From: Clostridia bacterium | GTDB lineage: Bacteria > Bacillota > Clostridia > UBA1212 | Direction of reading: 5' to 3' | Assembly: GCA_017444825.1 (NCBI GenBank) | Contig: JAFSVU010000020.1 | Location: forward strand, 4,374-68,373 | Length of the DNA stretch: 64,000 nucleotides | Translations under genes and position numbers: made by a program | In this document: in pieces, positions 1 to 64,000 of the stretch | How the letters are laid out: every line of letters starts with the position of its first letter | Position numbering within the stretch: position 1 is the stretch's first letter | The notes under the pieces: generated by a model | The model's input: only the letters and a program-made list of their open reading frames with translations | Databases searched by the model: none | What the model was told of the DNA's origin: nothing

Positions 1-738
1 ACAAATATGAAATAGAAACACTTTTCGTAATTGTCAAGTCCCTGAGGCATTTTTTCGATGATCCTGTCCACCACCGCGTAATAGAGGTCCACCGCCCTTC
101 TGACCTTGTCCCTGTCCGATTCGGGATGGTTCAGCCATTCGTTCGGCATATAGTAGGTAAGTTCGTAGGATGTGCCGTAAAAGTCTGAAGAAGGCATCAT
201 GTCGCTGTAGAGAAACAGCTCGGGTCTGTCAAGTCTCAGCGCGTCGATGGCATTGGTTACGGGATAGAAAAGGTCGCTGTCGTAATCGTTCTGGTCAAGC
301 GAATAATCACCGAATTTCTCTGCGTTTTCTTCCACTTTTTCGTAGAACAGTACCTCGTCTGCGCTTTTCAGAGAATCCTTTGCCTTCGGAAGCGATCCGT
401 AAGCTCCCGGATCGAGGTCCTCCGCCAGCCTGTCGCCAAGGGAGTTCATAAGCGTCACAGCCCTTTTTATAATGCCGTCGATCCTTTCGGATGCTTCTTT
501 TTCGATGTCGGAGTTAAATTCCTCACCCGGATCGAAGGAGGTTTCATATTTCGGTTTCAGCGGAGTCGGGTCCGGGGCGTTTGTTTTCTGATCATCCTGA
601 CCTCCGGGCGAGGGGACCCGGTCGTTAGGCACGATTCTTATAATGCCGCATCCGGCCAGGTAGACAACAAGAAGCAGCGCCATAAAAAAAGCGCCGCACC
701 TTCCTATTATTCCGTTACCGCTGAAATATCTTCTCACT
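1..738 (-). CDS. Putative lipoprotein, 3' end beyond window start (start GTG 738 or ATG 683). Signal peptide + lipobox LAGC.
   Basis: Reverse-strand translation gives MRRYFSGNGIIGRCGAFFMALLLVVYLAGCGIIRIVPNDR..., continuing open to position 1. AGGAAAG RBS before GTG. Not in ORF track because it is truncated. Confidence 0.45.
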
Positions 739-752
739 TTGTCTTTCCTGCT

Positions 753-1292
753 TTACAGTCCGAAGACTCTTTTTGCTTCGGGGTTCCTTGACGCCATCTC
801 TTTTTTGATCCTCTCGTCGGGATCTATGAAAATGTCGAACTGAACGCCCTCGTCCTTTCCTCTGGCGGTAAAGAAATATATCTCCTCGCTCTCCTCATTA
901 AAGCAGGGGAGCACCTTGTGATTGTTTTCCTTGGCCAGTTTTTCCTTCACCTCCACCTCTTCGGCTTTGGCGATCTTGAACCCCTGGGCGTCTCTGATGT
1001 CGAAGCTCATCACCTTCTTACGCCAGGTCTGGTTCCTTATCTCCGAGATTGTCATCTCGCCCGATACAATAGACAGCTCGTACTCAAGTCTGCTTCTCTT
1101 TATGAGCAATATCGATCCGTAGCATCCGATTCCGGTGATCATGATGACAAGAAGCACGCCGATCAGCTCAAGCAACGCAAAAAGCACCGTGTCTATCGCC
1201 ACAACAGCGACCGCGATCAGTATTATCCAGACCGGGATCATCTTGTTTTTTCTTGCCCTTATAAATGACTCTGTTACGCCATCGTTCATCAT
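753..1292 (-). CDS. Membrane protein with two TM helices and a bacterial PH-like (bPH_2/YdbT-like) domain
   Basis: ORF track 179 aa. Hydrophobic segments IPVWIILIAVAVVAI and LIGVLLVIMITGIG precede a soluble C-terminal domain. Stop 15 nt before the next minus-strand gene. Confidence 0.45.
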   Translation of the reverse strand: MMNDGVTESFIRARKNKMIPVWIILIAVAVVAIDTVLFALLELIGVLLVIMITGIGCYGSILLIKRSRLEYELSIVSGEMTISEIRNQTWRKKVMSFDIRDAQGFKIAKAEEVEVKEKLAKENNHKVLPCFNEESEEIYFFTARGKDEGVQFDIFIDPDERIKKEMASRNPEAKRVFGL

Positions 1293-1384
1293 ATGTCAGT
1301 CTTTTATCCTCATATTATCGGCAAACACCTTCAGACGCTTCCCGCGTCCGAAGGTGTGTCAGTCTAAATTGTAATCTTAAGTAA

Positions 1385-2830
1385 TTACCGAGTCAGCCAG
1401 CTGGCTTGGGCAGTTTCCTGAAGCTTCTGGAGTCCCTCAAGCATGGTCCTCTCGCCGGAGAGATAGCCTTCAACAGCATAGGCGATGTTGATCTCGCCTG
1501 CGGACATCGTAGGCATGAAGCATCCGAGGGAGCCTGCGAAATCCGCGCTTTCAGCAAAGTTCGAGAAAACGGAGGAGTTCTTTCCGGCCTTTGGATACTC
1601 GCGCCAGAATTTCTCCGAGTTTGCTTCCTTGTTAGCGGGAACGGACTGGCCTTGATCCGCATATCCTTCCGCAGCATCTTTTACCGTTGCGTAAAGAGCC
1701 AGATAAGCGCAGGTGCGGTAGAAGTCGTCGTTGTATGTTTCGCTCTTGCCGTGGTTGACCACTGCAAAGCCGTATACATTGGCGGCGATGGCCTGGTGAT
1801 AAATGCCGTTCTCCTCGTAATTGTCATCTTCCCAGCGGGGGAAATGGATGAAATCCCAGGTCCACTTTTCGCCTTCGGACTCCTCGTCCTCGGCCGCCAG
1901 CAGCGCCTCGCTCCATCTTGCGATATCCTCGTGATCCGCAACTATGAATGCGTATTTTGAAATATCATCGGGCTCAATGTCCTTGGAGTTTACGCAGGCA
2001 ACCAGTCCTCTTGCGGGATCGATTATGTCTGCCATATCCTCAAGGCCTTTTACAACGCCGGGATGTGTGAGGTCAAGCTCTTTTACATCTTCGGAGTTTC
2101 CAACGTAGTCATAAATGTCTTGACCGTAGCTTCTTGCGAAAGCGCCCCATATCGCATAGTCGGTATAGTCCATCGCGATCGGAGTCTCAACGCCCTTCTC
2201 CTTCAGCGCCTCTGCGATCTCGACCATGTCGTCCCAGGTCCAGTCGTCGTGGGGGAAAGAGAATCCCGCGTCTCCTATAAGAGAATAGTTGAGGAGCACG
2301 AACTTGTGGTTGTACTCAAGAGCTATCATGTAGACGGATCCGTTGTAGAAGCAGGCTTCGTAAGCCGCGGGAAGCAGGTCCGTTGCGGGGTTGATCTTCT
2401 TATACGTGTCAAAATTCAGGACAGTTCCGATGTACCGGGTCAGATCAATGATCTTGCCCTCCTGGGCATACTTTGCCATTCTCGGCGCATCCAGCAGTAT
2501 AACGTCTCCCGCCTCTGAAAGGTCGTCCGAGTCCATAAGATCGTCCAGTGTCTCAAAGTAGAGCTCCGGGCTTACACGGTCAAGATCGATATTGATCTCA
2601 ACGCTTGGATAGTCGGAAACGAATACCGATTTGTATCTTTCCAGGTTCTGGGCTCTGTCAGCATATAGATATCCTGAAAGTCTGATCTCATTTACAAGAG
2701 CTTCCGGAGTGGGTCTCGGGGTCGCTTTTGGGCCGTCATCGTCCTTTTTCTTCTCGGCGCAACCGAAGAAGCTGAATGTCAGAAGCAATGTCAGAGCGAC
2801 AGCGATAATGATCTTTAAAGCTTTTTTCAT
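1385..2830 (-). CDS. ABC transporter extracellular solute-binding lipoprotein (family 1, carbohydrate-type)
   Basis: Internal start MKKALKIIIAVALTLLLTFSFFGCAEKKK (signal + lipobox) preceded by a perfect RBS (revcomp TAAGGAGGAGGGACAA-ATG). Last gene of the transporter operon. The ORF track's upstream extension overlaps the permease gene and is rejected. Confidence 0.8.
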   Translation of the reverse strand: MKKALKIIIAVALTLLLTFSFFGCAEKKKDDDGPKATPRPTPEALVNEIRLSGYLYADRAQNLERYKSVFVSDYPSVEINIDLDRVSPELYFETLDDLMDSDDLSEAGDVILLDAPRMAKYAQEGKIIDLTRYIGTVLNFDTYKKINPATDLLPAAYEACFYNGSVYMIALEYNHKFVLLNYSLIGDAGFSFPHDDWTWDDMVEIAEALKEKGVETPIAMDYTDYAIWGAFARSYGQDIYDYVGNSEDVKELDLTHPGVVKGLEDMADIIDPARGLVACVNSKDIEPDDISKYAFIVADHEDIARWSEALLAAEDEESEGEKWTWDFIHFPRWEDDNYEENGIYHQAIAANVYGFAVVNHGKSETYNDDFYRTCAYLALYATVKDAAEGYADQGQSVPANKEANSEKFWREYPKAGKNSSVFSNFAESADFAGSLGCFMPTMSAGEINIAYAVEGYLSGERTMLEGLQKLQETAQASWLTR

Positions 2831-2843
2831 TTGTCCCTCCTCC

Positions 2844-3854
2844 TTATTCGATAACACCGATACGCTCGATACCGGCGGCAAGCTGCTTCTGTCCGAAGAT
2901 GTAGACCAGAAGGACCGGGAACATGACCATGAGGCACCCTGCGAAGAGCATCGGTTCCGAGAGAGCTCTGTCAAGCTCCGACATCATCTGGGATGTGGCA
3001 TACTTGTTGAAGTAGTTTCTTATGTTTGCAAGTCTCGGCTGCAGTGTCTGTTTGCCCTCGAGGTACATGTAGGTGGGAGCCTCGTAGTTGTCATTCCAGT
3101 GCCATACGAATGAGAATATGAACACGATGGCTATGGCCGACTTGACCAGAGGCAGCATGATCTGTCCGAAAACTCTGACAGGGCCCGCGCCGTCGATCCT
3201 TGCGGAGTCGTCCAGTACAGGAGGTATTCTCTGGAAGAAGTACATGTAGATCATTACGAACAGCGCGCCGCGGAGACCGAGTCCGAATACCGCAGGCAAC
3301 ACCACAGGTCCCCACGTATTAACAAGGCTCAAAGTCGCCCAGAGTCCGTACGAAGCAAGTATCATAACCTGAGGCGGGATGAGAAGCACCAATACCACCA
3401 GGATGAACACTATGTTCCTGAATCTGAACTTGTAGCGGCCCAGTGAATAACCAATGAGCGCACAGGACAGTGTCTGGAATATTGCCGAAAGCAGCGACGT
3501 TCCGAGGGAGTTAAAGAATGACGGAATGTAGTCGAGAGCCTGGAAGGCTTTCACAAAGTTGTCCCAGTTTACCGTGGTCGGAATGTACTGGACCGTCGGA
3601 TCCATGTAATCCTGCGACGTCATGAGCGACGTACTGAAGATGTAGATAAAGGGCAGAATGAAGAGGAATGCCATCTCAATGAGAACAAAGTAAACAAATA
3701 TTCTCGATATGAAATGCATTATTTTCTTTTTCGCCTTATAACCAAGGTTTTCGTATTTCTTGATGAGGCCTTTTATACCGCCGATGCGTTTCTTTTCGAC
3801 AACACCTGCAGCGTTTTCAGCAGCATTAACGGTTTCTGTTGTCACTTCAGCCAC
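2844..3854 (-). CDS. ABC transporter permease, MalG-like (CUT1 family)
   Basis: 336 aa, 6 TM pattern. EAA-loop-like DDSARIDGAGPVRVFGQIMLPLVKSAIAIVF. Confidence 0.85.
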   Translation of the reverse strand: MAEVTTETVNAAENAAGVVEKKRIGGIKGLIKKYENLGYKAKKKIMHFISRIFVYFVLIEMAFLFILPFIYIFSTSLMTSQDYMDPTVQYIPTTVNWDNFVKAFQALDYIPSFFNSLGTSLLSAIFQTLSCALIGYSLGRYKFRFRNIVFILVVLVLLIPPQVMILASYGLWATLSLVNTWGPVVLPAVFGLGLRGALFVMIYMYFFQRIPPVLDDSARIDGAGPVRVFGQIMLPLVKSAIAIVFIFSFVWHWNDNYEAPTYMYLEGKQTLQPRLANIRNYFNKYATSQMMSELDRALSEPMLFAGCLMVMFPVLLVYIFGQKQLAAGIERIGVIE

Positions 3855-4780
3855 CTCCTCGTAAACAGTATGAATATGAGTATGACCGCGAGCGTGGCAA
3901 GCATGTACAGCCAGCTGAGAGCGGAAGCCTGTCCGTATTTCGTACCCTCCTGAGTCATGCTGTTCATGATGCTCATAACAGGGTTGTCGGAAGCAACGAA
4001 GGAGTCAACAAGAGCATAGATGCAGTTCAGGATCACGAAAGGTGAAATGTAAGGCAGCGTAACGTGCCAAAAACTTTCCCAGGCGGTAGCACCGTCGATC
4101 TCAACGACCTCGTAGAGGATCGCCGGAACACTCTGGAGCGCTGCGAGGAAGATCAGTATCTCAACACTGCTGGCCCACATGATTGAGCCTATGTTGCTCA
4201 TGATCGTTCCGAAGAAAGTATTTATCTCAGCGGAGCCCGTGGTGATGGAGCTGAATACGCTCATGTTTCCTACGCCATCCGCAAAGAGGTAAGTCATAAT
4301 GGTTCCGGCAAGGATGACCGGGATGAAGAATATGACACGGAACACTGTCCTTCCCGGGAACTCCTGCTTAAGGAGCACAGCCACGAACAGCGAGAACGCA
4401 ACGATGACAGGCACCTTAATGAGAGACATACCGAAGGACTTAAACACCGTTTCACCTACGGACGGATCCTGGATGACCTTAACGTAGTTGTTGATGCCAA
4501 CGAACGTACTGGTTCCCTGGAATCCGTAGAGGTCTGTAAGAACCGTCTGGAAGAAGCTGATCCTTACGGACAGCACCAGCGGCACCACTATGAAACCGAG
4601 AAAACCTATCAGCCAGGGGATCGAGAAAACGAATCCTTCAAGGTTGCGTCTTTTCTCAAAAGACATCAGAGTGTATTTTTGAGAATGCGCAAGCTTCTTT
4701 TTATACTTAATCTGTTTCAAATCAACCGGCCTCCCTTCTTTATCCGACATTAACGGTCTCGAATGCGCCGTTTGTGACAA
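3842..4780 (-). CDS. ABC transporter permease, MalF/UgpA-like (CUT1 family)
   Basis: 312 aa with N-terminal basic region then TM helices. Overlaps the downstream permease by 13 nt (translational coupling). Confidence 0.85.
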   Translation of the reverse strand: MSQTAHSRPLMSDKEGRPVDLKQIKYKKKLAHSQKYTLMSFEKRRNLEGFVFSIPWLIGFLGFIVVPLVLSVRISFFQTVLTDLYGFQGTSTFVGINNYVKVIQDPSVGETVFKSFGMSLIKVPVIVAFSLFVAVLLKQEFPGRTVFRVIFFIPVILAGTIMTYLFADGVGNMSVFSSITTGSAEINTFFGTIMSNIGSIMWASSVEILIFLAALQSVPAILYEVVEIDGATAWESFWHVTLPYISPFVILNCIYALVDSFVASDNPVMSIMNSMTQEGTKYGQASALSWLYMLATLAVILIFILFTRRWLK

Positions 4781-7469
4781 GGCCTATGCCAAGAGCCGGA
4801 ACAACTCCGTCCTCGGTCTCAAAAGCCTCATCTCCGTAGTTAACATAAACCTTAATGCCGTTGCTGTACTCGGTGCAGTAAACATTACCGGATCTTGCTC
4901 CGTCAACGCAACGGTGGCCGGTGATCTCTGCGGCAGCAACAGGGGCGAGCACTTTGTCGGCTATTACGTAGCCCTTCTGAATATCCTTCGAAAGTTCTCC
5001 GTACTGTGCCTTGAAAAGTGAATTGTAGTTTGTGTATCTGAGTTCCTCGGTGGGCTCATGGGTCACTTCGTATGTGAGAAATGCGCCGTACTCAATGGAT
5101 CTCAGGATGGTCTTGGTGTAGTCGGAGCTTCTGTTGACGGCAGATGAATAGTAATCAACCAGTCCGTGATACACGATCTCAAGAAGCGGCACAGACTCAT
5201 CGATGGAGAAGAGTCTCGAGGTCTCCGTAGGAATGTCGAGGATGTTGTCGGCGACTGAAGCCGCATACTCATAGCCATAGTATACCGATACGGTGTCGAA
5301 TACCTCTTTGTACTTCACGATCCAACTGCGGTAGTATTCCAGTCCCTGCTGGCGGAGAAGAGCATTCTCCTTGTTATAGTCGGTATAAAGCAGATTGCCA
5401 AGCTGCTGGAGGTCAAGGTTCTTAAAGCCGAGCTTTGAGAGGTTCTTGATGTCGTTGCTCAGCATCTTGTTGTTGTAGTAGCGGGGGCTCATGTAGTAAT
5501 AGTCCGAATCCCTTCTGAACACGCCCGCGGTGCTGACCAGCTTATAGTTAACGTAGAACGTACCGGGATTCTTTACGACTGCCTGCCTGAGACTTGCGCC
5601 CTTCGGATTTCCGTAGAGTATGAGCATGTTCACGTCAGCAGAGACGGTGGCATCGCTCTCCGCAGCATAGGAGTTGAGATCCTTCAGACCGCCGGAGCCG
5701 CCCATAGCCAGACCGATGTTGTATTTCCGCGTAATGTTTCCGTAGTAGCCGTTCTGCTGCCAGCCCAGCACGGAGTAGCGGATCTTCGGCAATACCGTCT
5801 TAGTGTCGCCGATAATATCCTTTATCTGACCGAAAGTGGTCATGACCTTATAAGTCGGGAATATGGATACCGAAGCCCTGTTTATGTCAGCCACAAAGAC
5901 CTTGAGGTTGAGCACGTCAGGATTCTTGTTCTTGTTCTCCTCAGTGTTTACATCCACCTCGGAATTCTTCAGATAATCAAGGGTCTTCTTATCGTTGCCC
6001 CACTTCTCAATGATAAAGTTTCTGATGTTCTTGGCCACATCCACGTATGAGTAGTCCTTTGAGCTGTCGATCTCAAACATGTATTTCATGGTGAAATCGC
6101 CAATGCCGGACGGAACCTCGAGGAATGTGTACTCGGAACCGCCGTTGCTGAGCTTCGCCTGGTAGAACTCTCTCCACTTGAAGTAATATGAAATGTAGTA
6201 GAACGGGAGGCTCTTCGTGCCGGGCTTGCCCATGAGGATGGAAGCATTGGCTTCGCTCTCGGTAGCAAAGCATGTGAGCATCACTTCGTCGTCGATCGTG
6301 CCGAAAGCGGGAAGCGATATGGTCTCATTGGTCATATTCGGGTAGTTGAACACGTCGAATATGTCGTCGTAGCCGTAAATGCGCTTCTGGTACTCGTCGT
6401 ATGTGGAAATACGGGGCACGTCAAAATATGTGAGACCGCCTGAGCCGTCGGGAGTCACGTAATAACCGCTGTCGCCCTGTCTCTTTGCGCTGATAAAGGG
6501 CAGGCAGGCTATGGAAGCAACTCTCGGCATCTCGTCGGAATCATTGTCGTAGTCCTTTTCCTCCTTGTCCTCATGGACATCCTTCTTGGGAACGTTCACC
6601 ACGAGGTCGCCGTTTTCATCAAGGTAGAACTCAACGCCAATGCTGAACTCATAATTGACCTTGTAGGTCTCCGCCATGTTGTTGGTCTTGGTGATCTCAA
6701 CGGGGATGGTGTATTTAACCTTGAAGCCGTTTTCGATCATGTAATACTCGATGGTAAGCTTATCGTTCTGGTTGATACCCCAGTCCTTTCCTCCGTCAAG
6801 GTTGGAAGCGGTCCAGCCGAGTCTTACAAGAGACGAAATGATGTCATGGTTCTTCTTGTACTTCGGGTAGGGATCGTCTTTGGTGGCGGGATCCATCTCG
6901 CTTTCAAGCGGCGCTGGCCAGCTTCTGATCTCTTTTCTGTCGCCTTTTGCATTGGTTATGTCAAGGATCAGCAGCTGATCGGCAGGCGAGAACTTAAGGA
7001 TTGTCTCACCGCCCTGGCTGTTTTTGACCTTTGCGATCTCGGTCATGCCGGCATCCAGATCAATGCCGGCGCCCACAGGCTTGGGATCGTTCATGACGAT
7101 ATAGTCGCGAAGCCATTTGATGTAGCCGACGTTTCCGCCGAATATTACTTTGTATACTACGAAGACAGCCACGAGGACCACTATCACCGAAATGGTGGTG
7201 GCGATGATCCTGTTTCTCTTCTTTTTCTTTCTCTGCTGCTCGAGGAACCTTTCGGCCTCCTCTTTGTCGACGTAGACATTTCTCTTTACATTTTCCTCGT
7301 CCAGAGACTTGGAGAACAGAGAGGGCTTGTTCTCTTCGGGATTTTCGGTGCCCTGAGTTTTGTCGACAGGATTGGTTTCTGCGGCATTTTCCGGGGTCGT
7401 TCCCTCTATAGTCGTGTTGACTTGAGCAGCGTCTTTATCAGTTTCGGTCTTCTTTATTTTCTTAGACAA
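4740..7469 (-). CDS. Large type-II membrane protein, glycoside-hydrolase-like extracellular domain. Uncharacterised family, paralogous to CDS 41723-43579.
   Basis: 909 aa. TTG start at 7469 with AAAGGAG RBS. About 90 aa of charged N-terminus, then TM IIATTISVIVVLVAVFVVY, then a large ectodomain. Shares GG.SGGLKDL / LGWQQNGYYG / PLLEIVYHG motifs with the cytoplasmic paralog LDGWGKMGYD / GGAEGMKDL / PLFTLVYHE. Confidence 0.6.
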   Translation of the reverse strand: MSKKIKKTETDKDAAQVNTTIEGTTPENAAETNPVDKTQGTENPEENKPSLFSKSLDEENVKRNVYVDKEEAERFLEQQRKKKKRNRIIATTISVIVVLVAVFVVYKVIFGGNVGYIKWLRDYIVMNDPKPVGAGIDLDAGMTEIAKVKNSQGGETILKFSPADQLLILDITNAKGDRKEIRSWPAPLESEMDPATKDDPYPKYKKNHDIISSLVRLGWTASNLDGGKDWGINQNDKLTIEYYMIENGFKVKYTIPVEITKTNNMAETYKVNYEFSIGVEFYLDENGDLVVNVPKKDVHEDKEEKDYDNDSDEMPRVASIACLPFISAKRQGDSGYYVTPDGSGGLTYFDVPRISTYDEYQKRIYGYDDIFDVFNYPNMTNETISLPAFGTIDDEVMLTCFATESEANASILMGKPGTKSLPFYYISYYFKWREFYQAKLSNGGSEYTFLEVPSGIGDFTMKYMFEIDSSKDYSYVDVAKNIRNFIIEKWGNDKKTLDYLKNSEVDVNTEENKNKNPDVLNLKVFVADINRASVSIFPTYKVMTTFGQIKDIIGDTKTVLPKIRYSVLGWQQNGYYGNITRKYNIGLAMGGSGGLKDLNSYAAESDATVSADVNMLILYGNPKGASLRQAVVKNPGTFYVNYKLVSTAGVFRRDSDYYYMSPRYYNNKMLSNDIKNLSKLGFKNLDLQQLGNLLYTDYNKENALLRQQGLEYYRSWIVKYKEVFDTVSVYYGYEYAASVADNILDIPTETSRLFSIDESVPLLEIVYHGLVDYYSSAVNRSSDYTKTILRSIEYGAFLTYEVTHEPTEELRYTNYNSLFKAQYGELSKDIQKGYVIADKVLAPVAAAEITGHRCVDGARSGNVYCTEYSNGIKVYVNYGDEAFETEDGVVPALGIGLVTNGAFETVNVG

Positions 7470-9591
7470 GATAGCTCAACTCCTTTGCAAACTGAACGAT
7501 GAAATCGATAAGCTGTGATGTAAGTCCTCTCACGATCATGAAGAGAACCACAACAGCGGCAACACCTGCGGCCGTAAGCACGAATACCAGCAGCGCCTTA
7601 AGCGGGTTGAATCCGTGTACGCCCTTCATGCACATGAATACGAGGAAAATGACCCATGCGTATGAGATGTATTGTACAATGTTGTAAAGAGGCATTTCCT
7701 GGAGCGTCAGCACCTGGGTGATGATCGCCAAAGGAAGCTGGATGAGTATGAAAGGCACGTGGCAATATGCTCCGCCGATCACAACGTCCCTGAATCTGCC
7801 TTCGCCGTAAAGGATAGTCGTAACACCGTAGTTGACAGTGCAGATGACCGCCCAGGGAAGGATACAGAACAGCAGTTCAAATCCCCAGTCAATGAATTCC
7901 AGAGACTCACCGTTTCTGTAAATGAAGCTCGTGGCGTACAGTGACAGGATATGTGTCACGATGTAGATCACCATGACTATCACCGCATCAAGGTAGGTTC
8001 CCTTGTTCTCATATCTGATATCTTCAAATCCGTCCACCGGATGGATCGAGATATGCACCATATTCTTGAGAAAGGCCACGGTCTTTGTGAAGAAGTTGAC
8101 CTTCGGCTCGCCCTTCGGATGCTTCATCCTGTAGCGCTTCATGATGGACTTAAATACCACGAGACCTACGAGAAGCACCACGAGCACGGTGGCGATGATC
8201 GAGAAGTACTCGCCAAGGAAGTCGGAGCGGAGCTCTTCAAACGCTGTGGACGCACCTGTCGCATCCTCGGCATCGTAGAAATACTGAAGCGCTTCACTGT
8301 ATCTTTCTTCTCTCCAGTAGATCTGACCGATGGACTGAAGCGCAAGAACGTAGAAGTTGTCTTCGCGCTTTACTTCCGTCCACTGAACGAAAGCATTGTC
8401 GGTTCCGGTGGGGTCGTCCGGGTTGTCAGCGGCTTCATATTTTCCGTCGCTGTAATTCTTATTGGCTTTGTGAACAAGTCTTGCAAACTCGGTCTGTTCG
8501 AATACGTAAACGGTGTTGTTCTGACCGTTGAGAACGTACAATCTGCCGTTTTCATCCACCTCAATGGATCTCGGGAGGGAGAACTGGCCGTAGCCCGTAC
8601 CTACCGCACCGAAAGCGAACAGGTTTCTGCCCCACTCATCATATTCATAAACACGGCCGTACGTGGCGTCAATGATGTACGTGTTAAGGTCCTTGTCAAC
8701 GGTGACGTCGATAAAGTTCTGAAGGTCGGCTGAGTTTCTCAAAAGACCTATATCCGAGAAATCCTTTCCGGCGTAAAGAACGTCCGAACCTGCGGGGTTT
8801 ATCTTACGCATCTGAGCACTGGTGTAACCGGTCGTAGTGGCGTAGATATAACCGTCATGTATAAATATATTGTTAAAAGTATAAGGGAGCGTAACAACGG
8901 TTCCTTTTCTGGACTCTCTTGACCAGAGGAATCTCGCGACCATCTCCCAGAATGTGAGAGCAACCTTGTTTGTTCCGAAATAGTTTCTGAACTCACCGTC
9001 GGAGGAGAGCATCAGAATACCGTTCGAGTCGCCAACGGAGCAAACGTAGATGTATCCCTTCTCATCTTTTACGACGCGCTGGGGCTGGTAGTTAAAATCA
9101 TCCACCAGTATGTCACTGGACGGAGTCGGATATGCGTAACGGAAATTGCCGTACTTCGTGAACTCCACAAGTCGCTTGTTACCGTAGTCGGCTACGAGAA
9201 TGGTTCCGTCTTTGTCAACGAACACGCAGGTCGGCTTGCTGAGCTTGCTTCCGTCCTCCTCGAAGCCTGTGATCTCGAAATCGAAAGTGTAGTCACTCTT
9301 CAGAATAACGATCCTGTTGTTTCCCGTATCGGCGATATAGATCTTTCCGTCGGGGCCGATGAAAATGTCCTCAGGGTCGAGGAGTTTTCCGTGCTCCTTG
9401 TCGGGGAAGTCGATTACCTTGCTGATTTGATAAGCCTCCGGTGTGGGAAGGTTCCAGCTGTAATCGTCAGAGGATGACATGAAGTAGTTTGAGTACGGAG
9501 TCGCGGCACTGACAGGCGCTATCGTGAAAAGTGAGAGCACCAACGCCAATGCGACCGAAAGACACACAAATTTTGAAATGTTTCTTCTCAT
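7462..9591 (-). CDS. Secreted NHL-repeat beta-propeller protein fused to a C-terminal multipass (Yip1-like) membrane domain
   Basis: 709 aa. Signal peptide ...APVSAATP. NHL-type repeats IYIADTGNNRIVIL, LVADYGNKRLVEF, YVLNGQNNTVYVF. The C-terminal ~270 aa contain 5-6 hydrophobic helices. Confidence 0.7.
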   Translation of the reverse strand: MRRNISKFVCLSVALALVLSLFTIAPVSAATPYSNYFMSSSDDYSWNLPTPEAYQISKVIDFPDKEHGKLLDPEDIFIGPDGKIYIADTGNNRIVILKSDYTFDFEITGFEEDGSKLSKPTCVFVDKDGTILVADYGNKRLVEFTKYGNFRYAYPTPSSDILVDDFNYQPQRVVKDEKGYIYVCSVGDSNGILMLSSDGEFRNYFGTNKVALTFWEMVARFLWSRESRKGTVVTLPYTFNNIFIHDGYIYATTTGYTSAQMRKINPAGSDVLYAGKDFSDIGLLRNSADLQNFIDVTVDKDLNTYIIDATYGRVYEYDEWGRNLFAFGAVGTGYGQFSLPRSIEVDENGRLYVLNGQNNTVYVFEQTEFARLVHKANKNYSDGKYEAADNPDDPTGTDNAFVQWTEVKREDNFYVLALQSIGQIYWREERYSEALQYFYDAEDATGASTAFEELRSDFLGEYFSIIATVLVVLLVGLVVFKSIMKRYRMKHPKGEPKVNFFTKTVAFLKNMVHISIHPVDGFEDIRYENKGTYLDAVIVMVIYIVTHILSLYATSFIYRNGESLEFIDWGFELLFCILPWAVICTVNYGVTTILYGEGRFRDVVIGGAYCHVPFILIQLPLAIITQVLTLQEMPLYNIVQYISYAWVIFLVFMCMKGVHGFNPLKALLVFVLTAAGVAAVVVLFMIVRGLTSQLIDFIVQFAKELSYLV

Positions 9592-9603
9592 CCGGCGCCT
9601 CCT

Positions 9604-10473
9604 TTACTTGATACCCGAGTGGGCCATCGTATCCATAACGCTCGACTGGGAGACGATGAATACGATAATACTCGGAACAGTCATGATGAGTGAGGCTGCG
9701 GCATTAGCACCTTGTCTTGCAAGACCACCCTGCAGGGTGCTCATGAAGAATGCAAATGTACGGAGCTGCTCCTCATAAATGTAGGTCGTGGAAGCCGAGC
9801 TGTCATTCCAGATGCCCGGGAACGTCAGGATGACGCAGGTCGCCTGGGCATTTCTTAAGAGAGGCAAAGCTATCTTTGTGTACAGCTGCCATTCGGAGGC
9901 ACCGTCTATCTTTCCGGCTTCAAATATGGAATCCGGCACCTGGTCAAGGAACTGCTTCAAGAGGAACATACACGTGCAGTTTGCAAGTCCCGGGATGATA
10001 TATACCAGATAGGTATTGTCCAGATGAAGACCCGTAACGATTATGTAGGACGGGATGGCCGCAGCACCGGATATGATAAGGAGCGCGTTAGTAACGAGCT
10101 TGAAAAGTCCCTTCGCACCGGGGAATTTGTGCTTTGAAAGCGGGTAGCAGGCCATCGTTCCGACGACTATCATTGCGAAAATGTACAGCACCGTGATAAG
10201 CACAGTGTTGAACAGGTATCTTGTGAACGGAACCATCGTGTTTGAAGTAATGCTCACAAGGTCGGTGAAATTCTTGAGTGTCGGGTTGGACACGTAGAAT
10301 CTCGGCGGATAGAGGAACAGCTCTTCGGCAGGCTTGAATGCCGTAACCACGAGGTAGATCAGAGGCAGAAAGGATACAATGCCCGCAAATCCAAGTAAGA
10401 TCGAAATTACGGTCGGAGCATATTCTCTGCGTTTCTTGGCTTTCTTTAAATAATCAACGTCTACTTGAAACAC
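9604..10473 (-). CDS. ABC transporter permease, MalG-like (second pair)
   Basis: 289 aa. EAA-like EAGKIDGASEWQLYTKIALPLL. Confidence 0.85.
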   Translation of the reverse strand: MFQVDVDYLKKAKKRREYAPTVISILLGFAGIVSFLPLIYLVVTAFKPAEELFLYPPRFYVSNPTLKNFTDLVSITSNTMVPFTRYLFNTVLITVLYIFAMIVVGTMACYPLSKHKFPGAKGLFKLVTNALLIISGAAAIPSYIIVTGLHLDNTYLVYIIPGLANCTCMFLLKQFLDQVPDSIFEAGKIDGASEWQLYTKIALPLLRNAQATCVILTFPGIWNDSSASTTYIYEEQLRTFAFFMSTLQGGLARQGANAAASLIMTVPSIIVFIVSQSSVMDTMAHSGIK

Positions 10474-10479
10474 CTGTCA

Positions 10480-11484
10480 TCACCCCTTATCACTTAACAG
10501 CCTGAAGGCAAGTCTTCCTATACCGAGAACCAATGCGGAGAGCACGACGGCGATGGCCGAAGCATAACCGACCTCAAAACGCTGTCCGGCATAGTCTCCA
10601 AGGTGAAGCATGATTGTAAGACCGGCATCCTCAGGGCTCGGGTGTCCCACAAGGGCCTGGCTTATTCCGCCTACCGTAAACGAACCGGTTATCGTAAGGA
10701 CCGCGGAGAAGAGCAGCTGAGGCATCGTCTGCGGTATGTCAATGTAGATAAGTCTCTGGAATCTTGATGTGATACCGTCGACCATGGCCGCGTCGTAGAG
10801 TTCCTTATCAACGTTGGTGAATCCGGCGACGAAAGAAAGGAATCCGGTACCCAGTGAAGACCACAGCGAGACTATGATGATTACAGGCATGATCCAGTTG
10901 ACATTCTGAAGGAACTGTATAGGCTCCGTGATCAGGCCCGCATTGAGCAAAGCTGAGTTTATGTAACCCTGGCTGTCGTTTGCGAAAACCACCAGCCATA
11001 CGACGCTGAGCGCCACGCCGCCGGTAAGGGAAGGCGCGTAGAAGGCCAGTGTGTAGAGCGGCTTCAGCCTCTTCGGAACCTGGTTGATGAACCAGGCGAA
11101 GAAGTACGACGCAATGTAGGAAACAGGTCCGACTATGATCGCGTAGTACAGAGTGTTGCTGAAGGCCTTCAGGAACAGGCTGTCCTCAACGAAGAGGTAG
11201 AGGTAGTTGTCCCAGAAGATGAACCTCGGAAGGCTCAGCGCGTTGAAGTAGAAGAAGCTCAGCGCAGCCGAAGCGATAAGAGGCAACAGCGTGAATGTGA
11301 TGAAGCAGATAAAGAAGGGAGCGATCAGCGCATACGACATCTTGAACTGGCCCATCTCATGGAGCTTAAAGCGGAAATACGATTTCGTATAATCCTTCTT
11401 TTTCTTTCCGGTGGCCAATTCCTGATTGTCGGAATCGACTACCACAGAAGGCTCATTTTTGAGTTTCTTTTCTTTTTTGCTCAT
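10480..11484 (-). CDS. ABC transporter permease, MalF-like (second pair)
   Basis: 334 aa. YDAAMVDGITSRFQRLIYIDIP EAA-like loop. Long basic N-terminus. Confidence 0.85.
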   Translation of the reverse strand: MSKKEKKLKNEPSVVVDSDNQELATGKKKKDYTKSYFRFKLHEMGQFKMSYALIAPFFICFITFTLLPLIASAALSFFYFNALSLPRFIFWDNYLYLFVEDSLFLKAFSNTLYYAIIVGPVSYIASYFFAWFINQVPKRLKPLYTLAFYAPSLTGGVALSVVWLVVFANDSQGYINSALLNAGLITEPIQFLQNVNWIMPVIIIVSLWSSLGTGFLSFVAGFTNVDKELYDAAMVDGITSRFQRLIYIDIPQTMPQLLFSAVLTITGSFTVGGISQALVGHPSPEDAGLTIMLHLGDYAGQRFEVGYASAIAVVLSALVLGIGRLAFRLLSDKG

Positions 11485-11485
11485 A

Positions 11486-14400
11486 TCAGCCCTCCCCCTT
11501 TCTAGTCGACCAGATTATCGAGAAGTCTTCCTTTATAAGGTTACCCTCGCTGTCAAACGCATCATTGAAGAATTCTTTCTGTTTACGTTTCATTTCTTTG
11601 TTGATCTCCCTGACGGCATCCTCGAGAGCGATCCTGATGTTGTCGCCCTGAAGAACGGACTGGTTGAGCGCTGTCAGGAGGTAACGGTCTGTGTAGTATC
11701 CTCCGAGAACCACGGGGTATTCGGTGAAGTACTTCCACTGCTCGTTGATGACTTCCAGCTCATCGTCGCTGTATGCCATGTTGTTTATGGCAAGCTTGTT
11801 GGCTGTGTTCCATCTCGAAGCAACGCCGAACGTGGCCTCGACTTCCTGAGCATACTTGACCTGGATCTCCTCGCTCATCCACCACTTGACGAATTCCCAG
11901 CCTTCGGCTGCGTGGTTTCTGTCGCCCTCGTTTCTGATGAGGATGCAGGTGGTTCCGCTTCCGCCCATGCTTCTGTCAACCGTGCCGTCCTCTTTGAGAT
12001 GTCCCGGAACAGGCGACATAGCCCATTTACCGTTGATCTCAGGAGCGGAATATTTGAGCTGGCAGTAGAGGCCCATATCCGCAACTCCTATCGGCATGTC
12101 GCCGAGCTTGAACTTCATGTAGAAGTTGGATGCGTAAGGAATATTGTATTTATTGTAAAGGTTGGCGTACTCGTAGAAAGCATCGTATGCTTCTGCCGAA
12201 TCCAGGTTGGAGTGGAGACCGTCCGCGTCGTAAACCGACGCGCCGTTCTGGTAAAGGAACGGGTACATGTTTCCGACACCGTAGTTATAGCAGAAATCCA
12301 TGCTCTTTTCCTGGAGTCTCGGAAGTATCTCGTATACCTCTTCCCAGGTGTCCGGAGGATTCTCTATACCCAGTTCCTCCATGATATCCGTTCTGTAGAA
12401 GAGGGCCACCCAGTTCTGGGTCTCCGGCACCGTGTAATACATTCCGCGGTATCTGGAAAGCGTGTAGTTTCCGGGGAGGAAGTTCTCATCGAAATATGTG
12501 TAGAAATCGGTGTTTTCATCCTCCACGCCGTCTCCGTCGAGGTCGTTGTACGCCACCAGAGCGCCTCTGGCGGCATATTCGACAGGCGACCTGTTGCCTA
12601 CCGAGATGGCCACGTCAGGAGCGGTCTTCGTAACATAGCGCAGCATGACGAGGCCTTCGACATTCTGTACCATGTTAACGTTTACTCTGATATATTTCTC
12701 TTCGGTGACCCCGTTAACCGTCACTGCGCGTTTCACCGGTGTGAAGTCCTCGGCGATGAGGGCTCTCAGCATCTCGACGTATTCACGTCCTCTGCCGATA
12801 TAGACCTCGATCTCCTCGGTCTGGTTTTTAGAGGGGTCTTCTCTTGCGCCGACAACGGAGTAATCCTTTACCCAGGAGTCTCCGAATTTGATGGCGCCTA
12901 CGTAGAAGGACTGGAAGCCGTTACTGCGGCATTTATCATAGTTGAACTCGCCGCCGTGAATGACCATGTAATCGATGGCGATGGGCTGCTCGGTGATATT
13001 CTGAAGGGTTGTTGAAAGGCTCGAAAGAGCGTTTGAAATTTCGTTCAGGGATGCGGGAATGTCCTCAAGGCCCTCCGTACCTCTGGCAAGTCTCTCGAAG
13101 AGAGCTTTTGCCACGGCAACGGACGATCCGTAATAAGGGGTGACATCGCCGTTGGCGGCCTTGATCTCGTTAAATATCCTCTCGAAGGTGTCGCGGTAGT
13201 TTGCGATCTCTTCTTCGATTCCCATGATGTATTTATCGAGGTCCCAGTCTCTGTTCTTATCAACGCTGTATCCGCCGGTGGAGCTTCTCGTCGCGCCTGT
13301 GATGTTAACGACCATGCTGATAAGCTTTGAGATCGAATCCATGGACTCTTTGAGACTCTGGATGGCCTTTCTCAGGGGGCCGACCTTCGATGTGATGCTT
13401 ATGGTGTGGGTGCCCTTTGTGAGGTAGAAGTAATAAGGCTGCTGATTTTCGTCTATCAGCGAGGAACCTGCCCATCCGTCTGTGTACGGGAAGCAGTACT
13501 CCTCCATCTGTTCGAAGGGGATCTCGCCGTCAATGTTGATCTCGGCGTACACCGCGATATCCGTCAGTGTATTCTGGTATCTGAAACCGATCTGGTACCA
13601 GCCGTCTTTCTCTACGTTAAAGCTCCAGGAGGCACCGTCGCCGCCGTTGGCCCATCTGTCGCCGCCGAAATAGTTATATCTTGTGACCTTGTAGGATGCG
13701 GGTGATGAAGCATAGTCGCCGTCCCACTCGCTTCTGATGCTGATGGTGTTCTTTGTGTCGGGTACCTCAAACTCTACCTTGGTAAGGCCATCCTTAACGA
13801 TAGCGCTCTCGGAGAAGGAGTTCCGGACCTTGTACTCTTCATAAGTGAGAGACTTGAGAGGAGCCTTCAGTGTGATGGTTTTGATAATAACGGGCTCTCT
13901 TCCGAAGGTGAGCGATATAGTCCTCGGTTTGTCTGCAGATGCAAGGGAGCTGGCGTTGATCAGGAACCTGTAGGGGTTTCTGTAAAGACCTTCGGGATTC
14001 TGAAGAGTGGTCGTCTGCCACATGAAAAGTTCCTGCTGCTGGTTGCGGATCTCGTTTCCTCCGAAATCAAGGCTCTTTTTATCGAAGAATCCGTAAACAC
14101 GCTTAAGCTCGATGCTGGCGGCTTCCTTGAAGGGGTACTTGTTATCTACACTCAGACGGACCAGGGTGTTGTTAGATCTGTTCTCCGGGAGAAAATACTC
14201 AACGTCCATTGAGTAAAGAGCGGTCTCGGGCACATCAGGTTTGTAGATAAACGTGATCTCCTCGATGGCGCTGGAGGAACCGTCACCCGCATCGTTTCTG
14301 CCGAAATATATGGCGGAGGGGTCTGCCTTGATGGTTCCGGAGGCCTCGGTGAACCTGTCTTTCTGATTCGAAGCCGATGTGTAACCGTTCTCGTCTCTGC

Positions 14401-14911
14401 CCTCTTCGATGTCGACCTTGTAGGTAAAACCGTAATCCTCGTCAAAGCTGATGTGATTTACGATCCTCTCGATCTTCCTGACGACCTCCTCGGTGGCAAA
14501 AGAGAATTCTCCGTTAAGGACCTTCCCGTAATCGTAGTTCTTACCGCGGTAGGAGACGTTTTTGTATTCACCGTTATCGTCGCGGTAGAGGTAAAGTGTG
14601 TCGCCGCTGTCGATCTTAAAGCTGATGCCGTAAAAATCTGTAGCGTTAATGACAATATCTTCACCCGCGTAGGACTCGTATTTCTTGTCACCGTACTTCT
14701 TCAGTACCTTTCCGTACTCGAGGAGACTGTTATCGGATCTCTCCTCATAATCGGCAAAGGGGTTGAAGTCAAGAATATCGTCGTTTTCGACTTTGAACTG
14801 CTTGACATCCGCCTTGCGGCCGCCATAGATAAAGAGAGCCGCAATAATGGCAACGACAAGCACTGCAAAAATCACCAAAACGATAATTTTACGCTTTTGT
14901 TTCTTGTCCAT
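11486..14911 (-). CDS. Giant membrane-anchored solute-binding protein. N-terminal TM, ~650-aa extension with a beta-sandwich CBM-like segment, and a C-terminal family-1 SBP domain.
   Basis: 1141 aa. MDKKQKRKIIVLVIFAVLVVAIIAALFIYGG anchor. Middle segment NGGDGASWSFNVEKDGWYQIGFRYQN is CBM-like. The C-terminal ~450 aa (WVALFYRTDIMEELGI...PDTWEEVYEI...) resemble extracellular solute-binding proteins. First gene of the operon. Confidence 0.7.
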   Translation of the reverse strand: MDKKQKRKIIVLVIFAVLVVAIIAALFIYGGRKADVKQFKVENDDILDFNPFADYEERSDNSLLEYGKVLKKYGDKKYESYAGEDIVINATDFYGISFKIDSGDTLYLYRDDNGEYKNVSYRGKNYDYGKVLNGEFSFATEEVVRKIERIVNHISFDEDYGFTYKVDIEEGRDENGYTSASNQKDRFTEASGTIKADPSAIYFGRNDAGDGSSSAIEEITFIYKPDVPETALYSMDVEYFLPENRSNNTLVRLSVDNKYPFKEAASIELKRVYGFFDKKSLDFGGNEIRNQQQELFMWQTTTLQNPEGLYRNPYRFLINASSLASADKPRTISLTFGREPVIIKTITLKAPLKSLTYEEYKVRNSFSESAIVKDGLTKVEFEVPDTKNTISIRSEWDGDYASSPASYKVTRYNYFGGDRWANGGDGASWSFNVEKDGWYQIGFRYQNTLTDIAVYAEINIDGEIPFEQMEEYCFPYTDGWAGSSLIDENQQPYYFYLTKGTHTISITSKVGPLRKAIQSLKESMDSISKLISMVVNITGATRSSTGGYSVDKNRDWDLDKYIMGIEEEIANYRDTFERIFNEIKAANGDVTPYYGSSVAVAKALFERLARGTEGLEDIPASLNEISNALSSLSTTLQNITEQPIAIDYMVIHGGEFNYDKCRSNGFQSFYVGAIKFGDSWVKDYSVVGAREDPSKNQTEEIEVYIGRGREYVEMLRALIAEDFTPVKRAVTVNGVTEEKYIRVNVNMVQNVEGLVMLRYVTKTAPDVAISVGNRSPVEYAARGALVAYNDLDGDGVEDENTDFYTYFDENFLPGNYTLSRYRGMYYTVPETQNWVALFYRTDIMEELGIENPPDTWEEVYEILPRLQEKSMDFCYNYGVGNMYPFLYQNGASVYDADGLHSNLDSAEAYDAFYEYANLYNKYNIPYASNFYMKFKLGDMPIGVADMGLYCQLKYSAPEINGKWAMSPVPGHLKEDGTVDRSMGGSGTTCILIRNEGDRNHAAEGWEFVKWWMSEEIQVKYAQEVEATFGVASRWNTANKLAINNMAYSDDELEVINEQWKYFTEYPVVLGGYYTDRYLLTALNQSVLQGDNIRIALEDAVREINKEMKRKQKEFFNDAFDSEGNLIKEDFSIIWSTRKGEG

Positions 14912-15030
14912 AAACTCAACCTTTCAGCACCCGTTTCGGATGAAAAAGCCCGCAGTTTCCGTTTACTCTCGTAACGTCGCCGGAAGCCGTTTCCCGATAA
15001 GCGAGTCATTTATACAAAATAAACAAATTT

Positions 15031-15059
15031 ATTATAAGTTTTTTGGTTATTTGTGTCAA
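15031..15059 (-). promoter_or_regulatory. Sigma-A-type promoter for the ABC uptake operon (revcomp TTGACA-17-TATAAT)
   Basis: Minus strand reads TTGACAcaaataaccaaaaaactTATAAT. It sits ~110 nt upstream of the 14911 start codon. Confidence 0.5.
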
Positions 15060-15227
15060 TGATTATTTTGGCCGGAGGAGGCTCTGTTTTCGGGTCATCT
15101 CCTTGTAATAATATAATAAAGTCCGGAGGCCTGAACCGGCCGAACCTTGACTGAAGATTGATTTGTTTTATGCTCCGCAAAGAGAAGCTCTTTATGCGTT
15201 CCCTGTTGCACCCCCGAGAACGCAGGA

Positions 15228-15272
15228 AAGACCCCGCGGACGTCTCCTTCCGGAGCACCGCGGGGTCTGCCC
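15228..15272 (-). terminator. Stem-loop downstream of the DHHW gene
   Basis: GACCCCGCGG...CCGCGGGGTC 10-bp inverted repeat just after the stop at 15293. Confidence 0.4.
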
Positions 15273-15292
15273 TTCATGTTCGTTATAAGCTT

Positions 15293-17104
15293 TTATTTCA
15301 GCGGCAGGCTCGACAGGTAATCGTAGCACATGCGCGCACAGTTCACGTTATCCGAGTCGTAACGCTCGACTGCCATGATGAGCAGGAGATCTCCCGCTTT
15401 CAGTTCAGCCAGTGCGTCCTTTATGACGGTCTTTCCGGAGGAAACGACAGCTGCGCCGTCCCCTTCCTTCACGTAGTTTGATACCGTGTTGAAGTCGCCT
15501 CTGTGGGTCACGGTGACCTTGCAGTAGTCCTTGGCGAGATAAGGTGCGATCGCGTGTCTGAACGAATCTCCAATTATCAGGGCCTTCTGCTCCGTTGGCG
15601 CGTCGGACGTATACACTCTGAGCTCCGTGTTGGGAGTCTCATTGCCGCCGGTTACCGTGTTGGAATAGTATGCCGCGACTTTTGATTTGACCCACGGCTT
15701 ATAGTTCACGGAATAGCCGGTGTAATGTGTCGCGGGCCCTACGCCCAGGTTCACAAGGTCCCCGCCCTTGTAATCGCCCTCGGTGACTTCCACGTTCTGA
15801 AGACCGGTCACGGGGAGTCCTATCGCAGAATAGACCTGCATGGCGCCGACGAAGCCTCCAACGGAATTCCAGTGGGTGTCCTGCTGAAGGTATGTCTCGT
15901 AGAGTATCTTTGCGGATTTCATCTGGGTAAGGGGATACACAAACTTTATCGGACTGCCCTGCTGCTTCAGATATTCCACAAACTTTGGTTCGCGCTTCGC
16001 GGAATCGTCCACGATGGTAACGCCCGAAGGCATATACTCTGCGTAGACCTGCTCCTTGTTCGGGGGAATGAGGAACACGACCGAAATGCCTCTTTTCTCG
16101 CATTCGTAGTGAATAAGTTCATACGTATCCTTCCACGATTTGGCATCGGCGGCGGAGAGCACGTTGTCCCCCTGGAAATAGCCCACGCTGTCGTTTCCCG
16201 AATAGAAATACCAGTCGTGAAGGCCCTTGAAGCCTGCGCCGCTGTAAGAGATGGGAGATTTCCCGTCGTAGAATCCTTTAACAGTGGTCCGGAGGACGAT
16301 GTTGCTGACATCCACATCCGAGCACATGGAGCACTTTTTCATGACGTAGCCGTCGTGGGCGTAAGAAGCGTTCTGGCTTTTTACCACCGTATAAATATGG
16401 CCCGGCGCTTTGATGACCTCGTATTTATATTCGCCGCAGTATTCGCACTGATAGCGGGCTTCTCCGTCTTTCGTGCAGGACGACGTTTTAATGACCGTAT
16501 AGTTCACGAAATGGTGAGGACAGGGAGTGGGAGTGGGTGGCTCTGTCGCTTCCGGAGACTCAGTCTCCTCCGGGGATTCGGTCTCTTCCGGCTCCGGTGT
16601 GTCAGTCGCCTCCGGTGTCTCCGTGGGTGTCTCCGTGGGAGCTTCCGTGGGCTCTTCTGTAGGGGCTTCGGTGGGGTCACCGAAAATACCGCCGAAATCC
16701 GGCGTAGGCGTCGGCTCCGGGGTCGGGGTCGGTGTCTGATCGGGTGCCAAAGTTACCTCCGGGGTCGCCGTGGGCTCGGGGGTCGCATTGGCGAGTACTA
16801 TCGCCCTGTAGATCGGGTTTTTGATCCTCTCCTCGTAAAACTTGCTCATTCCGTTGTCCATGTCCTTCATGACCTGAATGTTCCAGTTCCTGAGCGGGGC
16901 ATGGTCTTTTATAAAGCTGTCGACTTTGGCAAAGTAGTCGTTGGAATATTCCGACGGAAAACCCGCAAGCTCCCTGATCTCGCCGCCCTCTTCGTCCTGG
17001 ACAACGTCAAGTCCCGCGATTCCCAGGGCCCAGGGTACGGCTATGGCAAGCGCAAACAGGCTCACCGCCACTATGGATATGATGAAATTCTTCACCTGCC
17101 GCAC
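15293..17104 (-). CDS. DHHW-family (AlgJ/AlgX/DltD-like) protein with N-terminal TM, Pro/Thr/Glu linker and an inserted Cys-rich module
   Basis: 603 aa. DTHWN motif in ETYLQQDTHWNSVGG. Linker TPEPTATPEV...PTPTP. Cys-rich block CPHHF...CTKDGEARYQCEYCGEY...CSMCSD. Lies immediately downstream of the MBOAT gene. Confidence 0.75.
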   Translation of the reverse strand: MRQVKNFIISIVAVSLFALAIAVPWALGIAGLDVVQDEEGGEIRELAGFPSEYSNDYFAKVDSFIKDHAPLRNWNIQVMKDMDNGMSKFYEERIKNPIYRAIVLANATPEPTATPEVTLAPDQTPTPTPEPTPTPDFGGIFGDPTEAPTEEPTEAPTETPTETPEATDTPEPEETESPEETESPEATEPPTPTPCPHHFVNYTVIKTSSCTKDGEARYQCEYCGEYKYEVIKAPGHIYTVVKSQNASYAHDGYVMKKCSMCSDVDVSNIVLRTTVKGFYDGKSPISYSGAGFKGLHDWYFYSGNDSVGYFQGDNVLSAADAKSWKDTYELIHYECEKRGISVVFLIPPNKEQVYAEYMPSGVTIVDDSAKREPKFVEYLKQQGSPIKFVYPLTQMKSAKILYETYLQQDTHWNSVGGFVGAMQVYSAIGLPVTGLQNVEVTEGDYKGGDLVNLGVGPATHYTGYSVNYKPWVKSKVAAYYSNTVTGGNETPNTELRVYTSDAPTEQKALIIGDSFRHAIAPYLAKDYCKVTVTHRGDFNTVSNYVKEGDGAAVVSSGKTVIKDALAELKAGDLLLIMAVERYDSDNVNCARMCYDYLSSLPLK

Positions 17105-17110
17105 CTCCCG

Positions 17111-18622
17111 TCAGAAGTTCTGGTAAATGGACGGCGCATAGGAACCGCCCACCACTCTTACGATGCAGAGTGCGAACAGCGCAAGCAGCAGAACGTACTC
17201 AACGATGCGCACCCAAGTCTTCGTCTTGAACTTTTCAGCTACTTTTGCGAGAGGTCTCTGGAGCGCGCCGCAGAAAACAATGCCGCAGACGAGGGCAATG
17301 ATGACCGAAAGATCAAGGTAGGACAGCACGGAATAGCCCGCGGAGGACGACTTGAAGGAGAACATCTGACCAATGTACTTCCCTGCAAAATCAAGGCTGT
17401 CGGATCTGAAGAACACCCAGCCGATCATGACCACCAGCGTGGTGTACAGCCAGTTCAGAGGCTTCACCGGGTTCTTCTGAAGAAGTTTTCCGAGGAACAG
17501 CCTTTCTATAATGCTCATCACCACGAAAATGAGACCCCAGACTATAAAGGTCAGGTTTGCACCGTGCCAGATGCCCGTCACGAAGAACACGACGGCGACG
17601 TTGAAGCACGCTCTCGCCTTGCTGCACCTGCTTCCTCCGAGGGGTATGTAGATGTAATCCTTGAACCAGTTGGAAAGCGATATGTGCCATCTGCGCCAGA
17701 ATTCCTGGACCGAGAATGACGTGTAAGGATAATTGAAGTTTTCGTCGATCTTAAATCCGAGCATACCGCCCACGCCAATGGCCATATCGGTGTAGCCCGA
17801 AAAATCGTAATAGATCTGGATCGTGTAAAGGACGATGCCGAGCCATGCTATCGGGGCGCCCATGGATTCGATGTTCATGGTGGTATTCTGGGTCGCGAAG
17901 ATCTTGTCCACCGAGGCGGCGACGACATTGGCGATGAGCACTTTTTTCGCAAGGCCGTAAACAAACCGTCTCAGCCCGGCAGTGAAGCCCTCCATCGTAT
18001 GGGTCCTGCTCTCGATCTGCTTTCCCAGGTTCCCGTATCTCATGATAGGTCCCTGTGTGACCTGGCAGAGCAGCGTCATGTACAGCGCAAAGGTGAGGAT
18101 GTTTTTCGAACGCTCCGTCTTCCCGAGATAGACGTCGGTGACATACGAGATCGCCTGGAATATGATAAACGAGATCGCAAGGGGCATCACTATCTTCAGG
18201 ATCCCCTCAGGAACGACTGAAGTGTTGAACTTGACCAGTCCCTCCATGGCCGCGCCGAAACTGCCGCTGTTTTTGAACATGTCTATCATGCTCATGAACA
18301 TGGTGGTGTACTTGAAGAAGATGAGCACGCCCACGTTAAGAAGAAGCGTTCCTACGAAAACCGCCCGCCTGAGGCCTTTTTTCTTTTCGGCATCAATGGC
18401 GCCAATGGCCCACCCCGCGAAAAAGTTCAGCGCTATCAGGGCAATGAAGAGAAGAAGCTCATTGATCCCTCCGAAAGCGTAGAAAACGAGACTTGCGAGG
18501 AGGAGGAAACCGTTTCTGATACCTGTCCTGACCCGCTCTTTTTTGATAAATCCCAGCAGGTAGTATACGATCAGTATTACCGGCAGGAACAGTTCAATAA
18601 ACAAAACCGATGCAAATTCCAT
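17111..18622 (-). CDS. MBOAT-family membrane O-acyltransferase (AlgI/DltB/PatA-like)
   Basis: 503 aa multipass. WRRWHISLSNWFKDYIYIPLGGSR and GIWHGA motifs are typical of MBOAT. Confidence 0.85.
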   Translation of the reverse strand: MEFASVLFIELFLPVILIVYYLLGFIKKERVRTGIRNGFLLLASLVFYAFGGINELLLFIALIALNFFAGWAIGAIDAEKKKGLRRAVFVGTLLLNVGVLIFFKYTTMFMSMIDMFKNSGSFGAAMEGLVKFNTSVVPEGILKIVMPLAISFIIFQAISYVTDVYLGKTERSKNILTFALYMTLLCQVTQGPIMRYGNLGKQIESRTHTMEGFTAGLRRFVYGLAKKVLIANVVAASVDKIFATQNTTMNIESMGAPIAWLGIVLYTIQIYYDFSGYTDMAIGVGGMLGFKIDENFNYPYTSFSVQEFWRRWHISLSNWFKDYIYIPLGGSRCSKARACFNVAVVFFVTGIWHGANLTFIVWGLIFVVMSIIERLFLGKLLQKNPVKPLNWLYTTLVVMIGWVFFRSDSLDFAGKYIGQMFSFKSSSAGYSVLSYLDLSVIIALVCGIVFCGALQRPLAKVAEKFKTKTWVRIVEYVLLLALFALCIVRVVGGSYAPSIYQNF

Positions 18623-18658
18623 ATTGATCCTTCCGTTTTTTCCTGGATTCAGACACTA

Positions 18659-18688
18659 ATTTTACTTTATGGGAAAGCTCATTGTCAA
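18659..18688 (-). promoter_or_regulatory. Putative promoter for the MBOAT-DHHW pair (revcomp TTGACA-18-TAAAAT)
   Basis: Minus strand reads TTGACAatgagctttcccataaagTAAAAT, about 35 nt upstream of the start at 18622. Confidence 0.4.
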
Positions 18689-18769
18689 GGAATATGTTTC
18701 TTTTTCCATCGCCAATGCGCCTGTATCACGGTATATTTTTTCGTTTTTTCGTTGCCTTTCGGGCCTCTT

Positions 18770-19678
18770 TCAAACCCCCAGAAGTTTGCCTATTTCTTCG
18801 GAAGAAAAGTTATATTTGCTGTTGCAGAAATGGCAGCAGAGCTCCGCTCCCTTCCCGTCGTCGCAGATCTCCTGCAGGTCCTTGCGTCCCATTGCCGCAA
18901 GAGCGCCCAGCATCTTCTCTCTTGAGCATCCGCATCTGTATTCAAAAGACCTTGTCTCTTTGATCTCGGGGGAGAAGCCATTCAGCACGTCTTCGGCCAC
19001 ATTGGTTATGGTCGCGCCTGCCGCAAGGAGTGTCGTTACGCTGGGCATCGAAGACATCCTCGTTTCAAGAGTCCCTATGAGTTCCTCATCCGCACCGGGC
19101 ATAAGCTGGAGTATGAAGCCGCCCGCCTTATCCACCAAAAAAGGTTCTTTTCCGCTCTCGTCGGGTCTCACTCTGACGCCAAGGGCCACGCTGGACGGCA
19201 CCTGTTCCGATGTCGCAAAGTAGTACGAAAGGTCGTCCGCTATCTCTCCGCTTACAAGAACGCTGGTCCCCACGTAAGGCTCCTTCATCGAAAGGTCCTT
19301 GATCACCCGGAGGAAGCCCTTGCCGACAGCGCCGCCCACGTCAAGCTTTCCGTCAGTCTCCCTGACGGGCAGCTCAAGCGACGGATTGTTCACGTAGCCC
19401 TTCACGTTTGCATGCACGTCCGAGACGCAGAGTATGCTTCCCAGGGGTCCCCTGCCGCTGACGTGGAGGGTTATCGAGTCGGTCTCGTTCTTAAGCTGGC
19501 CGGACATGAGAGCCGCCGCCGTAAGCGTCCGTCCCAGTGCGGCAGTTGCGACTGCGGAAGTCCGGTGGATGCGCCTTGCATCCTCACAGGCTTTAGTGGA
19601 CTCGCAGGCTGTCATCCTCACGAGGCCATCCGCCGCGGTAACCGTTATGATCGTATTTTGCATTTTATTGCTTTCCAT
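18770..19678 (-). CDS. hslO: Hsp33 redox-regulated chaperone
   Basis: 302 aa. N-terminal Hsp33 fold with ...VATAALGR.... C-terminal zinc centre CGCSRE...CHFCNSKY. Confidence 0.85.
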   Translation of the reverse strand: MESNKMQNTIITVTAADGLVRMTACESTKACEDARRIHRTSAVATAALGRTLTAAALMSGQLKNETDSITLHVSGRGPLGSILCVSDVHANVKGYVNNPSLELPVRETDGKLDVGGAVGKGFLRVIKDLSMKEPYVGTSVLVSGEIADDLSYYFATSEQVPSSVALGVRVRPDESGKEPFLVDKAGGFILQLMPGADEELIGTLETRMSSMPSVTTLLAAGATITNVAEDVLNGFSPEIKETRSFEYRCGCSREKMLGALAAMGRKDLQEICDDGKGAELCCHFCNSKYNFSSEEIGKLLGV

Positions 19679-19699
19679 TATGATTTCCTTTTGGTTATT

Positions 19700-21811
19700 T
19701 CAGATTTTTGTGTAAAAATAGATGATTCCGCTTCTTTTCGGGATCTTTACGGATATGCCCTCCATCGCCTTTTTTGACGACAATGTGAACTTTTCTCCGG
19801 TCTCGCCGTTCTCGAAGCAGTATTTCGCGCCCTTCTCCAGCACAGGCTTCAGTATGAACTCGTCCTCCGGAGCTTTCGTGTTTCTCACCACCTGGACAAA
19901 TCCGTCGCCCCTGTCGGGCCTGTCGAACTGCATTGCGTAATAGTCCTCATTCGACTTGCGGCACTCCGTCAGAGGGTAGTAGTCCCCGCCGATCATGTAC
20001 TCGGCCGCCCTGCGCCAAAGCTTTGTCATCCTGTTTCCGATCTCAAAGCGGTTCTCGTCGTCGTAATACTCGATCATTGACGTCAATGCCGGCGCCATCG
20101 CGCAGTGGTACGCGTACTCGTCGCTGGGTTTGCTCGCCCCCGGGGTGTAGTCGCCGTTCTCATCGTCCCAGTTGTAGGTGTGGGCCCTGAAATAGGGTAT
20201 CCATTCAAACATCATCCTGTGCTGCTTCTGTTTCACCGGATGGACGCCGTAACCAACGTCCGTGTAATGCAGCGCCACAGACCTTCTCATCGTCTCAAGA
20301 TCGTTCCGCCGTCCTCCTGAGGAGCAGGAGTCTATCAGGATGCCGGGATTGGCGTCAAGGATCCTGTCCCAGAGCTTGTAATAGCCAATGATATGAGTGT
20401 TTTCGGTCATTCCCGCCCGGTCCTCACCGTCCGCGGACTGCCAGGCGTTTGCAGGCGCAAAATTGAAGTCCTGTCTGTATATCTTCACACCGCCGTCCTT
20501 GATGATCTTGTTCACCGTTTCGATGGCCCAGTCAAGGCATTCGGAATTTCCCAGATTCAGAAGATTGAACGACGGCACGTTCATGCGCCCCTCGTCCGGC
20601 TCTCTTATGATCCACTCAGGTTTGTTTTTGTCAAGCCACGTGTCCACGTGCACCCTTTCCAGCTCAAACCAGAGAAGCAGCGCAATATCGTTCTCCGTGC
20701 ACTTTTTCCCGACAGGTCCCAGGCCGTTCGGAAAGTTTTCCGGATTCGGCCACCAGTTGCCGGTCACTACCCAATGGCCGTCGCAGGGATACCATCCGGC
20801 ATCTATCCACCAAACGTCGGGCTTCATTCCCTTTCGGATGTATTCATCAATGGCCGCCAATTGGTTCTGCTCGGTGCACCCGGTAAACTCCTCCTTGCCG
20901 TCGATCATCCACGTGTGAAGGCAGAGCAGCGGTTTGATAGGCTTCCCGCCCATGTCCGGCACGATGTGTTTGAACATCCAGCGTCTCCACATGTTCCTGC
21001 TCCTCGCCTCGTCCCCTTTGGAACACATCAACGTGAGCCTCGGTGTCCTGACTGTCTCTCCCGGCTTCAGGTAGGTTCTGAAATTCTTCTGCTTCGCGTA
21101 AACTCTCACGCCGCCCTTTTCCGGCTTGAAGCCCGCCTCCCAGCCTCCGGTCCAACCGACAGCCATGTTGACGCAGCAATCTTTGAATATCAACCTGAAA
21201 TAAGGCAGCGCCCCGCAGCAAGACACGCCAGAGGAAGGGGAATACACCAGTTCCCTGTCCACCGGGTCCTTCCACATCTCATACCCCTCATCGTTACATG
21301 TGTCTCCGTTCCCGTGGTAGAGCACCGGCGAGCTCCCTTTTATGAGGCGGTCTCCCACCTTTACGTTTTCAAGTATCTTGCTTTTTTGCGAAAAATCAAC
21401 GGAAGCCGCCGCCACGTTTCCCTCAAGTCCCGCATAGCTGAGGAAAAAGATCCACTCGCAGACCGGGAAGTCGGGATACTCGTTAAAATGCGCCACGACC
21501 TCAAGACCGTCGTCGTTCCTGCCTGCAATGACTGTGGTCTTTCTGCCGCTCATCAGGTCTTCTCTTACCTCGATGACCATTGGCGAAAATTCCTCCGGGA
21601 TCCCCCTGAACTCCTCTCCGCCGTATGTAAACGATAGCGGAATGCTGCCGAAATCCTCCCCGTCAAAGCGAAAGACATTTCCGGCAAAACCAAAATCATC
21701 CGTTGTCGCAGCAATCCTGTCCATTGGGCCCTCCGTAAATATATAGAACTTTGCGTCTGCGGCACCCGCCGCACCTGCTGGATTTATATCACAAATACCC
21801 GCCGTATTCAA
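19700..21811 (-). CDS. Alpha-galactosidase-like glycoside hydrolase (GH36 family)
   Basis: 703 aa. WWIDAGWY, YRQDFN and DSCSSGGRR motifs are characteristic of GH36 melibiases. Confidence 0.7.
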   Translation of the reverse strand: MNTAGICDINPAGAAGAADAKFYIFTEGPMDRIAATTDDFGFAGNVFRFDGEDFGSIPLSFTYGGEEFRGIPEEFSPMVIEVREDLMSGRKTTVIAGRNDDGLEVVAHFNEYPDFPVCEWIFFLSYAGLEGNVAAASVDFSQKSKILENVKVGDRLIKGSSPVLYHGNGDTCNDEGYEMWKDPVDRELVYSPSSGVSCCGALPYFRLIFKDCCVNMAVGWTGGWEAGFKPEKGGVRVYAKQKNFRTYLKPGETVRTPRLTLMCSKGDEARSRNMWRRWMFKHIVPDMGGKPIKPLLCLHTWMIDGKEEFTGCTEQNQLAAIDEYIRKGMKPDVWWIDAGWYPCDGHWVVTGNWWPNPENFPNGLGPVGKKCTENDIALLLWFELERVHVDTWLDKNKPEWIIREPDEGRMNVPSFNLLNLGNSECLDWAIETVNKIIKDGGVKIYRQDFNFAPANAWQSADGEDRAGMTENTHIIGYYKLWDRILDANPGILIDSCSSGGRRNDLETMRRSVALHYTDVGYGVHPVKQKQHRMMFEWIPYFRAHTYNWDDENGDYTPGASKPSDEYAYHCAMAPALTSMIEYYDDENRFEIGNRMTKLWRRAAEYMIGGDYYPLTECRKSNEDYYAMQFDRPDRGDGFVQVVRNTKAPEDEFILKPVLEKGAKYCFENGETGEKFTLSSKKAMEGISVKIPKRSGIIYFYTKI

Positions 21812-21814
21812 TAA

Positions 21815-22128
21815 GAACAGTATGCTTGTTTCCCAATACCTCTTACTTCTTACCTCTTACTTCTTACCTCTTACCTTGTCCGGCACCGCTCTAACCCGAA
21901 GCGGCACCCCTTACGTCTCGCACCTTGCATCTCGTCACTTGGCTGCACTTCGTGCAGAATCGTTCCTCGATGAAATGTGGTCGACGTGGGCCCACTATTA
22001 CTTTTTACCTGTTACTTAGTCCGGCACCGCTTACGCAGTGACCTCTTACCTATTACCTCTTACCTCTTACCTCTTACTTATTACTTTGTCCGGCACCGCT
22101 CCAACCCAAAGCGGCACCCCTCAAACAG
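21815..22128. repeat. Structured intergenic repeat locus A (reverse orientation). TTACC(T/C)CT heptad runs plus GTCCGGCACCGC / AGCGGCACCCC boxes, two copies.
   Basis: ttacctcttacttcttacctcttacc..gtccggcaccgctctaacccgaagcggcacccc, and again at 22060-22125. Same modules as loci B-E. Confidence 0.8.
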
Positions 22129-22269
22129 TTTAGCTTTTTTTCAGCATTTATACTATAATACCATTGTAACCGCAAATCAGTCAGCGCCGGGAGTAAAAAC
22201 GCCTGCTCACGCAGACGTTAAGGCAGACAATTGAAAAGAAAGGAGCAACCCCGGCAGAGGAGGAATTCT

Positions 22270-22950
22270 ATGCAAATACTGTTGGTCGAGGACGAGCTCC
22301 GGCTCGCAAAAGCTCTCAAGCAGATACTTGAGGAGAATAAATACATTGTTGATACCGTAGCCAACGGCCTTGACGGCTACGAGTACGGGGTCAGCGGCAT
22401 CTATGACGTCATCGTGCTGGACGTTATGCTCCCTAAAATGGACGGAATGCAGGTGGCCAGAAAGCTTCGCGAGAACGGAGTCAGCACACCGATCATCATG
22501 CTCACCGCGAAGGACAGCATCAGGGACAAGATCAACGGCCTTGACAGCGGCGCGGACGACTACATGACAAAACCGTTTTCGCCGAACGAGTTATTGGCGA
22601 GGATCAGAGCTCTCACCCGGAGATATTCAGAGGTGCTGGCTGAAGTCACCGAATTTGGCGATTTTTCCTTCAACACCTCCGTCAACGAGATCTCACGCGG
22701 CGACAAGAGCATCAAGCTCAACTTCAAGGAGGCCGAGATACTGAAGCTGCTTCTTTCGAGGAAAAACGTGCCCGTTGCCAAGGAAGACATCATAACCAAG
22801 GTCTGGGGGCTGCAGTCCGAAGCCAGCGACTCGAACGTTGAGGCTTACATAAGCTTCGTGAGGAAGAAAATGGCCTTCATCGGCTCCGAAGTGACCATAG
22901 TTTCCTACAAGAAAAAAGGCTATATGCTGGAGAACGCCAATGCTAAATAA
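22270..22950 (+). CDS. OmpR-family response regulator
   Basis: MQILLVEDE... receiver domain plus winged-helix C-terminus. GGAGG RBS 5 nt upstream of ATG 22270. The track's upstream M at 22231 is rejected. Confidence 0.85.
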   Translation: MQILLVEDELRLAKALKQILEENKYIVDTVANGLDGYEYGVSGIYDVIVLDVMLPKMDGMQVARKLRENGVSTPIIMLTAKDSIRDKINGLDSGADDYMTKPFSPNELLARIRALTRRYSEVLAEVTEFGDFSFNTSVNEISRGDKSIKLNFKEAEILKLLLSRKNVPVAKEDIITKVWGLQSEASDSNVEAYISFVRKKMAFIGSEVTIVSYKKKGYMLENANAK

Positions 22951-24307
22951 GCTCAGGAACAAAATAGTACTGACCAATCTGATCTTCGTCGGGGTGCTTC
23001 TCATCGTGATCAGCGTCGTTTTGTGCGTCGCCATCGCCAATAACGAGCTCTTCAAAATGAACAAGCGCCTTGATCTGGCTGTCAGGTATGTTTCGGAGGC
23101 GCCGGAAGCGGATTTCATGAGAAGCTTCGGCTTTGAAACGAACAGGAATTCAGGCGTCTTCAACGGAGAAGACAGCGAAAGCGAAGACGGCGAAGACCCG
23201 GCTCCAAAAAGGCCCGACGGGACCAGGCCCCCTCTTCCTGACGGCGCAACAGATGTCATCATAGAAAACGGAGCGAGGCAGACCATTGACGGGGCCGCTT
23301 TTTCAGTGCTTCTTGATGCTGAAGGAAACATTCTGTCAAAGAAGCAGTTTTTTGCTTCAATGGATGATGAATCGCTTGCCTATGCCCTTGCCAAGGTTGA
23401 GTCGGCGGGAACGCTCCGCGGAACCGTTTCAGAGCTGGACCTTGCCTTTGCGAAAAAAAACACTGTTTTGGGCACCGCCGTAGCTTTTACCAGCAAGACG
23501 GAGGCCGATACGACCATCAGGAATTCTATCATCATTGCCGCAGGTCTTGATATCGTGATACTTGCTTTCGTGGCCCTCATCAGCTTCAGATTGGCGTCGC
23601 TCAGCGTCAAGCCGGTCAGAGAGGCCTGGGACAGTCAGAAGAGGTTCATTGCCGACGCGTCCCACGAGCTGAAAACACCGCTCACGGTTATACTTGCGAA
23701 CAACAGCATCCTGGAGCTCAGCGAAAAGGACCCGAATAACATGCAATGGCTCGAAAGCAACCGCTACGAGGCCGAAAGGATGCAGAAGCTCATCGAGGAG
23801 ATGCTTTTCCTGGCAAAGAACGACGAGGGAGGCTACAGACTTTTCCTTGGTGAAGCCGATATTTCCGATATCGCCGAGCAGACATGCCTCAGCTTTGAGC
23901 CGGTGGCGTTTGACCAGAGTGTTTTTATCGAGACCGCTATCGAGAAGGACGTCAGGATCACGACAGACTCGTCAATGGTGGAGAAGGTGCTCATTGTCCT
24001 CATCGACAATGCCGTGAAGCATTCCCCGGAAGGCGGCACAGTCACCCTTTCCCTTGAGAAGGATGCAAAGAACGTCAGATTGTCCGTTCACAACACGGGC
24101 GAGCCTATCGCCAAGGACGACCTCCCCCACATTTTCGAGCGGTTCTACAAGGCCGACACGTCAAGGGTCGCTGATTCCGCCAAAAGCGGATTCGGGCTGG
24201 GCCTTGCGATCGCCCATGACATAGTTGAGAAGCTGGGCGGCACCATCACCGCAAAGAGCAGTTCCGAAGAAGGCACCACGTTTACGGTGACTCTGAAAAA
24301 CCAATAA
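22940..24307 (+). CDS. Sensor histidine kinase (two TM, HAMP, HisKA, HATPase)
   Basis: 455 aa. H-box FIADASHELKTPL. G-boxes GFGLGLAIA and GGTI. Overlaps the RR stop. Confidence 0.85.
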   Translation: MLNKLRNKIVLTNLIFVGVLLIVISVVLCVAIANNELFKMNKRLDLAVRYVSEAPEADFMRSFGFETNRNSGVFNGEDSESEDGEDPAPKRPDGTRPPLPDGATDVIIENGARQTIDGAAFSVLLDAEGNILSKKQFFASMDDESLAYALAKVESAGTLRGTVSELDLAFAKKNTVLGTAVAFTSKTEADTTIRNSIIIAAGLDIVILAFVALISFRLASLSVKPVREAWDSQKRFIADASHELKTPLTVILANNSILELSEKDPNNMQWLESNRYEAERMQKLIEEMLFLAKNDEGGYRLFLGEADISDIAEQTCLSFEPVAFDQSVFIETAIEKDVRITTDSSMVEKVLIVLIDNAVKHSPEGGTVTLSLEKDAKNVRLSVHNTGEPIAKDDLPHIFERFYKADTSRVADSAKSGFGLGLAIAHDIVEKLGGTITAKSSSEEGTTFTVTLKNQ

Positions 24308-24452
24308 ACACTGCCGCGGCACGGTTTCAGGCTTGACCCGGGCTTGATTCTCCCGGGTCTCGGGCTTTACTCACGGCCGCCAAAGTGTTATTATTAGTAT
24401 ATCTATGCAGTCCGGCTGCATAAGTTCTTGTTTGAAAAGAAGCGCAGGTATT

Positions 24453-25844
24453 ATGAGATTCAAACCGTTCAAGGGTAATAACGTTGTAAGACTGGCAGCA
24501 TTCATCATTGCTTTCGCGGTGTTCTTCGGCGGCATTGTCGTCGTCCATTCAGAGGACTACAAAGGCGACATCAGCGACACGAAGGAGCAGATAGACGAGG
24601 CGAATAAAAAGCTTTCGGGCATTCAACAGCTTATAAAGGAAAGGCAGGACTCTCTGGACAGGATGGCAAGCGATATCCTTGCCCTGGAGGCTGAAAAGAT
24701 CAGCCAGATGACCGACAAGGAAGCCGCGATTTCCGAGCTCAAGGAACTCAAGAAGAGTATCGAGAACTTTGACGATGAGATCGCAGCCATGGAAGCCAAG
24801 CATGATGAGCTTGAGGCCCTCTTCCTTGACCGTTCGAGAGCGATGTACCAGTCATCCACAGACTTCGAGCTTCTTTCGGTATTGTTCCAGTCGACCAGCC
24901 TCTTTGATTTTCTCCGCAGGCTTGATATTCACCGCACGATGATCAAGGAGGACAGAGAGCTCATGGAGAGCGTCCGCGAAAGCGAAAGGCAGCTGGAAAA
25001 GAAGAAGGAACAGCAGAAGATCATCGCAGAGAACAAAGAGCAGGTGCTTGCGGACCTGGAACAGGCGATAGCGGAGCTTGAAAGCAACACAGACTTCGTT
25101 GCCGAAAACTATCTGAATCTCTCGGCAATGATCCAGGACCTTGAGGAAGAACAGAACGATTATTCCTCCGAAATAAATGCCCTGACCAAGAAGCTGAACG
25201 ACCTCGAAAAGAAGCAGCGCGAAGCCGAGGAAGCAGCAAGGAAGGCCGAAGAAGAGCGCAAACGCAAAGAAGAGGAAGCCAGAAAAGCTGCAGACGCGGA
25301 GAAGAAAAGGCTTGAAGAAGAAGCCAAAAGAGCTGCCGAAGAGGCGGAGAGGCTAAAACGCGAAGCCGAAGCTGCCGCAAGAGCCAAGGAAGAAGCCGAG
25401 CGGGAAGCGGGTGAGGCGATCCAGTCCCACAACAATCCCGCAGACTGGAACTTCTGCTGGCCCCTCGCAAACTACGTATGCTTCACCGGAAGATTCGGCT
25501 ACAGAGTCCACCCCATCACCGGCGCATGGCAGCTCCACGCGGGAGTTGACATTGCCGCGGCAGGAGGCACCAAGATATACGCCGCACAATCCGGCACGGT
25601 AAGCATGTCCAGGAACAACGGCGCATACGGTCTGACCGTCATAATCGACCACGGACAGGGCCTCCAGACCGTCTACGGACACTGCAGCAAACTCCTCGTC
25701 AGCGAAGGTCAGCACGTTGAAAGAGGCCAGACCATCGCCCTCGTGGGAATGACCGGCGGCGCCACCGGCAACCACCTCCACTTCGAGGTCCGCGAATGGA
25801 CAGTGCCGGTCGATCCGATGCCTTATATCGAAGGAAAGTATTGA
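24453..25844 (+). CDS. M23-family metallopeptidase with N-terminal TM and long coiled-coil (EnvC/PcsB-like)
   Basis: HAGVDIAAAGGTKIYAAQSGTV ... GNHLHFEVRE (LytM/M23). N-terminal Glu/Lys/Ala-rich coiled coil. Alternative upstream ATG at 24405. Confidence 0.75.
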   Translation: MRFKPFKGNNVVRLAAFIIAFAVFFGGIVVVHSEDYKGDISDTKEQIDEANKKLSGIQQLIKERQDSLDRMASDILALEAEKISQMTDKEAAISELKELKKSIENFDDEIAAMEAKHDELEALFLDRSRAMYQSSTDFELLSVLFQSTSLFDFLRRLDIHRTMIKEDRELMESVRESERQLEKKKEQQKIIAENKEQVLADLEQAIAELESNTDFVAENYLNLSAMIQDLEEEQNDYSSEINALTKKLNDLEKKQREAEEAARKAEEERKRKEEEARKAADAEKKRLEEEAKRAAEEAERLKREAEAAARAKEEAEREAGEAIQSHNNPADWNFCWPLANYVCFTGRFGYRVHPITGAWQLHAGVDIAAAGGTKIYAAQSGTVSMSRNNGAYGLTVIIDHGQGLQTVYGHCSKLLVSEGQHVERGQTIALVGMTGGATGNHLHFEVREWTVPVDPMPYIEGKY

Positions 25845-25847
25845 TTT

Positions 25848-25992
25848 AAGGGAGTGCCGCATTTAGTTAGAGGGAGTGCCGCCCAAGGTAATAAGTAAGA
25901 GGTAATAGGTAAGAAGTGACTGCGTGAGGGCGTGCCGCCTTAAGTAATAAGTAACTGCGAAAGAAGTGCCTTCTTAAGTAATAAGAAACAGA
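25848..25992. repeat. Structured intergenic repeat locus B
   Basis: GGGAGTGCCGCatttagTTAGAGGGAGTGCCGCCcaaGGTAATAAGTAAGAGGTAATAGGTAAGAAG then TGACTGCGTGAGGGCGTGCCGCC then TAAGTAATAAG...AAGAAGTGCC. Confidence 0.8.
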
Positions 25993-26094
25993 TAAAAAAG
26001 CAAGAAAATATAGGTGAAAAGGCGTCGGGGTTCAAAGAAGTCCCGGCGTCGTTTTTTATGGTGTTTTGGCATCCTTGCAGGTAAATATCCACTG

Positions 26095-26123
26095 TTGACA
26101 ATATAACGGTTTGCCGTTATAAT
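26095..26123 (+). promoter_or_regulatory. Promoter TTGACA-17-TATAAT for the XRE regulator gene
   Basis: ttgacaatataacggtttgccgttataat, followed by AGGTGA RBS and ATG 26146. Confidence 0.5.
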
Positions 26124-26145
26124 TGTTGGGAGGCAGGTGAATACC

Positions 26146-26715
26146 ATGAGTGTAAGCGAAATCATAAGTCAAAAACATTTATCCAAATACCGTGTTGCTA
26201 AGGACAGCAACATTCCGTATATGACACTTAATGACATTTGCAACGGCAAAGCTCGTCTCGATAAATGCAGTGCAGATACGGTATATAAACTTGCGAAAGT
26301 GCTTAACGTATCTATGGAGGAACTATTGGAACCGTATGTTTCGCCTCGTCCGTCTTTCGATCTGTTTAAAAGCAACGTATGTCACAGGCTCAAGGAACTT
26401 GGCGATATAGATTTCTTGATTGACACTATAGAAAGCGATGACATCACGAAGTATTATAAAAGATCATGGTACCCGGAAAGCCTTTATCTGCTGGCTATGG
26501 TGGACTACATAAGTCGAATCAACAATGTCCCGATCTGCGATGCCTACACCGATATCCGCAGAGCAAAGCTGAAAGATACTGTTTTTCCGTCAAGCGTCAT
26601 CGCCGCCTCAGCTGTAATGAGAGATGAAAGTATTCTGGAAAGAGCAAAGAAAGAATCGATTCCGGAATTCATGCGATTTAATATCGTAGAAAGCGATGTG
26701 AGAAATGTAGATTAA
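26146..26715 (+). CDS. XRE-family HTH transcriptional regulator with an uncharacterised C-terminal domain
   Basis: HTH segment LSKYRVAKDSNIPYMTLNDICNGKARLDKCSADTVYKLAKVLNVSMEEL. ATG 26146 preferred over GTG 26137. Confidence 0.6.
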   Translation: MSVSEIISQKHLSKYRVAKDSNIPYMTLNDICNGKARLDKCSADTVYKLAKVLNVSMEELLEPYVSPRPSFDLFKSNVCHRLKELGDIDFLIDTIESDDITKYYKRSWYPESLYLLAMVDYISRINNVPICDAYTDIRRAKLKDTVFPSSVIAASAVMRDESILERAKKESIPEFMRFNIVESDVRNVD

Positions 26716-26717
26716 AA

Positions 26718-26745
26718 AGGGGCCTTGAGGCCCCTGATCTATATC
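26718..26745 (+). terminator. Hairpin AGGGGCC-ttga-GGCCCCT after the regulator gene
   Basis: Perfect 7-bp stem. The downstream tract is not T-rich, so it is a weak intrinsic terminator. Confidence 0.35.
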
Positions 26746-26778
26746 TGTTCGAATACTTTGTAATGTCTGTGACTGTTA

Positions 26779-26952
26779 CCGGTCAGCTGAGTTTATTTCT
26801 GGCCACCTATTACCTTTTACCTTTTACTTATTACCTCTTAGCGGCACTCCCTTAAACCTTTACTTATTACCTGAGCGGCACTCCCTTAAACCTTTACTTA
26901 TTACTTTGTCCGGCACCGCTCTAACTAAGGGGGCACCCCTTCCGCAGGCACT
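26779..26952. repeat. Structured intergenic repeat locus C (reverse orientation)
   Basis: ttaccttttaccttttacttattacctcttaGCGGCACTCCCttaaacctttacttattacctgaGCGGCACTCCC...ttgtccggcaccgctctaactaagggggcacccc...ggcacttctt. Confidence 0.8.
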
Positions 26953-26954
26953 TC

Positions 26955-27515
26955 TTACTTGCCAAACAGCATCCCTTCCTCAAGCTTATCCGCCGCATTG
27001 CCAAGGCCCAAAGCCCGCAGGATCTCATAAGAAAAAGCCAAAGCCGTGCCGGGGCCTCTTGATGTGATGATATTGGCGTCGCGGACCACTCTGTCTTCAA
27101 CGTAGGACCCGCAGGATTCCATCTTTATCGAGCCCGGATACGAAGTTGCCTTGCGGCCGGAAAGCAGCCCTGCCCTCTCCAGAACGCAGGGAGCGGCACA
27201 TATTGCGCAAACAAGTTTGCCGTCGCTGAAAAAACGCTTGACGCACTCGATAACGCCGTCATTGTCTCTCAAGAGATGGGCATTGGGGAGGCCTCCCGGA
27301 AGAACTACCGCATCATAGCCTATGCCAGCCTTCTCCTTTTCGCCAAAGGGTTTGTCGGCTCTGACCCCGATGCCGTGGGAGCCGTTCATAATGTCATTTC
27401 CGGGCACCGAGCAAAGGGTTACCGAAACGTTCGCCCTTCTCAGCACGTCCACCACGGAAAGCGCCTCTATCTCTTCAAAACCTTCGCAGCAAAGGACCAA
27501 TACCGATCTGTTCAT
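26955..27515 (-). CDS. DJ-1/PfpI (ThiJ) family protein
   Basis: MNRSVLVLCCEGFEEIEALSVVDVLRR... with nucleophile elbow AICAAP. GGGAGG RBS before ATG 27515. The track's longer N-terminus is rejected. Confidence 0.8.
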   Translation of the reverse strand: MNRSVLVLCCEGFEEIEALSVVDVLRRANVSVTLCSVPGNDIMNGSHGIGVRADKPFGEKEKAGIGYDAVVLPGGLPNAHLLRDNDGVIECVKRFFSDGKLVCAICAAPCVLERAGLLSGRKATSYPGSIKMESCGSYVEDRVVRDANIITSRGPGTALAFSYEILRALGLGNAADKLEEGMLFGK

Positions 27516-27603
27516 AATATACCTCCCGAACACTTTGGTTTCATAAAATTTCAAAAAAGCCGCGGGATAGCCCGCGGCCTGATAAAGCTGTTAAACTGTC
27601 AGA

Positions 27604-29292
27604 TCAGCTTGCGGTTCCGAAAACCTTTTCGGAAGCCTTGGCGATGTTCTTATCGTCCTTGCCGGTAACAGCGTATTTGGTGCCTGCATCCTTGACTGTG
27701 TCTTTTACCATGTCATTGGTAGTGGCGGTCTTGAGAACCCTGATGACCACTGCTCTTACGCTGAGGATCGTGTTCTCATCGGCCTCGTCCTCGGAAGGCT
27801 CTTCCTCGGTGCTGTTTTCAAGGTCATAAACATTGATGCACTTAACGATGTAGTAGTAGCTTCCGTCCTGGATGAGGATCAGCTTGGTCTCTTTGAACTT
27901 ACCGTCCTCGGTAACGCTCTCGAGAGTATAGTCGTTGTTGTACTCTGCCCAGGGATCGGTGTCCTCGTCCTCTTTGTCATCGTCGGACTTATCGGCATCA
28001 GCATCAGCCTCAGTTTCGGTCTTTTCCTCGCTGTCGGCAGCCTCTTCGGCATCTTCTTCCTTCGCCCATCTGGTAAGGAGGTCGGATGCTACAGCAGTGC
28101 GGGTGTCGTCGGTCCAGTCAATGGATTCCGCAAACACATCCATCAGATTGCTCTTGGAGGGTTCGCCGTAGAACAGGGTCACACCCTTCTCGTTCATATC
28201 GCTGTCGTACTTCTCGCCCTCTTTTGCTATAATGTCTTCAAATGTGGCGTTTTCGTAAACAGCAACCTCTTTGATGGCATTTCCGTCTGCGTCTTTATTG
28301 CCCGTATCAAGTTCCTTGATGCCCTTGCCGGAATACTTACCGTCGTTCAGCAGTGCCTGATAGATCGTCTCCACCAGCTCGGCAGTCTTCTTGTTTTCCT
28401 CTTCCCAGGTCTTGAGTTTCTCCTCGTACTCGGCTTTTTTCGTCAAATAAGTGTTATATTCCTCGAGTTTGCTCTTGTACTCAACGTACTCGGTGGACGT
28501 CTCATCCTCGGTCTCGGGCTTTACGGGCTCCTCAACAGCTGTGGGCTCGGTGGGCTTGGATCCGCCTTTGCTTATCGCCAATGCGGCAAGCTCGATCCTG
28601 CGGTACTCTACTTTATTGGCTTCGTACTCGTCCTTAATAGCCTGTTCGCCTTTGGAAACGACTTTCTCGGTATCCTCGTCAATGTATCTGAGATCTTCAA
28701 CGTTGAGCTTCTCCGAGATGGAAGTCTTGTAGTTACTGATGGCCTGGCTCTTCACCGAATACTGCACGAACTCATTGATCTCGTCGTATTTAACGTTTGC
28801 TCCGGTCATGAGCGTGGTGACCTGGTCAAGAGTGTAAGAAGGGTACTGGTAGTTCTTGTAGTACTGGATCGCATTGATTACATTGGTGGAGTACTGGTTC
28901 TTTTCAGCCTTTGAAAGAGCAAAGCCGTTCTTCTTAGCCAGCAGATATTCCGCATAAAACTCTCTTACGTCTTCAAGAGCCTTTTCCTCGGCCTCTTTGA
29001 TCTTTTCTGCCGTCCAGAAAGTTTTTGAATCATAATTCTCGTCGTTTTCCGACGCTTCCGACTGCATCTCGGACTTTGTCTGGTCAAGGAACAGTCTGTA
29101 ATCGAATACAGATATCTTCGTTCCGTCAACGGAACCGACATAAGAACTGGTAGCTGTGTTGATAATGAGCGCAGCCAGAATTCCGGCAACGACAACTACG
29201 ACTGCAATGGAGACAATTATAATTATCTTCGAGTCAAAGTTTGAGACCTTTTTCGCTGTGGGCCTCTTTTTGTCATAAACACCTTTAGCCAC
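27604..29292 (-). CDS. Membrane-anchored protein with SurA-N/PrsA-like chaperone region and acidic C-terminal tail
   Basis: 562 aa with a single N-terminal TM. VGSVDGTKISVFDYRLFL resembles the SurA N-terminal domain. No PPIase motif recognised. Confidence 0.45.
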   Translation of the reverse strand: MAKGVYDKKRPTAKKVSNFDSKIIIIVSIAVVVVVAGILAALIINTATSSYVGSVDGTKISVFDYRLFLDQTKSEMQSEASENDENYDSKTFWTAEKIKEAEEKALEDVREFYAEYLLAKKNGFALSKAEKNQYSTNVINAIQYYKNYQYPSYTLDQVTTLMTGANVKYDEINEFVQYSVKSQAISNYKTSISEKLNVEDLRYIDEDTEKVVSKGEQAIKDEYEANKVEYRRIELAALAISKGGSKPTEPTAVEEPVKPETEDETSTEYVEYKSKLEEYNTYLTKKAEYEEKLKTWEEENKKTAELVETIYQALLNDGKYSGKGIKELDTGNKDADGNAIKEVAVYENATFEDIIAKEGEKYDSDMNEKGVTLFYGEPSKSNLMDVFAESIDWTDDTRTAVASDLLTRWAKEEDAEEAADSEEKTETEADADADKSDDDKEDEDTDPWAEYNNDYTLESVTEDGKFKETKLILIQDGSYYYIVKCINVYDLENSTEEEPSEDEADENTILSVRAVVIRVLKTATTNDMVKDTVKDAGTKYAVTGKDDKNIAKASEKVFGTAS

Positions 29293-29551
29293 TATATTTA
29301 CCGCCTTTACTTACAAATAATGATTTCACCGACCGGTTTTTTCGCGACGGAACGTCACGTATTTGAGCCGGGTCGCATAAAACGCAAATCATATTATACT
29401 ATCTTGATTAAAAGAATTCAACGGAAAAATTTTCCGCATTTAAGGCGGTCTTAAGGTGCCGGATCCGTGCGAAACCCGGCATTTTAAGGTTGAAGGCGGC
29501 GGCTCAAAAATGGTAAAATTTCATATCATAAGACACGGGGAGGATGTTCAT

Positions 29552-32053
29552 ATGCAAAATCCTTTTACAAAAGCGATACCCCTGGTTTCAGGCGAGCCCG
29601 GCGACCTGTCCGTCGTGAACGTTTACACGGATTTCTTTGAAGAGTTCACAGCGGATGCCCCTCGGGAGGAAACCAATGTCATTCTCAAGATCAATGCCGA
29701 CAGCGAGTTTGCGGTATGGATAAACGGCAGATTTGCCCTGACCGGCCAGCATTCCCAGTTTCCCGACACCCCCTGCGCTGAGTTTGCCGACATCACGGAA
29801 CTCATCCGGGAAGGCGCCAATACCATTGCCGTGACGGTATACCGCCAGGGTCTCACCACTTCCACCTACATAAGCGGCCCCGGCCAGTTTCTCTACGAGA
29901 TCGCCCTCCTCTCTCCGGACGGCGAAGAAGTTATCGCCGCATCCTCCGAAAACACTCTCAGACGGTTTTCACCGTCGTACAAAAGCGGGCCCGTGCCCCA
30001 GGTCTCCGGACAGCTTGGTTTTTCTTTTGCATACACTCATTCACCGGGCTGTGACGATTTTCTCGGGGCAAGCTACACCGAAGAGGTTGCCAGAGAGGAC
30101 GGTTTTACGAATGCCGTCGTTCTCCGGGATTTTGAGCCTGCGGATTTCACGACGAGGAACATCAAAAACCTTGGTATCTTAAGCGCCGGGACCTCCGAGC
30201 TGGTCGCCCAGGGACTTTTCGACTACGGGCTTGAGTACCGTGAGACCAATTCCATGCCCCACGGCAGCTATATGCAAAACGCCGCGCTCCGCTCAAGATA
30301 CCTTCATCAGCTTCTTGACGACCCCGTGACGACAAGGGAGATACCCGCGGTACAAAACTACGCTCTCGAGCCCTCCGCAGAGCTTCCCGAAGTCAAAAAC
30401 CCGATCAGACTTGTAACAAAAGAGCTCACCCTCACAGGCGCTCTCCGGGAGGGCCGGGGCATATACGCGGTGATAGACATTGGTGCCGAGACCCTTGGTT
30501 ATTTATCCTTCAGAGTCACTACGAAGCGTCCCACGGTCATTGGCGTGGCCTATTCAGACCACCTGATCGACCTCAGGGCCAGGAGCTACGTCGGAGGCAG
30601 GCATTTTGCGGAAACAGTCATCGTTCCTGCGGGGGAGACGGCCCACACCCACCTTCTCAGCAAGATCGGTGCGAGATATATCATGCTCTACGCGGAAACG
30701 GACGACATCACCATCTCCGGAGTCGGGATCATTCCCACAGTCTATCCGGTGGACGGGTACGCCCGGGGCGATTTTGCGGTCAACGACGACCTGCATAAAA
30801 AGATCTATTCCACCTGCCTCAGCACACTTCTTCTTTGCATGAACGAGCACTACATGGATTGCCCCCAGCGTGAGCAGGCACTCTATGCGATGGACAGCAG
30901 AAACCAGATGCTCTGCGGCTACTACGCTTTTGGCGAGTATGCATACGCCAAGGAAAGTCTGTCGCTCCTGTCGAGATCTCTCAGGCCAGACGGCCTCCTG
31001 GAGCTCTGTGCGCCGGCAAAGGTTCCGATCACTATTCCGTCATTTTCACTTCACTGGGTCATCGCCCTCTGCGAGTACACGAAATTCAGCGGCGACACAG
31101 CCTTCTTCTACGAACAGCTTAAGACCGCAAACACCATAATGAGTTCGATCCTCACCTGCCGCGGCGAAAACGGAGCCCTTCTCCGGCGCACCGAGAAGGA
31201 ATACTGGAACTTCCATGAGTGGAACGGCGAGCTTTCGGGTTCCATCGGCAGTCCATCCACCTCCGACGCGGACGGCTGCCTAACGGCACTGTTCATAATC
31301 GCAACTGATAAACTTGCCGAGATCATCGAGGAAACAGGTGGCGAGGACGAAAGCGCCGCTTCTCAGGTCAGAAAGCTCCGGGCCCTCTCGACGTCGATGC
31401 GCGCGGTGTTCAACGACACTTTCTTCGACCCGGAAAACGAGGTCTACTGTTCCTACAAAGACATGTCGGCCGAAACCAATGGGCTCCGCAACCACAGCGA
31501 GTACATGAACGCATTGGCAATACTCTCGGGAGCTGCCTCCCTTGACGAGAACTGCCTTGCAGCCGCAGTAAAAGCGATCACCCGCAAGGCCGAAAAGGTC
31601 GAGATAAGCCCCTGCACTCTCAGCACCTGCCTCTTCAAGTACGATGCGCTGATGTCGGTTTCGAGAGAATATATCGACTTCGTGATGGAGGAGATAACCG
31701 AGCTCTGGGGCTACATGATAAGCCGAGGAGCCACGTCTTTCTGGGAGACTATCAAAGGGGCCGAGGACTTTGACGATGCAGGCTCTCTTTGCCACGGCTG
31801 GGCCGCGATCCCGGTGGCGGTGTATTACAGATACATTCTGGGAATTGAGCCCTTAAAGTGCGGCTTCGAGAAATATTCGGTGAGCCCCGCATTCTGGGAC
31901 AGACATCACGCAAAGGGCAGTATCTTCCTGCCGGCAAAGTCGATGAAGCTGGAGGTCACGGTGGACGACAAGTCGTTTTTCTTTGACGAAAAAGTGCCTG
32001 CGGAAGGGAGTGCCGCCTTAAGTTATAGGGGTGCCGCCCAAGGTAATAGGTAA
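29552..32053 (+). CDS. Six-hairpin glycosidase, GH78 alpha-L-rhamnosidase-like
   Basis: MDCPQREQALYAMD and C-terminal CHGWAAIPV resemble GH78 signatures. GGGGAGGA RBS 8 nt before ATG 29552. An extended -10 TGgTAAAAT at 29510-29518 argues against the 29510 and 29456 starts. The C-terminus runs into repeat locus D. Confidence 0.55.
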   Translation: MQNPFTKAIPLVSGEPGDLSVVNVYTDFFEEFTADAPREETNVILKINADSEFAVWINGRFALTGQHSQFPDTPCAEFADITELIREGANTIAVTVYRQGLTTSTYISGPGQFLYEIALLSPDGEEVIAASSENTLRRFSPSYKSGPVPQVSGQLGFSFAYTHSPGCDDFLGASYTEEVAREDGFTNAVVLRDFEPADFTTRNIKNLGILSAGTSELVAQGLFDYGLEYRETNSMPHGSYMQNAALRSRYLHQLLDDPVTTREIPAVQNYALEPSAELPEVKNPIRLVTKELTLTGALREGRGIYAVIDIGAETLGYLSFRVTTKRPTVIGVAYSDHLIDLRARSYVGGRHFAETVIVPAGETAHTHLLSKIGARYIMLYAETDDITISGVGIIPTVYPVDGYARGDFAVNDDLHKKIYSTCLSTLLLCMNEHYMDCPQREQALYAMDSRNQMLCGYYAFGEYAYAKESLSLLSRSLRPDGLLELCAPAKVPITIPSFSLHWVIALCEYTKFSGDTAFFYEQLKTANTIMSSILTCRGENGALLRRTEKEYWNFHEWNGELSGSIGSPSTSDADGCLTALFIIATDKLAEIIEETGGEDESAASQVRKLRALSTSMRAVFNDTFFDPENEVYCSYKDMSAETNGLRNHSEYMNALAILSGAASLDENCLAAAVKAITRKAEKVEISPCTLSTCLFKYDALMSVSREYIDFVMEEITELWGYMISRGATSFWETIKGAEDFDDAGSLCHGWAAIPVAVYYRYILGIEPLKCGFEKYSVSPAFWDRHHAKGSIFLPAKSMKLEVTVDDKSFFFDEKVPAEGSAALSYRGAAQGNR

Positions 32054-32135
32054 TAGGTAAAAGGTAAGAAGTTATAGGGAAAAAATGACTGCGTGAGCGG
32101 TGCCGGACAAGGTAATAAGTAAAAGGTAACAGGTA
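32004..32135. repeat. Structured intergenic repeat locus D
   Basis: GGGAGTGCCGCcttaagTTATAGGGGTGCCGCCcaaGGTAATAGGTAATAGGTAAAAGGTAAGAAG...ATGACTGCGTGAGCGGTGCCGGACaaGGTAATAAGTAAAAGGTAACAGGTAAAAGG. Confidence 0.8.
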
Positions 32136-32193
32136 AAAGGTGCGGGCGCATTCGGATGGATGATCCGGGCGCCCGCTTTAAGCAGATACGTTT

Positions 32194-33000
32194 TTATGCT
32201 TTTCTGGCGGTCACAAGCCATCTTCCCGGATCAGCCTCCGCCTGAACGAGTTCAAACACCTCAAAACCGTTTTTGATCAGTTCGGTTTTTACGTTTTCCG
32301 GCTCAAGAGCCCTCTCGGTGACAGTATCCTCCGACCTTTCAAACAGGCCGTCCTCCGTCTCCGCATAGCATATGACGTCGTAGGTCATGATCCTATCCTT
32401 GTATTCCGCGGTCCAGATGCACGTGCCCTCCTCTGAGTCCTCGAAGAAAACGCCCTTCTCCGCAGCAGCCGTGAAATAAGCGTCCGTGAGGAAATCAAAT
32501 ATCAGAAGACCGCCCTCATCGATGAAATTCCTGGCGTTTGAAAGGAACCTGCCGAGGTCATCCTCACCGGTCATATGGTTCACGCCGTCCTCGAGGCAGT
32601 ACATTGCCGCATAGGAGCCGAAGGTGTCCATTTCCCGCATATCCTGGCACAGCCAGAGTATCTGCTCGCCCTTCTCATAACCAAGCTCCGACGCGATCTC
32701 AAGCATCTCGGGGCTGAGGTCGAGGCCCGTCATGTCGTAGCCCCGTTCGGAGAGCAGCACGGTGAGCTTTCCGGTGCCGCAGCCCACGTCTATAACCAAT
32801 GTGGACTTTGAAATATCCGCTCCGTTCTCTTCGCCCGGTGTGCCTCGTTTGAGCCCATTGGTTTCGAAGGAACGGGTCGCCACCGCTTTCAGACCCTCGT
32901 TTCCGAACCTTTTGAAGCGGTCTTCCAGGAGATCCGCCAGTCTGTCCCGGTCAAGATCACCGGTGTACATATCGTAAAACCATGCGAGATTTTCGTACAT
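32194..33000 (-). CDS. Class I SAM-dependent methyltransferase
   Basis: Motif I VIDVGCGTGKLT. Confidence 0.75.
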   Translation of the reverse strand: MYENLAWFYDMYTGDLDRDRLADLLEDRFKRFGNEGLKAVATRSFETNGLKRGTPGEENGADISKSTLVIDVGCGTGKLTVLLSERGYDMTGLDLSPEMLEIASELGYEKGEQILWLCQDMREMDTFGSYAAMYCLEDGVNHMTGEDDLGRFLSNARNFIDEGGLLIFDFLTDAYFTAAAEKGVFFEDSEEGTCIWTAEYKDRIMTYDVICYAETEDGLFERSEDTVTERALEPENVKTELIKNGFEVFELVQAEADPGRWLVTARKA

Positions 33001-33012
33001 AAACGTCTCCTT

Positions 33013-34470
33013 TCAACCCCTGAGGACCCTCACGGCCTCTATCAGCTGTACGTCGCTTTCGCGGGGAATATCCGCGGCCCTCGTACCCGAAAACTCCGCT
33101 GCCGTATCCAGGATGATATCCGGAGTGATTCCTGTGCCGTCCACGCACTCCCCCGAGGGTGTGTAATATTTGTATGCGGAAAGAGAGATGCCGCTGCCGT
33201 CGTGTTCAAAGGATTTCATGATCTGGCCAACCGCCTTGCCGTAGGTTTTTGTGCCTATAACTGTGGCAGCCTTCATGTCCCGGACCGCTCCCGTGAGAAG
33301 CTCCGAGGCGCTGGCAGTGCCGGAATTTACGAGGAGTACCAAGGGAAGGCCGATGGAGCCGGGCTTTGATCTGTAAGTCTCTATTTCATTGCCTTTTCTG
33401 TCCTTTGCGACCGCGATCACGCCCTCCGGAAGAAGAACGTCGGCAATGTTCACAGCCTGGTCAACGTATCCACCCGGGTTGTCCCTGAGGTCAAGTATGA
33501 GGCCTTTTGTGGCATTGGTTTTGAGCACAGCCAGAGTCTCGTTAAACTCATCCGTTGACTCGGGGGTAAACTGGTCTATCCTTATGTAGATTATGCCGGA
33601 ACCAAGGTCCTCGCCGGACACCACGTGCCTCTTGAGCTTGACAGTAGAACAAGAGACCGCTCTTACGGTCTCTCCATTTCTGACTAAAAATGAAAAAGTC
33701 GCATCGGTCTGCGACAAAATGTTTTCAATGTTCTGAAGTGTCTTCCCTGCGGTCTTTTCACCGTTGATTTCAGTGATTATGTCTCCGGCGACAAGTCCGG
33801 CGCTCTTTGCGGGCGATCCGTCCTCCACTTCCTTTATCAGAAACCCGTCCTCCGAGCTCTCCATCAACGTTCCGATGCCCGTGTAGCTTCCGTTCACGTA
33901 GTCCTCAAAGGAGTCCATCTTGCCGGGCCTGTGGTAGCTGCCGTAGGGGTCGTTTATGGAAGCCGCCATGCCCGCCACAGCCCCTTCAAGGAGCTCGTCG
34001 GGGTCGGTCTCCATGTAGTAATTATCGGAGATAAACGTAAATATCTCCGCGAACTTTTCGATCTGGTCGCTGCCGGCTCCGTATTTTTCGAAGACGACAT
34101 TCACCGCATTCTGTCCGGTCTGCTTCGACCTTGACGCGATCTGGACGATAAATACGATGCACAGTATCAGCAGCACCAATATGAGAAGTGCTCCGATCAC
34201 CACTATCGATATGGTGGTCTTGTCCTCCTTGGTCAGCTCCGACGACTCGTCAATGTCATCCCTGTCCTTCGCCTCGGCTTCCGCCGGATCCTCCGCAGGT
34301 GCCCCCGGGATGCCTGCACCCATCTCGTCCTGCTCGTCCGAGTCAAACTGGCCGTACAGGCCCGGGGCCTTTGGTTTTTGGGCATCATCGTTCACGACAC
34401 CCGCAAAGAACGATTCCGCCCACGGGTCCTTGTCTACGTTTAACCTGCTGTCCTTGTTACCGTTTTCCAT
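33013..34470 (-). CDS. S41-family C-terminal processing peptidase (CtpA/Prc-like) with N-terminal TM
   Basis: PDZ region. GLILDLRDNPGG and GTASASELL (Ser/Lys dyad context). Confidence 0.8.
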   Translation of the reverse strand: MENGNKDSRLNVDKDPWAESFFAGVVNDDAQKPKAPGLYGQFDSDEQDEMGAGIPGAPAEDPAEAEAKDRDDIDESSELTKEDKTTISIVVIGALLILVLLILCIVFIVQIASRSKQTGQNAVNVVFEKYGAGSDQIEKFAEIFTFISDNYYMETDPDELLEGAVAGMAASINDPYGSYHRPGKMDSFEDYVNGSYTGIGTLMESSEDGFLIKEVEDGSPAKSAGLVAGDIITEINGEKTAGKTLQNIENILSQTDATFSFLVRNGETVRAVSCSTVKLKRHVVSGEDLGSGIIYIRIDQFTPESTDEFNETLAVLKTNATKGLILDLRDNPGGYVDQAVNIADVLLPEGVIAVAKDRKGNEIETYRSKPGSIGLPLVLLVNSGTASASELLTGAVRDMKAATVIGTKTYGKAVGQIMKSFEHDGSGISLSAYKYYTPSGECVDGTGITPDIILDTAAEFSGTRAADIPRESDVQLIEAVRVLRG

Positions 34471-34473
34471 AAC

Positions 34474-35376
34474 TTATACCTTCATATACTTTCTCGCCGC
34501 AAGCATACTGGCGACAAAACCCGTCGCTATGCCGAAGAGTATGAAGCCGACGAAGATAGCCCCGCCGCCGGACTCTGCGAACGTCTTGGGGACGATATTG
34601 GTTTGTGCCGCAAGCTCACTGATGAAATTGAACACCGCTTTGTAAACGCCCGAGAGAACTATCCAGGCTATGATCGCGCCAACGATGCCCGTGGAGACAC
34701 CCTCTAAAATGAAAGGTGTGGCAATGTAAACGTCCGTGGCGCCAATGTACTTCATGATCTCGATCTCACGGTGCCTTGCGATGACGGTGAGTTTTACAGT
34801 GTTAAAGATGAGGAGAAGCGAGAGGCCCGTCATGATCACCGCAGCGGTAATTGTCCCTACGTTTACCCAGAATCTTGTAAGCTCCATCTTGTCCACGGTC
34901 TCGACGATGTCCTTCACGCTGTCGATGCCGTCAAGCTGCTTGATCTCATTGACGAAAGCGGTGCCGTCCTCGAAATGGTTCAGCTGCACCTCGATGGACA
35001 CGAACTGAAGTCTTTCGCTGTTGCGGTAATTCTCGAAGAGCTCCTTGTCATCCTTGAAGTAGTCGAGGATCTTGTTCAGGTTCTCTTCCTTGGTTATGTA
35101 GGTCGCGGTCTTGACTCTCGCATCCTTCGAAATGACGTCGAAATACTCCTTTGCGGTCTCGTCGGACACGATGTAGCTGAAGTTGATCTGTATCTCAGCC
35201 CTGTCGCTGAACTGCTCGATAACGGAGCCAAGAGTAAGGCCCGCCTCGATGAAAATGCCCACCACGAGGAGCACGAAGAAAACGACCACAACGGACGCGA
35301 ACACCATGAAAAGGTTTCTCAATATGTTTTTCACGCTCTGGCGGAGTACGTAATAGACTATCCTGATATATTTCAT
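34474..35376 (-). CDS. ftsX: FtsX-like permease
   Basis: 300 aa. N-terminal TM, large extracellular loop, then 3 TM. Adjacent to ftsE. Confidence 0.8.
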   Translation of the reverse strand: MKYIRIVYYVLRQSVKNILRNLFMVFASVVVVFFVLLVVGIFIEAGLTLGSVIEQFSDRAEIQINFSYIVSDETAKEYFDVISKDARVKTATYITKEENLNKILDYFKDDKELFENYRNSERLQFVSIEVQLNHFEDGTAFVNEIKQLDGIDSVKDIVETVDKMELTRFWVNVGTITAAVIMTGLSLLLIFNTVKLTVIARHREIEIMKYIGATDVYIATPFILEGVSTGIVGAIIAWIVLSGVYKAVFNFISELAAQTNIVPKTFAESGGGAIFVGFILFGIATGFVASMLAARKYMKV

Positions 35377-35389
35377 AACGCCGCCCCCT

Positions 35390-36118
35390 TTACTTATTGC
35401 CCAGAATCCTGACGCCGTGGCTCAGTTCTATGACCCTGTGCCCGATTTTCGACACCAGCTCTTTCTCGTGGGTCGCGACAAGCACCGTCGCGCCGAGCTC
35501 CGTGTTTATCTTCTGGAGAAGCTCCATGATCTCCTGGGAGTTCTCGGTGTCCAGGTTTCCCGTAGGCTCGTCGGCAATTATAAGGCCCGGCAGGTTTACC
35601 ACCGCCCTTGCAATGGCAACTCTCTGCTGCTCGCCTCCCGAAAGGTGCCCCGGGTACTCATTTCTCTTCTTCGCAAGACCGACCAGATCGAGGGCCGCCA
35701 TGACCTGGGTCTCTATCTGCTTCCGGCCCGCGCCAAGCATCTCCAGCGCAAACGCTACGTTTTCAAACACGGTCATGCTGGATATGATCCTGAAGTCCTG
35801 GAAAACTATGCCCACAAGTCGCCTGTAATATGGTATGCCGCTGCTCTTTACGGAGTTCAGGTTTATGCTCCCCACCAGGATATCACCCGACGTGGCCCTT
35901 TCCTCGAGCATCAGCAGCTTCGTAAGTGTCGACTTTCCCGAGCCCGAATGGCCCATAAGGAACGCAAACTCGCCCGGAGCCACGCGAAAGCTCACATTGT
36001 CAAGTGCTCTCACGCCGTTCTGGTATTCCTTCGTAACGTTCTCAAAAACTATTTCCGGACCCTTGTTATCGTCCTCCTGAGAACTGTAATCGTACCGGTA
36101 ATCATTCTCCATACTCAA
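35390..36118 (-). CDS. ftsE: FtsE ABC ATPase
   Basis: Walker A GHSGSGKST. Signature LSGGEQQRVAIARA. Walker B IIADEP. Confidence 0.85.
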   Translation of the reverse strand: MSMENDYRYDYSSQEDDNKGPEIVFENVTKEYQNGVRALDNVSFRVAPGEFAFLMGHSGSGKSTLTKLLMLEERATSGDILVGSINLNSVKSSGIPYYRRLVGIVFQDFRIISSMTVFENVAFALEMLGAGRKQIETQVMAALDLVGLAKKRNEYPGHLSGGEQQRVAIARAVVNLPGLIIADEPTGNLDTENSQEIMELLQKINTELGATVLVATHEKELVSKIGHRVIELSHGVRILGNK

Positions 36119-36163
36119 TTTCCCTCCGTTAAGACCCTCAGCAACCGGCTTCAGGCCAACGAT

Positions 36164-37378
36164 TTATCTTTTGTTCGTTTTTTTCACCTTGGAACTCATC
36201 TGAGCCGTTCTCTTCTCCGCAGCACCGTCGTCTCCCGGCGGCAGCTGTGTCTCCAGATAATTGACCAGCATAAAACCAATGCTTATCCTCACTCCGTCCT
36301 CAAACCTGGTACAGTCAAGGCCCGTGAGCTTGTTGAATTTTTCAATGCGGTAGTTAAGAGTGTTTCTGTGGACGAAAAGCGCCTTGGCGGTCTCCGTGAC
36401 GTTCTGGTTGAGCTTCAGATACATCTTGATGGTAAGAAGCAGCTCGTCATCGCTCTCGGAACGGTTCTCACTGTCCTGCACTCTCAGGCAGTTTTCAAAA
36501 AATGTGTTTCCGAACACCTCTCTCAGGTAGCTCTCGCACACGTCCCTCTTCTGACCGTAAAGGATCCTGGCGACGCCAAGGTTATCGTAGGAATAAACGA
36601 CGCTGTCAATATCAAACGCCTCTCCTATCGCCAATGCCCTCTCCGCCGTTTTGTACGCCGCGTCAATGTTCCGGAGCAGCTTTACCCTGCAGCCCACCGA
36701 GACGTTTATGTCGATGGCAAGCTCGGTCCTCACGGTGTCGATAACGGACTCCGCCGCCTCAAGAGCATTTTCAAACTGCATGTCCTCCGAAAGAGGCACG
36801 ATGACCGCGCAGGCGTCCGATCTTATTCTCACGGTGACGAAACCGTCGCTCTCCGGGAAAGCGTATTCAAGAAGAGAAGTCACCTCGGTCATCCGGTCAA
36901 CTTCTCTGTCGTCCTGCTTTTTCTTTCTGGCGAGGGTCACAAGGAGCGCGGTGTATTCCTGGGCAGGCACGTTTTTCTTAGTGTTTACCGTAAAATCGCC
37001 CTGTGTCACCGAGTCCTTTCCTCCCAGCAGCAGCTGACGGAAAAACTCATTTCTTCTGGAAAAGCTGGCGGTGACGTTTTCGGTATAGAACAAAGATGCT
37101 ATCTTCAGTGCCTTCGCAGCACCGTCCTTTGCGTCCTGTCCGCCCTCCGGAACGTCGCAGAAAAACCAGAGTTCCCTGCCCTCGCAGGTTATCTGGCAGA
37201 ACATCCTGCCGCCGGAAGTCACGATGTCGCCGTCCTCGTCCGGCAGTTCGTAAGTTTCTTCCGAAACAGGGTACAGCACCCGGCCCGAGCTGTCGCAAAC
37301 GCCGAAGCCCCGGCCCATCGTCTCCGCTATTTTTTCGATAAAACCAATGTCATCGATCTTGCCCGGTTCAATACTCAT
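36164..37378 (-). CDS. PucR/CdaR-family transcriptional regulator
   Basis: C-terminal HTH TAKALFVHRNTLNYRIEKFNKLTGLD is typical of the PucR C-terminal domain. Confidence 0.65.
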   Translation of the reverse strand: MSIEPGKIDDIGFIEKIAETMGRGFGVCDSSGRVLYPVSEETYELPDEDGDIVTSGGRMFCQITCEGRELWFFCDVPEGGQDAKDGAAKALKIASLFYTENVTASFSRRNEFFRQLLLGGKDSVTQGDFTVNTKKNVPAQEYTALLVTLARKKKQDDREVDRMTEVTSLLEYAFPESDGFVTVRIRSDACAVIVPLSEDMQFENALEAAESVIDTVRTELAIDINVSVGCRVKLLRNIDAAYKTAERALAIGEAFDIDSVVYSYDNLGVARILYGQKRDVCESYLREVFGNTFFENCLRVQDSENRSESDDELLLTIKMYLKLNQNVTETAKALFVHRNTLNYRIEKFNKLTGLDCTRFEDGVRISIGFMLVNYLETQLPPGDDGAAEKRTAQMSSKVKKTNKR

Positions 37379-39225
37379 CCTGCGTACCTGAAGCTGAGCG
37401 CCCCGATGGGGAAGCTCCTTCCCGACACATAGTAGTCCATAATGTCGTTTTCGACCTCTATGCCGTCAGCGATCTTAAAATAGAAACTGTCTGTGCCGAT
37501 AACTGTTTTCGGCACTTTCACAAGCATAACGTTACCTGTCACGTTGTATCCCGCAAGTCCCGCGTCCGCGACGGAAAAATCCGCAGAAAGCTTTTCGACA
37601 CTGAGGGTGTTTCCGTTTTCGCGCCTTCCGATCACATATTCGTAGCCCTCCCAGCCTTTTTTCTCAAGCTTTCCGGTGCCGATGAATATGTTCATCCAGG
37701 ACGTTTCGCCATTCTCTCTGAGAACCAACGTGTCCTCCGTTTGGATCCTGAAGTAGTAATTGTCACTGTCCTCGCATATCCTCACTTCGTTTATGAAGTT
37801 TCTGGCGGCGGGGGCGGTGTATTTGACGGAGGATGCTCCTCCCGCGCTGTTTCTGGCTTTGTTTACGACCATTGCGGTGCCGAATACCGCATGGACACTG
37901 TTCCACTCGCTGCTGTCGGAGGATATATCCATGGTGATCATGTCCGTCTTTACTCTCGCATTACCCAGCGGAACGTTCTTGTAAGCCCTGATGTTGGCGG
38001 CCAGCTGGATGTAAAAATTGTCCATATGTCCGCCCTTCATAGGCTCCGCATCTCTGGAGAACTCGGTGTTGCACTGATCCACCATCGCATAGCCGTCACC
38101 GTATTCAATTCTTCCCGCGGTCCATTCGTTCCAGCCCGTCACGAATACGATGGCCGGATCCGCCTTTAGCGCCACGTCCCAGGTGGACTGGAAAAACTGC
38201 CCTTCGGCGGCCTTGTCGCTTTCATTTTTCAAAGTTTTCACGTTCCAGCCTCTGCCCCAGTTGTCGGCTCCTTCAGTCACCGAAAGGGACATGGGAAGGC
38301 AGGGATGGGCCGATACCGCGACGTTTATGACGCCGTTATGGACCGGAGCCGGATAAGTGAATTCTATCCAGGGAAATCCGTTCTCACGGAACTCCTCCGT
38401 GGGCCACTGGCATTCTCTGAAGTAAAAATAGTTTTCGATCTCATCGCCAAAGGGTTCCGGGCTGTAATTCAGGTCGCCCCTGCCTCTTGCCTCGGAAAGA
38501 TCGTCATCCATATCGATGCGGCCTATGATCAGCGGCTTCCCGTCGATTCTGTACCACGCAGAGTCATATTTGCCCTGCTTGTAGAACTTGTCGTAAAGGT
38601 CCCTGATCACCGTGTGGGTGTAGGATGCGGTGTAGAACACCAGTTCCGGGCAATCCTCCCGGCCCGCCTCCTTCAGTTTTTTGACCTCTGCCGCAATTTT
38701 GGCGGCCACTATGTCGTAGGTGACTGCATTGGTCACGTCAAAGACCAGAAAGTCCACGCCCGCGGCGCCCAGCATTTCAAGATGCCTGCGTATCACCCAG
38801 CTGTCCGAGGAATTGTAGTACCCGAAAAGGGGCTCTCCCCAGTAGTAAGCCGGGTTCCCCGGAAACTTGTAGCTTTTGTCAAGGAACATTTTTTCGAGGC
38901 CGCCCTCCTCTTCGAGGAGTTCGGACACGTTTACCACCGATGTGCTTCCGTGCTGGCCCGAGCAGAGGAAATAGAATATTCCCACATCACGGGATTTGTC
39001 GTTTTTCTCACCCCGGGTCGCCTCGAAAGTTCTCCCGAGACGGTCCATGCCTATGACCGGATTCGAGTTTTTTCCGCCGGCGTAGTATTCCGATGCTTCT
39101 ATATATGTCACCGTATTCTCCTCCGGCCCGTCGTTTACGTTACGCGAGCAGCCCGCAAAACCGATGCATCCCGCAGTCAGGACCATCGTCAGCGCCAAAA
39201 CCGCAAAGCCTCGGACCCTTTTCAT
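37375..39225 (-). CDS. Lipoprotein, putative TIM-barrel glycosidase (possibly GH99/GH71-like; family uncertain)
   Basis: MKRVRGFAVLALTMVLTAGC lipobox. YYWGEPLFGYYNSSDSWVIRRHLEMLGAAGVDFLVFD and TGWNEWTAG resemble endo-mannosidase-like folds (from memory only). Confidence 0.5.
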   Translation of the reverse strand: MKRVRGFAVLALTMVLTAGCIGFAGCSRNVNDGPEENTVTYIEASEYYAGGKNSNPVIGMDRLGRTFEATRGEKNDKSRDVGIFYFLCSGQHGSTSVVNVSELLEEEGGLEKMFLDKSYKFPGNPAYYWGEPLFGYYNSSDSWVIRRHLEMLGAAGVDFLVFDVTNAVTYDIVAAKIAAEVKKLKEAGREDCPELVFYTASYTHTVIRDLYDKFYKQGKYDSAWYRIDGKPLIIGRIDMDDDLSEARGRGDLNYSPEPFGDEIENYFYFRECQWPTEEFRENGFPWIEFTYPAPVHNGVINVAVSAHPCLPMSLSVTEGADNWGRGWNVKTLKNESDKAAEGQFFQSTWDVALKADPAIVFVTGWNEWTAGRIEYGDGYAMVDQCNTEFSRDAEPMKGGHMDNFYIQLAANIRAYKNVPLGNARVKTDMITMDISSDSSEWNSVHAVFGTAMVVNKARNSAGGASSVKYTAPAARNFINEVRICEDSDNYYFRIQTEDTLVLRENGETSWMNIFIGTGKLEKKGWEGYEYVIGRRENGNTLSVEKLSADFSVADAGLAGYNVTGNVMLVKVPKTVIGTDSFYFKIADGIEVENDIMDYYVSGRSFPIGALSFRYAG

Positions 39226-39887
39226 TCCGCGGTCTCCGGCTCGTAACCGTAGCATACGAAGTCATATATACTGCAGTAGGGATAGTCGCTGAATTCCTCA
39301 TCCTCCGGGAAATCCACCGTTATCATGATCTTTGTGGCGAAGGTGTCCTTCGGGAACGTGCTCTCATCCAGCAGCATAGTGGGCTTTGTGTAAACGTCGT
39401 AGAACTCGTAGACCTCTTTCCATTCGCTGCCGTCCTCGGTCACAAGTATCTTGTAGTAACCGGTCAAAGTCTCCCAGGTGATGGAAAAGTCGCTGAGTTC
39501 ATATCGTCCCCCGAGATCGATGGTGATCTCATGGTGAAGATCTGTTCTCCAGTTCGGTCTCTGCAGGTCAAATCCGCTCCACCTCGTGGTCTCGTCCTCA
39601 TCCACTATAGCTTTCGGATCTCCGTATTCGCCGCGCTGTGAGTAGTCCGCTTCCACTTCTTTATCGTAGACGACGTTCATAATTTTCCTTGAGGGCGTCG
39701 GTTCGGCCGTAGGCTCGGACGTGAGCTCCGGTGTGGCTTCGGGAGCCTGCGTTTCTTCGACAGGATCTGCCTCGGCAGTAGCTTCGGCAGTGGCCTCTGA
39801 GGGAGTGTTGTTACCGGGGGTTCCGGCGCATGCCGCCAGACAAACCAATGCAATCAAAACCGCAACCGTCACGAAAAATTTCTTCAT
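39222..39887 (-). CDS. Lipoprotein with F5/8 type C (discoidin/CBM32-like) carbohydrate-binding domain
   Basis: MKKFFVTVAVLIALVCLAACAG lipobox. Pro/Glu/Thr/Ala linker. DETTRWSG... discoidin-like core. Confidence 0.55.
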   Translation of the reverse strand: MKKFFVTVAVLIALVCLAACAGTPGNNTPSEATAEATAEADPVEETQAPEATPELTSEPTAEPTPSRKIMNVVYDKEVEADYSQRGEYGDPKAIVDEDETTRWSGFDLQRPNWRTDLHHEITIDLGGRYELSDFSITWETLTGYYKILVTEDGSEWKEVYEFYDVYTKPTMLLDESTFPKDTFATKIMITVDFPEDEEFSDYPYCSIYDFVCYGYEPETAE

Positions 39888-39904
39888 TAAGATTTCCTCT
39901 TTCC

Positions 39905-39960
39905 TGTTGTTTCAGTATGTAATTTGCACATATCCTTTTTTTGTGCAATCTGCACATATT
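39905..39960. promoter_or_regulatory. Operator-like inverted repeat TTGCACA-N15-TGTGCAA-tc-TGCACA in the divergent promoter region
   Basis: gtaatTTGCACAtatcctttttttGTGCAAtcTGCACAtattc. It lies between the lipoprotein start (39887, minus) and the DUF4091 gene (40066, plus). Confidence 0.3.
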
Positions 39961-40065
39961 CTACAGCTTGACCTCCCTTTTTTCAAGTATAATCATTGCG
40001 CCGAAGAGCCTTATCTGTTAAAATAAAAAACAATTCAAATACACTTCTCCGAAGGAGACCAGGTC

Positions 40066-41709
40066 ATGTTTTACAGAATCGTTTCTTCTCTCGACAAATG
40101 CTTTCCGGATATGAAAGCCGGGGATTTCAAGGAGCTCACCTCCTTTTCGATGCTTCGGAACGAGCGGTATTCTTTTCAGCTCTGTTACGACTCGGAGCCC
40201 GGCACAAATCTTGCATCCGCTCCCACGGAGATATTCATAGAATCACCCTTAAGCGAATACATAAAGCTTTACAAAGTGCGGTGCGTCCCTTCGGAGCACC
40301 CCGTTTCCGCCGGTTTCTACGACGAAAACTACGAGCGCATTAAACCGGGCCTCTTTCCGGACGTGCTGGAACCGATGTCTCCCGGCGAGCGGATCTTAAA
40401 GAGCGACTCTCTCAACGCCATCTGGTTTGAAGTCGACCCCTGCGGCAAAGCCGCGCCGGGAACGTACCCGATCACGGTAAAGCTTCTTTCCCCCGGAAAG
40501 GAAGAGCGGGTCTCCGTAAGCTGTGAGATCATTGGCGCATCTCTTCCGGATACGGATTTTATTTTCACCCAGTGGTTCCACGTGGACTGCCTGAAGGATT
40601 ATTACCTCACCGGGGACTACGACGACAGGCTATGGAAGATCATTGGCGATTTTGCCGCAAACGCAGCGAGATACGGCCAGAATATGATCCTCACGCCGGT
40701 CCTCTCGCCCGAGCTTGACACGTTTCCGTCCATTTACAGGACCAACGTGCAGCTGGCAAAAATAAAGGCGGATAACGGGGTCTACAGCTTCGATTTTTCA
40801 CGCCTCGGGAAGTGGATCGCCCTTTGCGAAGAAAAAGGTATCAAATATTTTGAGATCAACCACCTCTTCTCCCAGTGGGGCGCCGCGAAATGTCCTCAGG
40901 TCTGGGCTGTCAAAGACGGGGTGTATCAGAGAATCTTCGGCTGGGAAAACGATGCGGACAGCGAGGAGTACATTGGTTTTTTGAAGCAGTTCCTGCCTGC
41001 CCTCGTAAGATACCTTAAGAGAAAAAAGGTGCTTGACAGGTGCTTTTTCCACATATCCGACGAGCCGAATATCACCATGCTTGAGCACTACGGTAGGCTC
41101 GCATCCGTCGTAAAGCCTCTTCTCTCCGGAAGACCCGTGATGGACGCCCTGTCCGATTACGATTTTTACGAGAAGGGTATCTGCGACATTCCGATACCGT
41201 CGAACGATCACATTGGTCCGTTTATCGAGCACAAGGTGCCGGGCCTTTGGACGTATTACTGCTGCGGTCAGTGGAAGGACGTTTCCAACAGGTATTTTTC
41301 TATGCCCTCCGCCAGAAACCGTGCCATTGGCGTCCAGTTCTGGAAGTTCAACATCAAGGGATTTTTGCAGTGGGGGTATAACTTCTACAATTCCTTCCTT
41401 TCGTTTACAAAGATCAATCCGTTCCTCACCACAGACGGCGACGGCTTCGTGCCCTCGGGAGATACCTGTTCCGTGTACCCGGGCCGTGAGGAGACTCCCC
41501 TCCCTTCCCTCCGCGAAGTTGTGTTTTTCGACGCTCTTCAGGACATGAGGGCCCTATACCTGCTGGAGAGCTTCATCGGGAAAGACGCCGCGCTGGCCAT
41601 TGTGGAGAACGGTATCGAGCCCGTCTTATTCAACAGATTCCCGTATAGCAGAGATTTCGTTCTGGGCCTTAGAGAAAGGATCAACGCCGAAATCAAAAAA
41701 CATATTTGA
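40066..41709 (+). CDS. DUF4091-like putative glycoside hydrolase (GH123-like, DE catalytic pair in HISDEP)
   Basis: 547 aa, no signal peptide. FHISDEPN contains an Asp-Glu pair like the GH123/GH20 retaining hexosaminidase catalytic dyad. Assignment from memory of family signatures. Confidence 0.5.
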   Translation: MFYRIVSSLDKCFPDMKAGDFKELTSFSMLRNERYSFQLCYDSEPGTNLASAPTEIFIESPLSEYIKLYKVRCVPSEHPVSAGFYDENYERIKPGLFPDVLEPMSPGERILKSDSLNAIWFEVDPCGKAAPGTYPITVKLLSPGKEERVSVSCEIIGASLPDTDFIFTQWFHVDCLKDYYLTGDYDDRLWKIIGDFAANAARYGQNMILTPVLSPELDTFPSIYRTNVQLAKIKADNGVYSFDFSRLGKWIALCEEKGIKYFEINHLFSQWGAAKCPQVWAVKDGVYQRIFGWENDADSEEYIGFLKQFLPALVRYLKRKKVLDRCFFHISDEPNITMLEHYGRLASVVKPLLSGRPVMDALSDYDFYEKGICDIPIPSNDHIGPFIEHKVPGLWTYYCCGQWKDVSNRYFSMPSARNRAIGVQFWKFNIKGFLQWGYNFYNSFLSFTKINPFLTTDGDGFVPSGDTCSVYPGREETPLPSLREVVFFDALQDMRALYLLESFIGKDAALAIVENGIEPVLFNRFPYSRDFVLGLRERINAEIKKHI

Positions 41710-41722
41710 AGGAGATAAACCA

Positions 41723-43579
41723 ATGTCACCGTTCCAGTTTAAAACCGACGATCTGTCAGTATCATACGACCCCGAGACCCTTTCTCTGACCGCCGCCTCC
41801 GGCGGAGAGACCTGGAGGACCAAACCGGGCTCCGAAACTTATATCGTATCCCGAAAATTCGGGAACATTCCCTTCGCCTCCGCAAAATGCGAAGCCTCAG
41901 CTTACAAAACAGGCACCGTTTCGGGGGTAAAGGCGGTCTACACCTTCGAGGAGAGCGGCATCACGGCCGTCACCTACGTATTTGCCGAAGGATATGACGA
42001 CACACTCCACTGCGAATTTTTCCTGAAGGGAGACATTTCCTCCGACGTAAGGGCCGTCTACTGGCCTGCGCCCCTTGAGTTTAACGCGGACGACGGCTGC
42101 ACCGTACTTCCCAAGATGCAGGGAGTCCTTCTTCCCGCAAAGTGGGACGGGAAGGTTCCGAACTTTCAGAACTGGCAGATGCTGTCGAGAGATTTTTACA
42201 TGCCATTTGCCGGCCAGGTCAGAAACGGCTCCGGCTGCATGATGATATTTGAGACACCCTGGGACGCAAACTGCTTCGTGGACCACATCCCCGGAGGCGA
42301 CACCACACTGGTTCCCTACTGGAGACCGTCTCTCGGCCACTACTCGGCGCATGACAAGAGAAAGCTCAGCTACCGCTTCCCGAAAAATGCCGATTACAAT
42401 CTTTTTGCGAAAATTTACAGAAAATACGTGTGCGAGCACGGCGATTTTGTAACGCTCCGCCAGAAGGCAGAAACCAATCCCAACGTATCCTACATGACGG
42501 GTACGCCGGTCTACATTGACGGCATATGCACCATGATACACCCGGACTCGGAAGCCTACGACAAGGCCCACCCCGAAAGAAACACCCACGTGTGCAGGTT
42601 CGAGACCGTTGGCGAAAGGCTCGACATGCTGAAAAAGGAAGGCTTTGAGAAGATCTACCTCCATCTGGACGGATGGGGAAAGATGGGCTACGACAGGCTC
42701 CACCCGGACGTATTCCCGCCCTGCCCCGAGGCCGGCGGCGCTGAAGGCATGAAGGACCTTAGCGACAGGTGCAGAGAGCTGGGCTACAGGTTCGGTATCC
42801 ACGACCAGTTCAGGGATTACTATTTCGAGGCGGAGACGTTTGACATGGACAACGTGGCGGTGGACGAGGCCGGCGGCTATGAGTGCTACAACGTGTGGTG
42901 CGGCGGTCCCCAGACCTTTATGTGCCCCGAGCTCAGTCCCCAGTACGTCCGCAGGAACTACGCCACCTTCGACAGCCTCGGCATAGGCATCGACGGCACG
43001 TACCTTGACGTGTTCTCGGTGGTAGATCTTGACGAGTGCTTTAACGAGAAACATACGGTGACAAGAAAAGACTGTGTAAAATACCGCAGAGAGTGCTATG
43101 ATTTTCTGAACAAAAAAGGTATAATCACATCTTCGGAGGAGGCTGTTGACGCAGTTCTTCCCTCGTTTGTGCTCTGCCACCACGCGCCCTTCGCCGTTGA
43201 CGAGCTTTCGTCCTCCACCGGCAAGGCTGTGGGCATTCCGATACCGCTGTTCACGTTGGTTTATCACGAGTGTTTGATCGTGCCCTGGTTCGGCATCGAT
43301 AAAAAAGGCGGCTGGCACATTCCGATCACGGACAGCGGCTACCTCTACGCACTTCTTACGGGCGGCACAGTTTACGTATGGCCGGGCATGACGAAGGAGG
43401 AGCGCAGACGGGCGGATATCGCATTGGCGCTTCAGGCCGAGGTCTGGGACAAGGAGCTTGTCTCCCATGAGTTTATTGACGGAAACCCCCGCAGACAGCG
43501 TTCGACGTTCGCGGGCGGCACTACAGTTACAGTTGATTTTGAAACGGAGGAATTTAGTATAAGCCATGCTTCCAATTGA
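41723..43579 (+). CDS. Cytoplasmic glycoside-hydrolase-like protein, paralog of the 909-aa membrane protein (uncharacterised family)
   Basis: GGAG RBS then ATG 41723 (MSPFQFKTDD...). Motifs LHLDGWGKMGYD, GGAEGMKDL and PLFTLVYHE are shared with CDS 4740-7469. Confidence 0.55.
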   Translation: MSPFQFKTDDLSVSYDPETLSLTAASGGETWRTKPGSETYIVSRKFGNIPFASAKCEASAYKTGTVSGVKAVYTFEESGITAVTYVFAEGYDDTLHCEFFLKGDISSDVRAVYWPAPLEFNADDGCTVLPKMQGVLLPAKWDGKVPNFQNWQMLSRDFYMPFAGQVRNGSGCMMIFETPWDANCFVDHIPGGDTTLVPYWRPSLGHYSAHDKRKLSYRFPKNADYNLFAKIYRKYVCEHGDFVTLRQKAETNPNVSYMTGTPVYIDGICTMIHPDSEAYDKAHPERNTHVCRFETVGERLDMLKKEGFEKIYLHLDGWGKMGYDRLHPDVFPPCPEAGGAEGMKDLSDRCRELGYRFGIHDQFRDYYFEAETFDMDNVAVDEAGGYECYNVWCGGPQTFMCPELSPQYVRRNYATFDSLGIGIDGTYLDVFSVVDLDECFNEKHTVTRKDCVKYRRECYDFLNKKGIITSSEEAVDAVLPSFVLCHHAPFAVDELSSSTGKAVGIPIPLFTLVYHECLIVPWFGIDKKGGWHIPITDSGYLYALLTGGTVYVWPGMTKEERRRADIALALQAEVWDKELVSHEFIDGNPRRQRSTFAGGTTVTVDFETEEFSISHASN

Positions 43580-44693
43580 TGTTATTAAAGGATTTTACAC
43601 TGATATCGAAAACTACGACGCCCTTGATATAACCAAAATCGAGAGCGGCCACATTAACAGGACCTACGAGGTCAAGGACAGGACACTTGCGGGCACGTAC
43701 CGGGGCCACTACATTTTTCAGCGCATCAACACGTCCATCTTCAAGAACCCTGTGGGGCTCATGAACAATATCATGCTGGTGACGGAGCATGCCGCAGCCA
43801 GCGCAATTGCCGCGGGAAAGGATCCGAAGGTATCGACGCTCACGCTCATGAAGTCGGTGCAGGACAAGGTATATTACGTCGACAGCGAGGGGTATTATTG
43901 GCGCTGCTATCTGTTCCTTCCCAATTCCATCAACCTTGACGTGGTGGAGGTCACGCCGGGAACTTACGTTCAGGCCGGCGGCGCATTGGCGGATTTTCAG
44001 AGAATGCTGGCGGATTTCGACGCGTCTCTCCTCTGCGAAGTCATTCCGGGCTTCCACGACACGAGAAACAGGTTCAAAAATCTCAAGAAGGCCATCGAAG
44101 AGAACAGGTCGGGCCGGGCTGCAAACGCCAAGGCGGAGATCGAATATGCCCTTTCCCTTGAAGGTATCACAGGCACTATAGTCGACCGCCTGCGGGACGG
44201 CAGGCTGCCTCTCCGCGTGACCCACAACGACACCAAGCTCAGCAACATCATGATCGACAATGACACCCACGAAGTAATGTGCCTGATCGATCTCGACACT
44301 GTCATGCCGGGCAGCGCCCTTTACGATTTCGGCGACGCTCTCAGGGCTGGGGGCTCCTCTGCAGCGGAGGACGAGGCTGATCTCTCCAAGGTCAACTTCC
44401 TCGAACTCAACTTCGAGAAATATTGCGAGGGCTACATCGGCGGCGCCAAGGACTTCCTCACGGACGAGGAGCTGAGCCTGCTTCCGGAGTCTGCGGCCAT
44501 ACTCACATATGAGTGCGGCATCAGGTTCCTGTCGGATTACCTTGACGGCGACACATATTTCTCCACAAAGTACCCTGAGCACAATCTGGTGAGGGCCAGA
44601 AACCAGTTTAAGCTGGTGAAGGACGTGCTGGGGAATCTGGAGAGGCTGCACGGGATCGTTGAAAAGGTAATGGTTAAAGGAGTGCCGCACTAA
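43566..44693 (+). CDS. nahK: N-acetylhexosamine 1-kinase (NahK/LnpB-like, APH-fold)
   Basis: PLRVTHNDTKLSNIMID, IDLDTVMPGSALYDFGD and YFSTKYPEHNLVRARNQFKLV closely match my recollection of Bifidobacterium NahK. Overlaps the upstream gene by 14 nt. Confidence 0.7.
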   Translation: MLPIDVIKGFYTDIENYDALDITKIESGHINRTYEVKDRTLAGTYRGHYIFQRINTSIFKNPVGLMNNIMLVTEHAAASAIAAGKDPKVSTLTLMKSVQDKVYYVDSEGYYWRCYLFLPNSINLDVVEVTPGTYVQAGGALADFQRMLADFDASLLCEVIPGFHDTRNRFKNLKKAIEENRSGRAANAKAEIEYALSLEGITGTIVDRLRDGRLPLRVTHNDTKLSNIMIDNDTHEVMCLIDLDTVMPGSALYDFGDALRAGGSSAAEDEADLSKVNFLELNFEKYCEGYIGGAKDFLTDEELSLLPESAAILTYECGIRFLSDYLDGDTYFSTKYPEHNLVRARNQFKLVKDVLGNLERLHGIVEKVMVKGVPH

Positions 44694-44832
44694 GTTAAAG
44701 CGGTGCCGGACAAAGTAATAAGTAATAGGTAAAAGGTAAGAAGTAATAGCTTTAGGGAGTGCCGCTCAGGTAATAAGTAATAGGTAATAGGTAAAAGGTA
44801 ATAGGTAAAATTCAGTAAATATAGGTAAAAAG
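44684..44832. repeat. Structured intergenic repeat locus E
   Basis: GGAGTGCCGCactaagTTAAAGCGGTGCCGGACaaaGTAATAAGTAATAGGTAAAAGGTAAGAAG...GGGAGTGCCGCTCAGGTAATAAGTAATAGGTAATAGGTAAAAGGTAATAGGTAAAA. Confidence 0.8.
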
Positions 44833-44845
44833 TAACAGGTGGGAA

Positions 44846-45757
44846 ATGAGCAGGATATTGAATTTCGGGTCGCTGAACGTTGATTACGTTTATCACGTGG
44901 ACCATTTTGTGGCGCCGGGAGAGACCATTGCGTCGACGGCAAGGGACGTAAACTGCGGAGGCAAAGGTCTCAATCAGAGTATCGCATTGGCGGCGTCCGG
45001 AGCGACCGTTATGCACGCCGGAATGATCGGGTCTGACGGTAAAATGCTAACGGACCTTCTCTCTTCCGCGGGCGTCAGCACAGCTCTTGTGGACATCTCG
45101 GACGGTCCCTCGGGGCATGCGATAATTCAGGTCGACAAAAACGGCCAGAACTCCATCATTCTCTTCCCCGGCGCAAACCACGAGATCACCCCCGAAATGA
45201 TAACCTGCGTCTTCAGCCACCTGGAGGAAGGCGACACAGTTGTCCTTCAGAACGAGATCAGCCGCATCCCGGAGATCATGACCTTCGCCAAAACTTCGGG
45301 CATAAGGATCGTTTTCAACCCTTCCCCCGTGACCCCCGAGCTGTTCGACTACCCTCTGGAACTGGTGTCGCTTTTTGTGCTTAATGAGATCGAAGCGGCC
45401 GCCCTCTCGGGAACCGACGACTTTGCGCAAATGCCTGATGCCCTCAGGGAGAGATTCCCGGATGCGGATTTCCTCCTCACCTTCGGCACCCACGGCGCGG
45501 TCTTCATAACCAATGACACCGTCATTAAATACGGCATCCACAAGGCTCCAGTTGTCGACACCACTGCCGCAGGGGACACGATACTCGGTTTCTTCACGGG
45601 ACTTACCGCGGAAGGCATGGAGCCCGAAAAAGCTCTCCGGCTTGCCACAAAAGCCGCATCGGTCACAGTCTCAAGGAAAGGGGCCGCTCCATCGATACCG
45701 ACTTTGGATGAAGCGGAGGCTTGCGATTTCCCGTACGTGCCCTTCGACCTTTTCTGA
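44846..45757 (+). CDS. PfkB-family sugar kinase (ribokinase-like)
   Basis: N-terminal GG motif region VNCGGKGLNQ. DTTAAGD anion-hole motif. Confidence 0.8.
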   Translation: MSRILNFGSLNVDYVYHVDHFVAPGETIASTARDVNCGGKGLNQSIALAASGATVMHAGMIGSDGKMLTDLLSSAGVSTALVDISDGPSGHAIIQVDKNGQNSIILFPGANHEITPEMITCVFSHLEEGDTVVLQNEISRIPEIMTFAKTSGIRIVFNPSPVTPELFDYPLELVSLFVLNEIEAAALSGTDDFAQMPDALRERFPDADFLLTFGTHGAVFITNDTVIKYGIHKAPVVDTTAAGDTILGFFTGLTAEGMEPEKALRLATKAASVTVSRKGAAPSIPTLDEAEACDFPYVPFDLF

Positions 45758-45814
45758 TCGTTCCTTTTTCATTTCACCCGCAAGAACTGTGCCGTGCCCG
45801 GCACACCGTCAAAA

Positions 45815-45861
45815 CGCCTCCGGAGCCACTATGGCGAAGGAGGCGTTTCGGTTTATCACAT
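45815..45861. terminator. Bidirectional stem-loops between convergent ribokinase-like and GtrA genes
   Basis: GTGCCG-tgcc-CGGCAC and AAACGCCTCC...GGAGGCGTTT (10-bp stem). Confidence 0.4.
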
Positions 45862-45871
45862 TGGCTATTGT

Positions 45872-46384
45872 TTATTCCTTGGGTTCGTCTTTTGGCGCAT
45901 CGGTTTCGGGCTTTTTGAAGGCAAAGAAACGCTGACCGAAGTAGTTCAGGATCACAAAGAGGCCTGCGCCCACAAGGGTCGCAACGTAGCCGACGTAACC
46001 CGGCACTTCCACGTTCTGCCATGGGAATATCCAGGTGCCCGTGAAAATGAGGGTGACCAGGGGCTTGGCGACGCCGTAGGCGACTATCCAGCAGACGATG
46101 ATATTGGCGATGAAGCGGAGAACCTCTGCGAAGCTTTTTGCGTTACTCTTAAACGTGAAATACTTGTTGAGGAAAAAGCTCAGGATGCTGCCGATCACGT
46201 AATTCCCGGCGGAGGCGATCCAGTAGGATGCATTGTCGGAAAGGCCCCACCTTGGCAGGAGAAACAGAAGAAGGTAGTTCACGCCAAGGCCCACAACCGT
46301 GTTGAGGACGCCCACCAGCACAAATCTCCAGAAGGTCTTATCCAGCACTGTTTTCTGAAAAAATTTTTTGATCAGCTCTTTCAT
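45872..46384 (-). CDS. GtrA-family membrane protein
   Basis: 170 aa, 4 TM. FVLVGVLNTVVGLGVNYLL is typical of GtrA. Confidence 0.7.
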   Translation of the reverse strand: MKELIKKFFQKTVLDKTFWRFVLVGVLNTVVGLGVNYLLLFLLPRWGLSDNASYWIASAGNYVIGSILSFFLNKYFTFKSNAKSFAEVLRFIANIIVCWIVAYGVAKPLVTLIFTGTWIFPWQNVEVPGYVGYVATLVGAGLFVILNYFGQRFFAFKKPETDAPKDEPKE

Positions 46385-46540
46385 GGCGGCTCCTTTGGTT
46401 TTTGGAATGCTTTCGCACTAAAATCATACACCAAAGAGATCTGTTTGGCAATACGGTTGACAGAGGCCCTCTTTGATAATAAAATAATTCTTTAACTGTC
46501 GGAAGCCTTGGGATCAAGTCCTTAAGGAGCCGAAAAACCT

Positions 46541-48664
46541 GTGAAGAAGGGTATTGACATGGGAGAAAAAGCAGTAAATATTCCCGAAATTTTCGGAAGT
46601 CTTGTGTTTAACGACAAGGAGATGCGGGAGCGTCTGCCCGAGGATATCTATGCCTCACTGCAGAAGACCCTGAGTGAAGGCGGCGAGATCGAGAAAGACG
46701 TCGCCAATGCAGTCGCATCCGCTCTCAAAGACTGGGCGATTTCAAAAGGGGCCACCCACTTTACCCATTGGTTCCAGCCCATGACAGGCATCACTGCGGA
46801 AAAACATGACAGCTTCATCACGGCAATGCCGGGCGGCACCGCCATAATGGAGTTCAGCGGCAAATCCCTCATCAAGGGCGAGCCCGACGCGTCCTCCTTC
46901 CCTTCGGGCGGCCTGAGAGCCACCTTCGAGGCCCGTGGCTACACCTCATGGGATCCCACGTCCTCCGCATTCATAAAAGACAACTGTCTCTGCATTCCCA
47001 CCGTCTTCCGTTCATTCAGCGGCGAGGTCCTGGATATGAAGACCCCCCTGCTCCGCTCAATGGAACTGATCAACACGGAAGCGCTGAGGATACTGAGGCT
47101 CTTTGATATAAACGACGTCACCAAAGTCACACCGACAGTGGGCCCCGAGCAGGAATATTTCCTCGTGGACAGAAAAATGGCCGAGCGAAGACGCGACCTG
47201 ATGCTCACGGGCAGAACTCTCTTCGGGGCAAAGCCCCCAAAGGGACAGGAGCTGGCAGACCATTACTTCGGCTCTCTCCGCCCAAGGGTAAGGGAGTTTA
47301 TGCAGGAGCTTAACGAGGAGCTCTGGAAGCTTGGCGTTTACGCAAAGACCGAGCACAACGAGGCGGCCCCCGCTCAGCACGAGCTGGCCCCCATATTCGT
47401 GGCCGCAAACCTTGCCGCCGATCACAACCAGCTGACCATGGAGAAGATGAAGATCATTGCCGAAAACCACGGCCTCCTGTGTCTCCTCCACGAAAAGCCC
47501 TTTGAAGGCGTAAACGGCTCCGGCAAGCACAACAACTGGTCCCTCGAGACCGATACCGGGAATAATCTGCTCCGTCCGGGCCACGACCCTGCGGGCAACA
47601 AGCTCTTCCTTCTCATGCTGGTCGCAGTCATCAGCGCGGTACACAAGCATCAGGACCTGCTGCGCATTGCCGTCGCCTCAGCCTCCAACGACAACCGTCT
47701 GGGCGGCAACGAGGCACCTCCCGCCATCGTATCCATGTTCATAGGCAGCGACCTGGAGGGTATACTTAACTCAATGGCAGGCATCGCGCCAATGCCCTCC
47801 GCCGAGGTCTCCCGGAAGCTGGACTCCGGCGTAAAGTCACTTCCCAACATCAACAGGGACAAGACCGACCGCAACCGCACCTCGCCCTTCGCTTTCACCG
47901 GCAACAAATTTGAGTTCCGTATGCTGGGTTCCAGCCTCTCCGTTGCCGAAACCAACGTGATTATAAACACAATCGTTGCCGACGAGCTGCGCTCCTTCGC
48001 AGAGGTCATTGAAGCCGCTCCAGACCGCGCAGCAGCCATCGATGAGGTCATAGTGTCAAAATACAGGGAACACTCCGCCGTCATATTTAACGGTAACAAT
48101 TACGACCCCGGCTGGAGCGAGGAAGCCAAGCACCGTGGACTTCTAAACCTTCCCACCACGCCCGACGCCCTCCCCTACCTTACTTCGGAGGAGAACATTG
48201 GTTTGTTCGCGAGAAATCACGTCTATTCAGAGACCGAGCTTGTGAGCCGTCAGGAGATCCTGTACGATAAATACGAAAAAGACATACTCATCGAAGCCAA
48301 CACCATGATAGAGATGGCCTCCCGTCAGATCCTTCCGGGTGTGATCGAAAATCTGAACGTGCTCCTCGGCACGTTGAAATCGAGGCACGATATCGGTCTT
48401 CCCACGTCGCTTAACGCAGAGCGGCTGCTCATCGAGAAGATCGACCCCCTCGCCAAGGCCATGGTCAATGCCATCGACAGCCTCCGCAGCACCGTTGACG
48501 CCTGCTCGGAGCTGGCCCACGCAAAAGACAAGGCGGATTTCTGCCGCGACCGGGTGATACCGGCGATGAAGGAGCTCCGCACCGTAAGCGACAGCCTGGA
48601 GGAGATCACAGGGGAATATTACTGGCCCTTCCCGACCTACGCGGACCTGCTCTACGGAGTCTGA
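46541..48664 (+). CDS. glnN: Glutamine synthetase type III
   Basis: 707 aa. WAISKGATHFTHWFQPMTGITAEKHDSFI and GSGKHNNWSL match GSIII. Start GTG 46541 after AAGGAG, or ATG 46559. Confidence 0.85.
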   Translation: MKKGIDMGEKAVNIPEIFGSLVFNDKEMRERLPEDIYASLQKTLSEGGEIEKDVANAVASALKDWAISKGATHFTHWFQPMTGITAEKHDSFITAMPGGTAIMEFSGKSLIKGEPDASSFPSGGLRATFEARGYTSWDPTSSAFIKDNCLCIPTVFRSFSGEVLDMKTPLLRSMELINTEALRILRLFDINDVTKVTPTVGPEQEYFLVDRKMAERRRDLMLTGRTLFGAKPPKGQELADHYFGSLRPRVREFMQELNEELWKLGVYAKTEHNEAAPAQHELAPIFVAANLAADHNQLTMEKMKIIAENHGLLCLLHEKPFEGVNGSGKHNNWSLETDTGNNLLRPGHDPAGNKLFLLMLVAVISAVHKHQDLLRIAVASASNDNRLGGNEAPPAIVSMFIGSDLEGILNSMAGIAPMPSAEVSRKLDSGVKSLPNINRDKTDRNRTSPFAFTGNKFEFRMLGSSLSVAETNVIINTIVADELRSFAEVIEAAPDRAAAIDEVIVSKYREHSAVIFNGNNYDPGWSEEAKHRGLLNLPTTPDALPYLTSEENIGLFARNHVYSETELVSRQEILYDKYEKDILIEANTMIEMASRQILPGVIENLNVLLGTLKSRHDIGLPTSLNAERLLIEKIDPLAKAMVNAIDSLRSTVDACSELAHAKDKADFCRDRVIPAMKELRTVSDSLEEITGEYYWPFPTYADLLYGV

Positions 48665-48691
48665 TATGGCTTTAAAGTACGTAAACCAGCC

Positions 48692-48745
48692 GCGGCAGGA
48701 AGCCTCATCGGGGCCCTGCCGCGGCTGGTTTCATTTTTTCTAAAT
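48692..48745. terminator. Strong bidirectional intrinsic terminator
   Basis: aaccagccgcggcagg...cctgccgcggctggtt followed by TCATTTTTTC. Confidence 0.8.
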
Positions 48746-48752
48746 ATAATGA

Positions 48753-51374
48753 TCAAGGCTTCATGTCTCTCTCACTGCTGCAGGTGAGGTATATGATCTG
48801 CTTGGTCTCGCCGATCCTTCTCAATAGTTTTTTCACCGCCTCGAGGTTTGCATTGCTGAGGCTCATGAACGGATCATCGAGCACCATGAAGCACCTGTCG
48901 CCGCCCATTATACCCTCCGCAAGAGCCAGCTTCACGCAGAGCGCGACACAGGCCAGCTGTCCCGTGCTGAGATGTTCCTGCTTCCTTAAGGCGCCGCTCT
49001 TTTCAAATTCCACAGTAAAGTCCCTACGGAGAGTTATCCCGGCTCCCACCGCATTTTCAAGGTCCTTTCTGTACGTCTCGAAACGGGCTGTCACCGGCCC
49101 CATGTGCCTGTCCTTAAGCTCCTTTTCGGCTTTTTCCAAAAGCCTGTCTGCCAAGGTCAGCTCGGCGTAAAACACTTTTGCGTCATTCAGCTTTTCCTCT
49201 GTGTCCATGATATTGGCCTCGAATTCGCCGATACGCTCCGTCTCGTTTTCATCACGCCTGATGGATATCTCCACCTCCCGGAGCCTGCCCTCCAATGTGA
49301 CGATGTTATTGCTGTAGAGAGCTTCCGCGCCGTCCGGAACGGGACCCGGCCGCTCTTCATCCCCGAGGCCTGCCCTGAAGCCTGCAAGCCTTGACTCCGA
49401 AGACGTGATCTCCCCTGAGAGGACCCCTATCAGAGTTACATCGGTTTTCACAGTCTCGGGGTCTGAGATAAGTTCCTCCGCTGTGACATCAGGCATATAT
49501 TTTTCGATAAAATCCGATATGACAGCAAGTGCCGAGGATGTGGTGTAGCTGGTGCTTGCGGCATTCTTTTTCTTTACCGACAGCGCCTCAAGCTCCCTCT
49601 TCATGGATTTTAAGGCGTCAAAGCGTTCCCTGAGACTGCCTTCGCTGATACCGTAGACCTTGAAATATTTTTCAAGATCGCGCTCCTTTTCGGCCGCATT
49701 TTCCCTGAGGCTTGCGATCTCAGTTTCCTCACGCTTTGCCGCGGATACGCTCCTCCGGTAATACTCCACGTGGGATAAAAACACCCCCGCACCGTTATCT
49801 GACGTATACTCTTCGCCAAAGGCACCAAGGCGTCCCGAAAGCTCAGCCTTTGCATCCCGGGCTTTCTTTTCAAGCTCACCGATCTTTTCTAAGCCCGTTC
49901 CTTTTTTTCTGACGGCAGCCCTACCTATCAAAAGGCCGAGACCTGTGGCAAATAACACCGCTCCCGCACCTGCGGCTGCGTAGAAAAGTGCCGGAGATAT
50001 GCCTGCATTTGCAACCTTAAGTATGACGCCTGCGGCAACGGCAAGTATCCCGAGGGTGAGAAGCACTGCACCTGCAACGGCCATGCCCGTCTCCCTGCGC
50101 CTCATTTTTTCTTTTAAAGCCTCGTGGTCTGAAGCGCCGTTTCTGAACGCGTTTTCGGCATCCTGAGCGGCTTTCGTAAGGCCCGGGATGTCGTTTTCAA
50201 GGGATGATATTTCATTTTCTCTTCCCCCGAACCTCTCCTCAAGCTTTTTCTGTTCCGGATCTTCCGCTCCCCGCCTCAGATTTTCCTCCCTGCTGTCGGC
50301 ACTGTTTTTTGTCCGTTCCACCTCGGATATATCAGCCTCAAGAAGCCCGAAATCTGCACCGAACAAACTGTCATCACCGTAAGCTCCGATCCTGCCCTCG
50401 GCACAGTTCCTTGACAGATCGTCAAGCCGCGCCTCTTCCTCCGGTCCGAAACCAATGACGTCAGCTCTTCCCCGGTTTATCCTGACAGCCTCCGCGGCGT
50501 TCCGCATCCCGTCCACTTCACTGAGTTCCGGAAGCTTTCCCGGAAACCGCCCGGTCTTTTCCTCAAGGCGTCTCTTCTTTTCGACCAGCTCAGCCATGCC
50601 CCGGTCGTAGTCGTCCCACTTTTCAATGAGCCTCCGCCTGCGCCTGATATCCTCCACCAGAGCCTTGTTGGTTCTAAGCCCCTCCAGCAGTTTCTCCCGC
50701 TCCTCATATTTTGCAGGAAGCCCGTCCCTAACCGCCTCAAGCCTCCTGAGTTCCAGTTTGAGACTCGTCAGCCTGTCCTCAAGTATCGGTATCCTGCTGT
50801 GGGTGTCGGCACGTCTGGTCTTCGGCTGAAGCTCGGTCTTTGCCTTGTCCAGTTCCTCCCTGGCCTTGGCGTAAAGCAGGTTCTCATCGTTTTCGAAATT
50901 TCCTATTTTACCGCTTATTTCACTGTTTCCCGAGGGGATCATCGTGAACGGGTTCATGTACGCGAGATTTCTGAAGGTGTCGGGGCCCACGCCCAGAAGC
51001 TCATAACCAATGTCATTGCCGCAGGACACCTCGTCCCCGTTAACATAAAACTTGACAGTATCTCCGGTCAGGCTCTTCCTGTCAAACTGCCGCTCTATCC
51101 TGCAGCGCTTCTCCACGCCGTCGATGGCATGCGTAAAAGTCATGGAGCCGCCGAAGGACGACCCGTCAAAGGGCATATAGTGGGCTCTCGGTTTAAGTTC
51201 CTTGTCTCTGGCATTTAACGAATCCATGCCGTAGAGCATTGCCGTGATGAACTCGCAGAGGGTACTTTTGCCCTCGCCGTTGTCCCACAAAAAAGAGTTG
51301 AGGCCGCCTATAAAACCGATCTTCTGACCGGAGAGCTTTCCGAAACCCGCTATGTATATCTCCAGAAGCTTCAT
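48753..51374 (-). CDS. SbcC/Rad50-like ATPase with internal TM helices (B. subtilis YhaN/SbcE-like)
   Basis: Walker A DNGEGKST at N-terminus. Long coiled coils with a central hydrophobic pair of helices. C-terminal signature/D-loop CFMVLDDPFMSLS. Confidence 0.7.
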   Translation of the reverse strand: MKLLEIYIAGFGKLSGQKIGFIGGLNSFLWDNGEGKSTLCEFITAMLYGMDSLNARDKELKPRAHYMPFDGSSFGGSMTFTHAIDGVEKRCRIERQFDRKSLTGDTVKFYVNGDEVSCGNDIGYELLGVGPDTFRNLAYMNPFTMIPSGNSEISGKIGNFENDENLLYAKAREELDKAKTELQPKTRRADTHSRIPILEDRLTSLKLELRRLEAVRDGLPAKYEEREKLLEGLRTNKALVEDIRRRRRLIEKWDDYDRGMAELVEKKRRLEEKTGRFPGKLPELSEVDGMRNAAEAVRINRGRADVIGFGPEEEARLDDLSRNCAEGRIGAYGDDSLFGADFGLLEADISEVERTKNSADSREENLRRGAEDPEQKKLEERFGGRENEISSLENDIPGLTKAAQDAENAFRNGASDHEALKEKMRRRETGMAVAGAVLLTLGILAVAAGVILKVANAGISPALFYAAAGAGAVLFATGLGLLIGRAAVRKKGTGLEKIGELEKKARDAKAELSGRLGAFGEEYTSDNGAGVFLSHVEYYRRSVSAAKREETEIASLRENAAEKERDLEKYFKVYGISEGSLRERFDALKSMKRELEALSVKKKNAASTSYTTSSALAVISDFIEKYMPDVTAEELISDPETVKTDVTLIGVLSGEITSSESRLAGFRAGLGDEERPGPVPDGAEALYSNNIVTLEGRLREVEISIRRDENETERIGEFEANIMDTEEKLNDAKVFYAELTLADRLLEKAEKELKDRHMGPVTARFETYRKDLENAVGAGITLRRDFTVEFEKSGALRKQEHLSTGQLACVALCVKLALAEGIMGGDRCFMVLDDPFMSLSNANLEAVKKLLRRIGETKQIIYLTCSSERDMKP

Positions 51375-51380
51375 GACGGG

Positions 51381-52451
51381 TCACCTCTCTTTCTTGTAAT
51401 CTGCCAGATCGCCGTAGAGCGCCTTCAGTCCGATGGTTATGATCCTCGATCTGTCAAGCTCCTCCGGAATATCCGCATCCCTTGCCAGGCGCACGAACTC
51501 TCCCGCGAGAGTCTCCTCCGTTGCGACGGCGTCAACGTCGACCCCGGATCTTGTTTCGTCCTTCACCGACACATTGTAGAATCTGTGCTTCAGCCTCTCC
51601 TTCGTATCAGCCGCCAGACCCGCGGTGTCAAAAGAGGTCTCGCCCGTAAATACAAGGCGGAGGATGTCTTTTTGAGGGATGTCACCCGTCATCGCGATGG
51701 CCATCGCCAATGCCTCCTGCTTGTCCCGGGCCCCGGTAACGTCCGTCTCCACAAGTCTTATAGTCCTTTGAGCAAAGGGAATGAAGCGGTGGCTCACACC
51801 GGCACCCGTCTCCAGCTCCACGAAGCCCTTTTCACCGGTCTCGTCAAAGCCCCTTCCTTCAGGACACCCGCAATAGACATATTTTCCCCTCCCGTCAATA
51901 TCGCCGCAGGAGTAGGAATGCACGTGGCCGAGAGCAACGTAGTCGATGCCCTTCCCCGCGTAGTCCCTGATCACTATGTCGTCGTCAGTGGAACCGGTCT
52001 GCCCGTGGAGCATCACGATATTGATGTCATTAGGATCGCATATCAGACTCTCCGCAGCTGCCCTCTTCCCCTTTTCCGGAAGCTCTATGCCGTAAACGCA
52101 CACGTTCCCGAACCGGTAGCAGGTCCACTCAGGGCCGAAGGTGAAAAGGTTGGGAAGCTCCTCGGTAAAAGAGGTCACGCAGTCGTGGTTTCCCTTTAAG
52201 TAGAGAAATCTAATGTTCGGATGTCTCTTCACCACATCGTAAAAATAGTCCTTGTCCGTTCTCGGGGGGAGATTGGCGTCGAATACGTCACCCGCAAGAA
52301 GCATAAGTTCAGCGCCTCTTGACTCCGCGTAGTCGGCCATATTGGCGAACGTACCTACAAGTTCCCTCCGCCTCTCCGCGATCTTGTCTGCGGGAAGTGC
52401 GCTGCCGAGGGACGAACCAAGGTGCAAATCAGCTGTGTGTATGATCCTCAT
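51381..52451 (-). CDS. SbcD/Mre11-like metallophosphoesterase (YhaO-like)
   Basis: MRIIHTADLHLG...LLAGDVFD...GNHD calcineurin-like motifs. Confidence 0.8.
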   Translation of the reverse strand: MRIIHTADLHLGSSLGSALPADKIAERRRELVGTFANMADYAESRGAELMLLAGDVFDANLPPRTDKDYFYDVVKRHPNIRFLYLKGNHDCVTSFTEELPNLFTFGPEWTCYRFGNVCVYGIELPEKGKRAAAESLICDPNDINIVMLHGQTGSTDDDIVIRDYAGKGIDYVALGHVHSYSCGDIDGRGKYVYCGCPEGRGFDETGEKGFVELETGAGVSHRFIPFAQRTIRLVETDVTGARDKQEALAMAIAMTGDIPQKDILRLVFTGETSFDTAGLAADTKERLKHRFYNVSVKDETRSGVDVDAVATEETLAGEFVRLARDADIPEELDRSRIITIGLKALYGDLADYKKER

Positions 52452-52478
52452 AATCCACCTAACAAATAAACCGTTTAC

Positions 52479-53357
52479 CTATTTTTTGAAATATGCATAA
52501 ACCATGGGCAGCAGGGAAAGCACCGTAAGAAGCGCAAACACCGCCCCCGATATCACCATCAGGGTGTTTCTTATATCCTCAAACATGGCAAGGGACACAC
52601 CCGTATCCTCCCAGCCGCCGTGGTCAAGAGCCAAAAACTCCGAATCGGTCTTAAGATAGTAGTCATAGCCGGGCTCCGTGCCGTTGTCGTCCCAGGTCAC
52701 GTCCACGTGATACCACTTGAAGCCCAGTTTTACCGCGTTCCAGGTGTGGTCGGAATTGGTTTTTACCCCGTATTCGATGCCGAACCGCTTGGCCAGTGCG
52801 CTGAAAAGCGACGTGTACCCGTTACAGGTGCCCACTCCTCTTTCGATCATCGACAATGCATTCCCGCTCGCCAGAGAATGGTCGTACTCATAATTTTCTA
52901 TGATGTAGTCGTGGATCCACTTCACCGCCTCCCGGTCGTTTGAAAACCCCGGCGCCGATCCCGCTATACTGTCTACCGCATTGTTGAAGCGCTCAAGATT
53001 CCTCTCGTAGTCGCCGGCGTAGCTGTTGATGTTAAACATGTAGGTCACGGTGTCGTTCATTGATATGTACGAATAACTGTCCACAATGAAAAGCTCCGGG
53101 GTCGAAAAAACCGCCCTCTTCACCGCCATCTCAGAAAGCATCGTCTTTTTCAAAGTTATGGACGTGCGGCCCGAAACCAATGCCTCGCAGGTCTTTTCGT
53201 AGTACTCCTGGTACTTTGCCTCCATCACCGCCGCGGCAATGCTCACACCGATAGCCAGGACCAGCGTAATGACCGGCACCAGAAACGCAGTCAGCGTCGT
53301 TGAATGGTAATTCCCTTTTCGAGTCCTGAACGTAAAAACCAATGGGTCCTCCCGCAA
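52479..53357 (-). CDS. Membrane-anchored transglutaminase-like cysteine protease domain protein
   Basis: GVGTCNGYTSLFSALAKRFGI ... DHTWN ... D (Cys-His-Asp core). N- and C-terminal TM helices. Confidence 0.6.
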   Translation of the reverse strand: MREDPLVFTFRTRKGNYHSTTLTAFLVPVITLVLAIGVSIAAAVMEAKYQEYYEKTCEALVSGRTSITLKKTMLSEMAVKRAVFSTPELFIVDSYSYISMNDTVTYMFNINSYAGDYERNLERFNNAVDSIAGSAPGFSNDREAVKWIHDYIIENYEYDHSLASGNALSMIERGVGTCNGYTSLFSALAKRFGIEYGVKTNSDHTWNAVKLGFKWYHVDVTWDDNGTEPGYDYYLKTDSEFLALDHGGWEDTGVSLAMFEDIRNTLMVISGAVFALLTVLSLLPMVYAYFKK

Positions 53358-53379
53358 AGCAAAATTTGAAGTTTTTTTG

Positions 53380-55083
53380 TCAGTTCTTTTTCTTTCCGAT
53401 CACGACTCCGATGAGCACGCATATCGCGCAGAGCGCCAGCACTCCCACAACGATAAGGACGATAAACAGCGGATTCAGGTCCGTGCTGTTCCCGTTCGAG
53501 GGCTCTCCGGTTTTCTCAGGTTCAGCGGTCTCTCCGTTCTCCGGTGTCTTTTCTCCGGCATCAGGCTCTTTCGTGGTCCCGTCGGGGGCTTTTGTGGGTT
53601 CCTCACCATCCGGGGTGGGAGTCACCTCCTCCGCTTTTTCAAGCATCACCGAGAATATGAGGTGACCGCCTGAAGTGTAGCCTCTGTCGTCCACGGCGTA
53701 GACCTCATAGTAAAACACCTTTCCGGCGTCCTTCTCGTCAATGGCAGGCAGGTCTATGCTGTAGCCGTTGCCGAGGGGATGGGCCCTGTCCGGAGTTCCG
53801 TCACTGTCGCAGGGGAACCAGTCAACGGAGCACTCCGAAATGTTGTTTTCGAGAACGGCCTCCACCGAGACAGGCTTGCCTGCCTCCTTCACGACTATCG
53901 CCTCACCCTGGGCAACGGACACCTTGATCTGTTCATCATCGCCCTCTATGCCCGAAGGAAGAAGCGTGTAGGGGATGACAGCCGCGCAGGAACGTTTTGC
54001 TCCGTCCGTCTCCTGAACAGTGACCAATACGTATTGATCCATCATCATCTCCCCAGCCGGGATGCCCTTCAGCATGACCGAGTAGCCCTTTCCGAAGGAT
54101 TTGTCGCCGGTCTTCTCGCCAAGAGCATCGCAGTAGAACCACTGGATATTCACCTGGCCATTGGCGTTTTCAACCTCCACCTTGGCGTTGGTCTCCTGAA
54201 GCGCATGGTACGTGTAGAACTGGATCTCTCCGTCTGCGGGCTTGACAGTGAGATTGTTTTCGCCAAGGGTCGGGAAGGTTTTGCAAATAAATCCAACCTT
54301 TTTGGCATCGTCGCCCACAAGCTTTGTTCCCGTGGCGGCGGCTTCATTGTTTATGGTGGCGCCTATCACACCCGCAAGAGTTGATCCGGATTTCGCCATT
54401 ACCTCGATGTAGAATCTGTAGGCACAGCCCTCCTTGAACTTGCTTGACTGGTTCGGATCCAGCGCTGTCCAGGTAAGTCCGCCGTCGGAAGACTCGTCCC
54501 AGCGTGCTCCCGCACCCGCAAGCGAAGCAATTACGTCGGAATATTCGCTTATCTTGAACGAGTATGAAACGTCCTCACCTGCCTTCGGGGTGACCACGTC
54601 GGTGATTCCTACAAAAGACACCAATCCTTCCCACGTGAGAGGTCCGAAATCCTTTGAAACAGTCAGCGTTTTTCCGCTGATGGAGTAATCGGCGGCGGCT
54701 CCGTTGATCTTAACGGTCAGGTTGCCCTCGTCCCATGAACAGTTCTGTTCGGGCTCATACTCCGCCATAAAACGGTAATAATAGTTTTCCTTGAAGAACT
54801 GCCTGCTCCCGTCGCCAAAAGACTCATAGCCCATGGGCATTAATGTGTAATCCTTGCCGTCCTTGGATTCATACCAGCGTCCTCCCGGGCCCGCCGTTAC
54901 GGCTGTAAACTCTGTCTGGTTCACAACAGCCCAATTGTACTCAGGCTCCCATCCGACAACGGGCTCCGTAAGATCTTTTATTTCCACGGTGCTGATGACT
55001 GACCCTGCAAACGCACTCAGTCCGAATGCGCCGACCGCCAGCATAACTGCCAGCAAAGCAGCAAACAACTTAGATATTTTCAT
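53380..55083 (-). CDS. Cell-surface repeat protein with C-terminal Pro/Glu/Thr stalk and TM anchor
   Basis: Start MKISKLFAALLAVMLAVGAFG after GGGAGGA RBS (ATG 55083). Repeated ~120-aa modules (RWYESKDG / RWDESSDGG). C-terminus ...LFIVLIVVGVLALCAICVLIGVVIGKKKN. Confidence 0.55.
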   Translation of the reverse strand: MKISKLFAALLAVMLAVGAFGLSAFAGSVISTVEIKDLTEPVVGWEPEYNWAVVNQTEFTAVTAGPGGRWYESKDGKDYTLMPMGYESFGDGSRQFFKENYYYRFMAEYEPEQNCSWDEGNLTVKINGAAADYSISGKTLTVSKDFGPLTWEGLVSFVGITDVVTPKAGEDVSYSFKISEYSDVIASLAGAGARWDESSDGGLTWTALDPNQSSKFKEGCAYRFYIEVMAKSGSTLAGVIGATINNEAAATGTKLVGDDAKKVGFICKTFPTLGENNLTVKPADGEIQFYTYHALQETNAKVEVENANGQVNIQWFYCDALGEKTGDKSFGKGYSVMLKGIPAGEMMMDQYVLVTVQETDGAKRSCAAVIPYTLLPSGIEGDDEQIKVSVAQGEAIVVKEAGKPVSVEAVLENNISECSVDWFPCDSDGTPDRAHPLGNGYSIDLPAIDEKDAGKVFYYEVYAVDDRGYTSGGHLIFSVMLEKAEEVTPTPDGEEPTKAPDGTTKEPDAGEKTPENGETAEPEKTGEPSNGNSTDLNPLFIVLIVVGVLALCAICVLIGVVIGKKKN

Positions 55084-55264
55084 AATGATCCTCCCAAAAC
55101 CAACAAGACCGGAAGCCTGCCGGTCAATGTCATTGTATCGTGTAAGAGGTGTGTTTTCAAGCAAAACTGCGCTATTTCGGCCGGTGAAGCGCCAAGCGGT
55201 TGATTTTCGGCACCGTTTCGGGTATGATTCCCTGGTCTTTAAGTTTAAGACAGGCGGAGGCATC

Positions 55265-55819
55265 ATGGAAAAAAGTCAGTCAAAAGCAGATCCGGTCACG
55301 ATCGTAAAAGTCGACCGGGTTGAAATAAGGGAAACGACAAAGGCGGATCTTAAGGACGTTCAGAGGCTCTGGGCAGACGGCGACGTCATGAAATTTGTGG
55401 GGTTCCCGGATGGGCTCCGCAACACTGACGAGGAGATGGAGGACTGGTACGGCTGGATCGACGCTGGCAGGCCCCTTATCAACCACTTCTCGGTTTTTGA
55501 GAACGGAGTCTACTCCGGTGAATCGTTTTACGAGATCAGCAGGGAACACGGAAACTATGCAGCTGTTGACATAAAGCTTTTCGGTTTCGCAAGAGGACGG
55601 GGCATCGCCGCAAAAGCGCTGTCCTTCGCCGTCAATGAGGCATTCAGAAACGGTGCGGAAAAGGTCTGGGTGGACCCAAATCCCGAAAACGCCAAAGCCA
55701 TCGCCCTCTACAAGCGCTTGGGCTTTGAAAAAAAGGAAAGGCCATCATTCACGGTTTCAAGCGACTGGGCCCCCTCCTCGGTCTATATGGAGCTTGGCAA
55801 AGAAAAGCATCGCCAATGA
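55265..55819 (+). CDS. GNAT-family N-acetyltransferase
   Basis: GGAGG RBS, ATG 55265. ARGRGIAAKALSFAVNEAF...LYKRLGFE acetyl-CoA binding motif. Confidence 0.75.
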   Translation: MEKSQSKADPVTIVKVDRVEIRETTKADLKDVQRLWADGDVMKFVGFPDGLRNTDEEMEDWYGWIDAGRPLINHFSVFENGVYSGESFYEISREHGNYAAVDIKLFGFARGRGIAAKALSFAVNEAFRNGAEKVWVDPNPENAKAIALYKRLGFEKKERPSFTVSSDWAPSSVYMELGKEKHRQ

Positions 55820-55930
55820 TTCGGCCTCGCACCCGTCTGCAAGTCCGGTGTGTCATGCCGCGATGCACCCCACGGGCCCTAAAAAAGATATTGACACAAA
55901 ACCGGTATTTTGTTATACTCTCAAGGCCGT

Positions 55931-56008
55931 GGTGGCTATAGCTCAGTTGGTTAGAGTACCAGGTTGTGGCCCTGGGGGCCGTGGGTTCGAGTCCCACTAG
56001 CCACCCCA
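55931..56008 (+). tRNA. tRNA-His (anticodon GUG) with G-1 and encoded CCA
   Basis: Acceptor stem GTGGCTA/TAGCCAC with extra 5' G paired to C73. Anticodon loop TTGTGGC. T-arm GTGGGTTCGAGTCCCAC. 3' CCCA. Confidence 0.85.
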
Positions 56009-56055
56009 TAGAAAAAGCGAGATGAACTGTGTTTGTCTCGCTTTTTCTATGGGGT
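56009..56055 (+). terminator. Terminator hairpin within a long inverted repeat that includes the tRNA 3' end
   Basis: ctagccaccccatagaaaaagcgaga...tctcgctttttctatggggtggctag is a ~28-bp perfect inverted repeat. The inner stem AAGCGAGA/TCTCGCTT is followed by TTTTC. Confidence 0.6.
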
Positions 56056-56096
56056 GGCTAGTTTGGTGGAGCGAGAATACACTAATAAAGGGGCCC

Positions 56097-56145
56097 CCGA
56101 AAGTGCTTGCACTTTTGGGGAGAAGGAGATGCGAGCGATGCAAAT
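56097..56145 (+). repeat. Hairpin+SD motif copy 1 (CCCCGAAAGTGC-tt-GCACTTTTGGGG-AGAAGGAG)
   Basis: 12-bp stem with one G-U, then AAGGAG and ATG codons. Three copies in the island (copies 1 and 2 by sequence, copy 3 by structure). Confidence 0.6.
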
Positions 56146-56215
56146 GCAGCCTTTCAAGAGGCGATCTTTTGTATTTCTTGGAAGGCGGAATCGGCAGCGC
56201 TCGCAGCGACGCGTA

Positions 56216-56230
56216 CCACTAGCCACCCCA
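56216..56230 (+). repeat. Direct repeat of the tRNA-His 3' end (att-like)
   Basis: CCACTAGCCACCCCA is identical to 55994-56008, and 17 of 18 bases match with the flank included. Confidence 0.6.
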
Positions 56231-56356
56231 AGGTGTTTAGACTACAAATATATGCACACGCAAAATCGGCTTTTTTTGCTTATTTTTGCTATCAAAAGGC
56301 CCAAAATTTTAGTGCGAAATAAAAAGATACAAAAGCCCTTTTTCGAAGGGAACATA

Positions 56357-56405
56357 TAGGGGACCCCGAAAGTGCTCGCACTTTTGGGGAAAAGGAGGCG
56401 CAGAG
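56357..56405 (+). repeat. Hairpin+SD motif copy 2
   Basis: GGGGACCCCGAAAGTGCTCGCACTTTTGGGGAAAAGGAGgcgcagagacgcaaacgaag. Confidence 0.6.
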
Positions 56406-56535
56406 ACGCAAACGAAGTGGTCCAAGCGAATACAATCTTATAATGCTTGAAACACGCAGTCGGCGTCTCTTGCGGTGACGCATTCGTACGCTATTGATCA
56501 AAGTCCCAGGGCTGTTTTTGTTATCAACAAATTCG

Positions 56536-57129
56536 TTACTCTTCGGAATAACTTCTCAAAAAATGATCGAATCCGAAAGACGATATCTTTTCAAGGATTT
56601 CGGAAACCGCCTCGGCAGACGGAGAAAAACCGTCGATGATCCATTTTCTGTAAACAGCGATCCTTCCCGCGACGGCAAATGTGAGGATCATATCGATTTG
56701 CGCAGGCGGAATCGACGTTTTTGAATTCAGAGTTGCCTTTAGCTTCTCCCTGACCGTATAGTTGATTTTTTCAAGAAAATTGATATTCTGATTGGCGAGC
56801 AATATTTTTGAATAAAACCCAATCTCAGACATTATCTCTTCGTTGACTTTTTCTAAAAACTGTTTCCGGCCGTAGATAAAATCGTCAAGATCTGTGTTCT
56901 CAAGAAGAACTTTGAACCTCGACAAAACAATATCCTCTATATCAGCTTCAATGTCTGCAATGGTCTTATAGTGCCGGTAAAAAGTCGTTCTGTTGATATT
57001 GCTTGCCTCGCACAAATCATTTACAGAGATGTAATCGCGATCTCTTTGTGACAGCAATTCCGCATACGCCTTTATGATTTCATCCCTTGTGGCTCTTGCC
57101 CGAGGATCTGAGCAATTCCTGTATAGCAT
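56536..57129 (-). CDS. TetR/AcrR-family transcriptional regulator
   Basis: Start MLYRN after GGGAG RBS. HTH ISVNDLCEASNINRTTFYRHY. Confidence 0.7.
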   Translation of the reverse strand: MLYRNCSDPRARATRDEIIKAYAELLSQRDRDYISVNDLCEASNINRTTFYRHYKTIADIEADIEDIVLSRFKVLLENTDLDDFIYGRKQFLEKVNEEIMSEIGFYSKILLANQNINFLEKINYTVREKLKATLNSKTSIPPAQIDMILTFAVAGRIAVYRKWIIDGFSPSAEAVSEILEKISSFGFDHFLRSYSEE

Positions 57130-57427
57130 CTTTTTTCTCCCAAAAAACATGAAATTCTCAACTTCTGCAACACTTTTCCCGGAAAAACGTTGCACAACTC
57201 CCGGTTAATTCATAGTATAATGTACTTGATGGTGAGTGTCAATGCAGGCCGATTGTTTTTTGCTGAAGAAATATATATGTGATCTGTGTGGCTTGGAAAC
57301 AGCTACAGGATCTCTTGATGCTGGTGTTAAATCCGTGGTGAAAAGACAACTCACTCCAATTGGTTTGTACAACGCTTTAATAAAGGATGCGTAGTTTCAC
57401 AAGAGCAAAGATTGGGTTTAGGAGATA

Positions 57428-58153
57428 ATGCAAATGAAATATAGAGTAGTAATTATTATAATGTGTGTTTTAATCTGCCTATGTGGCTGCTCGCCTAGCC
57501 ATTCTAATTTGCCACAAGACAACATATGTGTCAAATGGAAGTACCATCTCTCACCTTACCAACGCTCATCGTTTGTCTACAATGAGATTGAATATAGATT
57601 AGTAGATTCACAATGGGAAATTGATGAAGCCTCAACCCAAAAAATAGGTACCCTTTTGACGGGGGGGACTGGAGGAAGTTCGGCCCCGATAGTTGTATTT
57701 GGCATCCCAGTAATCAGTGGTTATCGAGATGCATATACATTTAGGTCTAATGAAGAAGAAATAAAGTTTATTGCGACCGCGGAAGCTATTTGGGTTGATT
57801 CTAGAATCAATTTCGACGACAAGGAAAACTTATCATTTTATAAACTCGGCATAATTATTGATTCGATATGTGACGAGAATAGTAATGAGTTAACGGCAGA
57901 AAAAAACTTTACTTTCGAAGAAATGATTGATAAGTCAGTTATTATCGAACAACAGGAGATTGCTACATGTTCATATAGGGTAAGACTATACTTAGAAGAA
58001 GTGAAGGGTTTGTTTTGTTACATTGAAATTGTTCGCATAAATGACTTACTTTATACCCCATTACAAATGTGTGCTTACATTAGTGGACAAGGACAGCAAT
58101 TAGTCTTACTAACAGACGAATGGACGAAATGCATCCTAAACCTTATCACTTGA
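57428..58153 (+). CDS. Hypothetical lipoprotein (AT-rich island cargo)
   Basis: MQMKYRVVIIIMCVLICLCGCS lipobox. RBS AGGAGATAATGCAA-ATG. Confidence 0.5.
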   Translation: MQMKYRVVIIIMCVLICLCGCSPSHSNLPQDNICVKWKYHLSPYQRSSFVYNEIEYRLVDSQWEIDEASTQKIGTLLTGGTGGSSAPIVVFGIPVISGYRDAYTFRSNEEEIKFIATAEAIWVDSRINFDDKENLSFYKLGIIIDSICDENSNELTAEKNFTFEEMIDKSVIIEQQEIATCSYRVRLYLEEVKGLFCYIEIVRINDLLYTPLQMCAYISGQGQQLVLLTDEWTKCILNLIT

Positions 58154-58723
58154 AGTGGTCTGGTATGGAAAAGTATTAGTGGGTAATGTGCTATACTATA
58201 CATGGCAAGGATGAGTAGAAAAATGCCAGGCAACAATTGGAGTGTGATGAAAAAGCCTTAGCTGTTTCGACAACGCAGTGTGATGTTTTTTCACCAAGGT
58301 AACGCTACCATCAGGCCCGTGTGGGGGCGACTCCATACAGGTTCAAGGCGGCGGCTCCGCACCAAATGGGACAAATCCGAACTCTAAGCCGATTGGCGAA
58401 GGGTTCGGATTTGTCGTTTATTTCGGCGATCTGAATTTGACCTCAGGCAAAAACAAACCAAATTGAAAAACGGAGTTCAAGAAAATGAATTTGAACATAG
58501 GTAAAATCGGAGTCTGGGGACTCCGGCATTATGAATTTCTTGAATATAGCGCACCAAACTGGACACTTCGGCCGCACTGATTGAACAGTTGCGACGCAGA
58601 AAACTGAACACCCTCGTCGTTTGAAACTGAACAGTATCGTCGGAGAAGTTGAACGCCGAAAATACAGGCGGTAATATGTTGCTACACGCAAGAGCGTGAA
58701 TACAACATAAGGAGGTCAAGAAT

Positions 58724-58861
58724 ATGACCAATTACCGTGAGATTCTGAGACTTAAAAAACTCGGGCTCAACAATTCCCAAATTGCTCAACCTTCACATTT
58801 TTATACTAACATTTACAACAAGTACCACTTGAAGAAGATTTATCGAGAAGAAGCCGCTTAA
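58724..58861 (+). pseudogene. Truncated transposase N-terminal HTH fragment (IS21/IstA-like)
   Basis: AAGGAGG RBS then MTNYREILRLKKLGLNNSQIAQ..., stop after 45 aa. The pattern resembles IstA-type N-terminal HTH. Confidence 0.35.
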
Positions 58862-59116
58862 ACAATTGTTTGATAGAATAAAAAAATTGAAAAATCCCAC
58901 AGCCTTGTGTGCTGAAGGGTGCTTAGTCATACCCTAAAATTAGGACGTTTTGCCTGTTAAGTGATAAAAACGATTAGATCAATTCATGAATGAACAAAAC
59001 ATGAAAAAGCCAGCAGTTTTTGCAGTAAAGCAATTACTTGCCGGCTTTTTTCACTGGGCTTTTTTTACAGCCCCTTTTCATGTGACCTAGCGTGGGACTC
59101 GAACCCCTTGGGCCCC

Positions 59117-59165
59117 CCGCAAAGTCCACGACTTTGTGGGGAAAAGGAGCCGCAGCGGAACAATT
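59117..59165 (+). repeat. Hairpin+SD motif copy 3 (stem variant with compensatory changes)
   Basis: CCCCGCAAAGT-ccacg-ACTTTGTGGGG-AAAAGGAGccgcagcggaacaattgaag. Arms differ from copies 1 and 2 at several positions including a 1-nt indel, yet an 11-bp stem is still maintained (compensatory changes). Confidence 0.55.
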
Positions 59166-59291
59166 GAAGTCTATTGACATTGGATATAATCGAAATATCG
59201 TTGGCAATGAAGTGTGAACGCTTGATATGTGGCTTAATTTAGTATATAATTTAGTCACAGCAACACATGCTGATCTTGGAGGTATTTCACT

Positions 59292-59546
59292 ATGACGATT
59301 GTCCCCATGCGTGATCTCAAAAACACTGTTGAAATTGAGCGTCTCTGCGCTGAAGGCGGCCCTGTATTTGTAACAAAAAACGGATACGGAAGGCTCGTTG
59401 TGATGGACATTGAGTACTACGAAAAAACAATGGGCAATATCTATGAAGCCGGACTTGTGAATGATGGCCTTTCTGATCTCGAAAACGGCAGGACAATTGA
59501 CGGCGATTCTGTAAAATCAAGGATAAAGGGAAACTATGGACTCTAA
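59292..59546 (+). CDS. Phd/YefM-family antitoxin (orphan, convergent to doc)
   Basis: MTIVPMRDLKNTVEIERLCAEGGPVFVTKNGYGRLVVMDIEYYE. Upstream TATATAAT -10. Confidence 0.65.
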   Translation: MTIVPMRDLKNTVEIERLCAEGGPVFVTKNGYGRLVVMDIEYYEKTMGNIYEAGLVNDGLSDLENGRTIDGDSVKSRIKGNYGL

Positions 59547-59619
59547 ATATTCCTATCGCTTTACCGAATAAGCATAATAATTTCAATGCAGCAGCCACTT
59601 TCCTTGTGCAGTTATGATT

Positions 59620-60000
59620 TTAACCATCAATATGGTTTTTTATCCAGCTCAACAGATCCTCATAATCTATCTTTCCCGAGGCAACGCCAAGGATGATATT
59701 GGTTAATTCCTCCTGTGTATAGGTTAATTCAGTATCGTTTACAGCCAGGAAAACTAACATCGAATGCGCACCTATTCTTTTGTTGCCGTCAATAAACGCA
59801 TGATTCTTTACAAGACCGAAGCACAGACGTGCAGCCTTCTCAATCACTGTCGGAAACAGTTCTGTGCCATCAAAAGACTGGAACGGTGCCGAAACCGCCG
59901 AATCAAGAAGCCCTTCGTCGCGAAGTCCGGCAGCTCCGCCAGTTTCCCGCAATAGGTGTTCATGGAGCAAAAGAACCTGTTTCTTGGTGATTATCTTCAT
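59620..60000 (-). CDS. doc: Doc/Fic-family toxin
   Basis: Fic motif HAFIDGNKRIG. Confidence 0.8.
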   Translation of the reverse strand: MKIITKKQVLLLHEHLLRETGGAAGLRDEGLLDSAVSAPFQSFDGTELFPTVIEKAARLCFGLVKNHAFIDGNKRIGAHSMLVFLAVNDTELTYTQEELTNIILGVASGKIDYEDLLSWIKNHIDG

Positions 60001-60251
60001 TTTGAGAGCACCTCATATGCCTGTCGGTTCTTATCGATCAAAGACTTAGATACTGACAGCAGCTCCTCGTCGCTGACTGTGACGGCATTGTTTGTCTTGC
60101 GAATTTCAAAAGGGATACCGTTGTAATCAACAGAAGACCTCAAAAAAACCGTTATGGCCGAGGACATATTTAGCCCAAGTTCGGCAAACAGTTGCTCCGC
60201 CCTCTTTTTCAGATCCTCATCAATTCGAATATTTAAGTTTGTTGTTGCCAT
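59997..60251 (-). CDS. RelB/DinJ-family antitoxin, translationally coupled (ATGA) to doc
   Basis: MATTNLNIRIDEDLKKRAEQLFAELGLNMSSAITVFL (ribbon-helix-helix). AAGGAG RBS. Confidence 0.65.
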   Translation of the reverse strand: MATTNLNIRIDEDLKKRAEQLFAELGLNMSSAITVFLRSSVDYNGIPFEIRKTNNAVTVSDEELLSVSKSLIDKNRQAYEVLSK

Positions 60252-60391
60252 AGAAATCAACTCCTTTCGCAATATCATTGTACTGAAATCCGAAAGAATA
60301 GTCAATACATTGTAAAGATATTTTCTTTACAATGAGAAGCATTTATTTCAAAAACGCAATTTTACCAATCTATTTTTATTGAAAAACCAAT

Positions 60392-60488
60392 ACAAAAATG
60401 CTACCATACCCGCATAATAGCAAAATAATAACATTTGCCTTTGAGCATAATTAAAGTTTGCCCGAGGGATAGTCAAAACACATCTCGC
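60392..60488 (+). repeat. 97-bp direct repeat, copy 1 (upstream of ATPase cassette)
   Basis: acaaaaatgctaccatacccgcataatagcaaaataataacatttgcctttgagcataattaaagtttgcccgagggatagtcaaaacacatctcgc. One mismatch to copy 2. Confidence 0.9.
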
Positions 60489-60512
60489 CCCAGTTTAAAA
60501 ACAAAAAATCCG

Positions 60513-60541
60513 TTGATAATTTCTAAAAATATGTTACAATA
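60513..60541 (+). promoter_or_regulatory. Promoter TTGATA-16/17-TGtTACAAT for the ATPase cassette
   Basis: ttgataatttctaaaaatatgttacaat. Imperfect palindrome AAAAC-N2-GTTTT just downstream. Confidence 0.45.
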
Positions 60542-60599
60542 GCCTTGACAACAAAATCAAAAACGCAAAACACGTTTTTAAATCGCGGAGGCATTATAA

Positions 60600-61753
60600 T
60601 GAAACTTCTCAGATTTACAGCTCAAGGGCTACCGCTTTTCAAAGAAAAGCTCGATATTTGTTTTTACGCAACTCAGCGCATTTCGGAGGAACAAAAAGAT
60701 CTGCTCTATCCGCTGTTCTCAAATGTTTACCTAAATACCACAAGTGGCTTCATCGGAATCAATGCTTCCGGAAAAACATCGGTACTGAAAGTCATCCTTC
60801 TGATTCTCGGGATACTTAACAATGAGCCGATAAACTACATTGAAACCAAAGATATCCTTGGCGATGCAGATAACGTTGTTATAAATACGTACTTCTACTC
60901 CGATAAAAGCAAAGAAGTCTGCAGATTGGAAACAACTATAACGGGAAACAGGGCTAAACCTGACGGAATAGTCTACAGCATTGTTTCTGAGAAACTCTGG
61001 TCTAAGAGGACAGATGAAATAGCCACCCGCAAGAGCATGCTTGATTTTGAAGGCAGAGAACCCGTAATGATCAGAAGCGGTCTGGAAGACTACCTCTCCG
61101 AAGATGTAAGCATTCTGATAGCAAGGAACAAGAGAATCGGCGAAAGAGTAAACTTTGTAAATCTTCTTCAGTTCACAAATATAAATGTGCTTCCTTTCTC
61201 TGAAGATATCCCGTCAGAGGTTATAACCTTTCTTGATCCAACAATAGAAAGCCTGCATTTTGGCGAACAGGATAACAAAACCAATATCGGGCTGAAATTC
61301 ATTGGTAAGGAAGAAATTATTCTCAGCAACCCGGTAGAACTCAACAACTATCTCTCTTCAGGCACTGTGAAGGGAATGATCATATTTACATTGGCGCAGG
61401 AAGTGCTCCGGGATGGTGGTTACCTTGTTGTAGATGAAATCGAGAACCATTTCAACAAAGAAATCGTCACAACATTGATGCGTTTCTTCATGGATGCGAG
61501 GTTTAATAAAAATGGCGGAACTTTGGTCTTCTCGACGCATTATCCGGAGCTGCTGGACGAGTATGATCGGAATGACAGCATCTATATTACAAGAAACCGC
61601 AACGGAATCACTGTGGATAATCTGTCTGCGATCCTCAAGCGAAATGATATTAAGAAGAGTGATGCGTATCAAAGCGGATTTCTCGAAGGAACCACCCCTG
61701 TGTATGAGGCGTATATCCGGCTAAAGAAGAGCATTGCAAAAGCACTCAGTTAG
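60600..61753 (+). CDS. AAA_21/ABC-type ATPase (defence-associated family type)
   Basis: GGAGG RBS, MKLLRF.... Walker A GINASGKTS. Signature-like LSSGTVKG. Walker B YLVVDEIENHFN. H-loop VFSTHYPELL. Confidence 0.7.
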
Positions 61754-61762
61754 GAGGCACCA

Positions 61763-62284
61763 ATGGAATTGGCGAAATATAAGGCCTGCATTTGCGAAGG
61801 TTCCGCCGAGCAAGCCATCATTGACGTTCTTCTGGATAATGCACTCCTGATTTTCTCCAGAGAAGACATGCTGGAGGAAAGTGTTATTCGGTGCAGAGAC
61901 GGCAAGCAGTTCGAAGCCAAATATTTGAGAAAAGGCTTTGCAGACAAGATATCTGTTATTCGCGTGCTTGATTCAAGGCGTGAAAACTTCAAACTCAGTA
62001 AAGCATATGAGCAAAAGGTGGATGTCATTAATATTGTCACCGCACCTGAGATTGAGATGTTGATAATTCTGAATGAAGATAAGTACTCAGAATTCAAAAG
62101 ATCCGGAGAAAAACCAAGTGAGTTCTGCAAGAAGCATTTGAAGATGTCGAGTGTGAAGACCTATGATTTTGTGAAAGAATACTTTTCAGATCCGTCTGTA
62201 TTGGTTGCATCGATTAAAGAATATCACAGAATATCGAAAAAACGTAAAGGCGAATATACTTTACTTGAGCTGTTGAAAGATTAG
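61763..62284 (+). CDS. Small partner protein, possible TOPRIM/RloB/DUF4276-like nuclease
   Basis: 173 aa. N-terminal ACICEGSAEQAIIDVLL (Glu motif) and acidic DVINIVTAPEIEMLIILNED. Starts 10 nt after the ATPase stop. Confidence 0.5.
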   Translation: MELAKYKACICEGSAEQAIIDVLLDNALLIFSREDMLEESVIRCRDGKQFEAKYLRKGFADKISVIRVLDSRRENFKLSKAYEQKVDVINIVTAPEIEMLIILNEDKYSEFKRSGEKPSEFCKKHLKMSSVKTYDFVKEYFSDPSVLVASIKEYHRISKKRKGEYTLLELLKD

Positions 62285-62285
62285 A

Positions 62286-62382
62286 ACAAAAATGCTACCA
62301 TACCCGCATAATAGCAAAATAATGACATTTGCCTTTGAGCATAATTAAAGTTTGCCCGAGGGATAGTCAAAACACATCTCGC
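62286..62382 (+). repeat. 97-bp direct repeat, copy 2 (immediately after cassette stop codon)
   Basis: 96 of 97 bases identical to copy 1. Spacing 1894 bp. Confidence 0.9.
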
Positions 62383-62415
62383 AGGCTTTCTGCAAACAGG
62401 ACCGGGAGGTTTTTA

Positions 62416-63423
62416 ATGTCTAAAAAACGATATTCAGTAATTGTGATCGTGTGCATTATTGCATTGGCGATACTCGCAGGGTGCGGTGATGACGACTTAT
62501 CGCCAACGGCAGATCCCACAGTTGAGCTCACACTCGAGCCATCCGCTGAACAATCTACACCCGAGTCAACGGAAGAGCCTTCACCTGAACCAACGATATA
62601 CCTTTACACCCGCGACGGCGACTACATTTATTTCGGCTCCTACCCGCAGTCTGTAGTAACTGACGAAACCCGCAAAGAGTCTCTCACAAACACTGCAGGT
62701 GACACAGGTACCTGGACATCTTACGACTATTACATCGAAGGCGAAGCATCCGACTTCATGGTCTACAAGGATGTAAGCTATGAAGGCGAAAAGTATAGAG
62801 GCGTTTTTTTCACAAAATACAGGCCAATGTACACAACCAACAAATCCTCGGCAGATTACTCTTATCAGGATAACAACGGTTATTACGCCAACACCGTATA
62901 TTGGTTTAAGTATGAACCAATTAAGTGGAAGATATTATCGGAATCTGACGGCGACGTATTTCTTTTGTCAGAGCTGCTGCTTGATTCCCAGGACTATCAT
63001 TATACACAGGATACGATAAACGACTATAGCGCAAATGATTATGAACAGTCTCACATCAGGGCCTGGCTAAATGATCATTTCTACAATACTGCATTTTCTG
63101 AATCGGAAAAAGCCATTATCAAAGAAACACTTGTGGATAACACAAATGATAAGATATTCCTCCTAAGCTATAGCGAAGTTAACAACGGCAAGTACTTTGT
63201 CTTCGATAACAATGCCGTAGTTAAAAAACCCAGTGATTACTCGAAGGCACAGGGCACGACCGTCTACTCCGGAGAAGGTTATTGGTGGTTGCGGTCACCT
63301 GCAAGCACCGGGAGCGTTGCCGCGTACGCTGTCGACTGCGAGGAGAAACCAAATGCCATGACCTACAACGTTAATGCAACTGTGTTTGGCGTCCTGCCTG
63401 CCTTGCATTTAGACATTGGTTAA
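62416..63423 (+). CDS. Hypothetical lipoprotein with Thr/Glu/Pro linker and WWLRSP-containing C-terminal domain
   Basis: GGGAGG RBS, MSKKRYSVIVIVCIIALAILAGCG lipobox. Confidence 0.5.
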   Translation: MSKKRYSVIVIVCIIALAILAGCGDDDLSPTADPTVELTLEPSAEQSTPESTEEPSPEPTIYLYTRDGDYIYFGSYPQSVVTDETRKESLTNTAGDTGTWTSYDYYIEGEASDFMVYKDVSYEGEKYRGVFFTKYRPMYTTNKSSADYSYQDNNGYYANTVYWFKYEPIKWKILSESDGDVFLLSELLLDSQDYHYTQDTINDYSANDYEQSHIRAWLNDHFYNTAFSESEKAIIKETLVDNTNDKIFLLSYSEVNNGKYFVFDNNAVVKKPSDYSKAQGTTVYSGEGYWWLRSPASTGSVAAYAVDCEEKPNAMTYNVNATVFGVLPALHLDIG

Positions 63424-63653
63424 TAACTCCCTAAATATGATTTTTTTGCAGCGCTGATGGAATACATTGGCGCTGTCTTTAAATACCCTTAAATCCCCGC
63501 AAAGCGTCGGCGTTTCAGAAGACTTTCCCGAAATTTGATGTTAGAATATCATTGAATGAAGAAACCAATGGATCGGGCTGTGCTCTTTTATCGGCCCGGC
63601 AGTTTACGAAAAATTCCGGTTTGAATGATCAGAAAGCACTACAGGAGGTTGTT

Positions 63654-64000
63654 ATGAAACGTTTTTTTGCATGTATATGTTTGTTTTTTGCGGCAGTCAT
63701 GATACTTACCGCATGTTCCCCGAGGTTCAATGCGGCAGTTTATGAGGACGTCCACATTGACGAGAGTCTCGGGTTTGAAAGCCGGGCGTTTTTGCTCAAA
63801 AATACCGGTGACGTCGAAGCTCACATCGAGTCCCACGAGACGGATGAGTTTTCAAAGCCTTATTACGGTGACCTGAAAAAGTATGATAGCAAGTTTTTCG
63901 AAGAGAACAGTTTAGCGGTCGTTTATTATTATGACTCCACCACCTCAGCAAAAATATCCGTAAAAGGGATACAGTATAGTGGTGATACCGTCACGGTCAT
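63654..64000 (+). CDS. Hypothetical lipoprotein, 3' truncated by window end
   Basis: AGGAGG RBS, MKRFFACICLFFAAVMILTACS lipobox. Confidence 0.45.
   Translation, partial: MKRFFACICLFFAAVMILTACSPRFNAAVYEDVHIDESLGFESRAFLLKNTGDVEAHIESHETDEFSKPYYGDLKKYDSKFFEENSLAVVYYYDSTTSAKISVKGIQYSGDTVTV

Follow-up and report, generated by a model that had tools for sequence, protein, structure and literature searches.

Firmicutes dominate the breakdown of fibre in the gut and the rumen, yet much less is understood of how they take up glycans than of the Sus-like systems found in Bacteroidota. In Gram-positive bacteria (Roseburia, Eubacterium, Bifidobacterium), polysaccharide-utilisation loci (PULs) combine: (i) surface glycoside hydrolases (GHs) with carbohydrate-binding modules (CBMs); (ii) a lipoprotein solute-binding protein (SBP); and (iii) an ABC importer. 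In the Sus-like systems of Bacteroidota, glycans are bound by the surface glycan-binding proteins SusD/E/F and import takes place through a TonB-dependent transporter. As for the binding proteins themselves, the MalE-type SBPs of CUT1 importers (for instance, Lin1841 of Listeria innocua, 5ysb, and MalE of Xanthomonas, 3uor) are about 400 aa long and are either lipoproteins or periplasmic proteins.

The 64-kb stretch of Clostridia DNA analysed here (hereafter, the window) contains a gene for a much longer SBP, the giant SBP, which heads a conserved eight-gene sugar-uptake operon. The sequence-only reading had reported an open reading frame (ORF) of 1141 aa at 11486-14911 without giving its strand, which is minus; that ORF was confirmed, with an ATG start and a continuous frame. 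The gene is the first of its operon, and the following features can be distinguished:

15215-15270 (about), terminator-like hairpin that ends the preceding AlgX-like gene, just upstream of the promoter
15031..15059, minus strand, promoter-like TTGACA-17-TATAAT (12/12 matches), ~120 nt upstream of the giant SBP start
11486..14911, minus strand, giant SBP gene, 1141 aa, ATG start with AAAGG ahead of it
10480..11484, minus strand, ABC permease 1 (BPD_transp_1), start codon 1 nt past the SBP stop
9604..10473, minus strand, ABC permease 2 (BPD_transp_1), 6-nt gap after permease 1
7462..9591, minus strand, NHL-Yip1 protein with a signal peptide, an extracellular NHL beta-propeller and a C-terminal multi-pass Yip1 domain
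4740..7469, minus strand, DUF5696 protein, a single TM helix (aa 88-106) plus an ectodomain of ~800 aa
3842..4780, minus strand, ABC permease 3 (BPD_transp_1)
2844..3854, minus strand, ABC permease 4 (BPD_transp_1)
1385..2833, minus strand, second, ordinary SBP (SBP2), which probably starts at the ATG at 2833, preceded by GGAGGAGGG

The junctions between these genes are tight, and the giant SBP is translationally coupled to two MalF/MalG-type permease genes; as with the MalE-type SBPs of CUT1 systems, its gene lies directly upstream of them. This linkage is kept in all 13 of the 13 related loci, where the cassette as a whole (giant SBP, two permeases, NHL-Yip1, DUF5696, two permeases and, here, a lipoprotein SBP) is syntenic. 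The cassette is absent from two control loci, namely, two ordinary SBP loci from a single-protein scan which otherwise gave just close relatives. Some loci have two permease pairs with the giant SBP as the sole SBP and, in consequence, a scheme of one SBP per permease pair is unproven. There is no MalK-type ABC ATPase within the 64-kb window; at one related locus (L015), a MalK-type ATPase gene is located directly upstream of the cassette. The glycoside hydrolases that flank the cassette vary by genome (GH36-like here; GH2, GH10-GH43 and GH106 elsewhere) and, hence, no substrate is indicated by them.

The C-terminal part of the giant SBP had been read as a family-1 extracellular SBP, and this assignment is borne out at the level of both family and fold. 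Pfam SBP_bac_8 matches aa 761-1022 and scores 52.5 bits, where the cut-off is 27 (E 8e-14), and a profile comparison retrieves the sophoro-oligosaccharide SBP Lin1841 (E=1.5e-28). The AF2 model of this domain has the complete two-lobed fold of periplasmic-binding proteins, here formed by the C-terminal ~420 aa, and can be superposed over 420-450 columns of MalE-type structures with TMt values of 0.81 (3uor) and 0.80 (5ysb). Identity to the nearest MalE-type structures is just 15-19% and, therefore, their ligand specificity cannot be transferred to the giant SBP; a substrate guess from those structures (binders of sophoro-, cycloisomalto-, malto- and cello-oligosaccharides) was rejected on the same grounds. 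In comparison with MalE-type SBPs, the giant SBP adds ~650 N-terminal residues, with four further structural units as well as a TM signal-anchor ahead of the binding domain. Its parts are arranged as follows (all on the minus strand):

14825..14887, signal-anchor TM helix, aa 9-29, after MDKKQKRK, with no lipobox Cys
14297..14734, D1, about aa 60-205, alpha/beta domain with no fold assigned
13862..14269, D2, about aa 215-350, first beta-sandwich, CBM35/Golvesin_C-like
13382..13816, D3, about aa 366-510, second beta-sandwich, CBM35/CBM6-like
12992..13381, helical region, aa 511-640 (roughly 130 aa), four long helices
11570..12982, strand-plus-helix connector (aa 644-681), then the MalE-type SBP domain (about aa 698-1114)

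Structure prediction had been proposed as the way to confirm the CBM and SBP folds, and both were recovered by AF2 models and Foldseek. The full-length model reached a pLDDT of 86.7 and a pTM of 0.76, and the N-terminal module modelled alone a pLDDT of 90 and a pTM of 0.87. The ~650-aa extension with a CBM-like segment needs amendment: a beta-sandwich is indeed present, but there are two such domains, together with an extra N-terminal domain, D1. The latter appears only in the close subfamily, is absent or unalignable in homologues of ~960 aa and is variable. The helical linker postulated after the beta-sandwiches corresponds to the helical region in the AF2 model. Matches of this region to antiparallel coiled-coil designs and chemoreceptors were discarded, as they reflect heptad-like composition only.

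Regarding the anchor, the earlier proposal of a TM helix instead of a lipid anchor agrees with a single N-terminal hydrophobic segment at aa 9-27 (Kyte-Doolittle 3.56), preceded by a Lys-rich start and modelled by AF2 as a helix over residues 3-30; the N-terminus contains no Cys and no lipobox. Nearly all of the 42 aligned homologues have the K-rich signal-anchor. The protein is predicted to be exported and retained through an uncleaved-looking TM signal-anchor in place of a lipobox. SBP2, for its part, carries a lipoprotein signal, MKKALKIIIAVALTLLLTFSFFGC, with a lipobox; the organism can therefore lipid-anchor proteins, and the TM anchor is specific to the giant SBP.

The two beta-sandwich domains are homologous to each other (hhalign probability 99.6, E=8e-24), a relationship that did not reach significance when the two were compared by pairwise BLAST (E=0.057). 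The motif NGGDGASWSFNVEKDGWYQIGFRYQN, pointed out previously in the N-terminal part, is located at aa 422-447 (window 13571-13648), inside D3, the domain to which most of the residues that are invariant in the extension also belong (E382, N413, G416, G417, W420, G437, Y439, W480, Y496 and G500). In distant homologues, D3 (35% identity) and the SBP domain (36%) are equally conserved. Foldseek assigned a probability of 1.0 to several CBM35 structures: (i) the CBM35 of CsxA (2vzr/2vzp; TMt 0.57-0.60); (ii) the CBM35 of the cycloisomaltooligosaccharide glucanotransferase CITase (5x7g/3wnk; 22-23% identity and an rmsd of 3.6-3.8 over 119 columns); and (iii) CtCBM35 (2w47). The TMt for single-module targets was 0.53-0.60, and the CBM6 structure 2cdo was also returned, with CBM6 modules likewise at a probability of 1.0. 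The top-ranked Foldseek matches (Cry toxins, PNGase, GH101, meprin) were set aside, since they are multi-domain alignments with a TM-score of ~0.1 and an rmsd >17 A.

At the sequence level, the family profile matches the CBM35 of the GH66 CITase (5x7g) with E=9e-8. No Pfam CBM_35 match was found in the giant SBP of the window at E<=0.01, and CBM_35 matches in 10/17 homologues were all sub-threshold (E between 1e-4 and 1). The same applies to Golvesin_C, which scored 19.9-21.8 bits in the giant SBP, under the cut-off of 31.6, and matched 14/17 homologues, always sub-threshold. The CBM6/35 families suggested by the sequence-only reading are, then, supported by Foldseek and by the profile but not by the Pfam CBM_35 threshold. 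Because the profile matches the CITase CBM35 but the Pfam threshold is missed, the domains are classed as distant CBM35 relatives and not as members by HMM. They also fall outside the CAZy definition of a CBM, which places it within a carbohydrate-active enzyme: the giant SBP has no catalytic domain, and its CBM-like domains are fused to a transporter SBP.

In PsCITase, the sugar contacts of CBM35-1 are W507, Y470 and Y519 (PMC5408701). In the alignment, aromatic residues of the giant SBP come to lie at or near these positions: the invariant Y496 is aligned with Y519; W438 is aligned with Y470, with the invariant Y439 one position beside it; and the invariant W480 aligns two positions off W507, in a loop. 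Besides the beta-sandwich fold, which is shared with CITase CBM35-1 (5x7g, 3wnk) and with the CBM35 of CsxA (2vzp), the sequence pattern VPE-G-Y-...-RY / ...-YLT-G-HTI is also common to the giant SBP and CITase CBM35-1. Unlike known CBM35 modules, the domains described here form a diverged tandem pair, under the Pfam CBM_35 threshold and with putative binding, on a transporter binding protein instead of a carbohydrate-active enzyme.

Among the other products of the cassette, the DUF5696 protein may be an enzyme. Single DUF5696 sequences gave no Pfam family beyond DUF5696 at a meaningful E-value; a profile of 20 DUF5696 proteins matches GH129 structures, namely, the Zobellia 3,6-anhydro-D-galactosidase 5opq and 8rzg (E about 4e-8 to 6e-8), and the Bifidobacterium alpha-N-acetylgalactosaminidase 5wzn (1e-5). 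The matches are collinear and comprise three segments, which do not confidently cover the catalytic residues. This likeness is a distant one at profile level and, in contrast to the GH129 enzymes, DUF5696 has an N-terminal TM anchor.

The giant SBP belongs to a widespread family. Full-length homologues (283 matches) of ~960-1226 aa span 95-100% of the query, keep the same order of parts and are found in Clostridia, Ruminococcaceae and Paenibacillus. A profile of the N-terminal module retrieves no fewer than 1,270 clusters of proteins (clustered at 50% identity) with E<=1e-30; in the best 150 of these 1,270 clusters, the module is always N-terminal, ahead of ~450 further residues, and the complete proteins among them total about 950-1050 aa. 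Many gut, rumen and soil Firmicutes are carriers, among them the sequenced Paenibacillus strain PAMC21692 (CP060293, 3,054,431-3,065,464; complete 8.6-Mb chromosome). In databases, family members are named just "extracellular solute-binding protein", and NCBIfam was uninformative on the giant SBP, on DUF5696 and on the AlgX-like protein. A literature search on DUF5696, SBPs with CBM35, Yip1/NHL combined with SBPs or ABC permeases, and TM-anchored SBPs with CBMs yielded no publication on either the family or the cassette, nor published ligand, binding or transport data for any giant-SBP family member. In the proteome of Ruminiclostridium cellulolyticum, Ccel_2997, described as an 'N-terminally anchored' family-1 SBP, is a possible family lead.

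Altogether, we consider that the giant SBP serves a MalEFG/CUT1-type carbohydrate ABC importer as the subunit that recognises the substrate, in the form of a single long polypeptide tethered to the membrane (rough probability, 0.55). Most likely, it is the subunit responsible for capture and delivery in a system for glycan uptake at the cell surface, with carbohydrate binding and polymer capture as putative functions. Direct binding of polymers at the cell surface is also plausible, a putative role to which protein docking or a spacer function is the alternative. The tandem CBM-like domains would hold a glycan chain at the surface, or else hold the giant SBP at the cut site; the putative DUF5696 enzyme would then free oligosaccharides, on which the C-terminal binding domain would close before docking on the adjacent permeases, and import would be powered by an ATPase encoded elsewhere. 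The TM helix, replacing the lipid anchor used by SBP2, might leave a ~600-aa arm free to reach outward.

Other readings of the same data were weighed. The sequence-only reading had itself named a frameshifted fusion of two genes as the finding that would overturn it, and the unusual length of the ORF is the sole support for such an assembly or frameshift artefact. Its probability is negligible: the frame is continuous, AF2 yields one coherent chain, and a 99%-identical protein of 1141 aa exists in other assemblies, together with independent full-length homologues in their hundreds, whose parts follow this order too; these and the N-terminal-module clusters refute a two-gene join. A reading in which the N-terminal module binds no glycan deserves more weight, unlikely as it is. 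According to it, the module would be a protein scaffold or stalk that docks NHL-Yip1, DUF5696 and the permeases into one complex, as a Gram-positive counterpart of the 'utilisome', or a mere spacer from the membrane. The fixed gene order of the cassette fits such a role, as do the strong conservation of the helical bundle and D3, the rigidity of the modelled module (pTM as above), the sub-threshold scores of all CBM family HMMs and the fact that the CITase CBM35 is part of the substrate groove of its enzyme rather than a free module (PMC5408701). Against it stand the invariant surface-type aromatics, which align with or close to the sugar-binding positions of canonical CBM35, and the nearest structural matches, all of them bona fide sugar-binding CBM35/CBM6 modules.

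It is quite improbable that the system, instead of feeding on external polysaccharide, recycles or senses a surface glycopolymer of the cell itself (an exopolysaccharide or a wall polysaccharide) to which the giant SBP would be bound. This idea draws on the NHL propeller, which resembles the PknD sensor type, on a TM-anchored arm that could sit inside the wall and on the position of the operon in the window, where it comes after a pair formed by an MBOAT and an AlgX-like SGNH protein, as is typically found in the O-acylation of glycopolymers. Nevertheless, that pair is parted from the operon by the terminator-like hairpin and the promoter, and does not neighbour the cassette in any of the six remoter loci for which called genes were listed, so an operon link between them was rejected. 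In those six loci, the neighbours (AraC regulators, GH10-GH43, GH106, GH2 and a MalK-type ATPase) look catabolic.

Returning to the preferred reading of a tethered importer subunit, the operon is similar to Gram-positive PULs in that permeases of the MalFG type, SBPs and a putative glycosidase outside the cell are encoded together in one operon. It differs from them in several respects: (i) the CBM-like domains are on the SBP, while in PULs the CBMs are on the enzyme; (ii) the part of the enzyme would fall to a DUF protein that is still uncharacterised; (iii) there are two permease pairs; and (iv) the NHL-Yip1 protein has no counterpart in known Gram-positive PULs. With SusD/E/F there is a possible functional analogy, i.e., non-catalytic glycan capture beside a transporter, but no relation in sequence or fold; the envelope is another one, and import is of the ABC type instead of TonB-dependent. 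A more ambitious proposal, which we regard as improbable, is that the giant SBP is the organising arm of an undescribed Gram-positive surface glycan machine, whose CBM-like domains and helical bundle would hold the polysaccharide and DUF5696, with NHL-Yip1 placed over two ABC importers of the same assembly, with capture, cleavage and uptake physically coupled and with DUF5696 founding a new glycoside hydrolase family, distantly related to GH129. Such a machine would share the coupling of capture, cleavage and uptake with the Bacteroidota utilisome and would be made of unrelated parts.

If the CBM-like domains were merely structural, the finding would shrink to an oddly long SBP. In this family, the CBM-like domains are carried by the binding protein of a transporter and not by an enzyme, a TM helix takes the place of the lipid anchor, and two permease pairs are always found alongside, together with the unstudied DUF5696 and NHL-Yip1 proteins. 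Given its presence in Paenibacillus PAMC21692, it could be experimentally accessible. Working out the system could define a new CBM family and a new glycoside hydrolase family, and could bring to light a novel mechanism by which Gram-positive bacteria couple capture with import.

The giant SBP, a 1141-aa solute-binding protein of a transporter, carries at its N-terminus an anchor and a putative capture module that are without known precedent. The ORF claimed at 11486-14911 exists on the minus strand, encodes the full 1141 aa and starts at an ATG (14911) with AAAGG nine bases ahead. A fusion artefact is excluded, since complete homologues are mostly 960-1226 aa long and cover 78-100% of the query. 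A GC-rich hairpin closes the preceding gene just upstream of a promoter-like site; hence, the giant SBP gene opens a transcription unit of its own. The genes located 3' of it lie on the same strand, separated by gaps of 1-12 nt or overlapping.

Features of the operon, in the direction of transcription
15059-15031, minus (strand of the giant SBP): promoter-like TTGACA-17-TATAAT, a perfect match
Directly after the giant SBP, minus: two BPD_transp_1 permeases
7462-9591, minus: NHL-Yip1 protein, 709 aa, with signal peptide, NHL beta-propeller and C-terminal multi-pass Yip1 domain
4740-7469, minus: DUF5696 protein, 909 aa, single-pass (TM helix at aa 88-106), ectodomain large
After the DUF5696 gene, minus: two further permeases
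1385-2974 as listed ORF, minus: SBP2, an ordinary SBP, with listed start TTG at 2974

For SBP2, a likelier start is the ATG at 2833, behind a strong GGAGGAGGG site, from which the protein, then probably 482 aa long, has a textbook lipoprotein signal (...TFSFFGC). A hairpin follows its stop codon (~1330-1370). Further downstream there is a small DUF6106 membrane protein (753-1292, minus), which may or may not be part of the operon, followed by a terminator-like hairpin (697-674).

In all 13 giant-SBP loci examined, the genes keep one order, here called the cassette: giant SBP, two permeases, NHL and Yip1 (as one gene or as two), DUF5696 and two permeases. The identity of these loci to the N-terminal module of the window is 27-80%, and they include Paenibacillus sp. 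PAMC21692 and several gut/rumen contigs. The order was not found in two control loci with ordinary SBPs only. An SBP2 counterpart is present in some of the loci only, and the glycoside hydrolases flanking the cassette differ (GH36-like in the window; GH2, GH10-GH43 and GH106 elsewhere). The nearest solved relatives of the NHL propeller in the window are propellers derived from the PknD sensor. Propeller and Yip1 are separate adjacent genes in three of the related loci (L004, L013, L014), some with TPR matches. In the distant locus L015, the giant SBP gene is directly preceded by one for a MalK-type ATPase (ABC_tran, OB_MalK, TOBE_2; 3523-4641); no such gene was found anywhere in the 64-kb window. 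Firmicute sugar importers with a shared ATPase commonly lack a local gene for it. A two-component system comes after the cassette in L015. No paper on the cassette, or on TM-anchored SBPs with CBM-like domains, was found in the literature searched, which was incomplete.

An AlphaFold2 model that drew on 42 homologues (mean pLDDT 86.7, pTM 0.76) and a separate model of aa 36-645 (pLDDT 90.0, pTM 0.87) bore out and extended the sequence-only reading of anchor, CBM-like sandwich, helical linker and SBP: the claimed beta-sandwich is present, and there are two of them.

Domains of the giant SBP
~aa 60-205: D1, small alpha/beta domain
~aa 215-350: D2, beta-sandwich
~aa 366-510: D3, beta-sandwich
aa 511-640: helical region of four long helices
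aa 644-681: connector, strand and helix
~aa 698-1114: SBP domain, complete and two-lobed

The predicted N-terminal TM anchor corresponds to one very hydrophobic helix (aa 9-27, Kyte-Doolittle 3.56) that comes after MDKKQKRK; neither a cysteine nor a lipobox was found in this region. Such a K-rich signal-anchor without lipobox is common to nearly all aligned homologues, a cleavable-looking signal peptide replacing it in a few of them. The operon holds two anchor types, a TM helix in the giant SBP versus a lipid signal in SBP2. D1 is weakly conserved and mostly absent from the ~960-aa homologues (alignment coverage of 31% in distant relatives).

The C-terminal domain qualifies as a family-1 SBP, as had been proposed, by HMM score, fold and permease linkage: Pfam SBP_bac_8 scores above threshold (52.5 bits, aa 761-1022), and the family profile matches many SBPs for oligosaccharides, among them Lin1841 of Listeria, which binds sophoro-oligosaccharides (1.5e-28). 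MalE-type structures align with the full model across 420-450 columns, with TMt up to 0.81 (3uor) and 0.80 (apo 5ysb); since identity to these structures is only 15-19%, the ligand is not transferable.

Regarding the sandwiches, the fold check and the CBM6/35 search that had been suggested showed that they fold like CBM35/6 modules and are distant relatives of CBM35 in sequence. When the N-terminal model was compared with the PDB by Foldseek, single-module CBM35 and CBM6 structures were matched at probability 1.0: the CsxA CBM35 (2vzr/2vzp, TMt 0.57-0.60), a C. thermocellum CBM35 (2w47, TMt 0.53), the CBM35 of GH66 CITases (5x7g/3wnk, 22-23% identity, rmsd 3.6-3.8 A over 119 columns) and an agarase CBM6 (2cdo, TMt 0.39-0.40). 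Matches ranked above them were discarded as meaningless, being long multi-domain alignments with TM ~0.1. The N-terminal-region profile matches the CBM35 of 5x7g (E=9e-8). Among 17 homologues, Pfam Golvesin_C touches 14 and CBM_35 touches 10, all under curated thresholds; on the giant SBP itself, Golvesin_C reaches 19.9-21.8 bits, under its cut-off of 31.6. By hhalign, D2 and D3 are homologues of each other (probability 99.6%, E=8e-24) and, therefore, the extension holds a diverged tandem pair. Both at least look like CBM35, perhaps also in action, but they fall under the Pfam threshold and do not lie within an enzyme as CAZy requires, and so are non-members by current definitions. In two longer homologues, P0112 (1226 aa; L014, 10001-13681) and P0155 (1188 aa), the module profile matches further in or in two stretches, which points to additional CBM-like copies or to insertions; members of the family would then differ in how many sandwich domains they have.

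The DUF5696 protein, 100% identical to IJS71_04000 of "Clostridia bacterium", is probably a membrane-anchored glycosidase and a distant relative of GH129; it may represent an undescribed glycoside hydrolase family. Single DUF5696 sequences matched no Pfam family beyond DUF5696; a profile of 20 members matches two independent GH129 enzymes in the PDB, collinear over three segments: the Zobellia 3,6-anhydro-D-galactosidase 5opq (4e-8) and the Bifidobacterium alpha-N-acetylgalactosaminidase 5wzn (1e-5). No papers on DUF5696 were found in the incomplete literature searched.

We consider it somewhat probable (roughly 0.55) that the giant SBP serves a surface glycan uptake system as its capture-and-delivery subunit. 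The two CBM-like domains would hold the glycan chain, or hold the arm where the chain is cut; DUF5696 would cleave the chain; and the MalE-like domain would bind the cleavage product and dock on the adjacent permeases. The main rival, which we regard as unlikely, gives the CBM-like and helical parts a protein-docking or spacer role, through which they would organise DUF5696, NHL-Yip1 and the permeases into a complex with the giant SBP. D3 is the best-conserved part of the extension (35% identity in distant homologues versus 36% for the SBP domain) and contains most invariant residues (E382, N413, G416, G417, W420, G437, Y439, W480, Y496, G500); it also carries the motif NGGDGASWSFNVEKDGWYQIGFRYQN (aa 422-447, window 13571-13648). 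In an HMM alignment transferred to the numbering of the PsCITase paper (chain index + 19 = paper residue number), invariant W480 falls two positions off W507, the canonical sugar-binding Trp of the CBM35 of this GH66 enzyme; Y496 aligns on Y519; and W438 aligns on Y470, with invariant Y439 one position beside (PMC5408701). This correspondence suggests, short of proof, that a binding site is retained.

It is more improbable still that the system recycles or senses the cell's own glycopolymer. Just upstream of the operon (15293-18622, minus) lie an MBOAT acyltransferase (503 aa) and then a membrane-anchored AlgX-like SGNH protein (603 aa), a pair typical of glycopolymer O-acylation, though the hairpin and promoter stand between them and the operon, and the pair was absent beside the cassette in six more distant loci with listed genes. 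An Hsp33 chaperone gene has the MBOAT gene on one side and that of a 703-aa Melibiase/GH36-like protein on the other (18770-21811, minus), an odd grouping.

As for the spread of the family, a word-indexed search retrieved 283 relatives from Clostridia and Ruminococcaceae MAGs and Paenibacillus, named "extracellular solute-binding protein" or by one other database label and nothing else. When the N-terminal module on its own was used for an exhaustive profile search, 2,875 representatives scored E<=1e-3 and 1,270 of them E<=1e-30. Each of the best 150 has the module starting within the first ~250 residues (the first ~120 in most), and complete proteins of ~950-1050 aa consist of module plus SBP. 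The window itself is from a rumen-type Clostridia MAG, and the genomes nearest to it are rumen MAGs that bear the labels Mageeibacillus sp. UBA1212 and UBA1243. Ccel_2997 of Ruminiclostridium cellulolyticum, a family-1 SBP that has a predicted N-terminal anchor and depends strongly on substrate in proteomics, might be a member (PMC5256962). The giant SBP family is large and unannotated, and sits inside a conserved, unstudied operon; if the cassette is a physically coupled machine for capture, cleavage and import, the finding would gain weight.

Follow-up and report, generated by a model that had tools for sequence, protein, structure and literature searches.

Heptanucleotide repeats are the commonest class of long microsatellites in many bacteria, and replication slippage has been proposed as their cause, according to Mrazek (2007) as cited in PMC4679880 and PMC4692102. 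Direct repeats of the heptamer TAACTGA have been described in marine Beggiatoaceae, cyanobacteria, and Bacteroidetes (MacGregor 2015, PMC4679880). Here, we analyzed a repeat family in a 64-kb stretch of DNA (the window) from an uncultured Clostridia species of the ruminant gut (rumen). The heptad part of these repeats falls within the known heptanucleotide class of microsatellites, and the family itself, which is modular and intergenic, is apparently undescribed. A sequence-only reading had matched it to no described family. In agreement, an Rfam search of the elements, literature searches with their sequence strings, and comparisons with phage, plasmid, and viral collections yielded no matching family.

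All five loci located by that reading were present, with extents refined here to loci A–E. The di-heptad RGTAANRRGTAA matched 36 times in the window, as compared with 0.18 matches expected (100 dinucleotide-preserving shuffles; largest count, 2), and every match was confined to loci A–E. The composite motif GTGCCG-N3-6-RGTAANARGTAA gave 12 matches in the window, against 0.00 expected. Additionally, Tandem Repeats Finder detected arrays with periods of 7, 14, and 21 at each of the five loci, and a repeat search of the window linked them to one another as direct or inverted copies with 75–97% identity. An nhmmer profile of the double-box unit found no further match in the window. Assemblies made independently from at least 13 samples reproduced the elements. 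They are points at which metagenome assemblies break, and short Logan and ENA contigs terminate within them, as expected for multi-copy repeats.

The elements are mosaics of 61–456 nt. Each unit consists of a G+C-rich box that includes GTGCCG and, after it, one to six copies of the heptanucleotide ARGTAAN, and an 80-nt hairpin and a terminator-like hairpin serve as optional extra modules. The common architecture proposed earlier is real, with the modules recurring in shuffled order. The heptads follow the consensus R-G-T-A-A-N-A, in which position 7 is A in 76 of 77 units. The commonest form is GGTAATA/AGTAATA, with T at position 6 in 39 of 77 units. RNA folding predicts no structure for the heptad regions, and whole elements have z-scores of −0.7 to −0.8. 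These AT-rich microsatellites constitute about half of each element; the host, previously called GC-rich, has a G+C content of only about 52%. The tracts shared within and between loci are short, typically 13–30 identical nucleotides. Units inside one locus lie in direct orientation and form no inverted doublets, and the elements have neither fixed ends nor a fixed length; no terminal inverted repeats were found in them. The TGACTGCGTGAG box, thought to be shared by the loci, is exact at loci B and D (plus strand) and occurs at locus A only as a variant (minus strand).

Locus A (21830–22128, minus strand) lies between divergent melibiase (minus strand) and response-regulator (plus strand) genes and, alone among the loci, does not follow a stop codon. 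Read along the minus strand, it consists of a double box (22088–22119), six heptads (22044–22085), a CACTGCGTAAG box (22030–22041) with a single box, three heptads (21996–22016), the 80-nt central module, another double box (21878–21909), and five heptads (21841–21875). The central module (GGGCCCACGTCGACC...GTGCGAGACG; 21914–21993, minus strand) also occurs in locus F on other scaffolds (L085/L001), its copies being 92–97% identical; its predicted fold is an imperfect hairpin of 21 bp whose core, CTGCAC-GAA-GTGCAG, lies at 21943–21957.

Locus B (25845–25992, plus strand) starts 1 nt past the stop codon of an M23 peptidase gene (TGA, 25842–25844). The element had been said to supply the last codons of this gene; instead, the ORF ends at its native position and the element follows directly after the stop. 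It comprises a double box (25852–25884), four heptads (25887–25914), TGACTGCGTGAG (25917–25928), a single box and two heptads to 25955, and then a AAGAAGTGCC box. An intrinsic terminator hairpin of 12 bp with a T-run is located downstream (26021–26050, plus strand). Locus C (26800–26954, minus strand) directly follows the DJ-1/PfpI stop codon (TAA, 26955–26957), which is embedded in the heptad-like context AAGTAAG. It contains a AAGTGCCTGCGGAAGGG box (26937–26953), a double box (26908–26938), two GGTTTAAGGGAGTGCCGC units, and heptads (26808–26835). The terminator hairpin downstream of it (26718–26735, minus strand) probably acts both ways, because an XRE-type HTH gene also ends there. This gene (26146–26715), which has a low GC content (0.41) and is absent from relatives, lies with a promoter (26095–26123) and the two terminators in the B–C interval (25886–26857).

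Locus D (31992–32139, plus strand; 31992–32176 with the terminator-like module) covers the last 17 codons of a GH78-like gene, whose stop codon (TAA, 32051–32053) falls in a heptad run. It contains AAGTGCCTGCGGAAGGG (31992–32008), a double box (32008–32039), heptads (32042–32069), TGACTGCGTGAG (32086–32097), a single box, and further heptads (32111–32138). The terminator-like hairpin module (GTGCGGGCGC...GCGCCCGC; 32140–32176, plus strand) is fused to the final heptad of this locus; it was missed by the terminator scan, owing to its weak T-run. A hairpin resembling it (about 85% by eye) ends locus F, and thus the module appears to be part of the family. Locus E (44663–44837, plus strand) is of the intercistronic type. 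It covers approximately the last 10 codons of a NahK-like APH-family gene, includes the stop codon of this gene (TAA, 44691–44693), and extends to the AGGTGGG ribosome-binding site (RBS) and ATG (44846) of a PfkB kinase gene. Within it are a double box (44680–44711) and three heptad runs (44714–44748, 44769–44810, and 44824–44837), and it is identical in an independent sample (L050). At D and E, the claim that the elements supply the last codons of the GH78 and NahK-like proteins held, as both tails run into the element.

Three more loci, F, G, and H, are located beside pepF, a second melibiase gene, and dtd on a separate scaffold (L085, 73.5 kb). The pepF of L085 matches, at 100% identity, copies recovered from samples that also contain the window's scaffold, and L085 is probably from the same species. 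The elements have spread to at least eight loci within one lineage. In relatives with 62–85% amino acid identity, the orthologous sites carry short spacers of 18–134 nt and no repeats, while the spacers in this species are stretched to 140–1110 nt. We found no empty/filled locus pair within the species.

Seven of the eight loci start at a gene's stop codon or up to about 17 codons upstream, and all seven informative loci are in the sense orientation relative to that gene (one-sided binomial, 0.008). The elements do occur in both chromosomal orientations, as previously noted, and yet always in one and the same orientation relative to the stop-abutting gene. They end at a terminator or at the RBS of the next gene; at E and H, the end coincides exactly with the next RBS and start codon. 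Five loci are at the 3' ends of convergent genes, and E and H are between tandem genes. All five of the 3'-UTR type begin 0–2 codons from the native stop or upstream of it, and B, C, and G retain a native-looking spacer only on the terminator side. The genes flanking the loci are unrelated to one another in function. The elements contain 2–13 stops per frame in the sense direction and 0–4 in the antisense direction, with longest open runs of 15–46 and 41–73 codons, respectively. Furthermore, unrelated RGTAANA arrays in other phyla (at least 10 arrays in metagenome contigs, GC 0.42–0.65) are likewise stop-abutting and sense-only: they start no more than about 10 nt from where a sense ORF of 107–935 codons stops, or overlap its end, and none in these contigs abuts a long ORF in the antisense orientation. 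This placement is a hint of some function or of targeting.

Over 20 kb, the window and a second strain are 98.3–99.0% identical, and all indel and rearrangement breakpoints between them fall in A, B/C, or D. The elements account for all structural differences found between the strains. In strain type 2, the segment 25886–26857 is inverted (reverse-strand HSP, 972 nt, 96.9% identity), and the breakpoints fall within B and C, two repeat loci in inverted orientation. The heptad runs of locus A number 6/3/5 in the window and 4/5/4 in strain 2, where the module order differs and two central modules are present. At locus D, the two differ by inserted modules of approximately 95 nt with joins at AAGTGCCTG, which alters the GH78 tail; strain 2 has four heptads only, and its GH78-like protein is 15 residues shorter. 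The M23 stop codon differs among three strains (TGA, TAG, and TAA). The elements replace stop codons, alter C-terminal tails, stretch spacers, and invert the DNA between inverted copies. One locus of an unrelated soil organism carries three to six GGTAAGA units, varying across samples.

The explanation that we favor, and to which we give about an even chance, is that these are selfish or neutral repeats, expanding through slippage and recombination, which the host tolerates by virtue of stops in all three sense frames. Lineage-specific, non-coding, non-autonomous mosaics, encoding no enzyme in cis, would colonize the gap from a stop codon to the terminator or next RBS. Heptad runs may lengthen and shorten by replication slippage, like other heptanucleotide microsatellites, and boxes and modules may be shuffled within and between loci when the short shared tracts recombine or undergo gene conversion. 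Every 21 nt, the sense strand offers a TAA in each of the three frames, so a protein whose stop codon was hit or replaced by an element would still end within about 17 codons. The antisense strand is nearly free of stops, and insertion that way round would add 40–70 residues. This difference may explain the position and orientation of the elements. RNA-level effects, such as moving a terminator away from the terminating ribosome or placing an SD-like GAGGU upstream of the next gene, would be secondary. Selection for stops accounts for the orientation, but not for starts at or upstream of the native stop, and locus A, which is not behind a stop, counts against the stop-codon account.

It is possible, if rather doubtful, that the elements are instead selected cis-acting RNA elements of 3' UTRs and intercistronic gaps, composed of purine-rich, single-stranded (ARGUAAN)n and GUGCC box hairpins. 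They might provide a platform for an RNA-binding protein or for post-termination ribosomes or 30S subunits, with GAGGU/AGGU pairing with the anti-SD. They might also act as a backstop for read-through and frameshifted translation, or as a spacer by which the terminator hairpin escapes suppression by the terminating ribosome. The sense orientation and the starts at or just before stops, the exact reach of E and H, and the same placement of the unrelated arrays argue for such a role, as does the behavior of E. coli terminators, which are repressed a few base pairs past a stop codon and gain efficiency with distance (PMC4824070). The box GGUGCC is self-complementary only as RNA, through G-U pairs, and 89.7% of its alignment cells pair. 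The central hairpin has a predicted fold of −26.1 kcal/mol (z = −1.84); its alignment of only four sequences shows 95% of cells paired, one compensatory change, and three G-U-preserving changes, a result equaled by 135 of 500 shuffles. Both hairpins fit an RNA role, but neither is statistically convincing. The box hairpin alignment shows no covariation, and fold z-scores range from −2.5 to +0.3. The extreme variation between 98–99% identical strains, with whole modules present or absent, the absence from all relatives, and the unrelated functions of the flanking genes also count against an RNA element. Moreover, the commonest heptad pairs poorly with the anti-SD, and conservation among copies could simply reflect their youth.

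An improbable alternative is that the elements are REP/PATE-like non-autonomous transposable elements, mobilized in trans by a RAYT or a Y1 transposase of the IS200/IS605 family whose gene would lie elsewhere in the genome. The GTGCC box pair, a G+C-rich imperfect palindrome, would be the subterminal hairpin, and the heptad GTAA (reverse complement TTAC) the target or cleavage site; IS608 inserts 3' of TTAC. Spread within a single lineage and the REP/BIME-like extragenic sites 3' of genes are consistent with transposition. In approximately 88 kb of same-species DNA, however, we found no transposase, RAYT, Y1_Tnp, or TnpB genes, and there was no integrase among the genes of the window and its flanks. 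The lack of defined ends, length, and terminal inverted repeats, and the direct arrangement of units, are also unfavorable, and the box hairpin pairs only as sense RNA, its antisense strand having A-C mismatches.

More improbable still, the C-rich, G-poor antisense strand, (NUUACYU)n, could be a candidate Rho-loading site that stops antisense or convergent read-through before it reaches the 3' end of a gene. This strand has a C/G ratio of 2.1–3.1 and is predicted to be unstructured, and the five convergent loci are oriented so that an incoming antisense transcript carries the pyrimidine strand. This explanation leaves the tandem-gene loci E and H and the divergent locus A unaccounted for, and the convergent genes are already separated by intrinsic terminators. 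Local segmental duplication or chance low-complexity sequence, suggested by the clustering of four of the five window loci within 10.3 kb and the lack of elements in the rest of the window (~43 kb) and in another 10 kb to its left, can practically be dismissed, in view of counts far above chance, unrelated flanking genes, recovery from independent assemblies, and the copies on L085, which speak against the confinement to one region that the sequence-only reading had named as a refutation.

Among known systems, the elements resemble the BIMEs and REP (REPIN) sequences of enterobacteria and pseudomonads. These are likewise species-specific extragenic mosaics of short G+C-rich imperfect palindromes and other motifs that lie at gene 3' ends and between operon genes, cause rearrangements, and have no coding capacity. 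REPs form RAYT-linked inverted doublets, whereas the units here are direct and RAYT-free in the DNA examined, their palindromy is weak and RNA-only (G-U), and about half of each element is heptads. BOX of Streptococcus pneumoniae (boxA-boxB(n)-boxC), RUP, ERIC, and Correia MITEs are similarly modular, with variable internal module number, intergenic, co-transcribed with their neighbors, multi-copy, and lineage-restricted. Unlike the elements here, MITEs are of defined length and bounded by terminal inverted repeats, and BOX is set apart by its description, its modules being 45–59 nt long and not microsatellites. The TAACTGA repeats (PMC4679880) also have stop codons in the forward orientation, an open reverse strand, and RNA predicted to be unstructured, and they are intergenic, near coding-sequence boundaries, in sets of two to six copies. 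The same argument holds for them: repeats in the forward orientation can extend only a short way into the end of a gene. They differ in sequence, in host phylum (here Firmicutes/Clostridia), in lacking box modules, and in lying mostly just upstream of start codons, which only E and H also reach here, seven of eight loci beginning at a stop codon. The heptanucleotide repeats of cyanobacteria (STRR) and of Xanthomonas and Nostoc (GGGAATC/GGGGAYT; PMC4692102) are also intergenic tandem 7-nt units that vary in copy number and sequence between close strains, sometimes form inverted pairs between convergent genes, and are presumably driven by slippage. In the present family, by contrast, the heptads are interleaved with conserved, non-repetitive G+C-rich boxes, the 80-nt hairpin, and the terminator-like module, the A-rich unit ARGTAAN permits no G-quadruplex, and placement is tied to stop codons and the sense strand.

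All five loci that the sequence-only reading had grouped into a family of structured intergenic repeats were found where it had placed them, at 21830-22128 (locus A, minus strand), 25845-25992 (B, plus), 26800-26954 (C, minus), 31992-32176 (D, plus), and 44663-44837 (E, plus). The finding is real, and its interpretation as a repeat family is supported. The di-heptad RGTAANRRGTAA matched 36 times in the 64-kb window, versus 0.18 matches expected from dinucleotide-preserving shuffles, and every match (36/36) lay within the five loci. A GTGCCG followed 3-6 nt later by two heptads occurred 12 times in the window, with none expected. Tandem Repeats Finder reported arrays with periods of 7, 14, or 21 at 5/5 loci, and a repeat search aligned A-E as direct or inverted copies of each other at 75-97% identity.

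Among 185,579 species representatives, a strict unit pattern matched only L001, a 4.9-kb contig mis-binned into a goat-rumen Desulfovibrionaceae MAG. The scaffold L085, grouped with L001, carries three further loci: F follows pepF, G follows a second melibiase gene, and H separates dtd from a metallo-beta-lactamase-fold gene. The pepF of L001 is 100% identical to that of contigs from two shared samples, including the sample of the window scaffold. The tetranucleotide signatures of L085 and the window are compatible (r = 0.91), but this measure does not separate L085 from relatives. On the circumstantial basis of co-occurrence, composition, and shared repeats, L001 and L085 probably belong to the same species as the window. 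The eight loci (A-H) were met in ~88 kb of DNA, a sample biased towards element-bearing loci. The M23 peptidase encoded upstream of B has one relative at 98% identity, and the next matches, at ≤65%, are in MAGs labelled Clostridia. Exact matches to the response regulator, DJ-1, PfkB, and DUF6106 proteins of the window recovered same-species contigs, which, with the 98% M23 contig, represent at least 13 ruminant-gut samples. One recovered scaffold matched the window at 100% over 20.7 kb. A second strain type (L037, L039-L043) showed 98.3-99.0% identity to the window in the flanking DNA.

When oriented with the heptads reading GGTAA, every locus is a string of units in one orientation. The commonest unit is a double box, composed of (T/G)TT(G/A)AGGG(A/G)GTGCCGC, a conserved linker ending in AGTTAGAG, (C/G)GGTGCCG(G/C)(A/C)CAA, and then 1-6 heptads; a profile of this unit detected no copy in the window beyond the known loci. 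The further modules are TGACTGCGTGAG with a single box, AAGTGCCTGCGGAAGGG, GGTTTAAGGGAGTGCCGCTCA, an 80-nt central module in locus A (21914-21993), and a terminator-like hairpin module (GTGCGGGCGC...GCGCCCGC) fused to the last heptad of D. The elements are not made of the repeat unit alone; their heptad arrays are broken up by the conserved GTGCCG boxes, the linkers, the 80-nt module, and the terminator-like module. The 77 internal heptads gave the consensus R-G-T-A-A-N-A, with A and G equally frequent at position 1, T39/G17/A16/C5 at position 6, and A in 76/77 at position 7; because positions 1-5 were set by the search rule used for this count, only positions 6 and 7 are informative. Shine-Dalgarno mimicry was rejected as a general conserved property, since GAGGU needs G at position 6, where T is the commonest base. 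The sense strand of the elements is 61-70% purine, with a G/C ratio of 2.1-3.1, and contains 2-13 stop codons per frame versus 0-4 on the opposite strand. Elements measure 61-456 nt, and their length varies between strains at one and the same site. Exact tracts common to different loci span only 13-30 nt, the exceptions being 66 nt between the neighbouring loci F and G and 42 nt in the central module.

The elements occupy a defined position relative to genes. In B, C, F, G, H, and the strain 2 copy of D, the element starts 0-3 nt past the upstream stop codon or includes it, and in the D and E loci of the window the upstream gene continues into the element for 17 and ~10 codons, respectively. 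The upstream proteins stop, within one or two residues, at the position of the proteins of repeat-free relatives. The stop codon itself varies: that of the M23 peptidase gene is TGA in the window, TAG in strain 2, and TAA in contig L002. For DJ-1, GH78 (strain 2; upstream of D), and the second melibiase, the stop is the TAA of the ARGTAA heptad core, and the stop codons of pepF and dtd are the first bases of their elements. At B, C, and G, 30-75 nt of non-repeat spacer remain on the terminator side, whereas D and F continue directly into the terminator-like module. Proximity to a start codon is limited to E and H, which extend to the ribosome-binding site and ATG of the following gene (ATG at 44846 for E); B, C, and G have terminators downstream, and D and F the terminator-like module. 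At every locus that abuts a stop codon (7/7), the heptads read along the sense strand of the gene concerned (one-sided binomial 0.008). Locus A, situated between divergent genes rather than behind a stop codon, is the exception.

Over the 20 kb in which the strain types were compared, all structural differences were located at elements. The heptad runs of locus A number 6/3/5 in the window versus 4/5/4 in strain 2, which also has a second central module there. Locus D of strain 2 consists of four heptads only, with a GH78 protein shorter by 15 residues than that of the window. The 972-nt segment between B and C (25886-26857 in the window versus 13575-14542 in L037) is inverted between the strain types, with the junctions inside B and C. 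On it lie two terminators and a low-GC (0.41) XRE-type HTH gene that has a promoter of its own (26095-26123). In relatives at 62-65% (M23) and 83-84% (pepF) identity, 18-134 nt separate the corresponding gene pairs, and these spacers contained no heptads and no profile match. The HTH gene is absent from the former relatives, and a PF05635 gene located between F and G is absent from the latter. This PF05635 gene (L085, 4597-4983) is also low in GC (0.42), lies between the inverted loci at a convergent gene pair, and encodes a 23S rRNA intervening-sequence/Avd-like four-helix-bundle protein. Shared cassette boundaries of the HTH and PF05635 (IVP) inserts were considered and rejected, as the flank matches of 8-12 nt are at chance level. 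No pair of empty and filled sites was found within the species. Several short contigs terminate within elements.

We also evaluated RNA structure and coding potential. Whole-element folding was no better than that of shuffles (z -0.7 to -0.8). Within the box pair, base pairing of GGUGCCGC with GCGGUGCC is possible in 89.7% of cells, provided that two G-U pairs are allowed; its fold stability is uneven (z -2.5 to +0.3), and a search for covariation found none. The central module is predicted to form a 21-bp hairpin, in which 95% of the pairing is kept across four distinct copies. These copies show one compensatory and three wobble-preserving changes, a result equalled by 135/500 shuffles. The end-module hairpin of D and F (GUGCGGGCGC...GCGCCCGC) is likewise predicted to fold and has a TTTTTT tail in F; the tail in D is CTTTAAGC, and the terminator scan did not flag the D hairpin. 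At the elements, neither the gathering threshold nor the E-value threshold gave a match to any Rfam family: tRNA-His was the sole match in the window, the E-value mode gave only chance-level matches at locus A (E 1.9 and 4.7), and nothing was detected at the elements of L085. A small peptide encoded by the central module was rejected, as a stop codon in the L001 copy interrupts the 34-codon sense ORF of the window. A protein-database search with the 65-aa ORF antisense to locus A, meant to reveal miscalled ORFs on other copies, found no match.

Heptad arrays also occur outside this species. The first metagenome scan gave no match, and a looser pattern retrieved 29 contigs, none of them family members and mostly carrying unrelated heptad arrays. 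Since the GTGCCG in these contigs is incidental coding sequence, the arrays are few and arbitrarily drawn from a larger class. The unrelated RGTAANA arrays are on contigs of 0.37-0.65 G+C, several of which hold two or three arrays each, and at one locus the number of GGTAAGA units ranges from 3 to 6 depending on the sample. At least 10 of them start ~10 nt or less from the stop of a same-strand ORF of 107-935 codons, or overlap its end, and none was found abutting a long ORF in antisense orientation. Convergent genes on three unrelated high-GC contigs, L021 (583-608 with 1046-1071 on the reverse strand), L022, and L034, have two facing RGTAANA arrays between them, ~25-100 nt apart. Each pair makes up a long inverted repeat with the potential to act as a hairpin, in the geometry of B/C and F/G. 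Viral contigs contained no family members, and their two-heptad matches are attributable to chance. The sole match among plasmids and phages was an (AAGTAAT)n microsatellite in a Providencia alcalifaciens plasmid (L096; NZ_OU659119, ~94.4 kb), where (GTGAATTTC)5 followed by ~16 perfect AAGTAAT heptads occupies 1130-1290. This array, whose heptad is identical to one found here, lies ~700 nt downstream of repA in unannotated DNA of an unrelated replicon, not behind a stop codon. A ~75-nt tandem satellite with GTGCCGGCAAGTAACAAGTAAC beside long (AC)n tracts, in L032 (~5900-7260, reverse strand), L023, and L036, is probably eukaryotic DNA in the metagenome and a false positive for the family.

Several other features were noted in the window and its flanks. 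The G+C content of the window is ~52% and drops to ~41% past the tRNA-His at 55.9 kb. A 32-nt inverted repeat (94%; 55996-56027/56031-56062) adjoins the tRNA gene (55932-56008) downstream and takes in its 3' end, and a direct copy of ACTAGCCACCCCA is present at ~56219-56231; these repeats look like att-site remnants at an island edge. No heptad element lies in the low-GC (~0.41) island (56000-64000), whose genes encode a TetR regulator, a Phd/YefM antitoxin, a Fic/Doc and RelB pair, an AAA_21 (AbiEii-like) ATPase, and a DUF6273 protein. A 44-nt hairpin repeat, ATAAAGGGGCCCCCGAAAGTGCTTGCACTTTTGGGGAGAAGGAG, is present there in three copies (56085-56128, 56354-56397, and 59106-59149) that are 61-91% alike, each with an SD-like GGAG at its end and without an Rfam match. 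The AAA_21 and DUF6273 genes are each preceded by one copy (60379-60488 and 62273-62382, respectively) of a 110-nt direct repeat (95% identical), which may be a duplicated promoter or leader. In other contigs, ~5-6 kb to the left of the window start, Rfam gathering matches in L079 (16171-16473 and 17010-17067) identified Group II intron domain 1-4 fragments directly past the lysS terminator, with a pemK RNA motif nearby.

We give about even chances to the reading that the elements are a selfish or neutral mosaic repeat, shaped by heptad slippage and inter-copy recombination and persisting behind stop codons. Slippage and recombination between copies would build and reshape the mosaic. The element may persist right behind stop codons because its sense strand stops translation in any frame within a few codons. 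Its consequences are rewritten stops, changed tails, lengthened spacers, one inversion, and assembly breaks. This selfish or neutral reading does not account for why the elements, like the arrays of unrelated bacteria, begin precisely at the stop codon. That keeps alive the possible, though less probable, alternative of a selected RNA role: the element would be a platform for ribosomes or a protein, a backstop for termination, or a spacer that relieves the interference of ribosomes with the terminator. Such interference, relieved by spacing, has been described in E. coli (PMC4824070). A broader and rather unlikely proposal is that ARGUAAN arrays are a widespread selected post-stop-codon RNA signal in several phyla, which a rumen Clostridia lineage coupled to GUGCC box hairpins and amplified. 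The signal might serve as a platform for ribosomes or an RNA-binding protein, or as a termination backstop immediately 3' of the stop. If true, it would explain the sense-strand start at stop codons of the soil, termite-gut, and rumen arrays and of 7/8 loci here. The remaining explanations are weaker than the selfish or neutral reading and the selected RNA role. Neither the window genes nor those in ~24 kb of additional same-species DNA included a transposase, RAYT (Y1 transposase), or integrase, and mobilisation in trans by a Y1 transposase is improbable. A Rho-loading role in antisense is more doubtful still, and local duplication hardly credible.

Species-specific intergenic repeats are common, and one more family is unsurprising in itself. 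The value of this one lies first in a heptanucleotide microsatellite fused with conserved box modules and tied to stop codons and the sense strand, a rule that the unrelated RGTAANA arrays of other phyla also follow. As the gap between stop codon and terminator is indicated as a niche, the question of heptamer abundance in bacterial intergenic DNA becomes more testable. The elements account for everything that differs structurally between the two strain types compared, including changed stops, a 15-residue longer tail, and an inverted gene segment; two sites with foreign low-GC genes between inverted copies are among these element-linked differences. They also break the short-read assemblies of an abundant uncultured rumen organism, affecting MAG quality and strain tracking.

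A literature search on the box and heptad strings found nothing relevant. MITEs of the RUP, ERIC, or Correia type have terminal inverted repeats and a defined unit length with target-site duplication, whereas the elements here have no such termini and span lengths that differ between strains. Internal inverted repeats of ≥9 nt were absent from the loci, except for weak 15-19 nt matches at 73-74%. REP/BIME elements (REPIN-RAYT) form inverted doublets of a 20-40 nt imperfect palindrome; in contrast, boxes and heptads here all point in the same direction within every locus. The two boxes are able to pair, with G-U pairs and without covariation. The mosaic logic is nevertheless similar to that of BIME/REP and of pneumococcal BOX elements, the latter (boxA, boxB, boxC) being compared by modular logic. 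Heptanucleotide long SSRs (STRR-type) are defined by head-to-tail 7-nt units above chance and by copy-number polymorphism among strains, both of which are found here, but they contain no sequence besides the repeat unit. The TAACTGA repeats of Beggiatoaceae (PMC4679880) have a different unit from R-G-T-A-A-N-A and lie a few nucleotides upstream of start codons, as only E and H do here; they resemble the present elements in their forward stops, open reverse strand, and unstructured RNA. The heptad part of the elements is a member of the known class of heptanucleotide microsatellites (PMC4692102, PMC4679880).

Follow-up and report, generated by a model that had tools for sequence, protein, structure and literature searches.

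Known systems of GalNAc release and phosphorylation

N-acetylhexosamine 1-kinase (NahK) phosphorylates GlcNAc and GalNAc (PMC8106489). The bifidobacterial LNB/GNB system comprises this kinase together with the GH112 enzyme GLNBP, GalT, GalE and an ABC transporter. Bifidobacteria with the intracellular GH129 enzyme NagBb release the alpha-GalNAc of the Tn antigen, and NahK is thought to be the entry route for the GalNAc set free (PMC8106489). A further system was described in B. thetaiotaomicron, where the PUL BT4240-50 combines the GalNAc 1-kinase BT4240 with a GH109 alpha-GalNAcase and GH2, and has no GH112 (PMC11992087). For beta-linked GalNAc, Sumida et al. 2024 found the Group 4 DUF4091 enzymes NgaP2, NgaLy, NgaBl and NgaBf (PDB 8K2L, 8K2M, 8K2N) to be strictly exo-acting on GalNAc-beta in vitro; their biological substrates were not established, and the neighbourhood tables and text of that study mention neither NahK nor an anomeric kinase (PMC11087588).

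The stretch analysed here, a 64-kb window from an uncultured gut Clostridia bacterium, carries a four-gene cluster on the plus strand at 40066-45757, from the start of ORF1 to the stop of ORF4, which are exactly the bounds of the original prediction. All four ORFs were confirmed (40066-41709, 41600/41723-43579, 43566-44693 and 44846-45757). With a probability of roughly 70%, the cluster is a cytoplasmic operon that links GalNAc release to an anomeric kinase. Its members belong to known families and its design has precedents; apart from the ribokinase it is ordinary.

Two hydrolases of the GalNAc type

ORF1 (40066-41709, plus strand, 547 aa) was assigned by Pfam and PDB matches to the DUF4091/GH123-type 'Group 4' monosaccharide-releasing beta-N-acetylgalactosaminidases. 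It covers the whole Pfam GH123_cat profile (5.1e-94, positions 1-324/324) and aligns end to end with 8K2L (9.9e-132) and 8K2N (1.8e-95), both Group 4 'monosaccharide-releasing beta-N-acetylgalactosaminidase' structures of Sumida et al. 2024 (PMC11087588). The predicted Asp-Glu pair was found in HISDEP (residues 329-334), which matches FFHVSDEP of 8K2L and keeps the DE motif intact at D332-E333.

ORF2 (41723-43579, plus strand, 618 aa) had been taken for a GH-like paralog of ORF1. This was rejected, as BLASTP between the two gave an E-value of 0.11 and ORF2 belongs to an unrelated family, GH129, as a NagBb-type alpha-N-acetylgalactosaminidase. It aligns over its full length with B. bifidum NagBb (PDB 5WZN, 3.5e-121, query 5-614 and chain 3-629), the only solved or characterised GH129 homolog found in the searches, and D429, E472 and W392 line up with D435, E478 and W398 of NagBb. 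Pfam gave only DUF5696 and a weak GH101 match. The mechanical ORF opens at TTG 41600; the ATG at 41723 comes after an AGGAG, and the gene is called with the same start in L001. With ORF2 in GH129, the cluster is more GalNAc-specific than originally proposed, with substrate specificities that are extrapolated from homologs and stay predicted.

Like BT4240-50, in which an exo-GalNAcase frees GalNAc and a cytoplasmic NahK-like kinase acts at O1 without GH112, the window combines GalNAc-type hydrolases with a NahK. The two systems differ in their hydrolases, GH109 and GH2 in B. thetaiotaomicron and GH129 and DUF4091/GH123 in the window, and in the ribokinase, which only the window has. They also differ in predicted location: the glycosidases of B. 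thetaiotaomicron belong to a SusC/D PUL and lie outside the cytoplasm, but neither ORF1 nor ORF2 has a signal peptide.

NahK and its genomic contexts

ORF3 (43566-44693, plus strand, 375 aa) is a NahK, as had been predicted. It matches the B. longum NahK structures 4OCU, 4WH1 and 4OCJ (1e-88 over residues 24-369), D222 and D242 line up with NahK D208 and D228, and the motifs RVTHNDTKL, IDLDTVMPGS and KYPEHNLVR are all present and aligned to their B. longum counterparts. Catalytic and ligand residues are kept in ORF1, ORF2 and ORF3 alike. An aminoglycoside kinase was rejected, as the APH(3'') NCBIfam model gave 18.5 bits where its cutoff demands 325. The gene is tightly joined to the hydrolases: 13 nt with an internal AGGAG separate ORF1 from ORF2, and ORF3 starts 14 nt before the stop of ORF2.

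The large ORFs of the 64-kb window gave no Pfam match to GH112, GalT or GalE, in agreement with the predicted absence of GH112. It might be argued that the locus is a modified form of the LNB/GNB pathway of bifidobacteria, with hydrolases in place of the GH112 phosphorylase and an unusual context for NahK. The orthology of ORF3 to bifidobacterial NahK, the close homology of ORF2 to NagBb, which supplies GalNAc to NahK in bifidobacteria (PMC8106489), and the lack of GH112, GalT and GalE fit such a variant. However, 41 NahK loci of other species had flanks of at least 5 kb to either side, and GH112 lay within 7 kb of NahK in only 11 of them and not in the other 30, so NahK without GH112 is not unusual; GH112 is a minority context for NahK in Clostridia. 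The original prediction had treated this absence as a departure from the norm, which the count and the B. thetaiotaomicron precedent (PMC11992087) contradict. The commonest direct neighbour of NahK is an NTP_transferase (directly upstream at 19 of 80 loci), which suggests that this enzyme is the usual downstream step, and no GalT-like HPH(G/C)Q motif was found among the NahK neighbours. Since the cluster also has no disaccharide ABC transporter, there is nothing to be 'replaced', and the variant is improbable. The window differs further from bifidobacteria in that its GH129 and NahK genes physically overlap and that the host belongs to Clostridia.

A further likeness was found in Clostridia modules of NTP_transferase and NahK, some with an epimerase (L048, L051, L065 and others), in which an anomeric HexNAc kinase would feed the nucleotide-sugar pool by a logic analogous to AmgK/MurU anomeric-kinase salvage. 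In one of them, from a distant Clostridia MAG (L048), a GH123 enzyme is placed in front, giving a tight GH123-epimerase-NTP_transferase-NahK operon with gaps of 17, 30 and 3 nt (identities of 49% for NahK and 42.5% for GH123). In both L048 and the window, the GH123-type enzyme is operon-linked to NahK, a kinase that Sumida et al. 2024 do not mention beside their enzymes. The window differs from these modules by having a ribokinase and neither nucleotidyltransferase nor epimerase.

Conservation in relatives

The order GH123-(GH129)-NahK-PfkB was repeated in nine related metagenome/MAG contigs at protein identities of 50-87% and without pseudogenes. GH123-NahK-PfkB is the conserved core, some members of the lineage lack GH129, and minimal clusters (L003, L089) consist of one hydrolase and two kinases. 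The exact cluster is restricted to one narrow lineage, in which the unrelated flanking genes GtrA, GlnN and SbcCD are equally syntenic, so the conserved neighbourhood could reflect plain descent. Among 80 NahK loci of other species, GH123 occurred in only one and GH129 or an ORF4-like kinase in none.

Taken to its end, descent alone would make ORF3 a general HexNAc salvage kinase of cell-wall recycling, with independent glycosidases beside it. Besides the narrow distribution, the very varied contexts of NahK homologs, which stand alone (L006) or are fused to NagB or PglD_N domains, would agree with this. Yet the 14-nt overlap joins ORF3 to ORF2, ORF1 is on the same strand as both, the independent L048 operon supports the link between hydrolase and kinase, and both hydrolases are predicted to free exactly the sugar on which NahK acts, which makes neighbourhood by descent alone very improbable.

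A ribokinase-family kinase at the end of the cluster

ORF4 (44846-45757, plus strand, 303 aa) is a PfkB/ribokinase-subfamily sugar kinase (Pfam PfkB 2.2e-38), and the predicted family was borne out by its top PDB matches, which are ribokinases throughout (6ZNX, 1.3e-41). It scored 218.9 bits against TIGR02152 ribokinase, under the equivalog cutoff of 299.65. At 32% identity to E. coli RbsK every ribose-contact residue is kept: N11, D13, G38, G39, K40, N43, A92, I94, I104, E137 and D244 align with RbsK N14, D16, G41, G42, K43, N46, A98, I100, I110, E143 and D255. Most probably, ORF4 is a true kinase of D-ribose and is transcribed together with the other genes of the cluster; a link to GalNAc is unproven, and GalNAc metabolism offers no evident step for a ribokinase.

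The spacer between ORF3 and ORF4 measures 152 nt, so the two genes are not translationally coupled. Two runs of 7-nt tandem repeats (AAGTAAT x5.1 and AGGTAAT x5.9; Tandem Repeats Finder, 44713-44808) occupy most of it, and it holds no terminator-like site and no Rfam match. The repeats are absent from the spacers of relatives, which measure 7 to 125 nt and are unrelated in sequence.

One could read the GH123-NahK-PfkB trio as a complete module for a beta-GalNAc glycoside of ribose, or of a sugar resembling it, from a microbial glycopolymer or metabolite; the hydrolase would cleave the glycoside and each product would have its own kinase. Alternatively, ORF4 might have acquired a new specificity and act on an intermediate derived from GalNAc. 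ORF4-like kinases of at least 61% identity invariably come directly after NahK, with gaps down to 7 and 24 nt, the minimal clusters hold exactly a hydrolase and two kinases, the ribose contacts are all kept, and one seamless in-frame NahK-PfkB fusion without a start codon at the junction exists (P0009/L099). This fusion, however, is known from a single 2-kb contig, and a search of 1.84 billion representative proteins gave no further one in its top 150 matches. Homologs of about 54% identity in Oscillospiraceae are standalone and adjoin hydrogenase-maturation genes, the adjacency of NahK and kinase is conserved no better than the unrelated GlnN and SbcCD, and a literature search found no paper functionally tying NahK to ribokinase. 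We also know of no natural beta-GalNAc-ribose substrate, and both readings are unlikely.

The divergent operon

The PucR regulator and two lipoproteins predicted upstream were located on the minus strand at 36164-39887, with a 4-nt ATGA overlap at each junction. The first gene (39222-39887) encodes a 221-aa F5/8 type C (CBM32-like) lipoprotein (Pfam F5_F8_type_C 3.4e-11; N-terminal lipobox LAAC) and is kept beside the cluster in one relative (L088). The second (37375-39225) encodes a 616-aa lipoprotein, for which Pfam, AlphaFold2 and Foldseek point to a GH99/GH71-like TIM barrel and a C-terminal CBM9-like domain. It scored 31.8 bits against Pfam GH99, under the cutoff of 33; its AlphaFold2 model (mean pLDDT 82.8) matched GH99 best in the PDB (4ACZ, E 2.5e-6, target-normalised TM 0.47) and also CBM9. 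The modelled barrel thus appears distantly similar to GH99/GH71, in an uncharacterised family of about 1,966 homologs, all unnamed. The third gene (36164-37378) encodes a PucR/CdaR-family transcription regulator (Pfam HTH_30 1.1e-17, GGDEF_2 1.3e-6), with CdaR and AdeR NCBIfam matches far under their cutoffs.

An operator-like inverted repeat had been proposed. A perfect 7-bp inverted repeat does exist between the operons (TTGCACA/TGTGCAA, 39924-30 and 39942-48; about 0.3 estimated by chance per 180 bp), but it is missing upstream of ORF1 in relatives L088 and L095. The 'operator' is chiefly a 19-nt direct repeat found by repeat search, TGTAATTTGCACATATCCT / TGCAATCTGCACATATTCT, statistically stronger than the inverted repeat that it encloses. 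Its copies (39918-36 and 39944-62, spacing 26 nt) are identical at 16 of 19 positions, occur nowhere else in the window, and were not found in the ORF1-upstream regions of L088 and L095 either. Lying in the divergent promoter region, just upstream of a plus-strand promoter-like site (39968-39996) and overlapping the -10 of a minus-strand one (39986-39958), the repeat is a candidate regulator site.

Proposed role in GalNAc harvesting

Neither an adjacent transporter nor a HexNAc-1-phosphate-consuming enzyme is encoded in the 64-kb window, which leaves both the entry and the exit of the pathway open. As a cytoplasmic GalNAc operon, the cluster would depend on a transporter encoded elsewhere to import small GalNAc-terminated glycans or glycopeptides. 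The divergent operon may help to capture or cleave glycans outside the cell and may regulate the locus via the 19-nt repeats. In the cytoplasm, ORF1 would cut non-reducing beta-GalNAc and ORF2 alpha-GalNAc, for example from GalNAc-alpha-Ser/Thr, and ORF3 would phosphorylate the freed GalNAc (or GlcNAc) at O1. If flux runs in this direction, HexNAc-1-phosphate would be handed on to a nucleotidyltransferase and a 4-epimerase, or to GalT and GalE, with their genes elsewhere in the genome, and the resulting UDP-HexNAc may serve the cell wall or catabolism.

Gene organisation

The region at 40066–45757 contains four open reading frames, all of which lie on the plus strand. ORF1 (40066–41709, 547 aa) is followed by ORF2 (41723–43579, 618 aa), which overlaps ORF3 (43566–44693, 375 aa) by 14 nt, and ORF4 (44846–45757, 303 aa) begins after a spacer of 152 nt. 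For ORF2, the ATG at 41723 is the preferred start, as it is preceded by AGGAG, lies 13 nt past the ORF1 stop and was called identically on the public contig L001. By inspection, an N-terminal signal sequence is absent from all four proteins. The window is also identical to the metagenome scaffold ENA ERZ28653813 (sample SAMN15829945) and, judging from record names only, it probably stems from ruminant gut, as do the related contigs.

The spacer between ORF3 and ORF4 is inflated by 7-nt tandem repeats (five copies of AAGTAAT and six of AGGTAAT, 44713–44808), and a 21-nt duplication at 44673–44716 takes in the final ORF3 codons and feeds into it. Across copies of the cluster, this spacer measures between 7 and 152 nt, with unrelated sequence in the relatives (7 to 125 nt), and the repeats may represent a recent microsatellite-like expansion. 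No terminator-like site was found in the spacer, and searches of the leader, the spacer and the cluster gave no riboswitch or further known RNA element.

Predicted enzymes of the cluster

Comparison of ORF1 with GH123 and DUF4091 gave a match to the GH123_cat profile (PF13320) over its whole length (1–324 of 324) with 315.7 bits at a cutoff of 23.1 (E-value 5.1e-94). End-to-end alignments were obtained with PDB 8K2L (9.9e-132, 443 bits) and 8K2N (1.8e-95, 324 bits), both deposited as monosaccharide-releasing beta-N-acetylgalactosaminidase and both belonging to Group 4 of Sumida et al. 2024, whereas the oligosaccharide/monosaccharide-releasing enzymes 8K2J and 8K2H, used as comparators from outside Group 4, reached 106 and 38 bits. 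The Asp-Glu pair that had been noticed within HISDEP is indeed the catalytic DE motif of the family, with D332-E333 in FFHISDEPN aligned to FFHVSDEPG of 8K2L. This motif serves substrate-assisted catalysis in DUF4091/GH123 enzymes, and Group 4 members act as strict exo-beta-GalNAcases in vitro, while their natural substrates were left open (PMC11087588). By sequence, ORF1 is a DUF4091/GH123 enzyme of the Group 4 type and a predicted exo-beta-GalNAcase.

The second gene had been described as a glycoside hydrolase-like paralog of ORF1, which is ruled out by a BLASTP E-value of 0.11 between the two proteins. ORF2 instead matches NagBb of Bifidobacterium bifidum, the founding member of GH129, over practically its full length (5WZN; E-value 3.5e-121, 409 bits, query 5–614 of 618, chain 3–629 of 640), and the match to the GH101 enzyme EngBF is confined to about 120 residues at 1.5e-6. 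D429, E472 and W392 of ORF2 align with D435, E478 and W398 of NagBb, the first two of which we take to be the catalytic pair. Trp398 is the residue that stacks on GalNAc (PMC8106489). ORF2 is thus assigned to GH129 as a predicted alpha-N-acetylgalactosaminidase of the NagBb type, and its relation to the other DUF5696 protein of the window is marginal (E 0.028). A metagenome scan for this type of GH129 returned three loci, every one with the same cluster; the scan used two exact peptide patterns and would therefore miss distant GH129 genes.

For ORF3, the only PDB matches at E-values up to 0.001 were those of N-acetylhexosamine 1-kinase (NahK) from B. longum (4OCU, 4WH1 and 4OCJ, about 1e-88), and the APH(3'') model scored 18.5 bits at a cutoff of 325, which rules out an aminoglycoside or choline kinase and upholds the proposed homology to NahK. 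D222 (in HNDTK) and D242 (in IDLDT) align with D208 and D228 of NahK, presumably the catalytic and the Mg-binding Asp, and both are invariant across 22 homologs. ORF3 is accordingly a predicted N-acetylhexosamine 1-kinase. Bifidobacteria are known to have both NahK and an intracellular NagBb (PMC8106489).

Genomic contexts of NahK

The original prediction attached weight to the lack of a canonical GH112 phosphorylase next to NahK. The lack itself was confirmed, as none of the large ORFs in the 64-kb window matched Lact_bio_phlase (GH112) in Pfam, with locus L051 serving as positive control of the detection. GalT, GalE and nucleotidyltransferase were likewise not found in the large ORFs of the window, and no disaccharide ABC transporter lies inside the cluster, the ABC systems of the window being 25 kb off, near another DUF5696 protein. 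The cluster hence differs from that of the LNB/GNB pathway, which has GH112, GalT, GalE and a disaccharide ABC transporter, by the lack of all four.

The significance given to this absence did not hold up. One genome per species was scanned with a NahK alignment and 80 loci with 43–50% identity were kept, of which the neighbouring proteins were clustered and the cluster representatives checked against Pfam; counts of neighbours were restricted to those 41 loci whose flanks reached 5 kb or more in both directions. GH112 occurred within 7 kb of NahK in only 11 of these 41 loci, an NTP_transferase immediately upstream of NahK likewise in 11, and a GalE-like epimerase nearby in six. No neighbour carried the HPH(G/C)Q active-site motif, the sole test for GalT used there. 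Among all 80 loci, a GH123 gene was present in one (L048), and GH129 or an ORF4-like kinase in none.

In 19 of the 80 loci (e.g., L062 at 8105–9058, L051 and L065), a gene for an NTP_transferase of about 310 aa precedes nahK at a distance of 42 to 157 nt, and a GalE-like epimerase frequently follows downstream. These genes form a two- or three-gene module for salvage of HexNAc to UDP-HexNAc, which is as frequent in this sample as the GH112 context. NahK should not be taken as a marker of the GH112-dependent LNB/GNB pathway, because the majority of the sampled clostridial nahK genes have different surroundings, in many cases with a nucleotidyltransferase as neighbour. Fusions of NahK also turned up in the survey, in P0243 with a NagB-like domain and in P0248 with a PglD_N domain.

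A comparable arrangement has been described in Bacteroides thetaiotaomicron, where a NahK-like kinase phosphorylating GalNAc at O1 is encoded with a GH109 alpha-GalNAcase and no GH112 (PMC11992087). Both systems have in common a NahK-like kinase together with an exo-GalNAcase in the absence of GH112. A literature search returned no paper naming both GH123 and N-acetylhexosamine 1-kinase, and the text and neighbourhood tables of the Group 4 study do not mention NahK or an anomeric sugar kinase (PMC11087588).

Conservation of the cluster

Nine related contigs hold the cluster between common flanks (GtrA, type III glutamine synthetase and SbcCD), and the cluster genes are intact in all copies. 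GH129 lies between GH123 and NahK in six of the nine (L087, L088, L095, L096, L097 and L098), with NahK identities of 65–87% in the five that contain the whole gene, as L098 stops within nahK. It is missing from three of the nine (L003, with its near-identical copies L004 and L005, and L089), where NahK identity is 59%. Since some of the relatives lack GH129, the core conserved throughout is GH123-NahK-PfkB, with GH129 as a part specific to a lineage.

Outside this group, L048, a contig from a Clostridia metagenome-assembled genome only distantly related to that of the window, encodes at 6270–11017 an operon of GH123, an NAD-dependent epimerase, an NTP_transferase and NahK, whose genes are separated by 17, 30 and 3 nt. 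These four products would make up a complete predicted route from a beta-GalNAc glycoside to UDP-HexNAc (UDP-GlcNAc). The tight operon in a distant genome provides independent support for a functional link between GH123 and NahK, and it suggests the likely shape of the downstream steps that are missing from the window cluster.

The ribokinase-like kinase

ORF4 is a PfkB kinase closest to ribokinases, which account for all of its top PDB matches. It remains below the NCBIfam equivalog cutoffs (218.9 vs 299.65 for TIGR02152 and 165.2 vs 341 for NF008353) and is 32% identical to E. coli RbsK, the reference sequence of which was verified as PDB 1GQT. In the alignment, N11, D13, G38, G39, K40, N43, A92, I94, I104, E137 and D244 of ORF4 correspond to N14, D16, G41, G42, K43, N46, A98, I100, I110, E143 and D255 of RbsK, so that the residues taken as the ribose contacts and the catalytic Asp of RbsK are all retained. 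ORF4 is most simply a ribokinase that is co-transcribed with the cluster.

A different view would make ORF4 the functional partner of NahK instead of a passenger. The GH123-NahK-PfkB trio might then serve an undescribed glycoside of beta-GalNAc and ribose (or a related furanose), with one kinase for each product, or ORF4 might have a new specificity through which GalNAc carbon bypasses GalT and GalE. Protein P0009, from a single metagenome contig (L099, 1–2034), is a seamless in-frame fusion of NahK and PfkB that lacks a start codon where the two meet, in which the NahK part is 64% identical to ORF3 and the partner is an ORF4-like ribokinase. Recurrent fusions of this kind are rejected, as P0009 is the single case known from the search: no second one appeared among the best 150 matches when HMMER was run with P0009 against 1.84 billion representative proteins, and the fusion is therefore kept only as weak evidence. 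A general linkage of ORF4-like kinases to NahK is also rejected, given that none of the 80 NahK loci of other species has one and that homologs about 54% identical to ORF4 are found on their own elsewhere. The literature search found no paper tying NahK and ribokinase together functionally. Overall, a true partnership appears improbable, and the co-transcribed ribokinase is the preferred reading; if true, the partnership would be the sole surprising element of the cluster.

Divergent operon and intergenic repeats

Upstream of ORF1, a divergent operon of three genes with successive 4-nt ATGA overlaps encodes an F5/8-type-C lipoprotein, a 616-aa lipoprotein (37375–39225, minus strand) and a PucR-family regulator, which may control the cluster. 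The 616-aa protein had been called a putative glycoside hydrolase lipoprotein, and this is borne out only at the level of fold: its AlphaFold2 model (pLDDT 82.8) shows a distant likeness to GH99/GH71 barrels (E 2.5e-6, TM 0.47) and a CBM9-like C-terminal domain. As a GH99 enzyme it was rejected, since the likeness is one of fold only, the GH99 Pfam score of 31.8 bits falls below the cutoff of 33, and NEWTAG replaces the NEWHE of GH99, so that the protein keeps an invariant first Glu (E367) and lacks the second catalytic Glu. About 2,000 Clostridia proteins belong to this unnamed family with an invariant W-N-E-W motif, and they could constitute an uncharacterised glycoside hydrolase family. The family showed no consistent proximity to NahK or GH123. 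Its neighbours vary, with GH3 and F5/8C genes in L093 and a GDSL lipase in L094.

The operator-like inverted repeat that had been proposed for the intergenic region is present at 39918–39962 as a 7-bp repeat, accompanied by a 19-nt direct repeat of greater significance, and the repeats adjoin promoter-like sites of both operons. The motif has no other copy in the window and is absent upstream of the ORF1 homologs in the related contigs L088 and L095; as it is unique and not conserved there, it is regarded as a candidate site only.

Other loci of the window

An ABC-transporter cluster at 1385–14911 (minus strand) encodes a 529-aa solute-binding protein, three permeases and an unusually long protein of 1141 aa with an SBP_bac_8 domain. 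It encloses a 909-aa full-length DUF5696 protein (4740–7469) and a 709-aa NHL-repeat/Yip1 membrane protein (7462–9591). As the DUF5696 Pfam weakly covers GH129/GH101-like enzymes, the region could be a further, uncharacterised locus for the use of glycans. Other glycan-degrading genes, GH36-like (Melibiase) and alpha-L-rhamnosidase-like (Bac_rhamnosid6H), lie at 19700–21811 and 29456–32053. Pfam at an E-value of 1e-4 returned nothing for three ORFs of 560–660 aa (15725–17719, 27604–29292 and 53380–55266). Directly after a tRNA gene (55932–56005), the GC content drops from about 53% to about 41%, and among the products of the low-GC segment are a TetR regulator, a DUF6273 protein and an ATPase of the AAA_21 family (AbiEii-like). 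The stretch 55932–64000 looks like a horizontally acquired island integrated at the tRNA, possibly with a role in defence.

Proposed pathway and significance

From the observed enzyme families, catalytic residues and operon structure, we infer a route in which GalNAc-capped oligosaccharides or glycopeptides would be imported into the cell and trimmed in the cytoplasm, with ORF1 taking beta-GalNAc and ORF2 alpha-GalNAc. ORF3 would convert the released GalNAc to GalNAc-1-P, which enzymes encoded elsewhere could turn into UDP-HexNAc or, for catabolism, into GlcNAc-6-P. Thus, the original prediction of a HexNAc salvage cluster is retained in the form of a NahK-centred GalNAc/HexNAc salvage, stripped of the paralogy and of the meaning read into the lack of GH112. 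Known enzyme families are combined here in a new way, within a pathway of a known kind.

Operon linkage to NahK, in the window as well as in L048, places Group 4 enzymes in cytoplasmic GalNAc salvage. GH129 has been described mainly from bifidobacteria; with a GH129 gene that overlaps nahK in uncultured Clostridia, the route from NagBb to NahK reaches a further phylum. With its four genes, the cluster is also a compact system in which the use of mucin-core or other GalNAc glycosides by Clostridia could be tested.

Follow-up and report, generated by a model that had tools for sequence, protein, structure and literature searches.

We analysed a 64,000-nt stretch of Clostridia DNA (hereafter the window) in which a tRNA-His gene, with its His-specific G-1 at 55931, stands where the GC content drops from 0.52-0.55 to 0.38-0.44 (at 56000). 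The tRNA gene runs into a long palindrome, whose left arm (55996-56022, ACTAGCCACCCCATAGAAAAAGCGAGA) consists of the last 13 nt of tRNA-His and 14 nt of trailer, and whose arms can be extended to 32 nt at 94% identity with two mismatches. A preliminary description of this DNA had given the perfect inverted repeat as 28 bp long; the repeat and its 13-nt loop stand, with a length of 27 nt. It had further proposed that the terminator hairpin reuses the tRNA acceptor 3' strand, which we find to be too simple: the inner part of the palindrome, AAAAAGCGAGA...TCTCGCTTTTTCT, is an ordinary intrinsic terminator (GCGAGA/TCTCGC, then TTTTTCT) that stops short of the mirrored tRNA segment. RNA reading through the whole palindrome would sequester the acceptor 3' strand in its fold, computed at -83 kcal/mol (z = -12). 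A second mirrored piece, TGGTGGAGCGAG, resembles the left flank of the units (see below) in loci L014 and L020 when compared by eye rather than by alignment.

The recurrence of the last 15 nt of the tRNA at 56216-56230, 208 bp downstream, was described correctly, being an exact match that grows to 21 nt (56210-56230) with 2 mismatches. Sites matching CCACTAGCCACCCCA at up to 2 mismatches number 3, including the mirrored copy, vs. 0.04 expected from shuffles. Enclosed by the direct copies are 207 bp that contain no credible gene and hold the terminator hairpin, the mirrored tRNA end and a structured unit of about 120 nt (Table 1). We also noted that 17 nt within the 3' part of the GNAT gene (55736-55752) recur, inverted and without mismatch, in a phd-like antitoxin gene (59457-59473); the chance expectation for such a match is approximately 0.002 in 9 kb.

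Table 1. Features at the tRNA-His gene and downstream of it, in window coordinates
Feature	Position	Strand	Basis and remarks
Sigma-70-type promoter of tRNA-His	55891..55919	+	Consensus scan, 11/12 matches; TTGACA, 17 nt, TATACT, with TG
tRNA-His(GTG), CCA encoded	55932..56008	+	ARAGORN; Rfam tRNA 68.4 bits
Long palindrome	55996..56062	+	27-nt perfect arms 55996-56022 and 56036-56062, 13-nt loop
Mirrored copy of the last 13 nt of tRNA-His	56050..56062	+	TGGGGTGGCTAGT, exact reverse complement, beyond the terminator T-run
Second mirrored tRNA-end-like piece, TGGTGGAGCGAG	56064..56075	+	Reverse complement of ..GCTCCACCA, tRNA-Ala type
Unit 1	56090..56211	+	Covariance model R1 109.8 bits; fold z = -5.0; covariation
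Direct copy of the last 15 nt of tRNA-His, CCACTAGCCACCCCA	56216..56230	+	Exact; starts 208 nt past the tRNA end
Module M, AGGTGTTTAGACTAC...	56231..56353	+	Homologous to L043 7878-7745 (alignment); begins with a transposase-binding-site-like repeat
Unit 2, paralogue of unit 1 with compensatory changes	56359..56480	+	R1 109.7 bits; alignment
Inverted tRNA-His-like 3' part	59081..59107	+	Reverse complement contains GGGTTCGAGTCCCAC; read against tRNA-His
Unit 3, truncated and diverged	59110..59212	+	R1 40 bits, E = 1.8e-7; variant first hairpin CCCCGCAAAGTC..GACTTTGTGGGG
AT-rich accessory region	56231..64000	.	Runs on to about 64.2 kb in L003, L004 and L005

Units 1 and 2 share a common build, with a 12-bp hairpin containing a G.T wobble (CCCCGAAAGTGC/GCACTTTTGGGG in unit 1), a GGAG motif and a long hairpin of about 85 nt that ends in GCGACG, and the arms of the long hairpin differ between the two by compensatory changes. 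The second unit starts 269 nt beyond the start of the first and has a fold z of -3.8 vs. shuffled sequence. Alignment with the otherwise collinear locus L043, from which unit 2 is missing, reveals a clean presence/absence difference, and also identifies the tail of unit 2 as conserved flank. Farther downstream, the inverted tRNA-His-like part matches the tRNA-His T-arm over 15 identical nucleotides (GGGTTCGAGTCCCAC) before continuing into a diverged acceptor, and the truncated unit 3 next to it is also found in L003, L004 and L005.

A second kind of short module was observed alongside the units, built of three copies of RCATCTWTTTAGNNTGTACA at exact 22-bp spacing, with a terminal ...CGACCACACACC(A/G)CA and inverted partners TGTGGTGTGGTCGATTTAGATG. 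Such 22-bp repeat modules occur in the window (56231-56353, homologous to one that resembles a left end), in L043 (7995-7745 and 6375-6257), L041 (690-800), L044 (9360-9456) and L019 (4297-4340), and a terminator, an inverted T-arm and a unit come after each of them, as they do after a tRNA. They resemble Tn7- or Mu-type transposon ends. We rejected the reading that they are the ends of an intact Tn7-like transposon, as a search for tns genes beside them found none adjoining and one copy lies between core genes.

Downstream of the direct copy, the AT-rich region carries genes for TetR, a lipoprotein, Phd, Fic/Doc, RelB, an AbiLi-like ATPase with a partner, and DUF6273. This bears out the earlier characterization of the DNA as AT-rich and rich in defence and toxin-antitoxin genes up to the window end, as well as the statement that the window lacks an integrase, none of the genes of this region being integrase-like. 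Three loci (L003, L004 and L005) reach 1.8-1.9 kb past the window, where GC is again 55-58% from about 64.2 kb. Comparison with L003 reveals that only 58358-64000 is held in common, the upstream part of L003 carrying instead a type I restriction system, Fic and TnpV. We conclude that the region is a mosaic of small modules rather than one integrase-borne island bounded by the 15-mer, because the overlap with L003 is partial and because an inverted T-arm and unit 3 lie inside the island (59081-59212).

Several further observations concern this region and its counterparts. A 110-nt direct repeat with 95% identity (60379-60488 and 62273-62382) flanks the genes for the AbiLi-like ATPase and its 173-aa partner (60599-62284); it may have arisen by duplication of an upstream region, or it may mark the two edges of a small gene cassette. 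The window (58283-58415) and L003 (7740-7830) part ways at ...GCACCAAA, beside a 21-nt imperfect hairpin at 58370-58415; preceding this breakpoint, the window has a stretch ending in GGCTCCGCACCA with the look of a decayed 3' end of a tRNA or tmRNA. The three independent assemblies of L003 (15100-15286), L004 and L005 all end within approximately 90 bp of one another, at a window-equivalent position of about 65.8-65.9 kb, in the 3' end of a minus-strand gene whose product has the C-terminus ...YELDSKSVSEYIRDINLAKDVADK, which suggests a multi-copy gene; a tblastn search of plasmids with its 24 C-terminal residues gave no hit. Genes for AAA_14-DUF4143 ATPases (L037 2730-4085, L020 5771-7027, L043 2520-3875, L040 7209-end) and for Schlafen/AlbA_2-HATPase_c_4 proteins (L037 5238-6692, L044 9690-11054) repeatedly come first after the unit arrays of different MAGs, and may represent preferred cargo of the tRNA-linked islets. 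Far from the tRNA-His site, a lone GC dip is seen at 26001-27000 of the window (0.43 vs. about 0.52 on either side).

The units belong to a previously undescribed family of folded DNA or RNA elements that, in rumen and gut Clostridia, accumulate behind tRNA genes. Scanning one genome per species with the first-hairpin pattern, we found units in rumen and gut Clostridia MAGs, among them Ruminococcus sp. RUG12790 and RUG13779, Clostridia RGIG10266, an SRR10912533 bin, and Mageeibacillus UBA1212 and UBA1243, and a metagenome scan added nine more loci. Hits of the species scan in Amycolatopsis, Bacteroidota and others were discarded as unrelated palindromes that merely fit the search pattern. With a covariance model (R1) built from 21 units, we obtained 40 matches below E = 1e-8. 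In the alignment of these 40 units 96.2% of cells are paired, a percentage inflated by the fitting of the alignment to R1 itself, vs. 37-46% in slid-partner controls, and double changes are present in 25 of the 32 pairs; an independent MAFFT and RNAalifold alignment reveals compensatory changes in 18 of 32 pairs. Non-Watson-Crick pairs on the tRNA-sense strand comprise 81 G.T vs. 16 A.C, an excess that points to the tRNA-sense strand as the one that folds, whether as RNA or as single-stranded DNA.

Comparison with Rfam 15 (including T-box, ROOL/GOLLD and ribozyme families) over window positions 50-64 kb and L044 7.0-9.7 kb, run with gathering as well as E-value thresholds, returned only the tRNA as a passing match, with nothing else meaningful at E up to 1. 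Similarly, neither a BLAST search of phage and plasmid collections with unit 1 nor a unit-hairpin scan of IMG/VR viral contigs gave a match. Two readings of the fold were considered and dropped: a T-box, suggested by GGGTGG-like motifs facing the tRNA end, given the lack of an Rfam match, and a retron-like element with a1/a2 repeats and a long msd-like hairpin, given the lack of an RT gene. A promoter scan and the locus sequences revealed no consensus promoter ahead of most units.

Across the unit occurrences in uncultured Clostridia we observed an order of parts that is nearly always kept, in which the tRNA is followed by a palindromic terminator right after CCA, an inverted T-arm/3'-end piece, one or more units, and finally the 3' part of that same tRNA, repeated in direct orientation. 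This order was found in the window and in L008, L011, L013, L014, L031, L032, L036, L037, L040, L044 and L045, with tRNAs of six types at the unit loci (His, Val, Gln, Ala with both GGC and CGC, Lys and Ser). The inverted piece follows the terminator at all ten mapped tRNA loci besides the window, as well as in the L044 and L045 cassettes. The direct copies are 11-21 nt long, contain no mismatch and end exactly at the tRNA CCA; they start in the T-loop, between TTCG and AA, or in the T-stem in the His cassettes. The junction position varies by unit type (tRNA position 57, 58 or 63), and the tRNAs are all intact. The cassettes so delimited range from 190 to 430 bp and contain no gene. Exceptions to the shared order include some diverged units beside which the tRNA piece is absent (L012, L046, L047, L042:5529 and window unit 2), and L015, where the unit is present and the direct repeat is absent.

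Comparison of individual parts between loci suggested where they come from. At the tRNA-His gene of another species (L013), we found the long-hairpin type of the window with the tail CGTACCACTAGCCACCCCA, and a mirrored TGGGGTGGCT after the tRNA, behind an unrelated terminator. The mirrored pieces in L011, L032, L037 and L040 agree with the local tRNA in their T-arm part and often differ from it in their acceptor part; they look like 3' parts of related tRNAs, which fits delivery by an element from elsewhere. Terminators similar to one another were found after tRNAs of different kinds, as in L031, L041 and L014, so the terminator moves along with the cassette. We additionally observed a piece of about 60 nt, G[A/T]GAGGGTCGAGGCGTTAAACAAATCATCCGGTGGATGATTTGTAGCCGAGATCG, that always lies between the inverted T-arm and one type of unit (L011 3036-3180; L008, L023, L025, L031, L036 and L044); its inner hairpin covaries (AAATCATCC/GGATGATTT vs. 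AAATCCTCC/GGAGGATTT), and one variant has an insertion of about 35 nt.

Pairs of loci that differ in cassette number provide the most direct evidence on how this arrangement arises. At one tRNA-Val locus, recognized by its common flanking genes, a single cassette in L031 contrasts with 2 in L008, and CGAACCCCCCTATCTCCACCA is present in three identical copies. At a locus running from tRNA-Val to tRNA-Ala, L045 has 1 cassette and L044 has 3, each with its own, different terminator and with a perfect AATCCCCTATGCTCCACCA at every boundary; the cassette common to both is the most tRNA-distal one, and the extra cassettes adjoin the tRNA. On sequence comparison, these pairs point clearly to repeated, polar, site-specific insertion of gene-less cassettes at tRNA 3' ends. 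A search for an empty tRNA-His site via homologues of the flanking GNAT gene found none, the closest homologues being at most 72% identical and not syntenic.

We also searched for an enzyme that could be responsible. Inspection of ORFs as far as about 5.5 kb downstream of the units at five related loci revealed no integrase, and none lies from 56231 to about 65.9 kb (in the window together with L003-L005); Pfam scans of about 40 ORFs near units revealed no integrase, transposase, Cas protein or RT. Likewise, an all-against-all BLAST of neighbouring ORFs, searched for a recombinase common to the loci, gave only housekeeping or cargo clusters. Because no member encodes a protein and no such gene lies within several kb of the examined copies, the mobilising enzyme presumably acts in trans.

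Based on these observations, the 15-nt copy is probably the displaced old end of tRNA-His, and the cassette at this locus a member of a non-autonomous family that inserts site-specifically at tRNA 3' ends, with the junction in the T-loop or T-stem. A cassette (about 56009 to 56215) would have inserted into the 3' part of tRNA-His and pushed the old 3' end 222 bp downstream. Such an insertion would proceed by site-specific recombination, with the cassette bringing a replacement tRNA 3' part along with a replacement terminator right after CCA, the mirrored tRNA 3' piece and the unit with its conserved fold; later arrivals would land beside the tRNA and displace older cassettes outward. We favour recombination of this kind, which is the classical design of tRNA-integrating elements; work on tycheposons reports the same proximal accretion. 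In our preferred version, the cassette would enter as a folded single strand, in which the tRNA end, terminator and mirrored end form a hairpin mimicking the double-stranded target. We infer this mode of entry by analogy; it would account for the adjacent inverted copy, the conservation of the fold on one strand, the lack of a cis recombinase and the irreversible tandem build-up. Counting against the insertion explanation is the occurrence of one scaffold type at at least five different tRNAs, each of which is left intact. The lack of an empty tRNA-His site among the GNAT homologues, the units that have no tRNA piece or direct repeat beside them, and the shift of the junction with unit type also weigh against it.

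Other explanations assign the direct copy a different role. The 15-mer at 56216-56230 could be attL of the whole AT-rich island, with a tyrosine integrase and attR beyond the window, a reading we consider unlikely. The fall in GC at 56000, the cargo of defence and toxin-antitoxin genes and the degenerate inverted tRNA-His T-arm within the island (59081-59107) would all suit it, and under proximal accretion an old tRNA end would indeed adjoin earlier insertions. However, GC is back up at about 64.2 kb, the part of the island in the window contains no integrase, and the joining of 58358-64000 to quite different upstream cargo in L003 indicates a mosaic. The preliminary description had likewise placed an island boundary at the pair of tRNA copies, and had suggested looking beyond 64000 for a third 15-mer (attR) and an integrase; the copies in fact enclose only 207 bp of non-coding DNA, and as far as about 65.9 kb L003-L005 contain neither an integrase nor, with 3 mismatches allowed, the 15-mer. 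Its interpretation of the duplicated tRNA 3' end as the scar of an integrase-mediated insertion holds for the insertion, as the cassette numbers in L031/L008 and L045/L044 attest; an integrase in cis is not supported.

It is also improbable, in our estimation, that the unit is a guide-type RNA in which a scaffold of about 120 nt and a variable 3' tail of 15-20 nt would steer a nuclease or transposase encoded in trans to tRNA 3' ends. One scaffold type does occur with tails that differ and match the local tRNA, the fold is on one strand with G.U pairs and has the tail directly at the foot of the long hairpin, and transposon-end-like repeats lie about 40 bp past such tails in L043. Nevertheless, effector, TnsB/C and Cas genes are absent near every copy checked, most units have no promoter in front, and the tail of window unit 2 is conserved flank; moreover, the tails are 11-21 nt long and stop exactly at CCA, as displaced gene ends would, and insertion scars better explain the perfect repeats in tandem arrays. 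We see a similarly small chance that the direct copy is a target-site duplication, produced by staggered cuts (as by a casposase or Cas1, or as at CRISPR repeats) or by target-primed reverse transcription of the unit RNA. Such a process would explain polar insertion proximal to a "leader" as well as the presence of one family at any tRNA without damage, and the duplication of 15 nt at the extreme tRNA 3' end has the geometry of casposon insertion, but it would leave the mirrored tRNA piece over and would not predict a repeat length tied to unit type, and neither terminal inverted repeats nor a Cas1 or reverse transcriptase was seen. Least probable of all, and in our view very much so, is a non-mobile origin, with the palindrome made by template switching (quasi-palindrome correction) and the copy and units being local duplications or a cis RNA for tRNA-His maturation. 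While the hairpin in read-through RNA would sequester the acceptor 3' strand, and the mirrored His piece is kept in L013 despite a different terminator, the T-run precedes the mirrored segment, so that most transcripts would lack it. The units, moreover, are spread over many tRNAs and several genera-level MAGs, are polymorphic for presence or absence, and have unrelated terminators in neighbouring cassettes.

What is new in insertion by a displaced-end cassette, the reading we favour, is the gene-less folded cassette family; tRNA-targeted insertion with proximal accretion is known already. In Prochlorococcus, tycheposons are elements at tRNA genes that are parted by partial tRNAs, with newcomers pushing older ones away (10.1101/2020.12.28.424599). 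The cassettes share with tycheposons and tRNA islands their location at a tRNA, the partial tRNA copies between elements and the proximal accretion, but differ in being 190-430 bp long, lacking any gene or integrase, containing a folded unit and an inverted tRNA piece, and using one scaffold for many tRNAs. As in islands of tyrosine integrases, the tRNA is intact, and the repeat begins in its T-loop or T-stem and reaches its 3' end; of the other marks of such islands, neither island-flanking repeats nor an integrase next to att was found through about 65.9 kb.

Folded single-stranded DNA is integrated by a recombinase that the element does not encode both in IMEX elements (CTX-phi, TLC) and at integron attC sites, with CTX-phi relying on the host Xer recombinases. 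The cassettes resemble these systems in having two inverted core-site copies by one junction, no recombinase in cis, structure rather than sequence conserved, on one strand, and a tandem, apparently irreversible build-up, and the 81:16 asymmetry of G.T vs. A.C is an indirect hint that they, too, may adopt a single-stranded form. The palindrome can form a hairpin next to the junction, with perfect arms of 27 nt that include 13 nt of tRNA; unlike IMEX and attC sites, the target is a tRNA T-arm/3' end, within a tRNA gene, rather than dif, where XerC/D recombine, or attI, and R'/R'' GTTRRRY boxes are lacking. The units begin with GGAG.. and end with ..GCGACG, and have neither the RYYYAAC/GTTRRRY boxes nor the integrase of integron attC sites.

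Casposons and Cas1-type integration are known to duplicate the last 14-15 bp of a tRNA gene and to build tandem arrays. Both the exact 15-nt duplication of the tRNA 3' end and the tandem arrays have counterparts here, while terminal inverted repeats, Cas1 and a polymerase do not, and the cassettes are 30-fold smaller; the cassette ends, TAGAAAAAGCG... and ...GCGACGCGTA, are not inverted repeats, and no ORF lies within the cassette. With MITEs, REPINs and CIMEs the cassettes have in common that they are short, non-coding, multi-copy, hairpin-forming and moved in trans (REPINs are treated in PMC3116915). They differ from these in their strict association with tRNA 3' ends, their long direct target repeats and their much larger conserved fold. 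Guide RNAs that combine a scaffold with a 3' spacer include the TnpB omega-RNA, Cas12 crRNA and the tRNA-homing crRNAs of type V-K CRISPR transposons. The conserved scaffold of about 120 nt followed by a variable segment of 15-20 nt identical to a tRNA gene segment is reminiscent of these, but no effector or transposase gene is nearby, and the variable segment acts like a displaced gene end.

Genes for tRNAs are classic landing pads of genomic islands, and the elements found there normally bring their own integrase. Here, gene-less folded cassettes fill this niche, with small defence and toxin genes accumulating next to their polar arrays. Annotators should recognise these cassettes, since they give rise to tRNA fragments and to breaks in assemblies. 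More tentatively, and as a possibility that we hold to be the less probable outcome, they may constitute a new class of protein-less mobile elements aimed at the universally conserved tRNA T-arm/3' end by their own folded nucleic acid, acting either as a single strand whose hairpin passes for the target of a host recombinase or as an RNA whose 3' tail or flanks would point an unlinked enzyme to the tRNA. If this is true, one scaffold would be retargetable to any tRNA, and could seed accessory and defence islets behind the tRNAs of rumen Clostridia. Should their mobilisation depend on a host enzyme acting in trans, or on their own folded strand, the cassettes would represent a minimal new route by which tRNA-linked variable regions are shaped, and possibly a retargetable insertion system.
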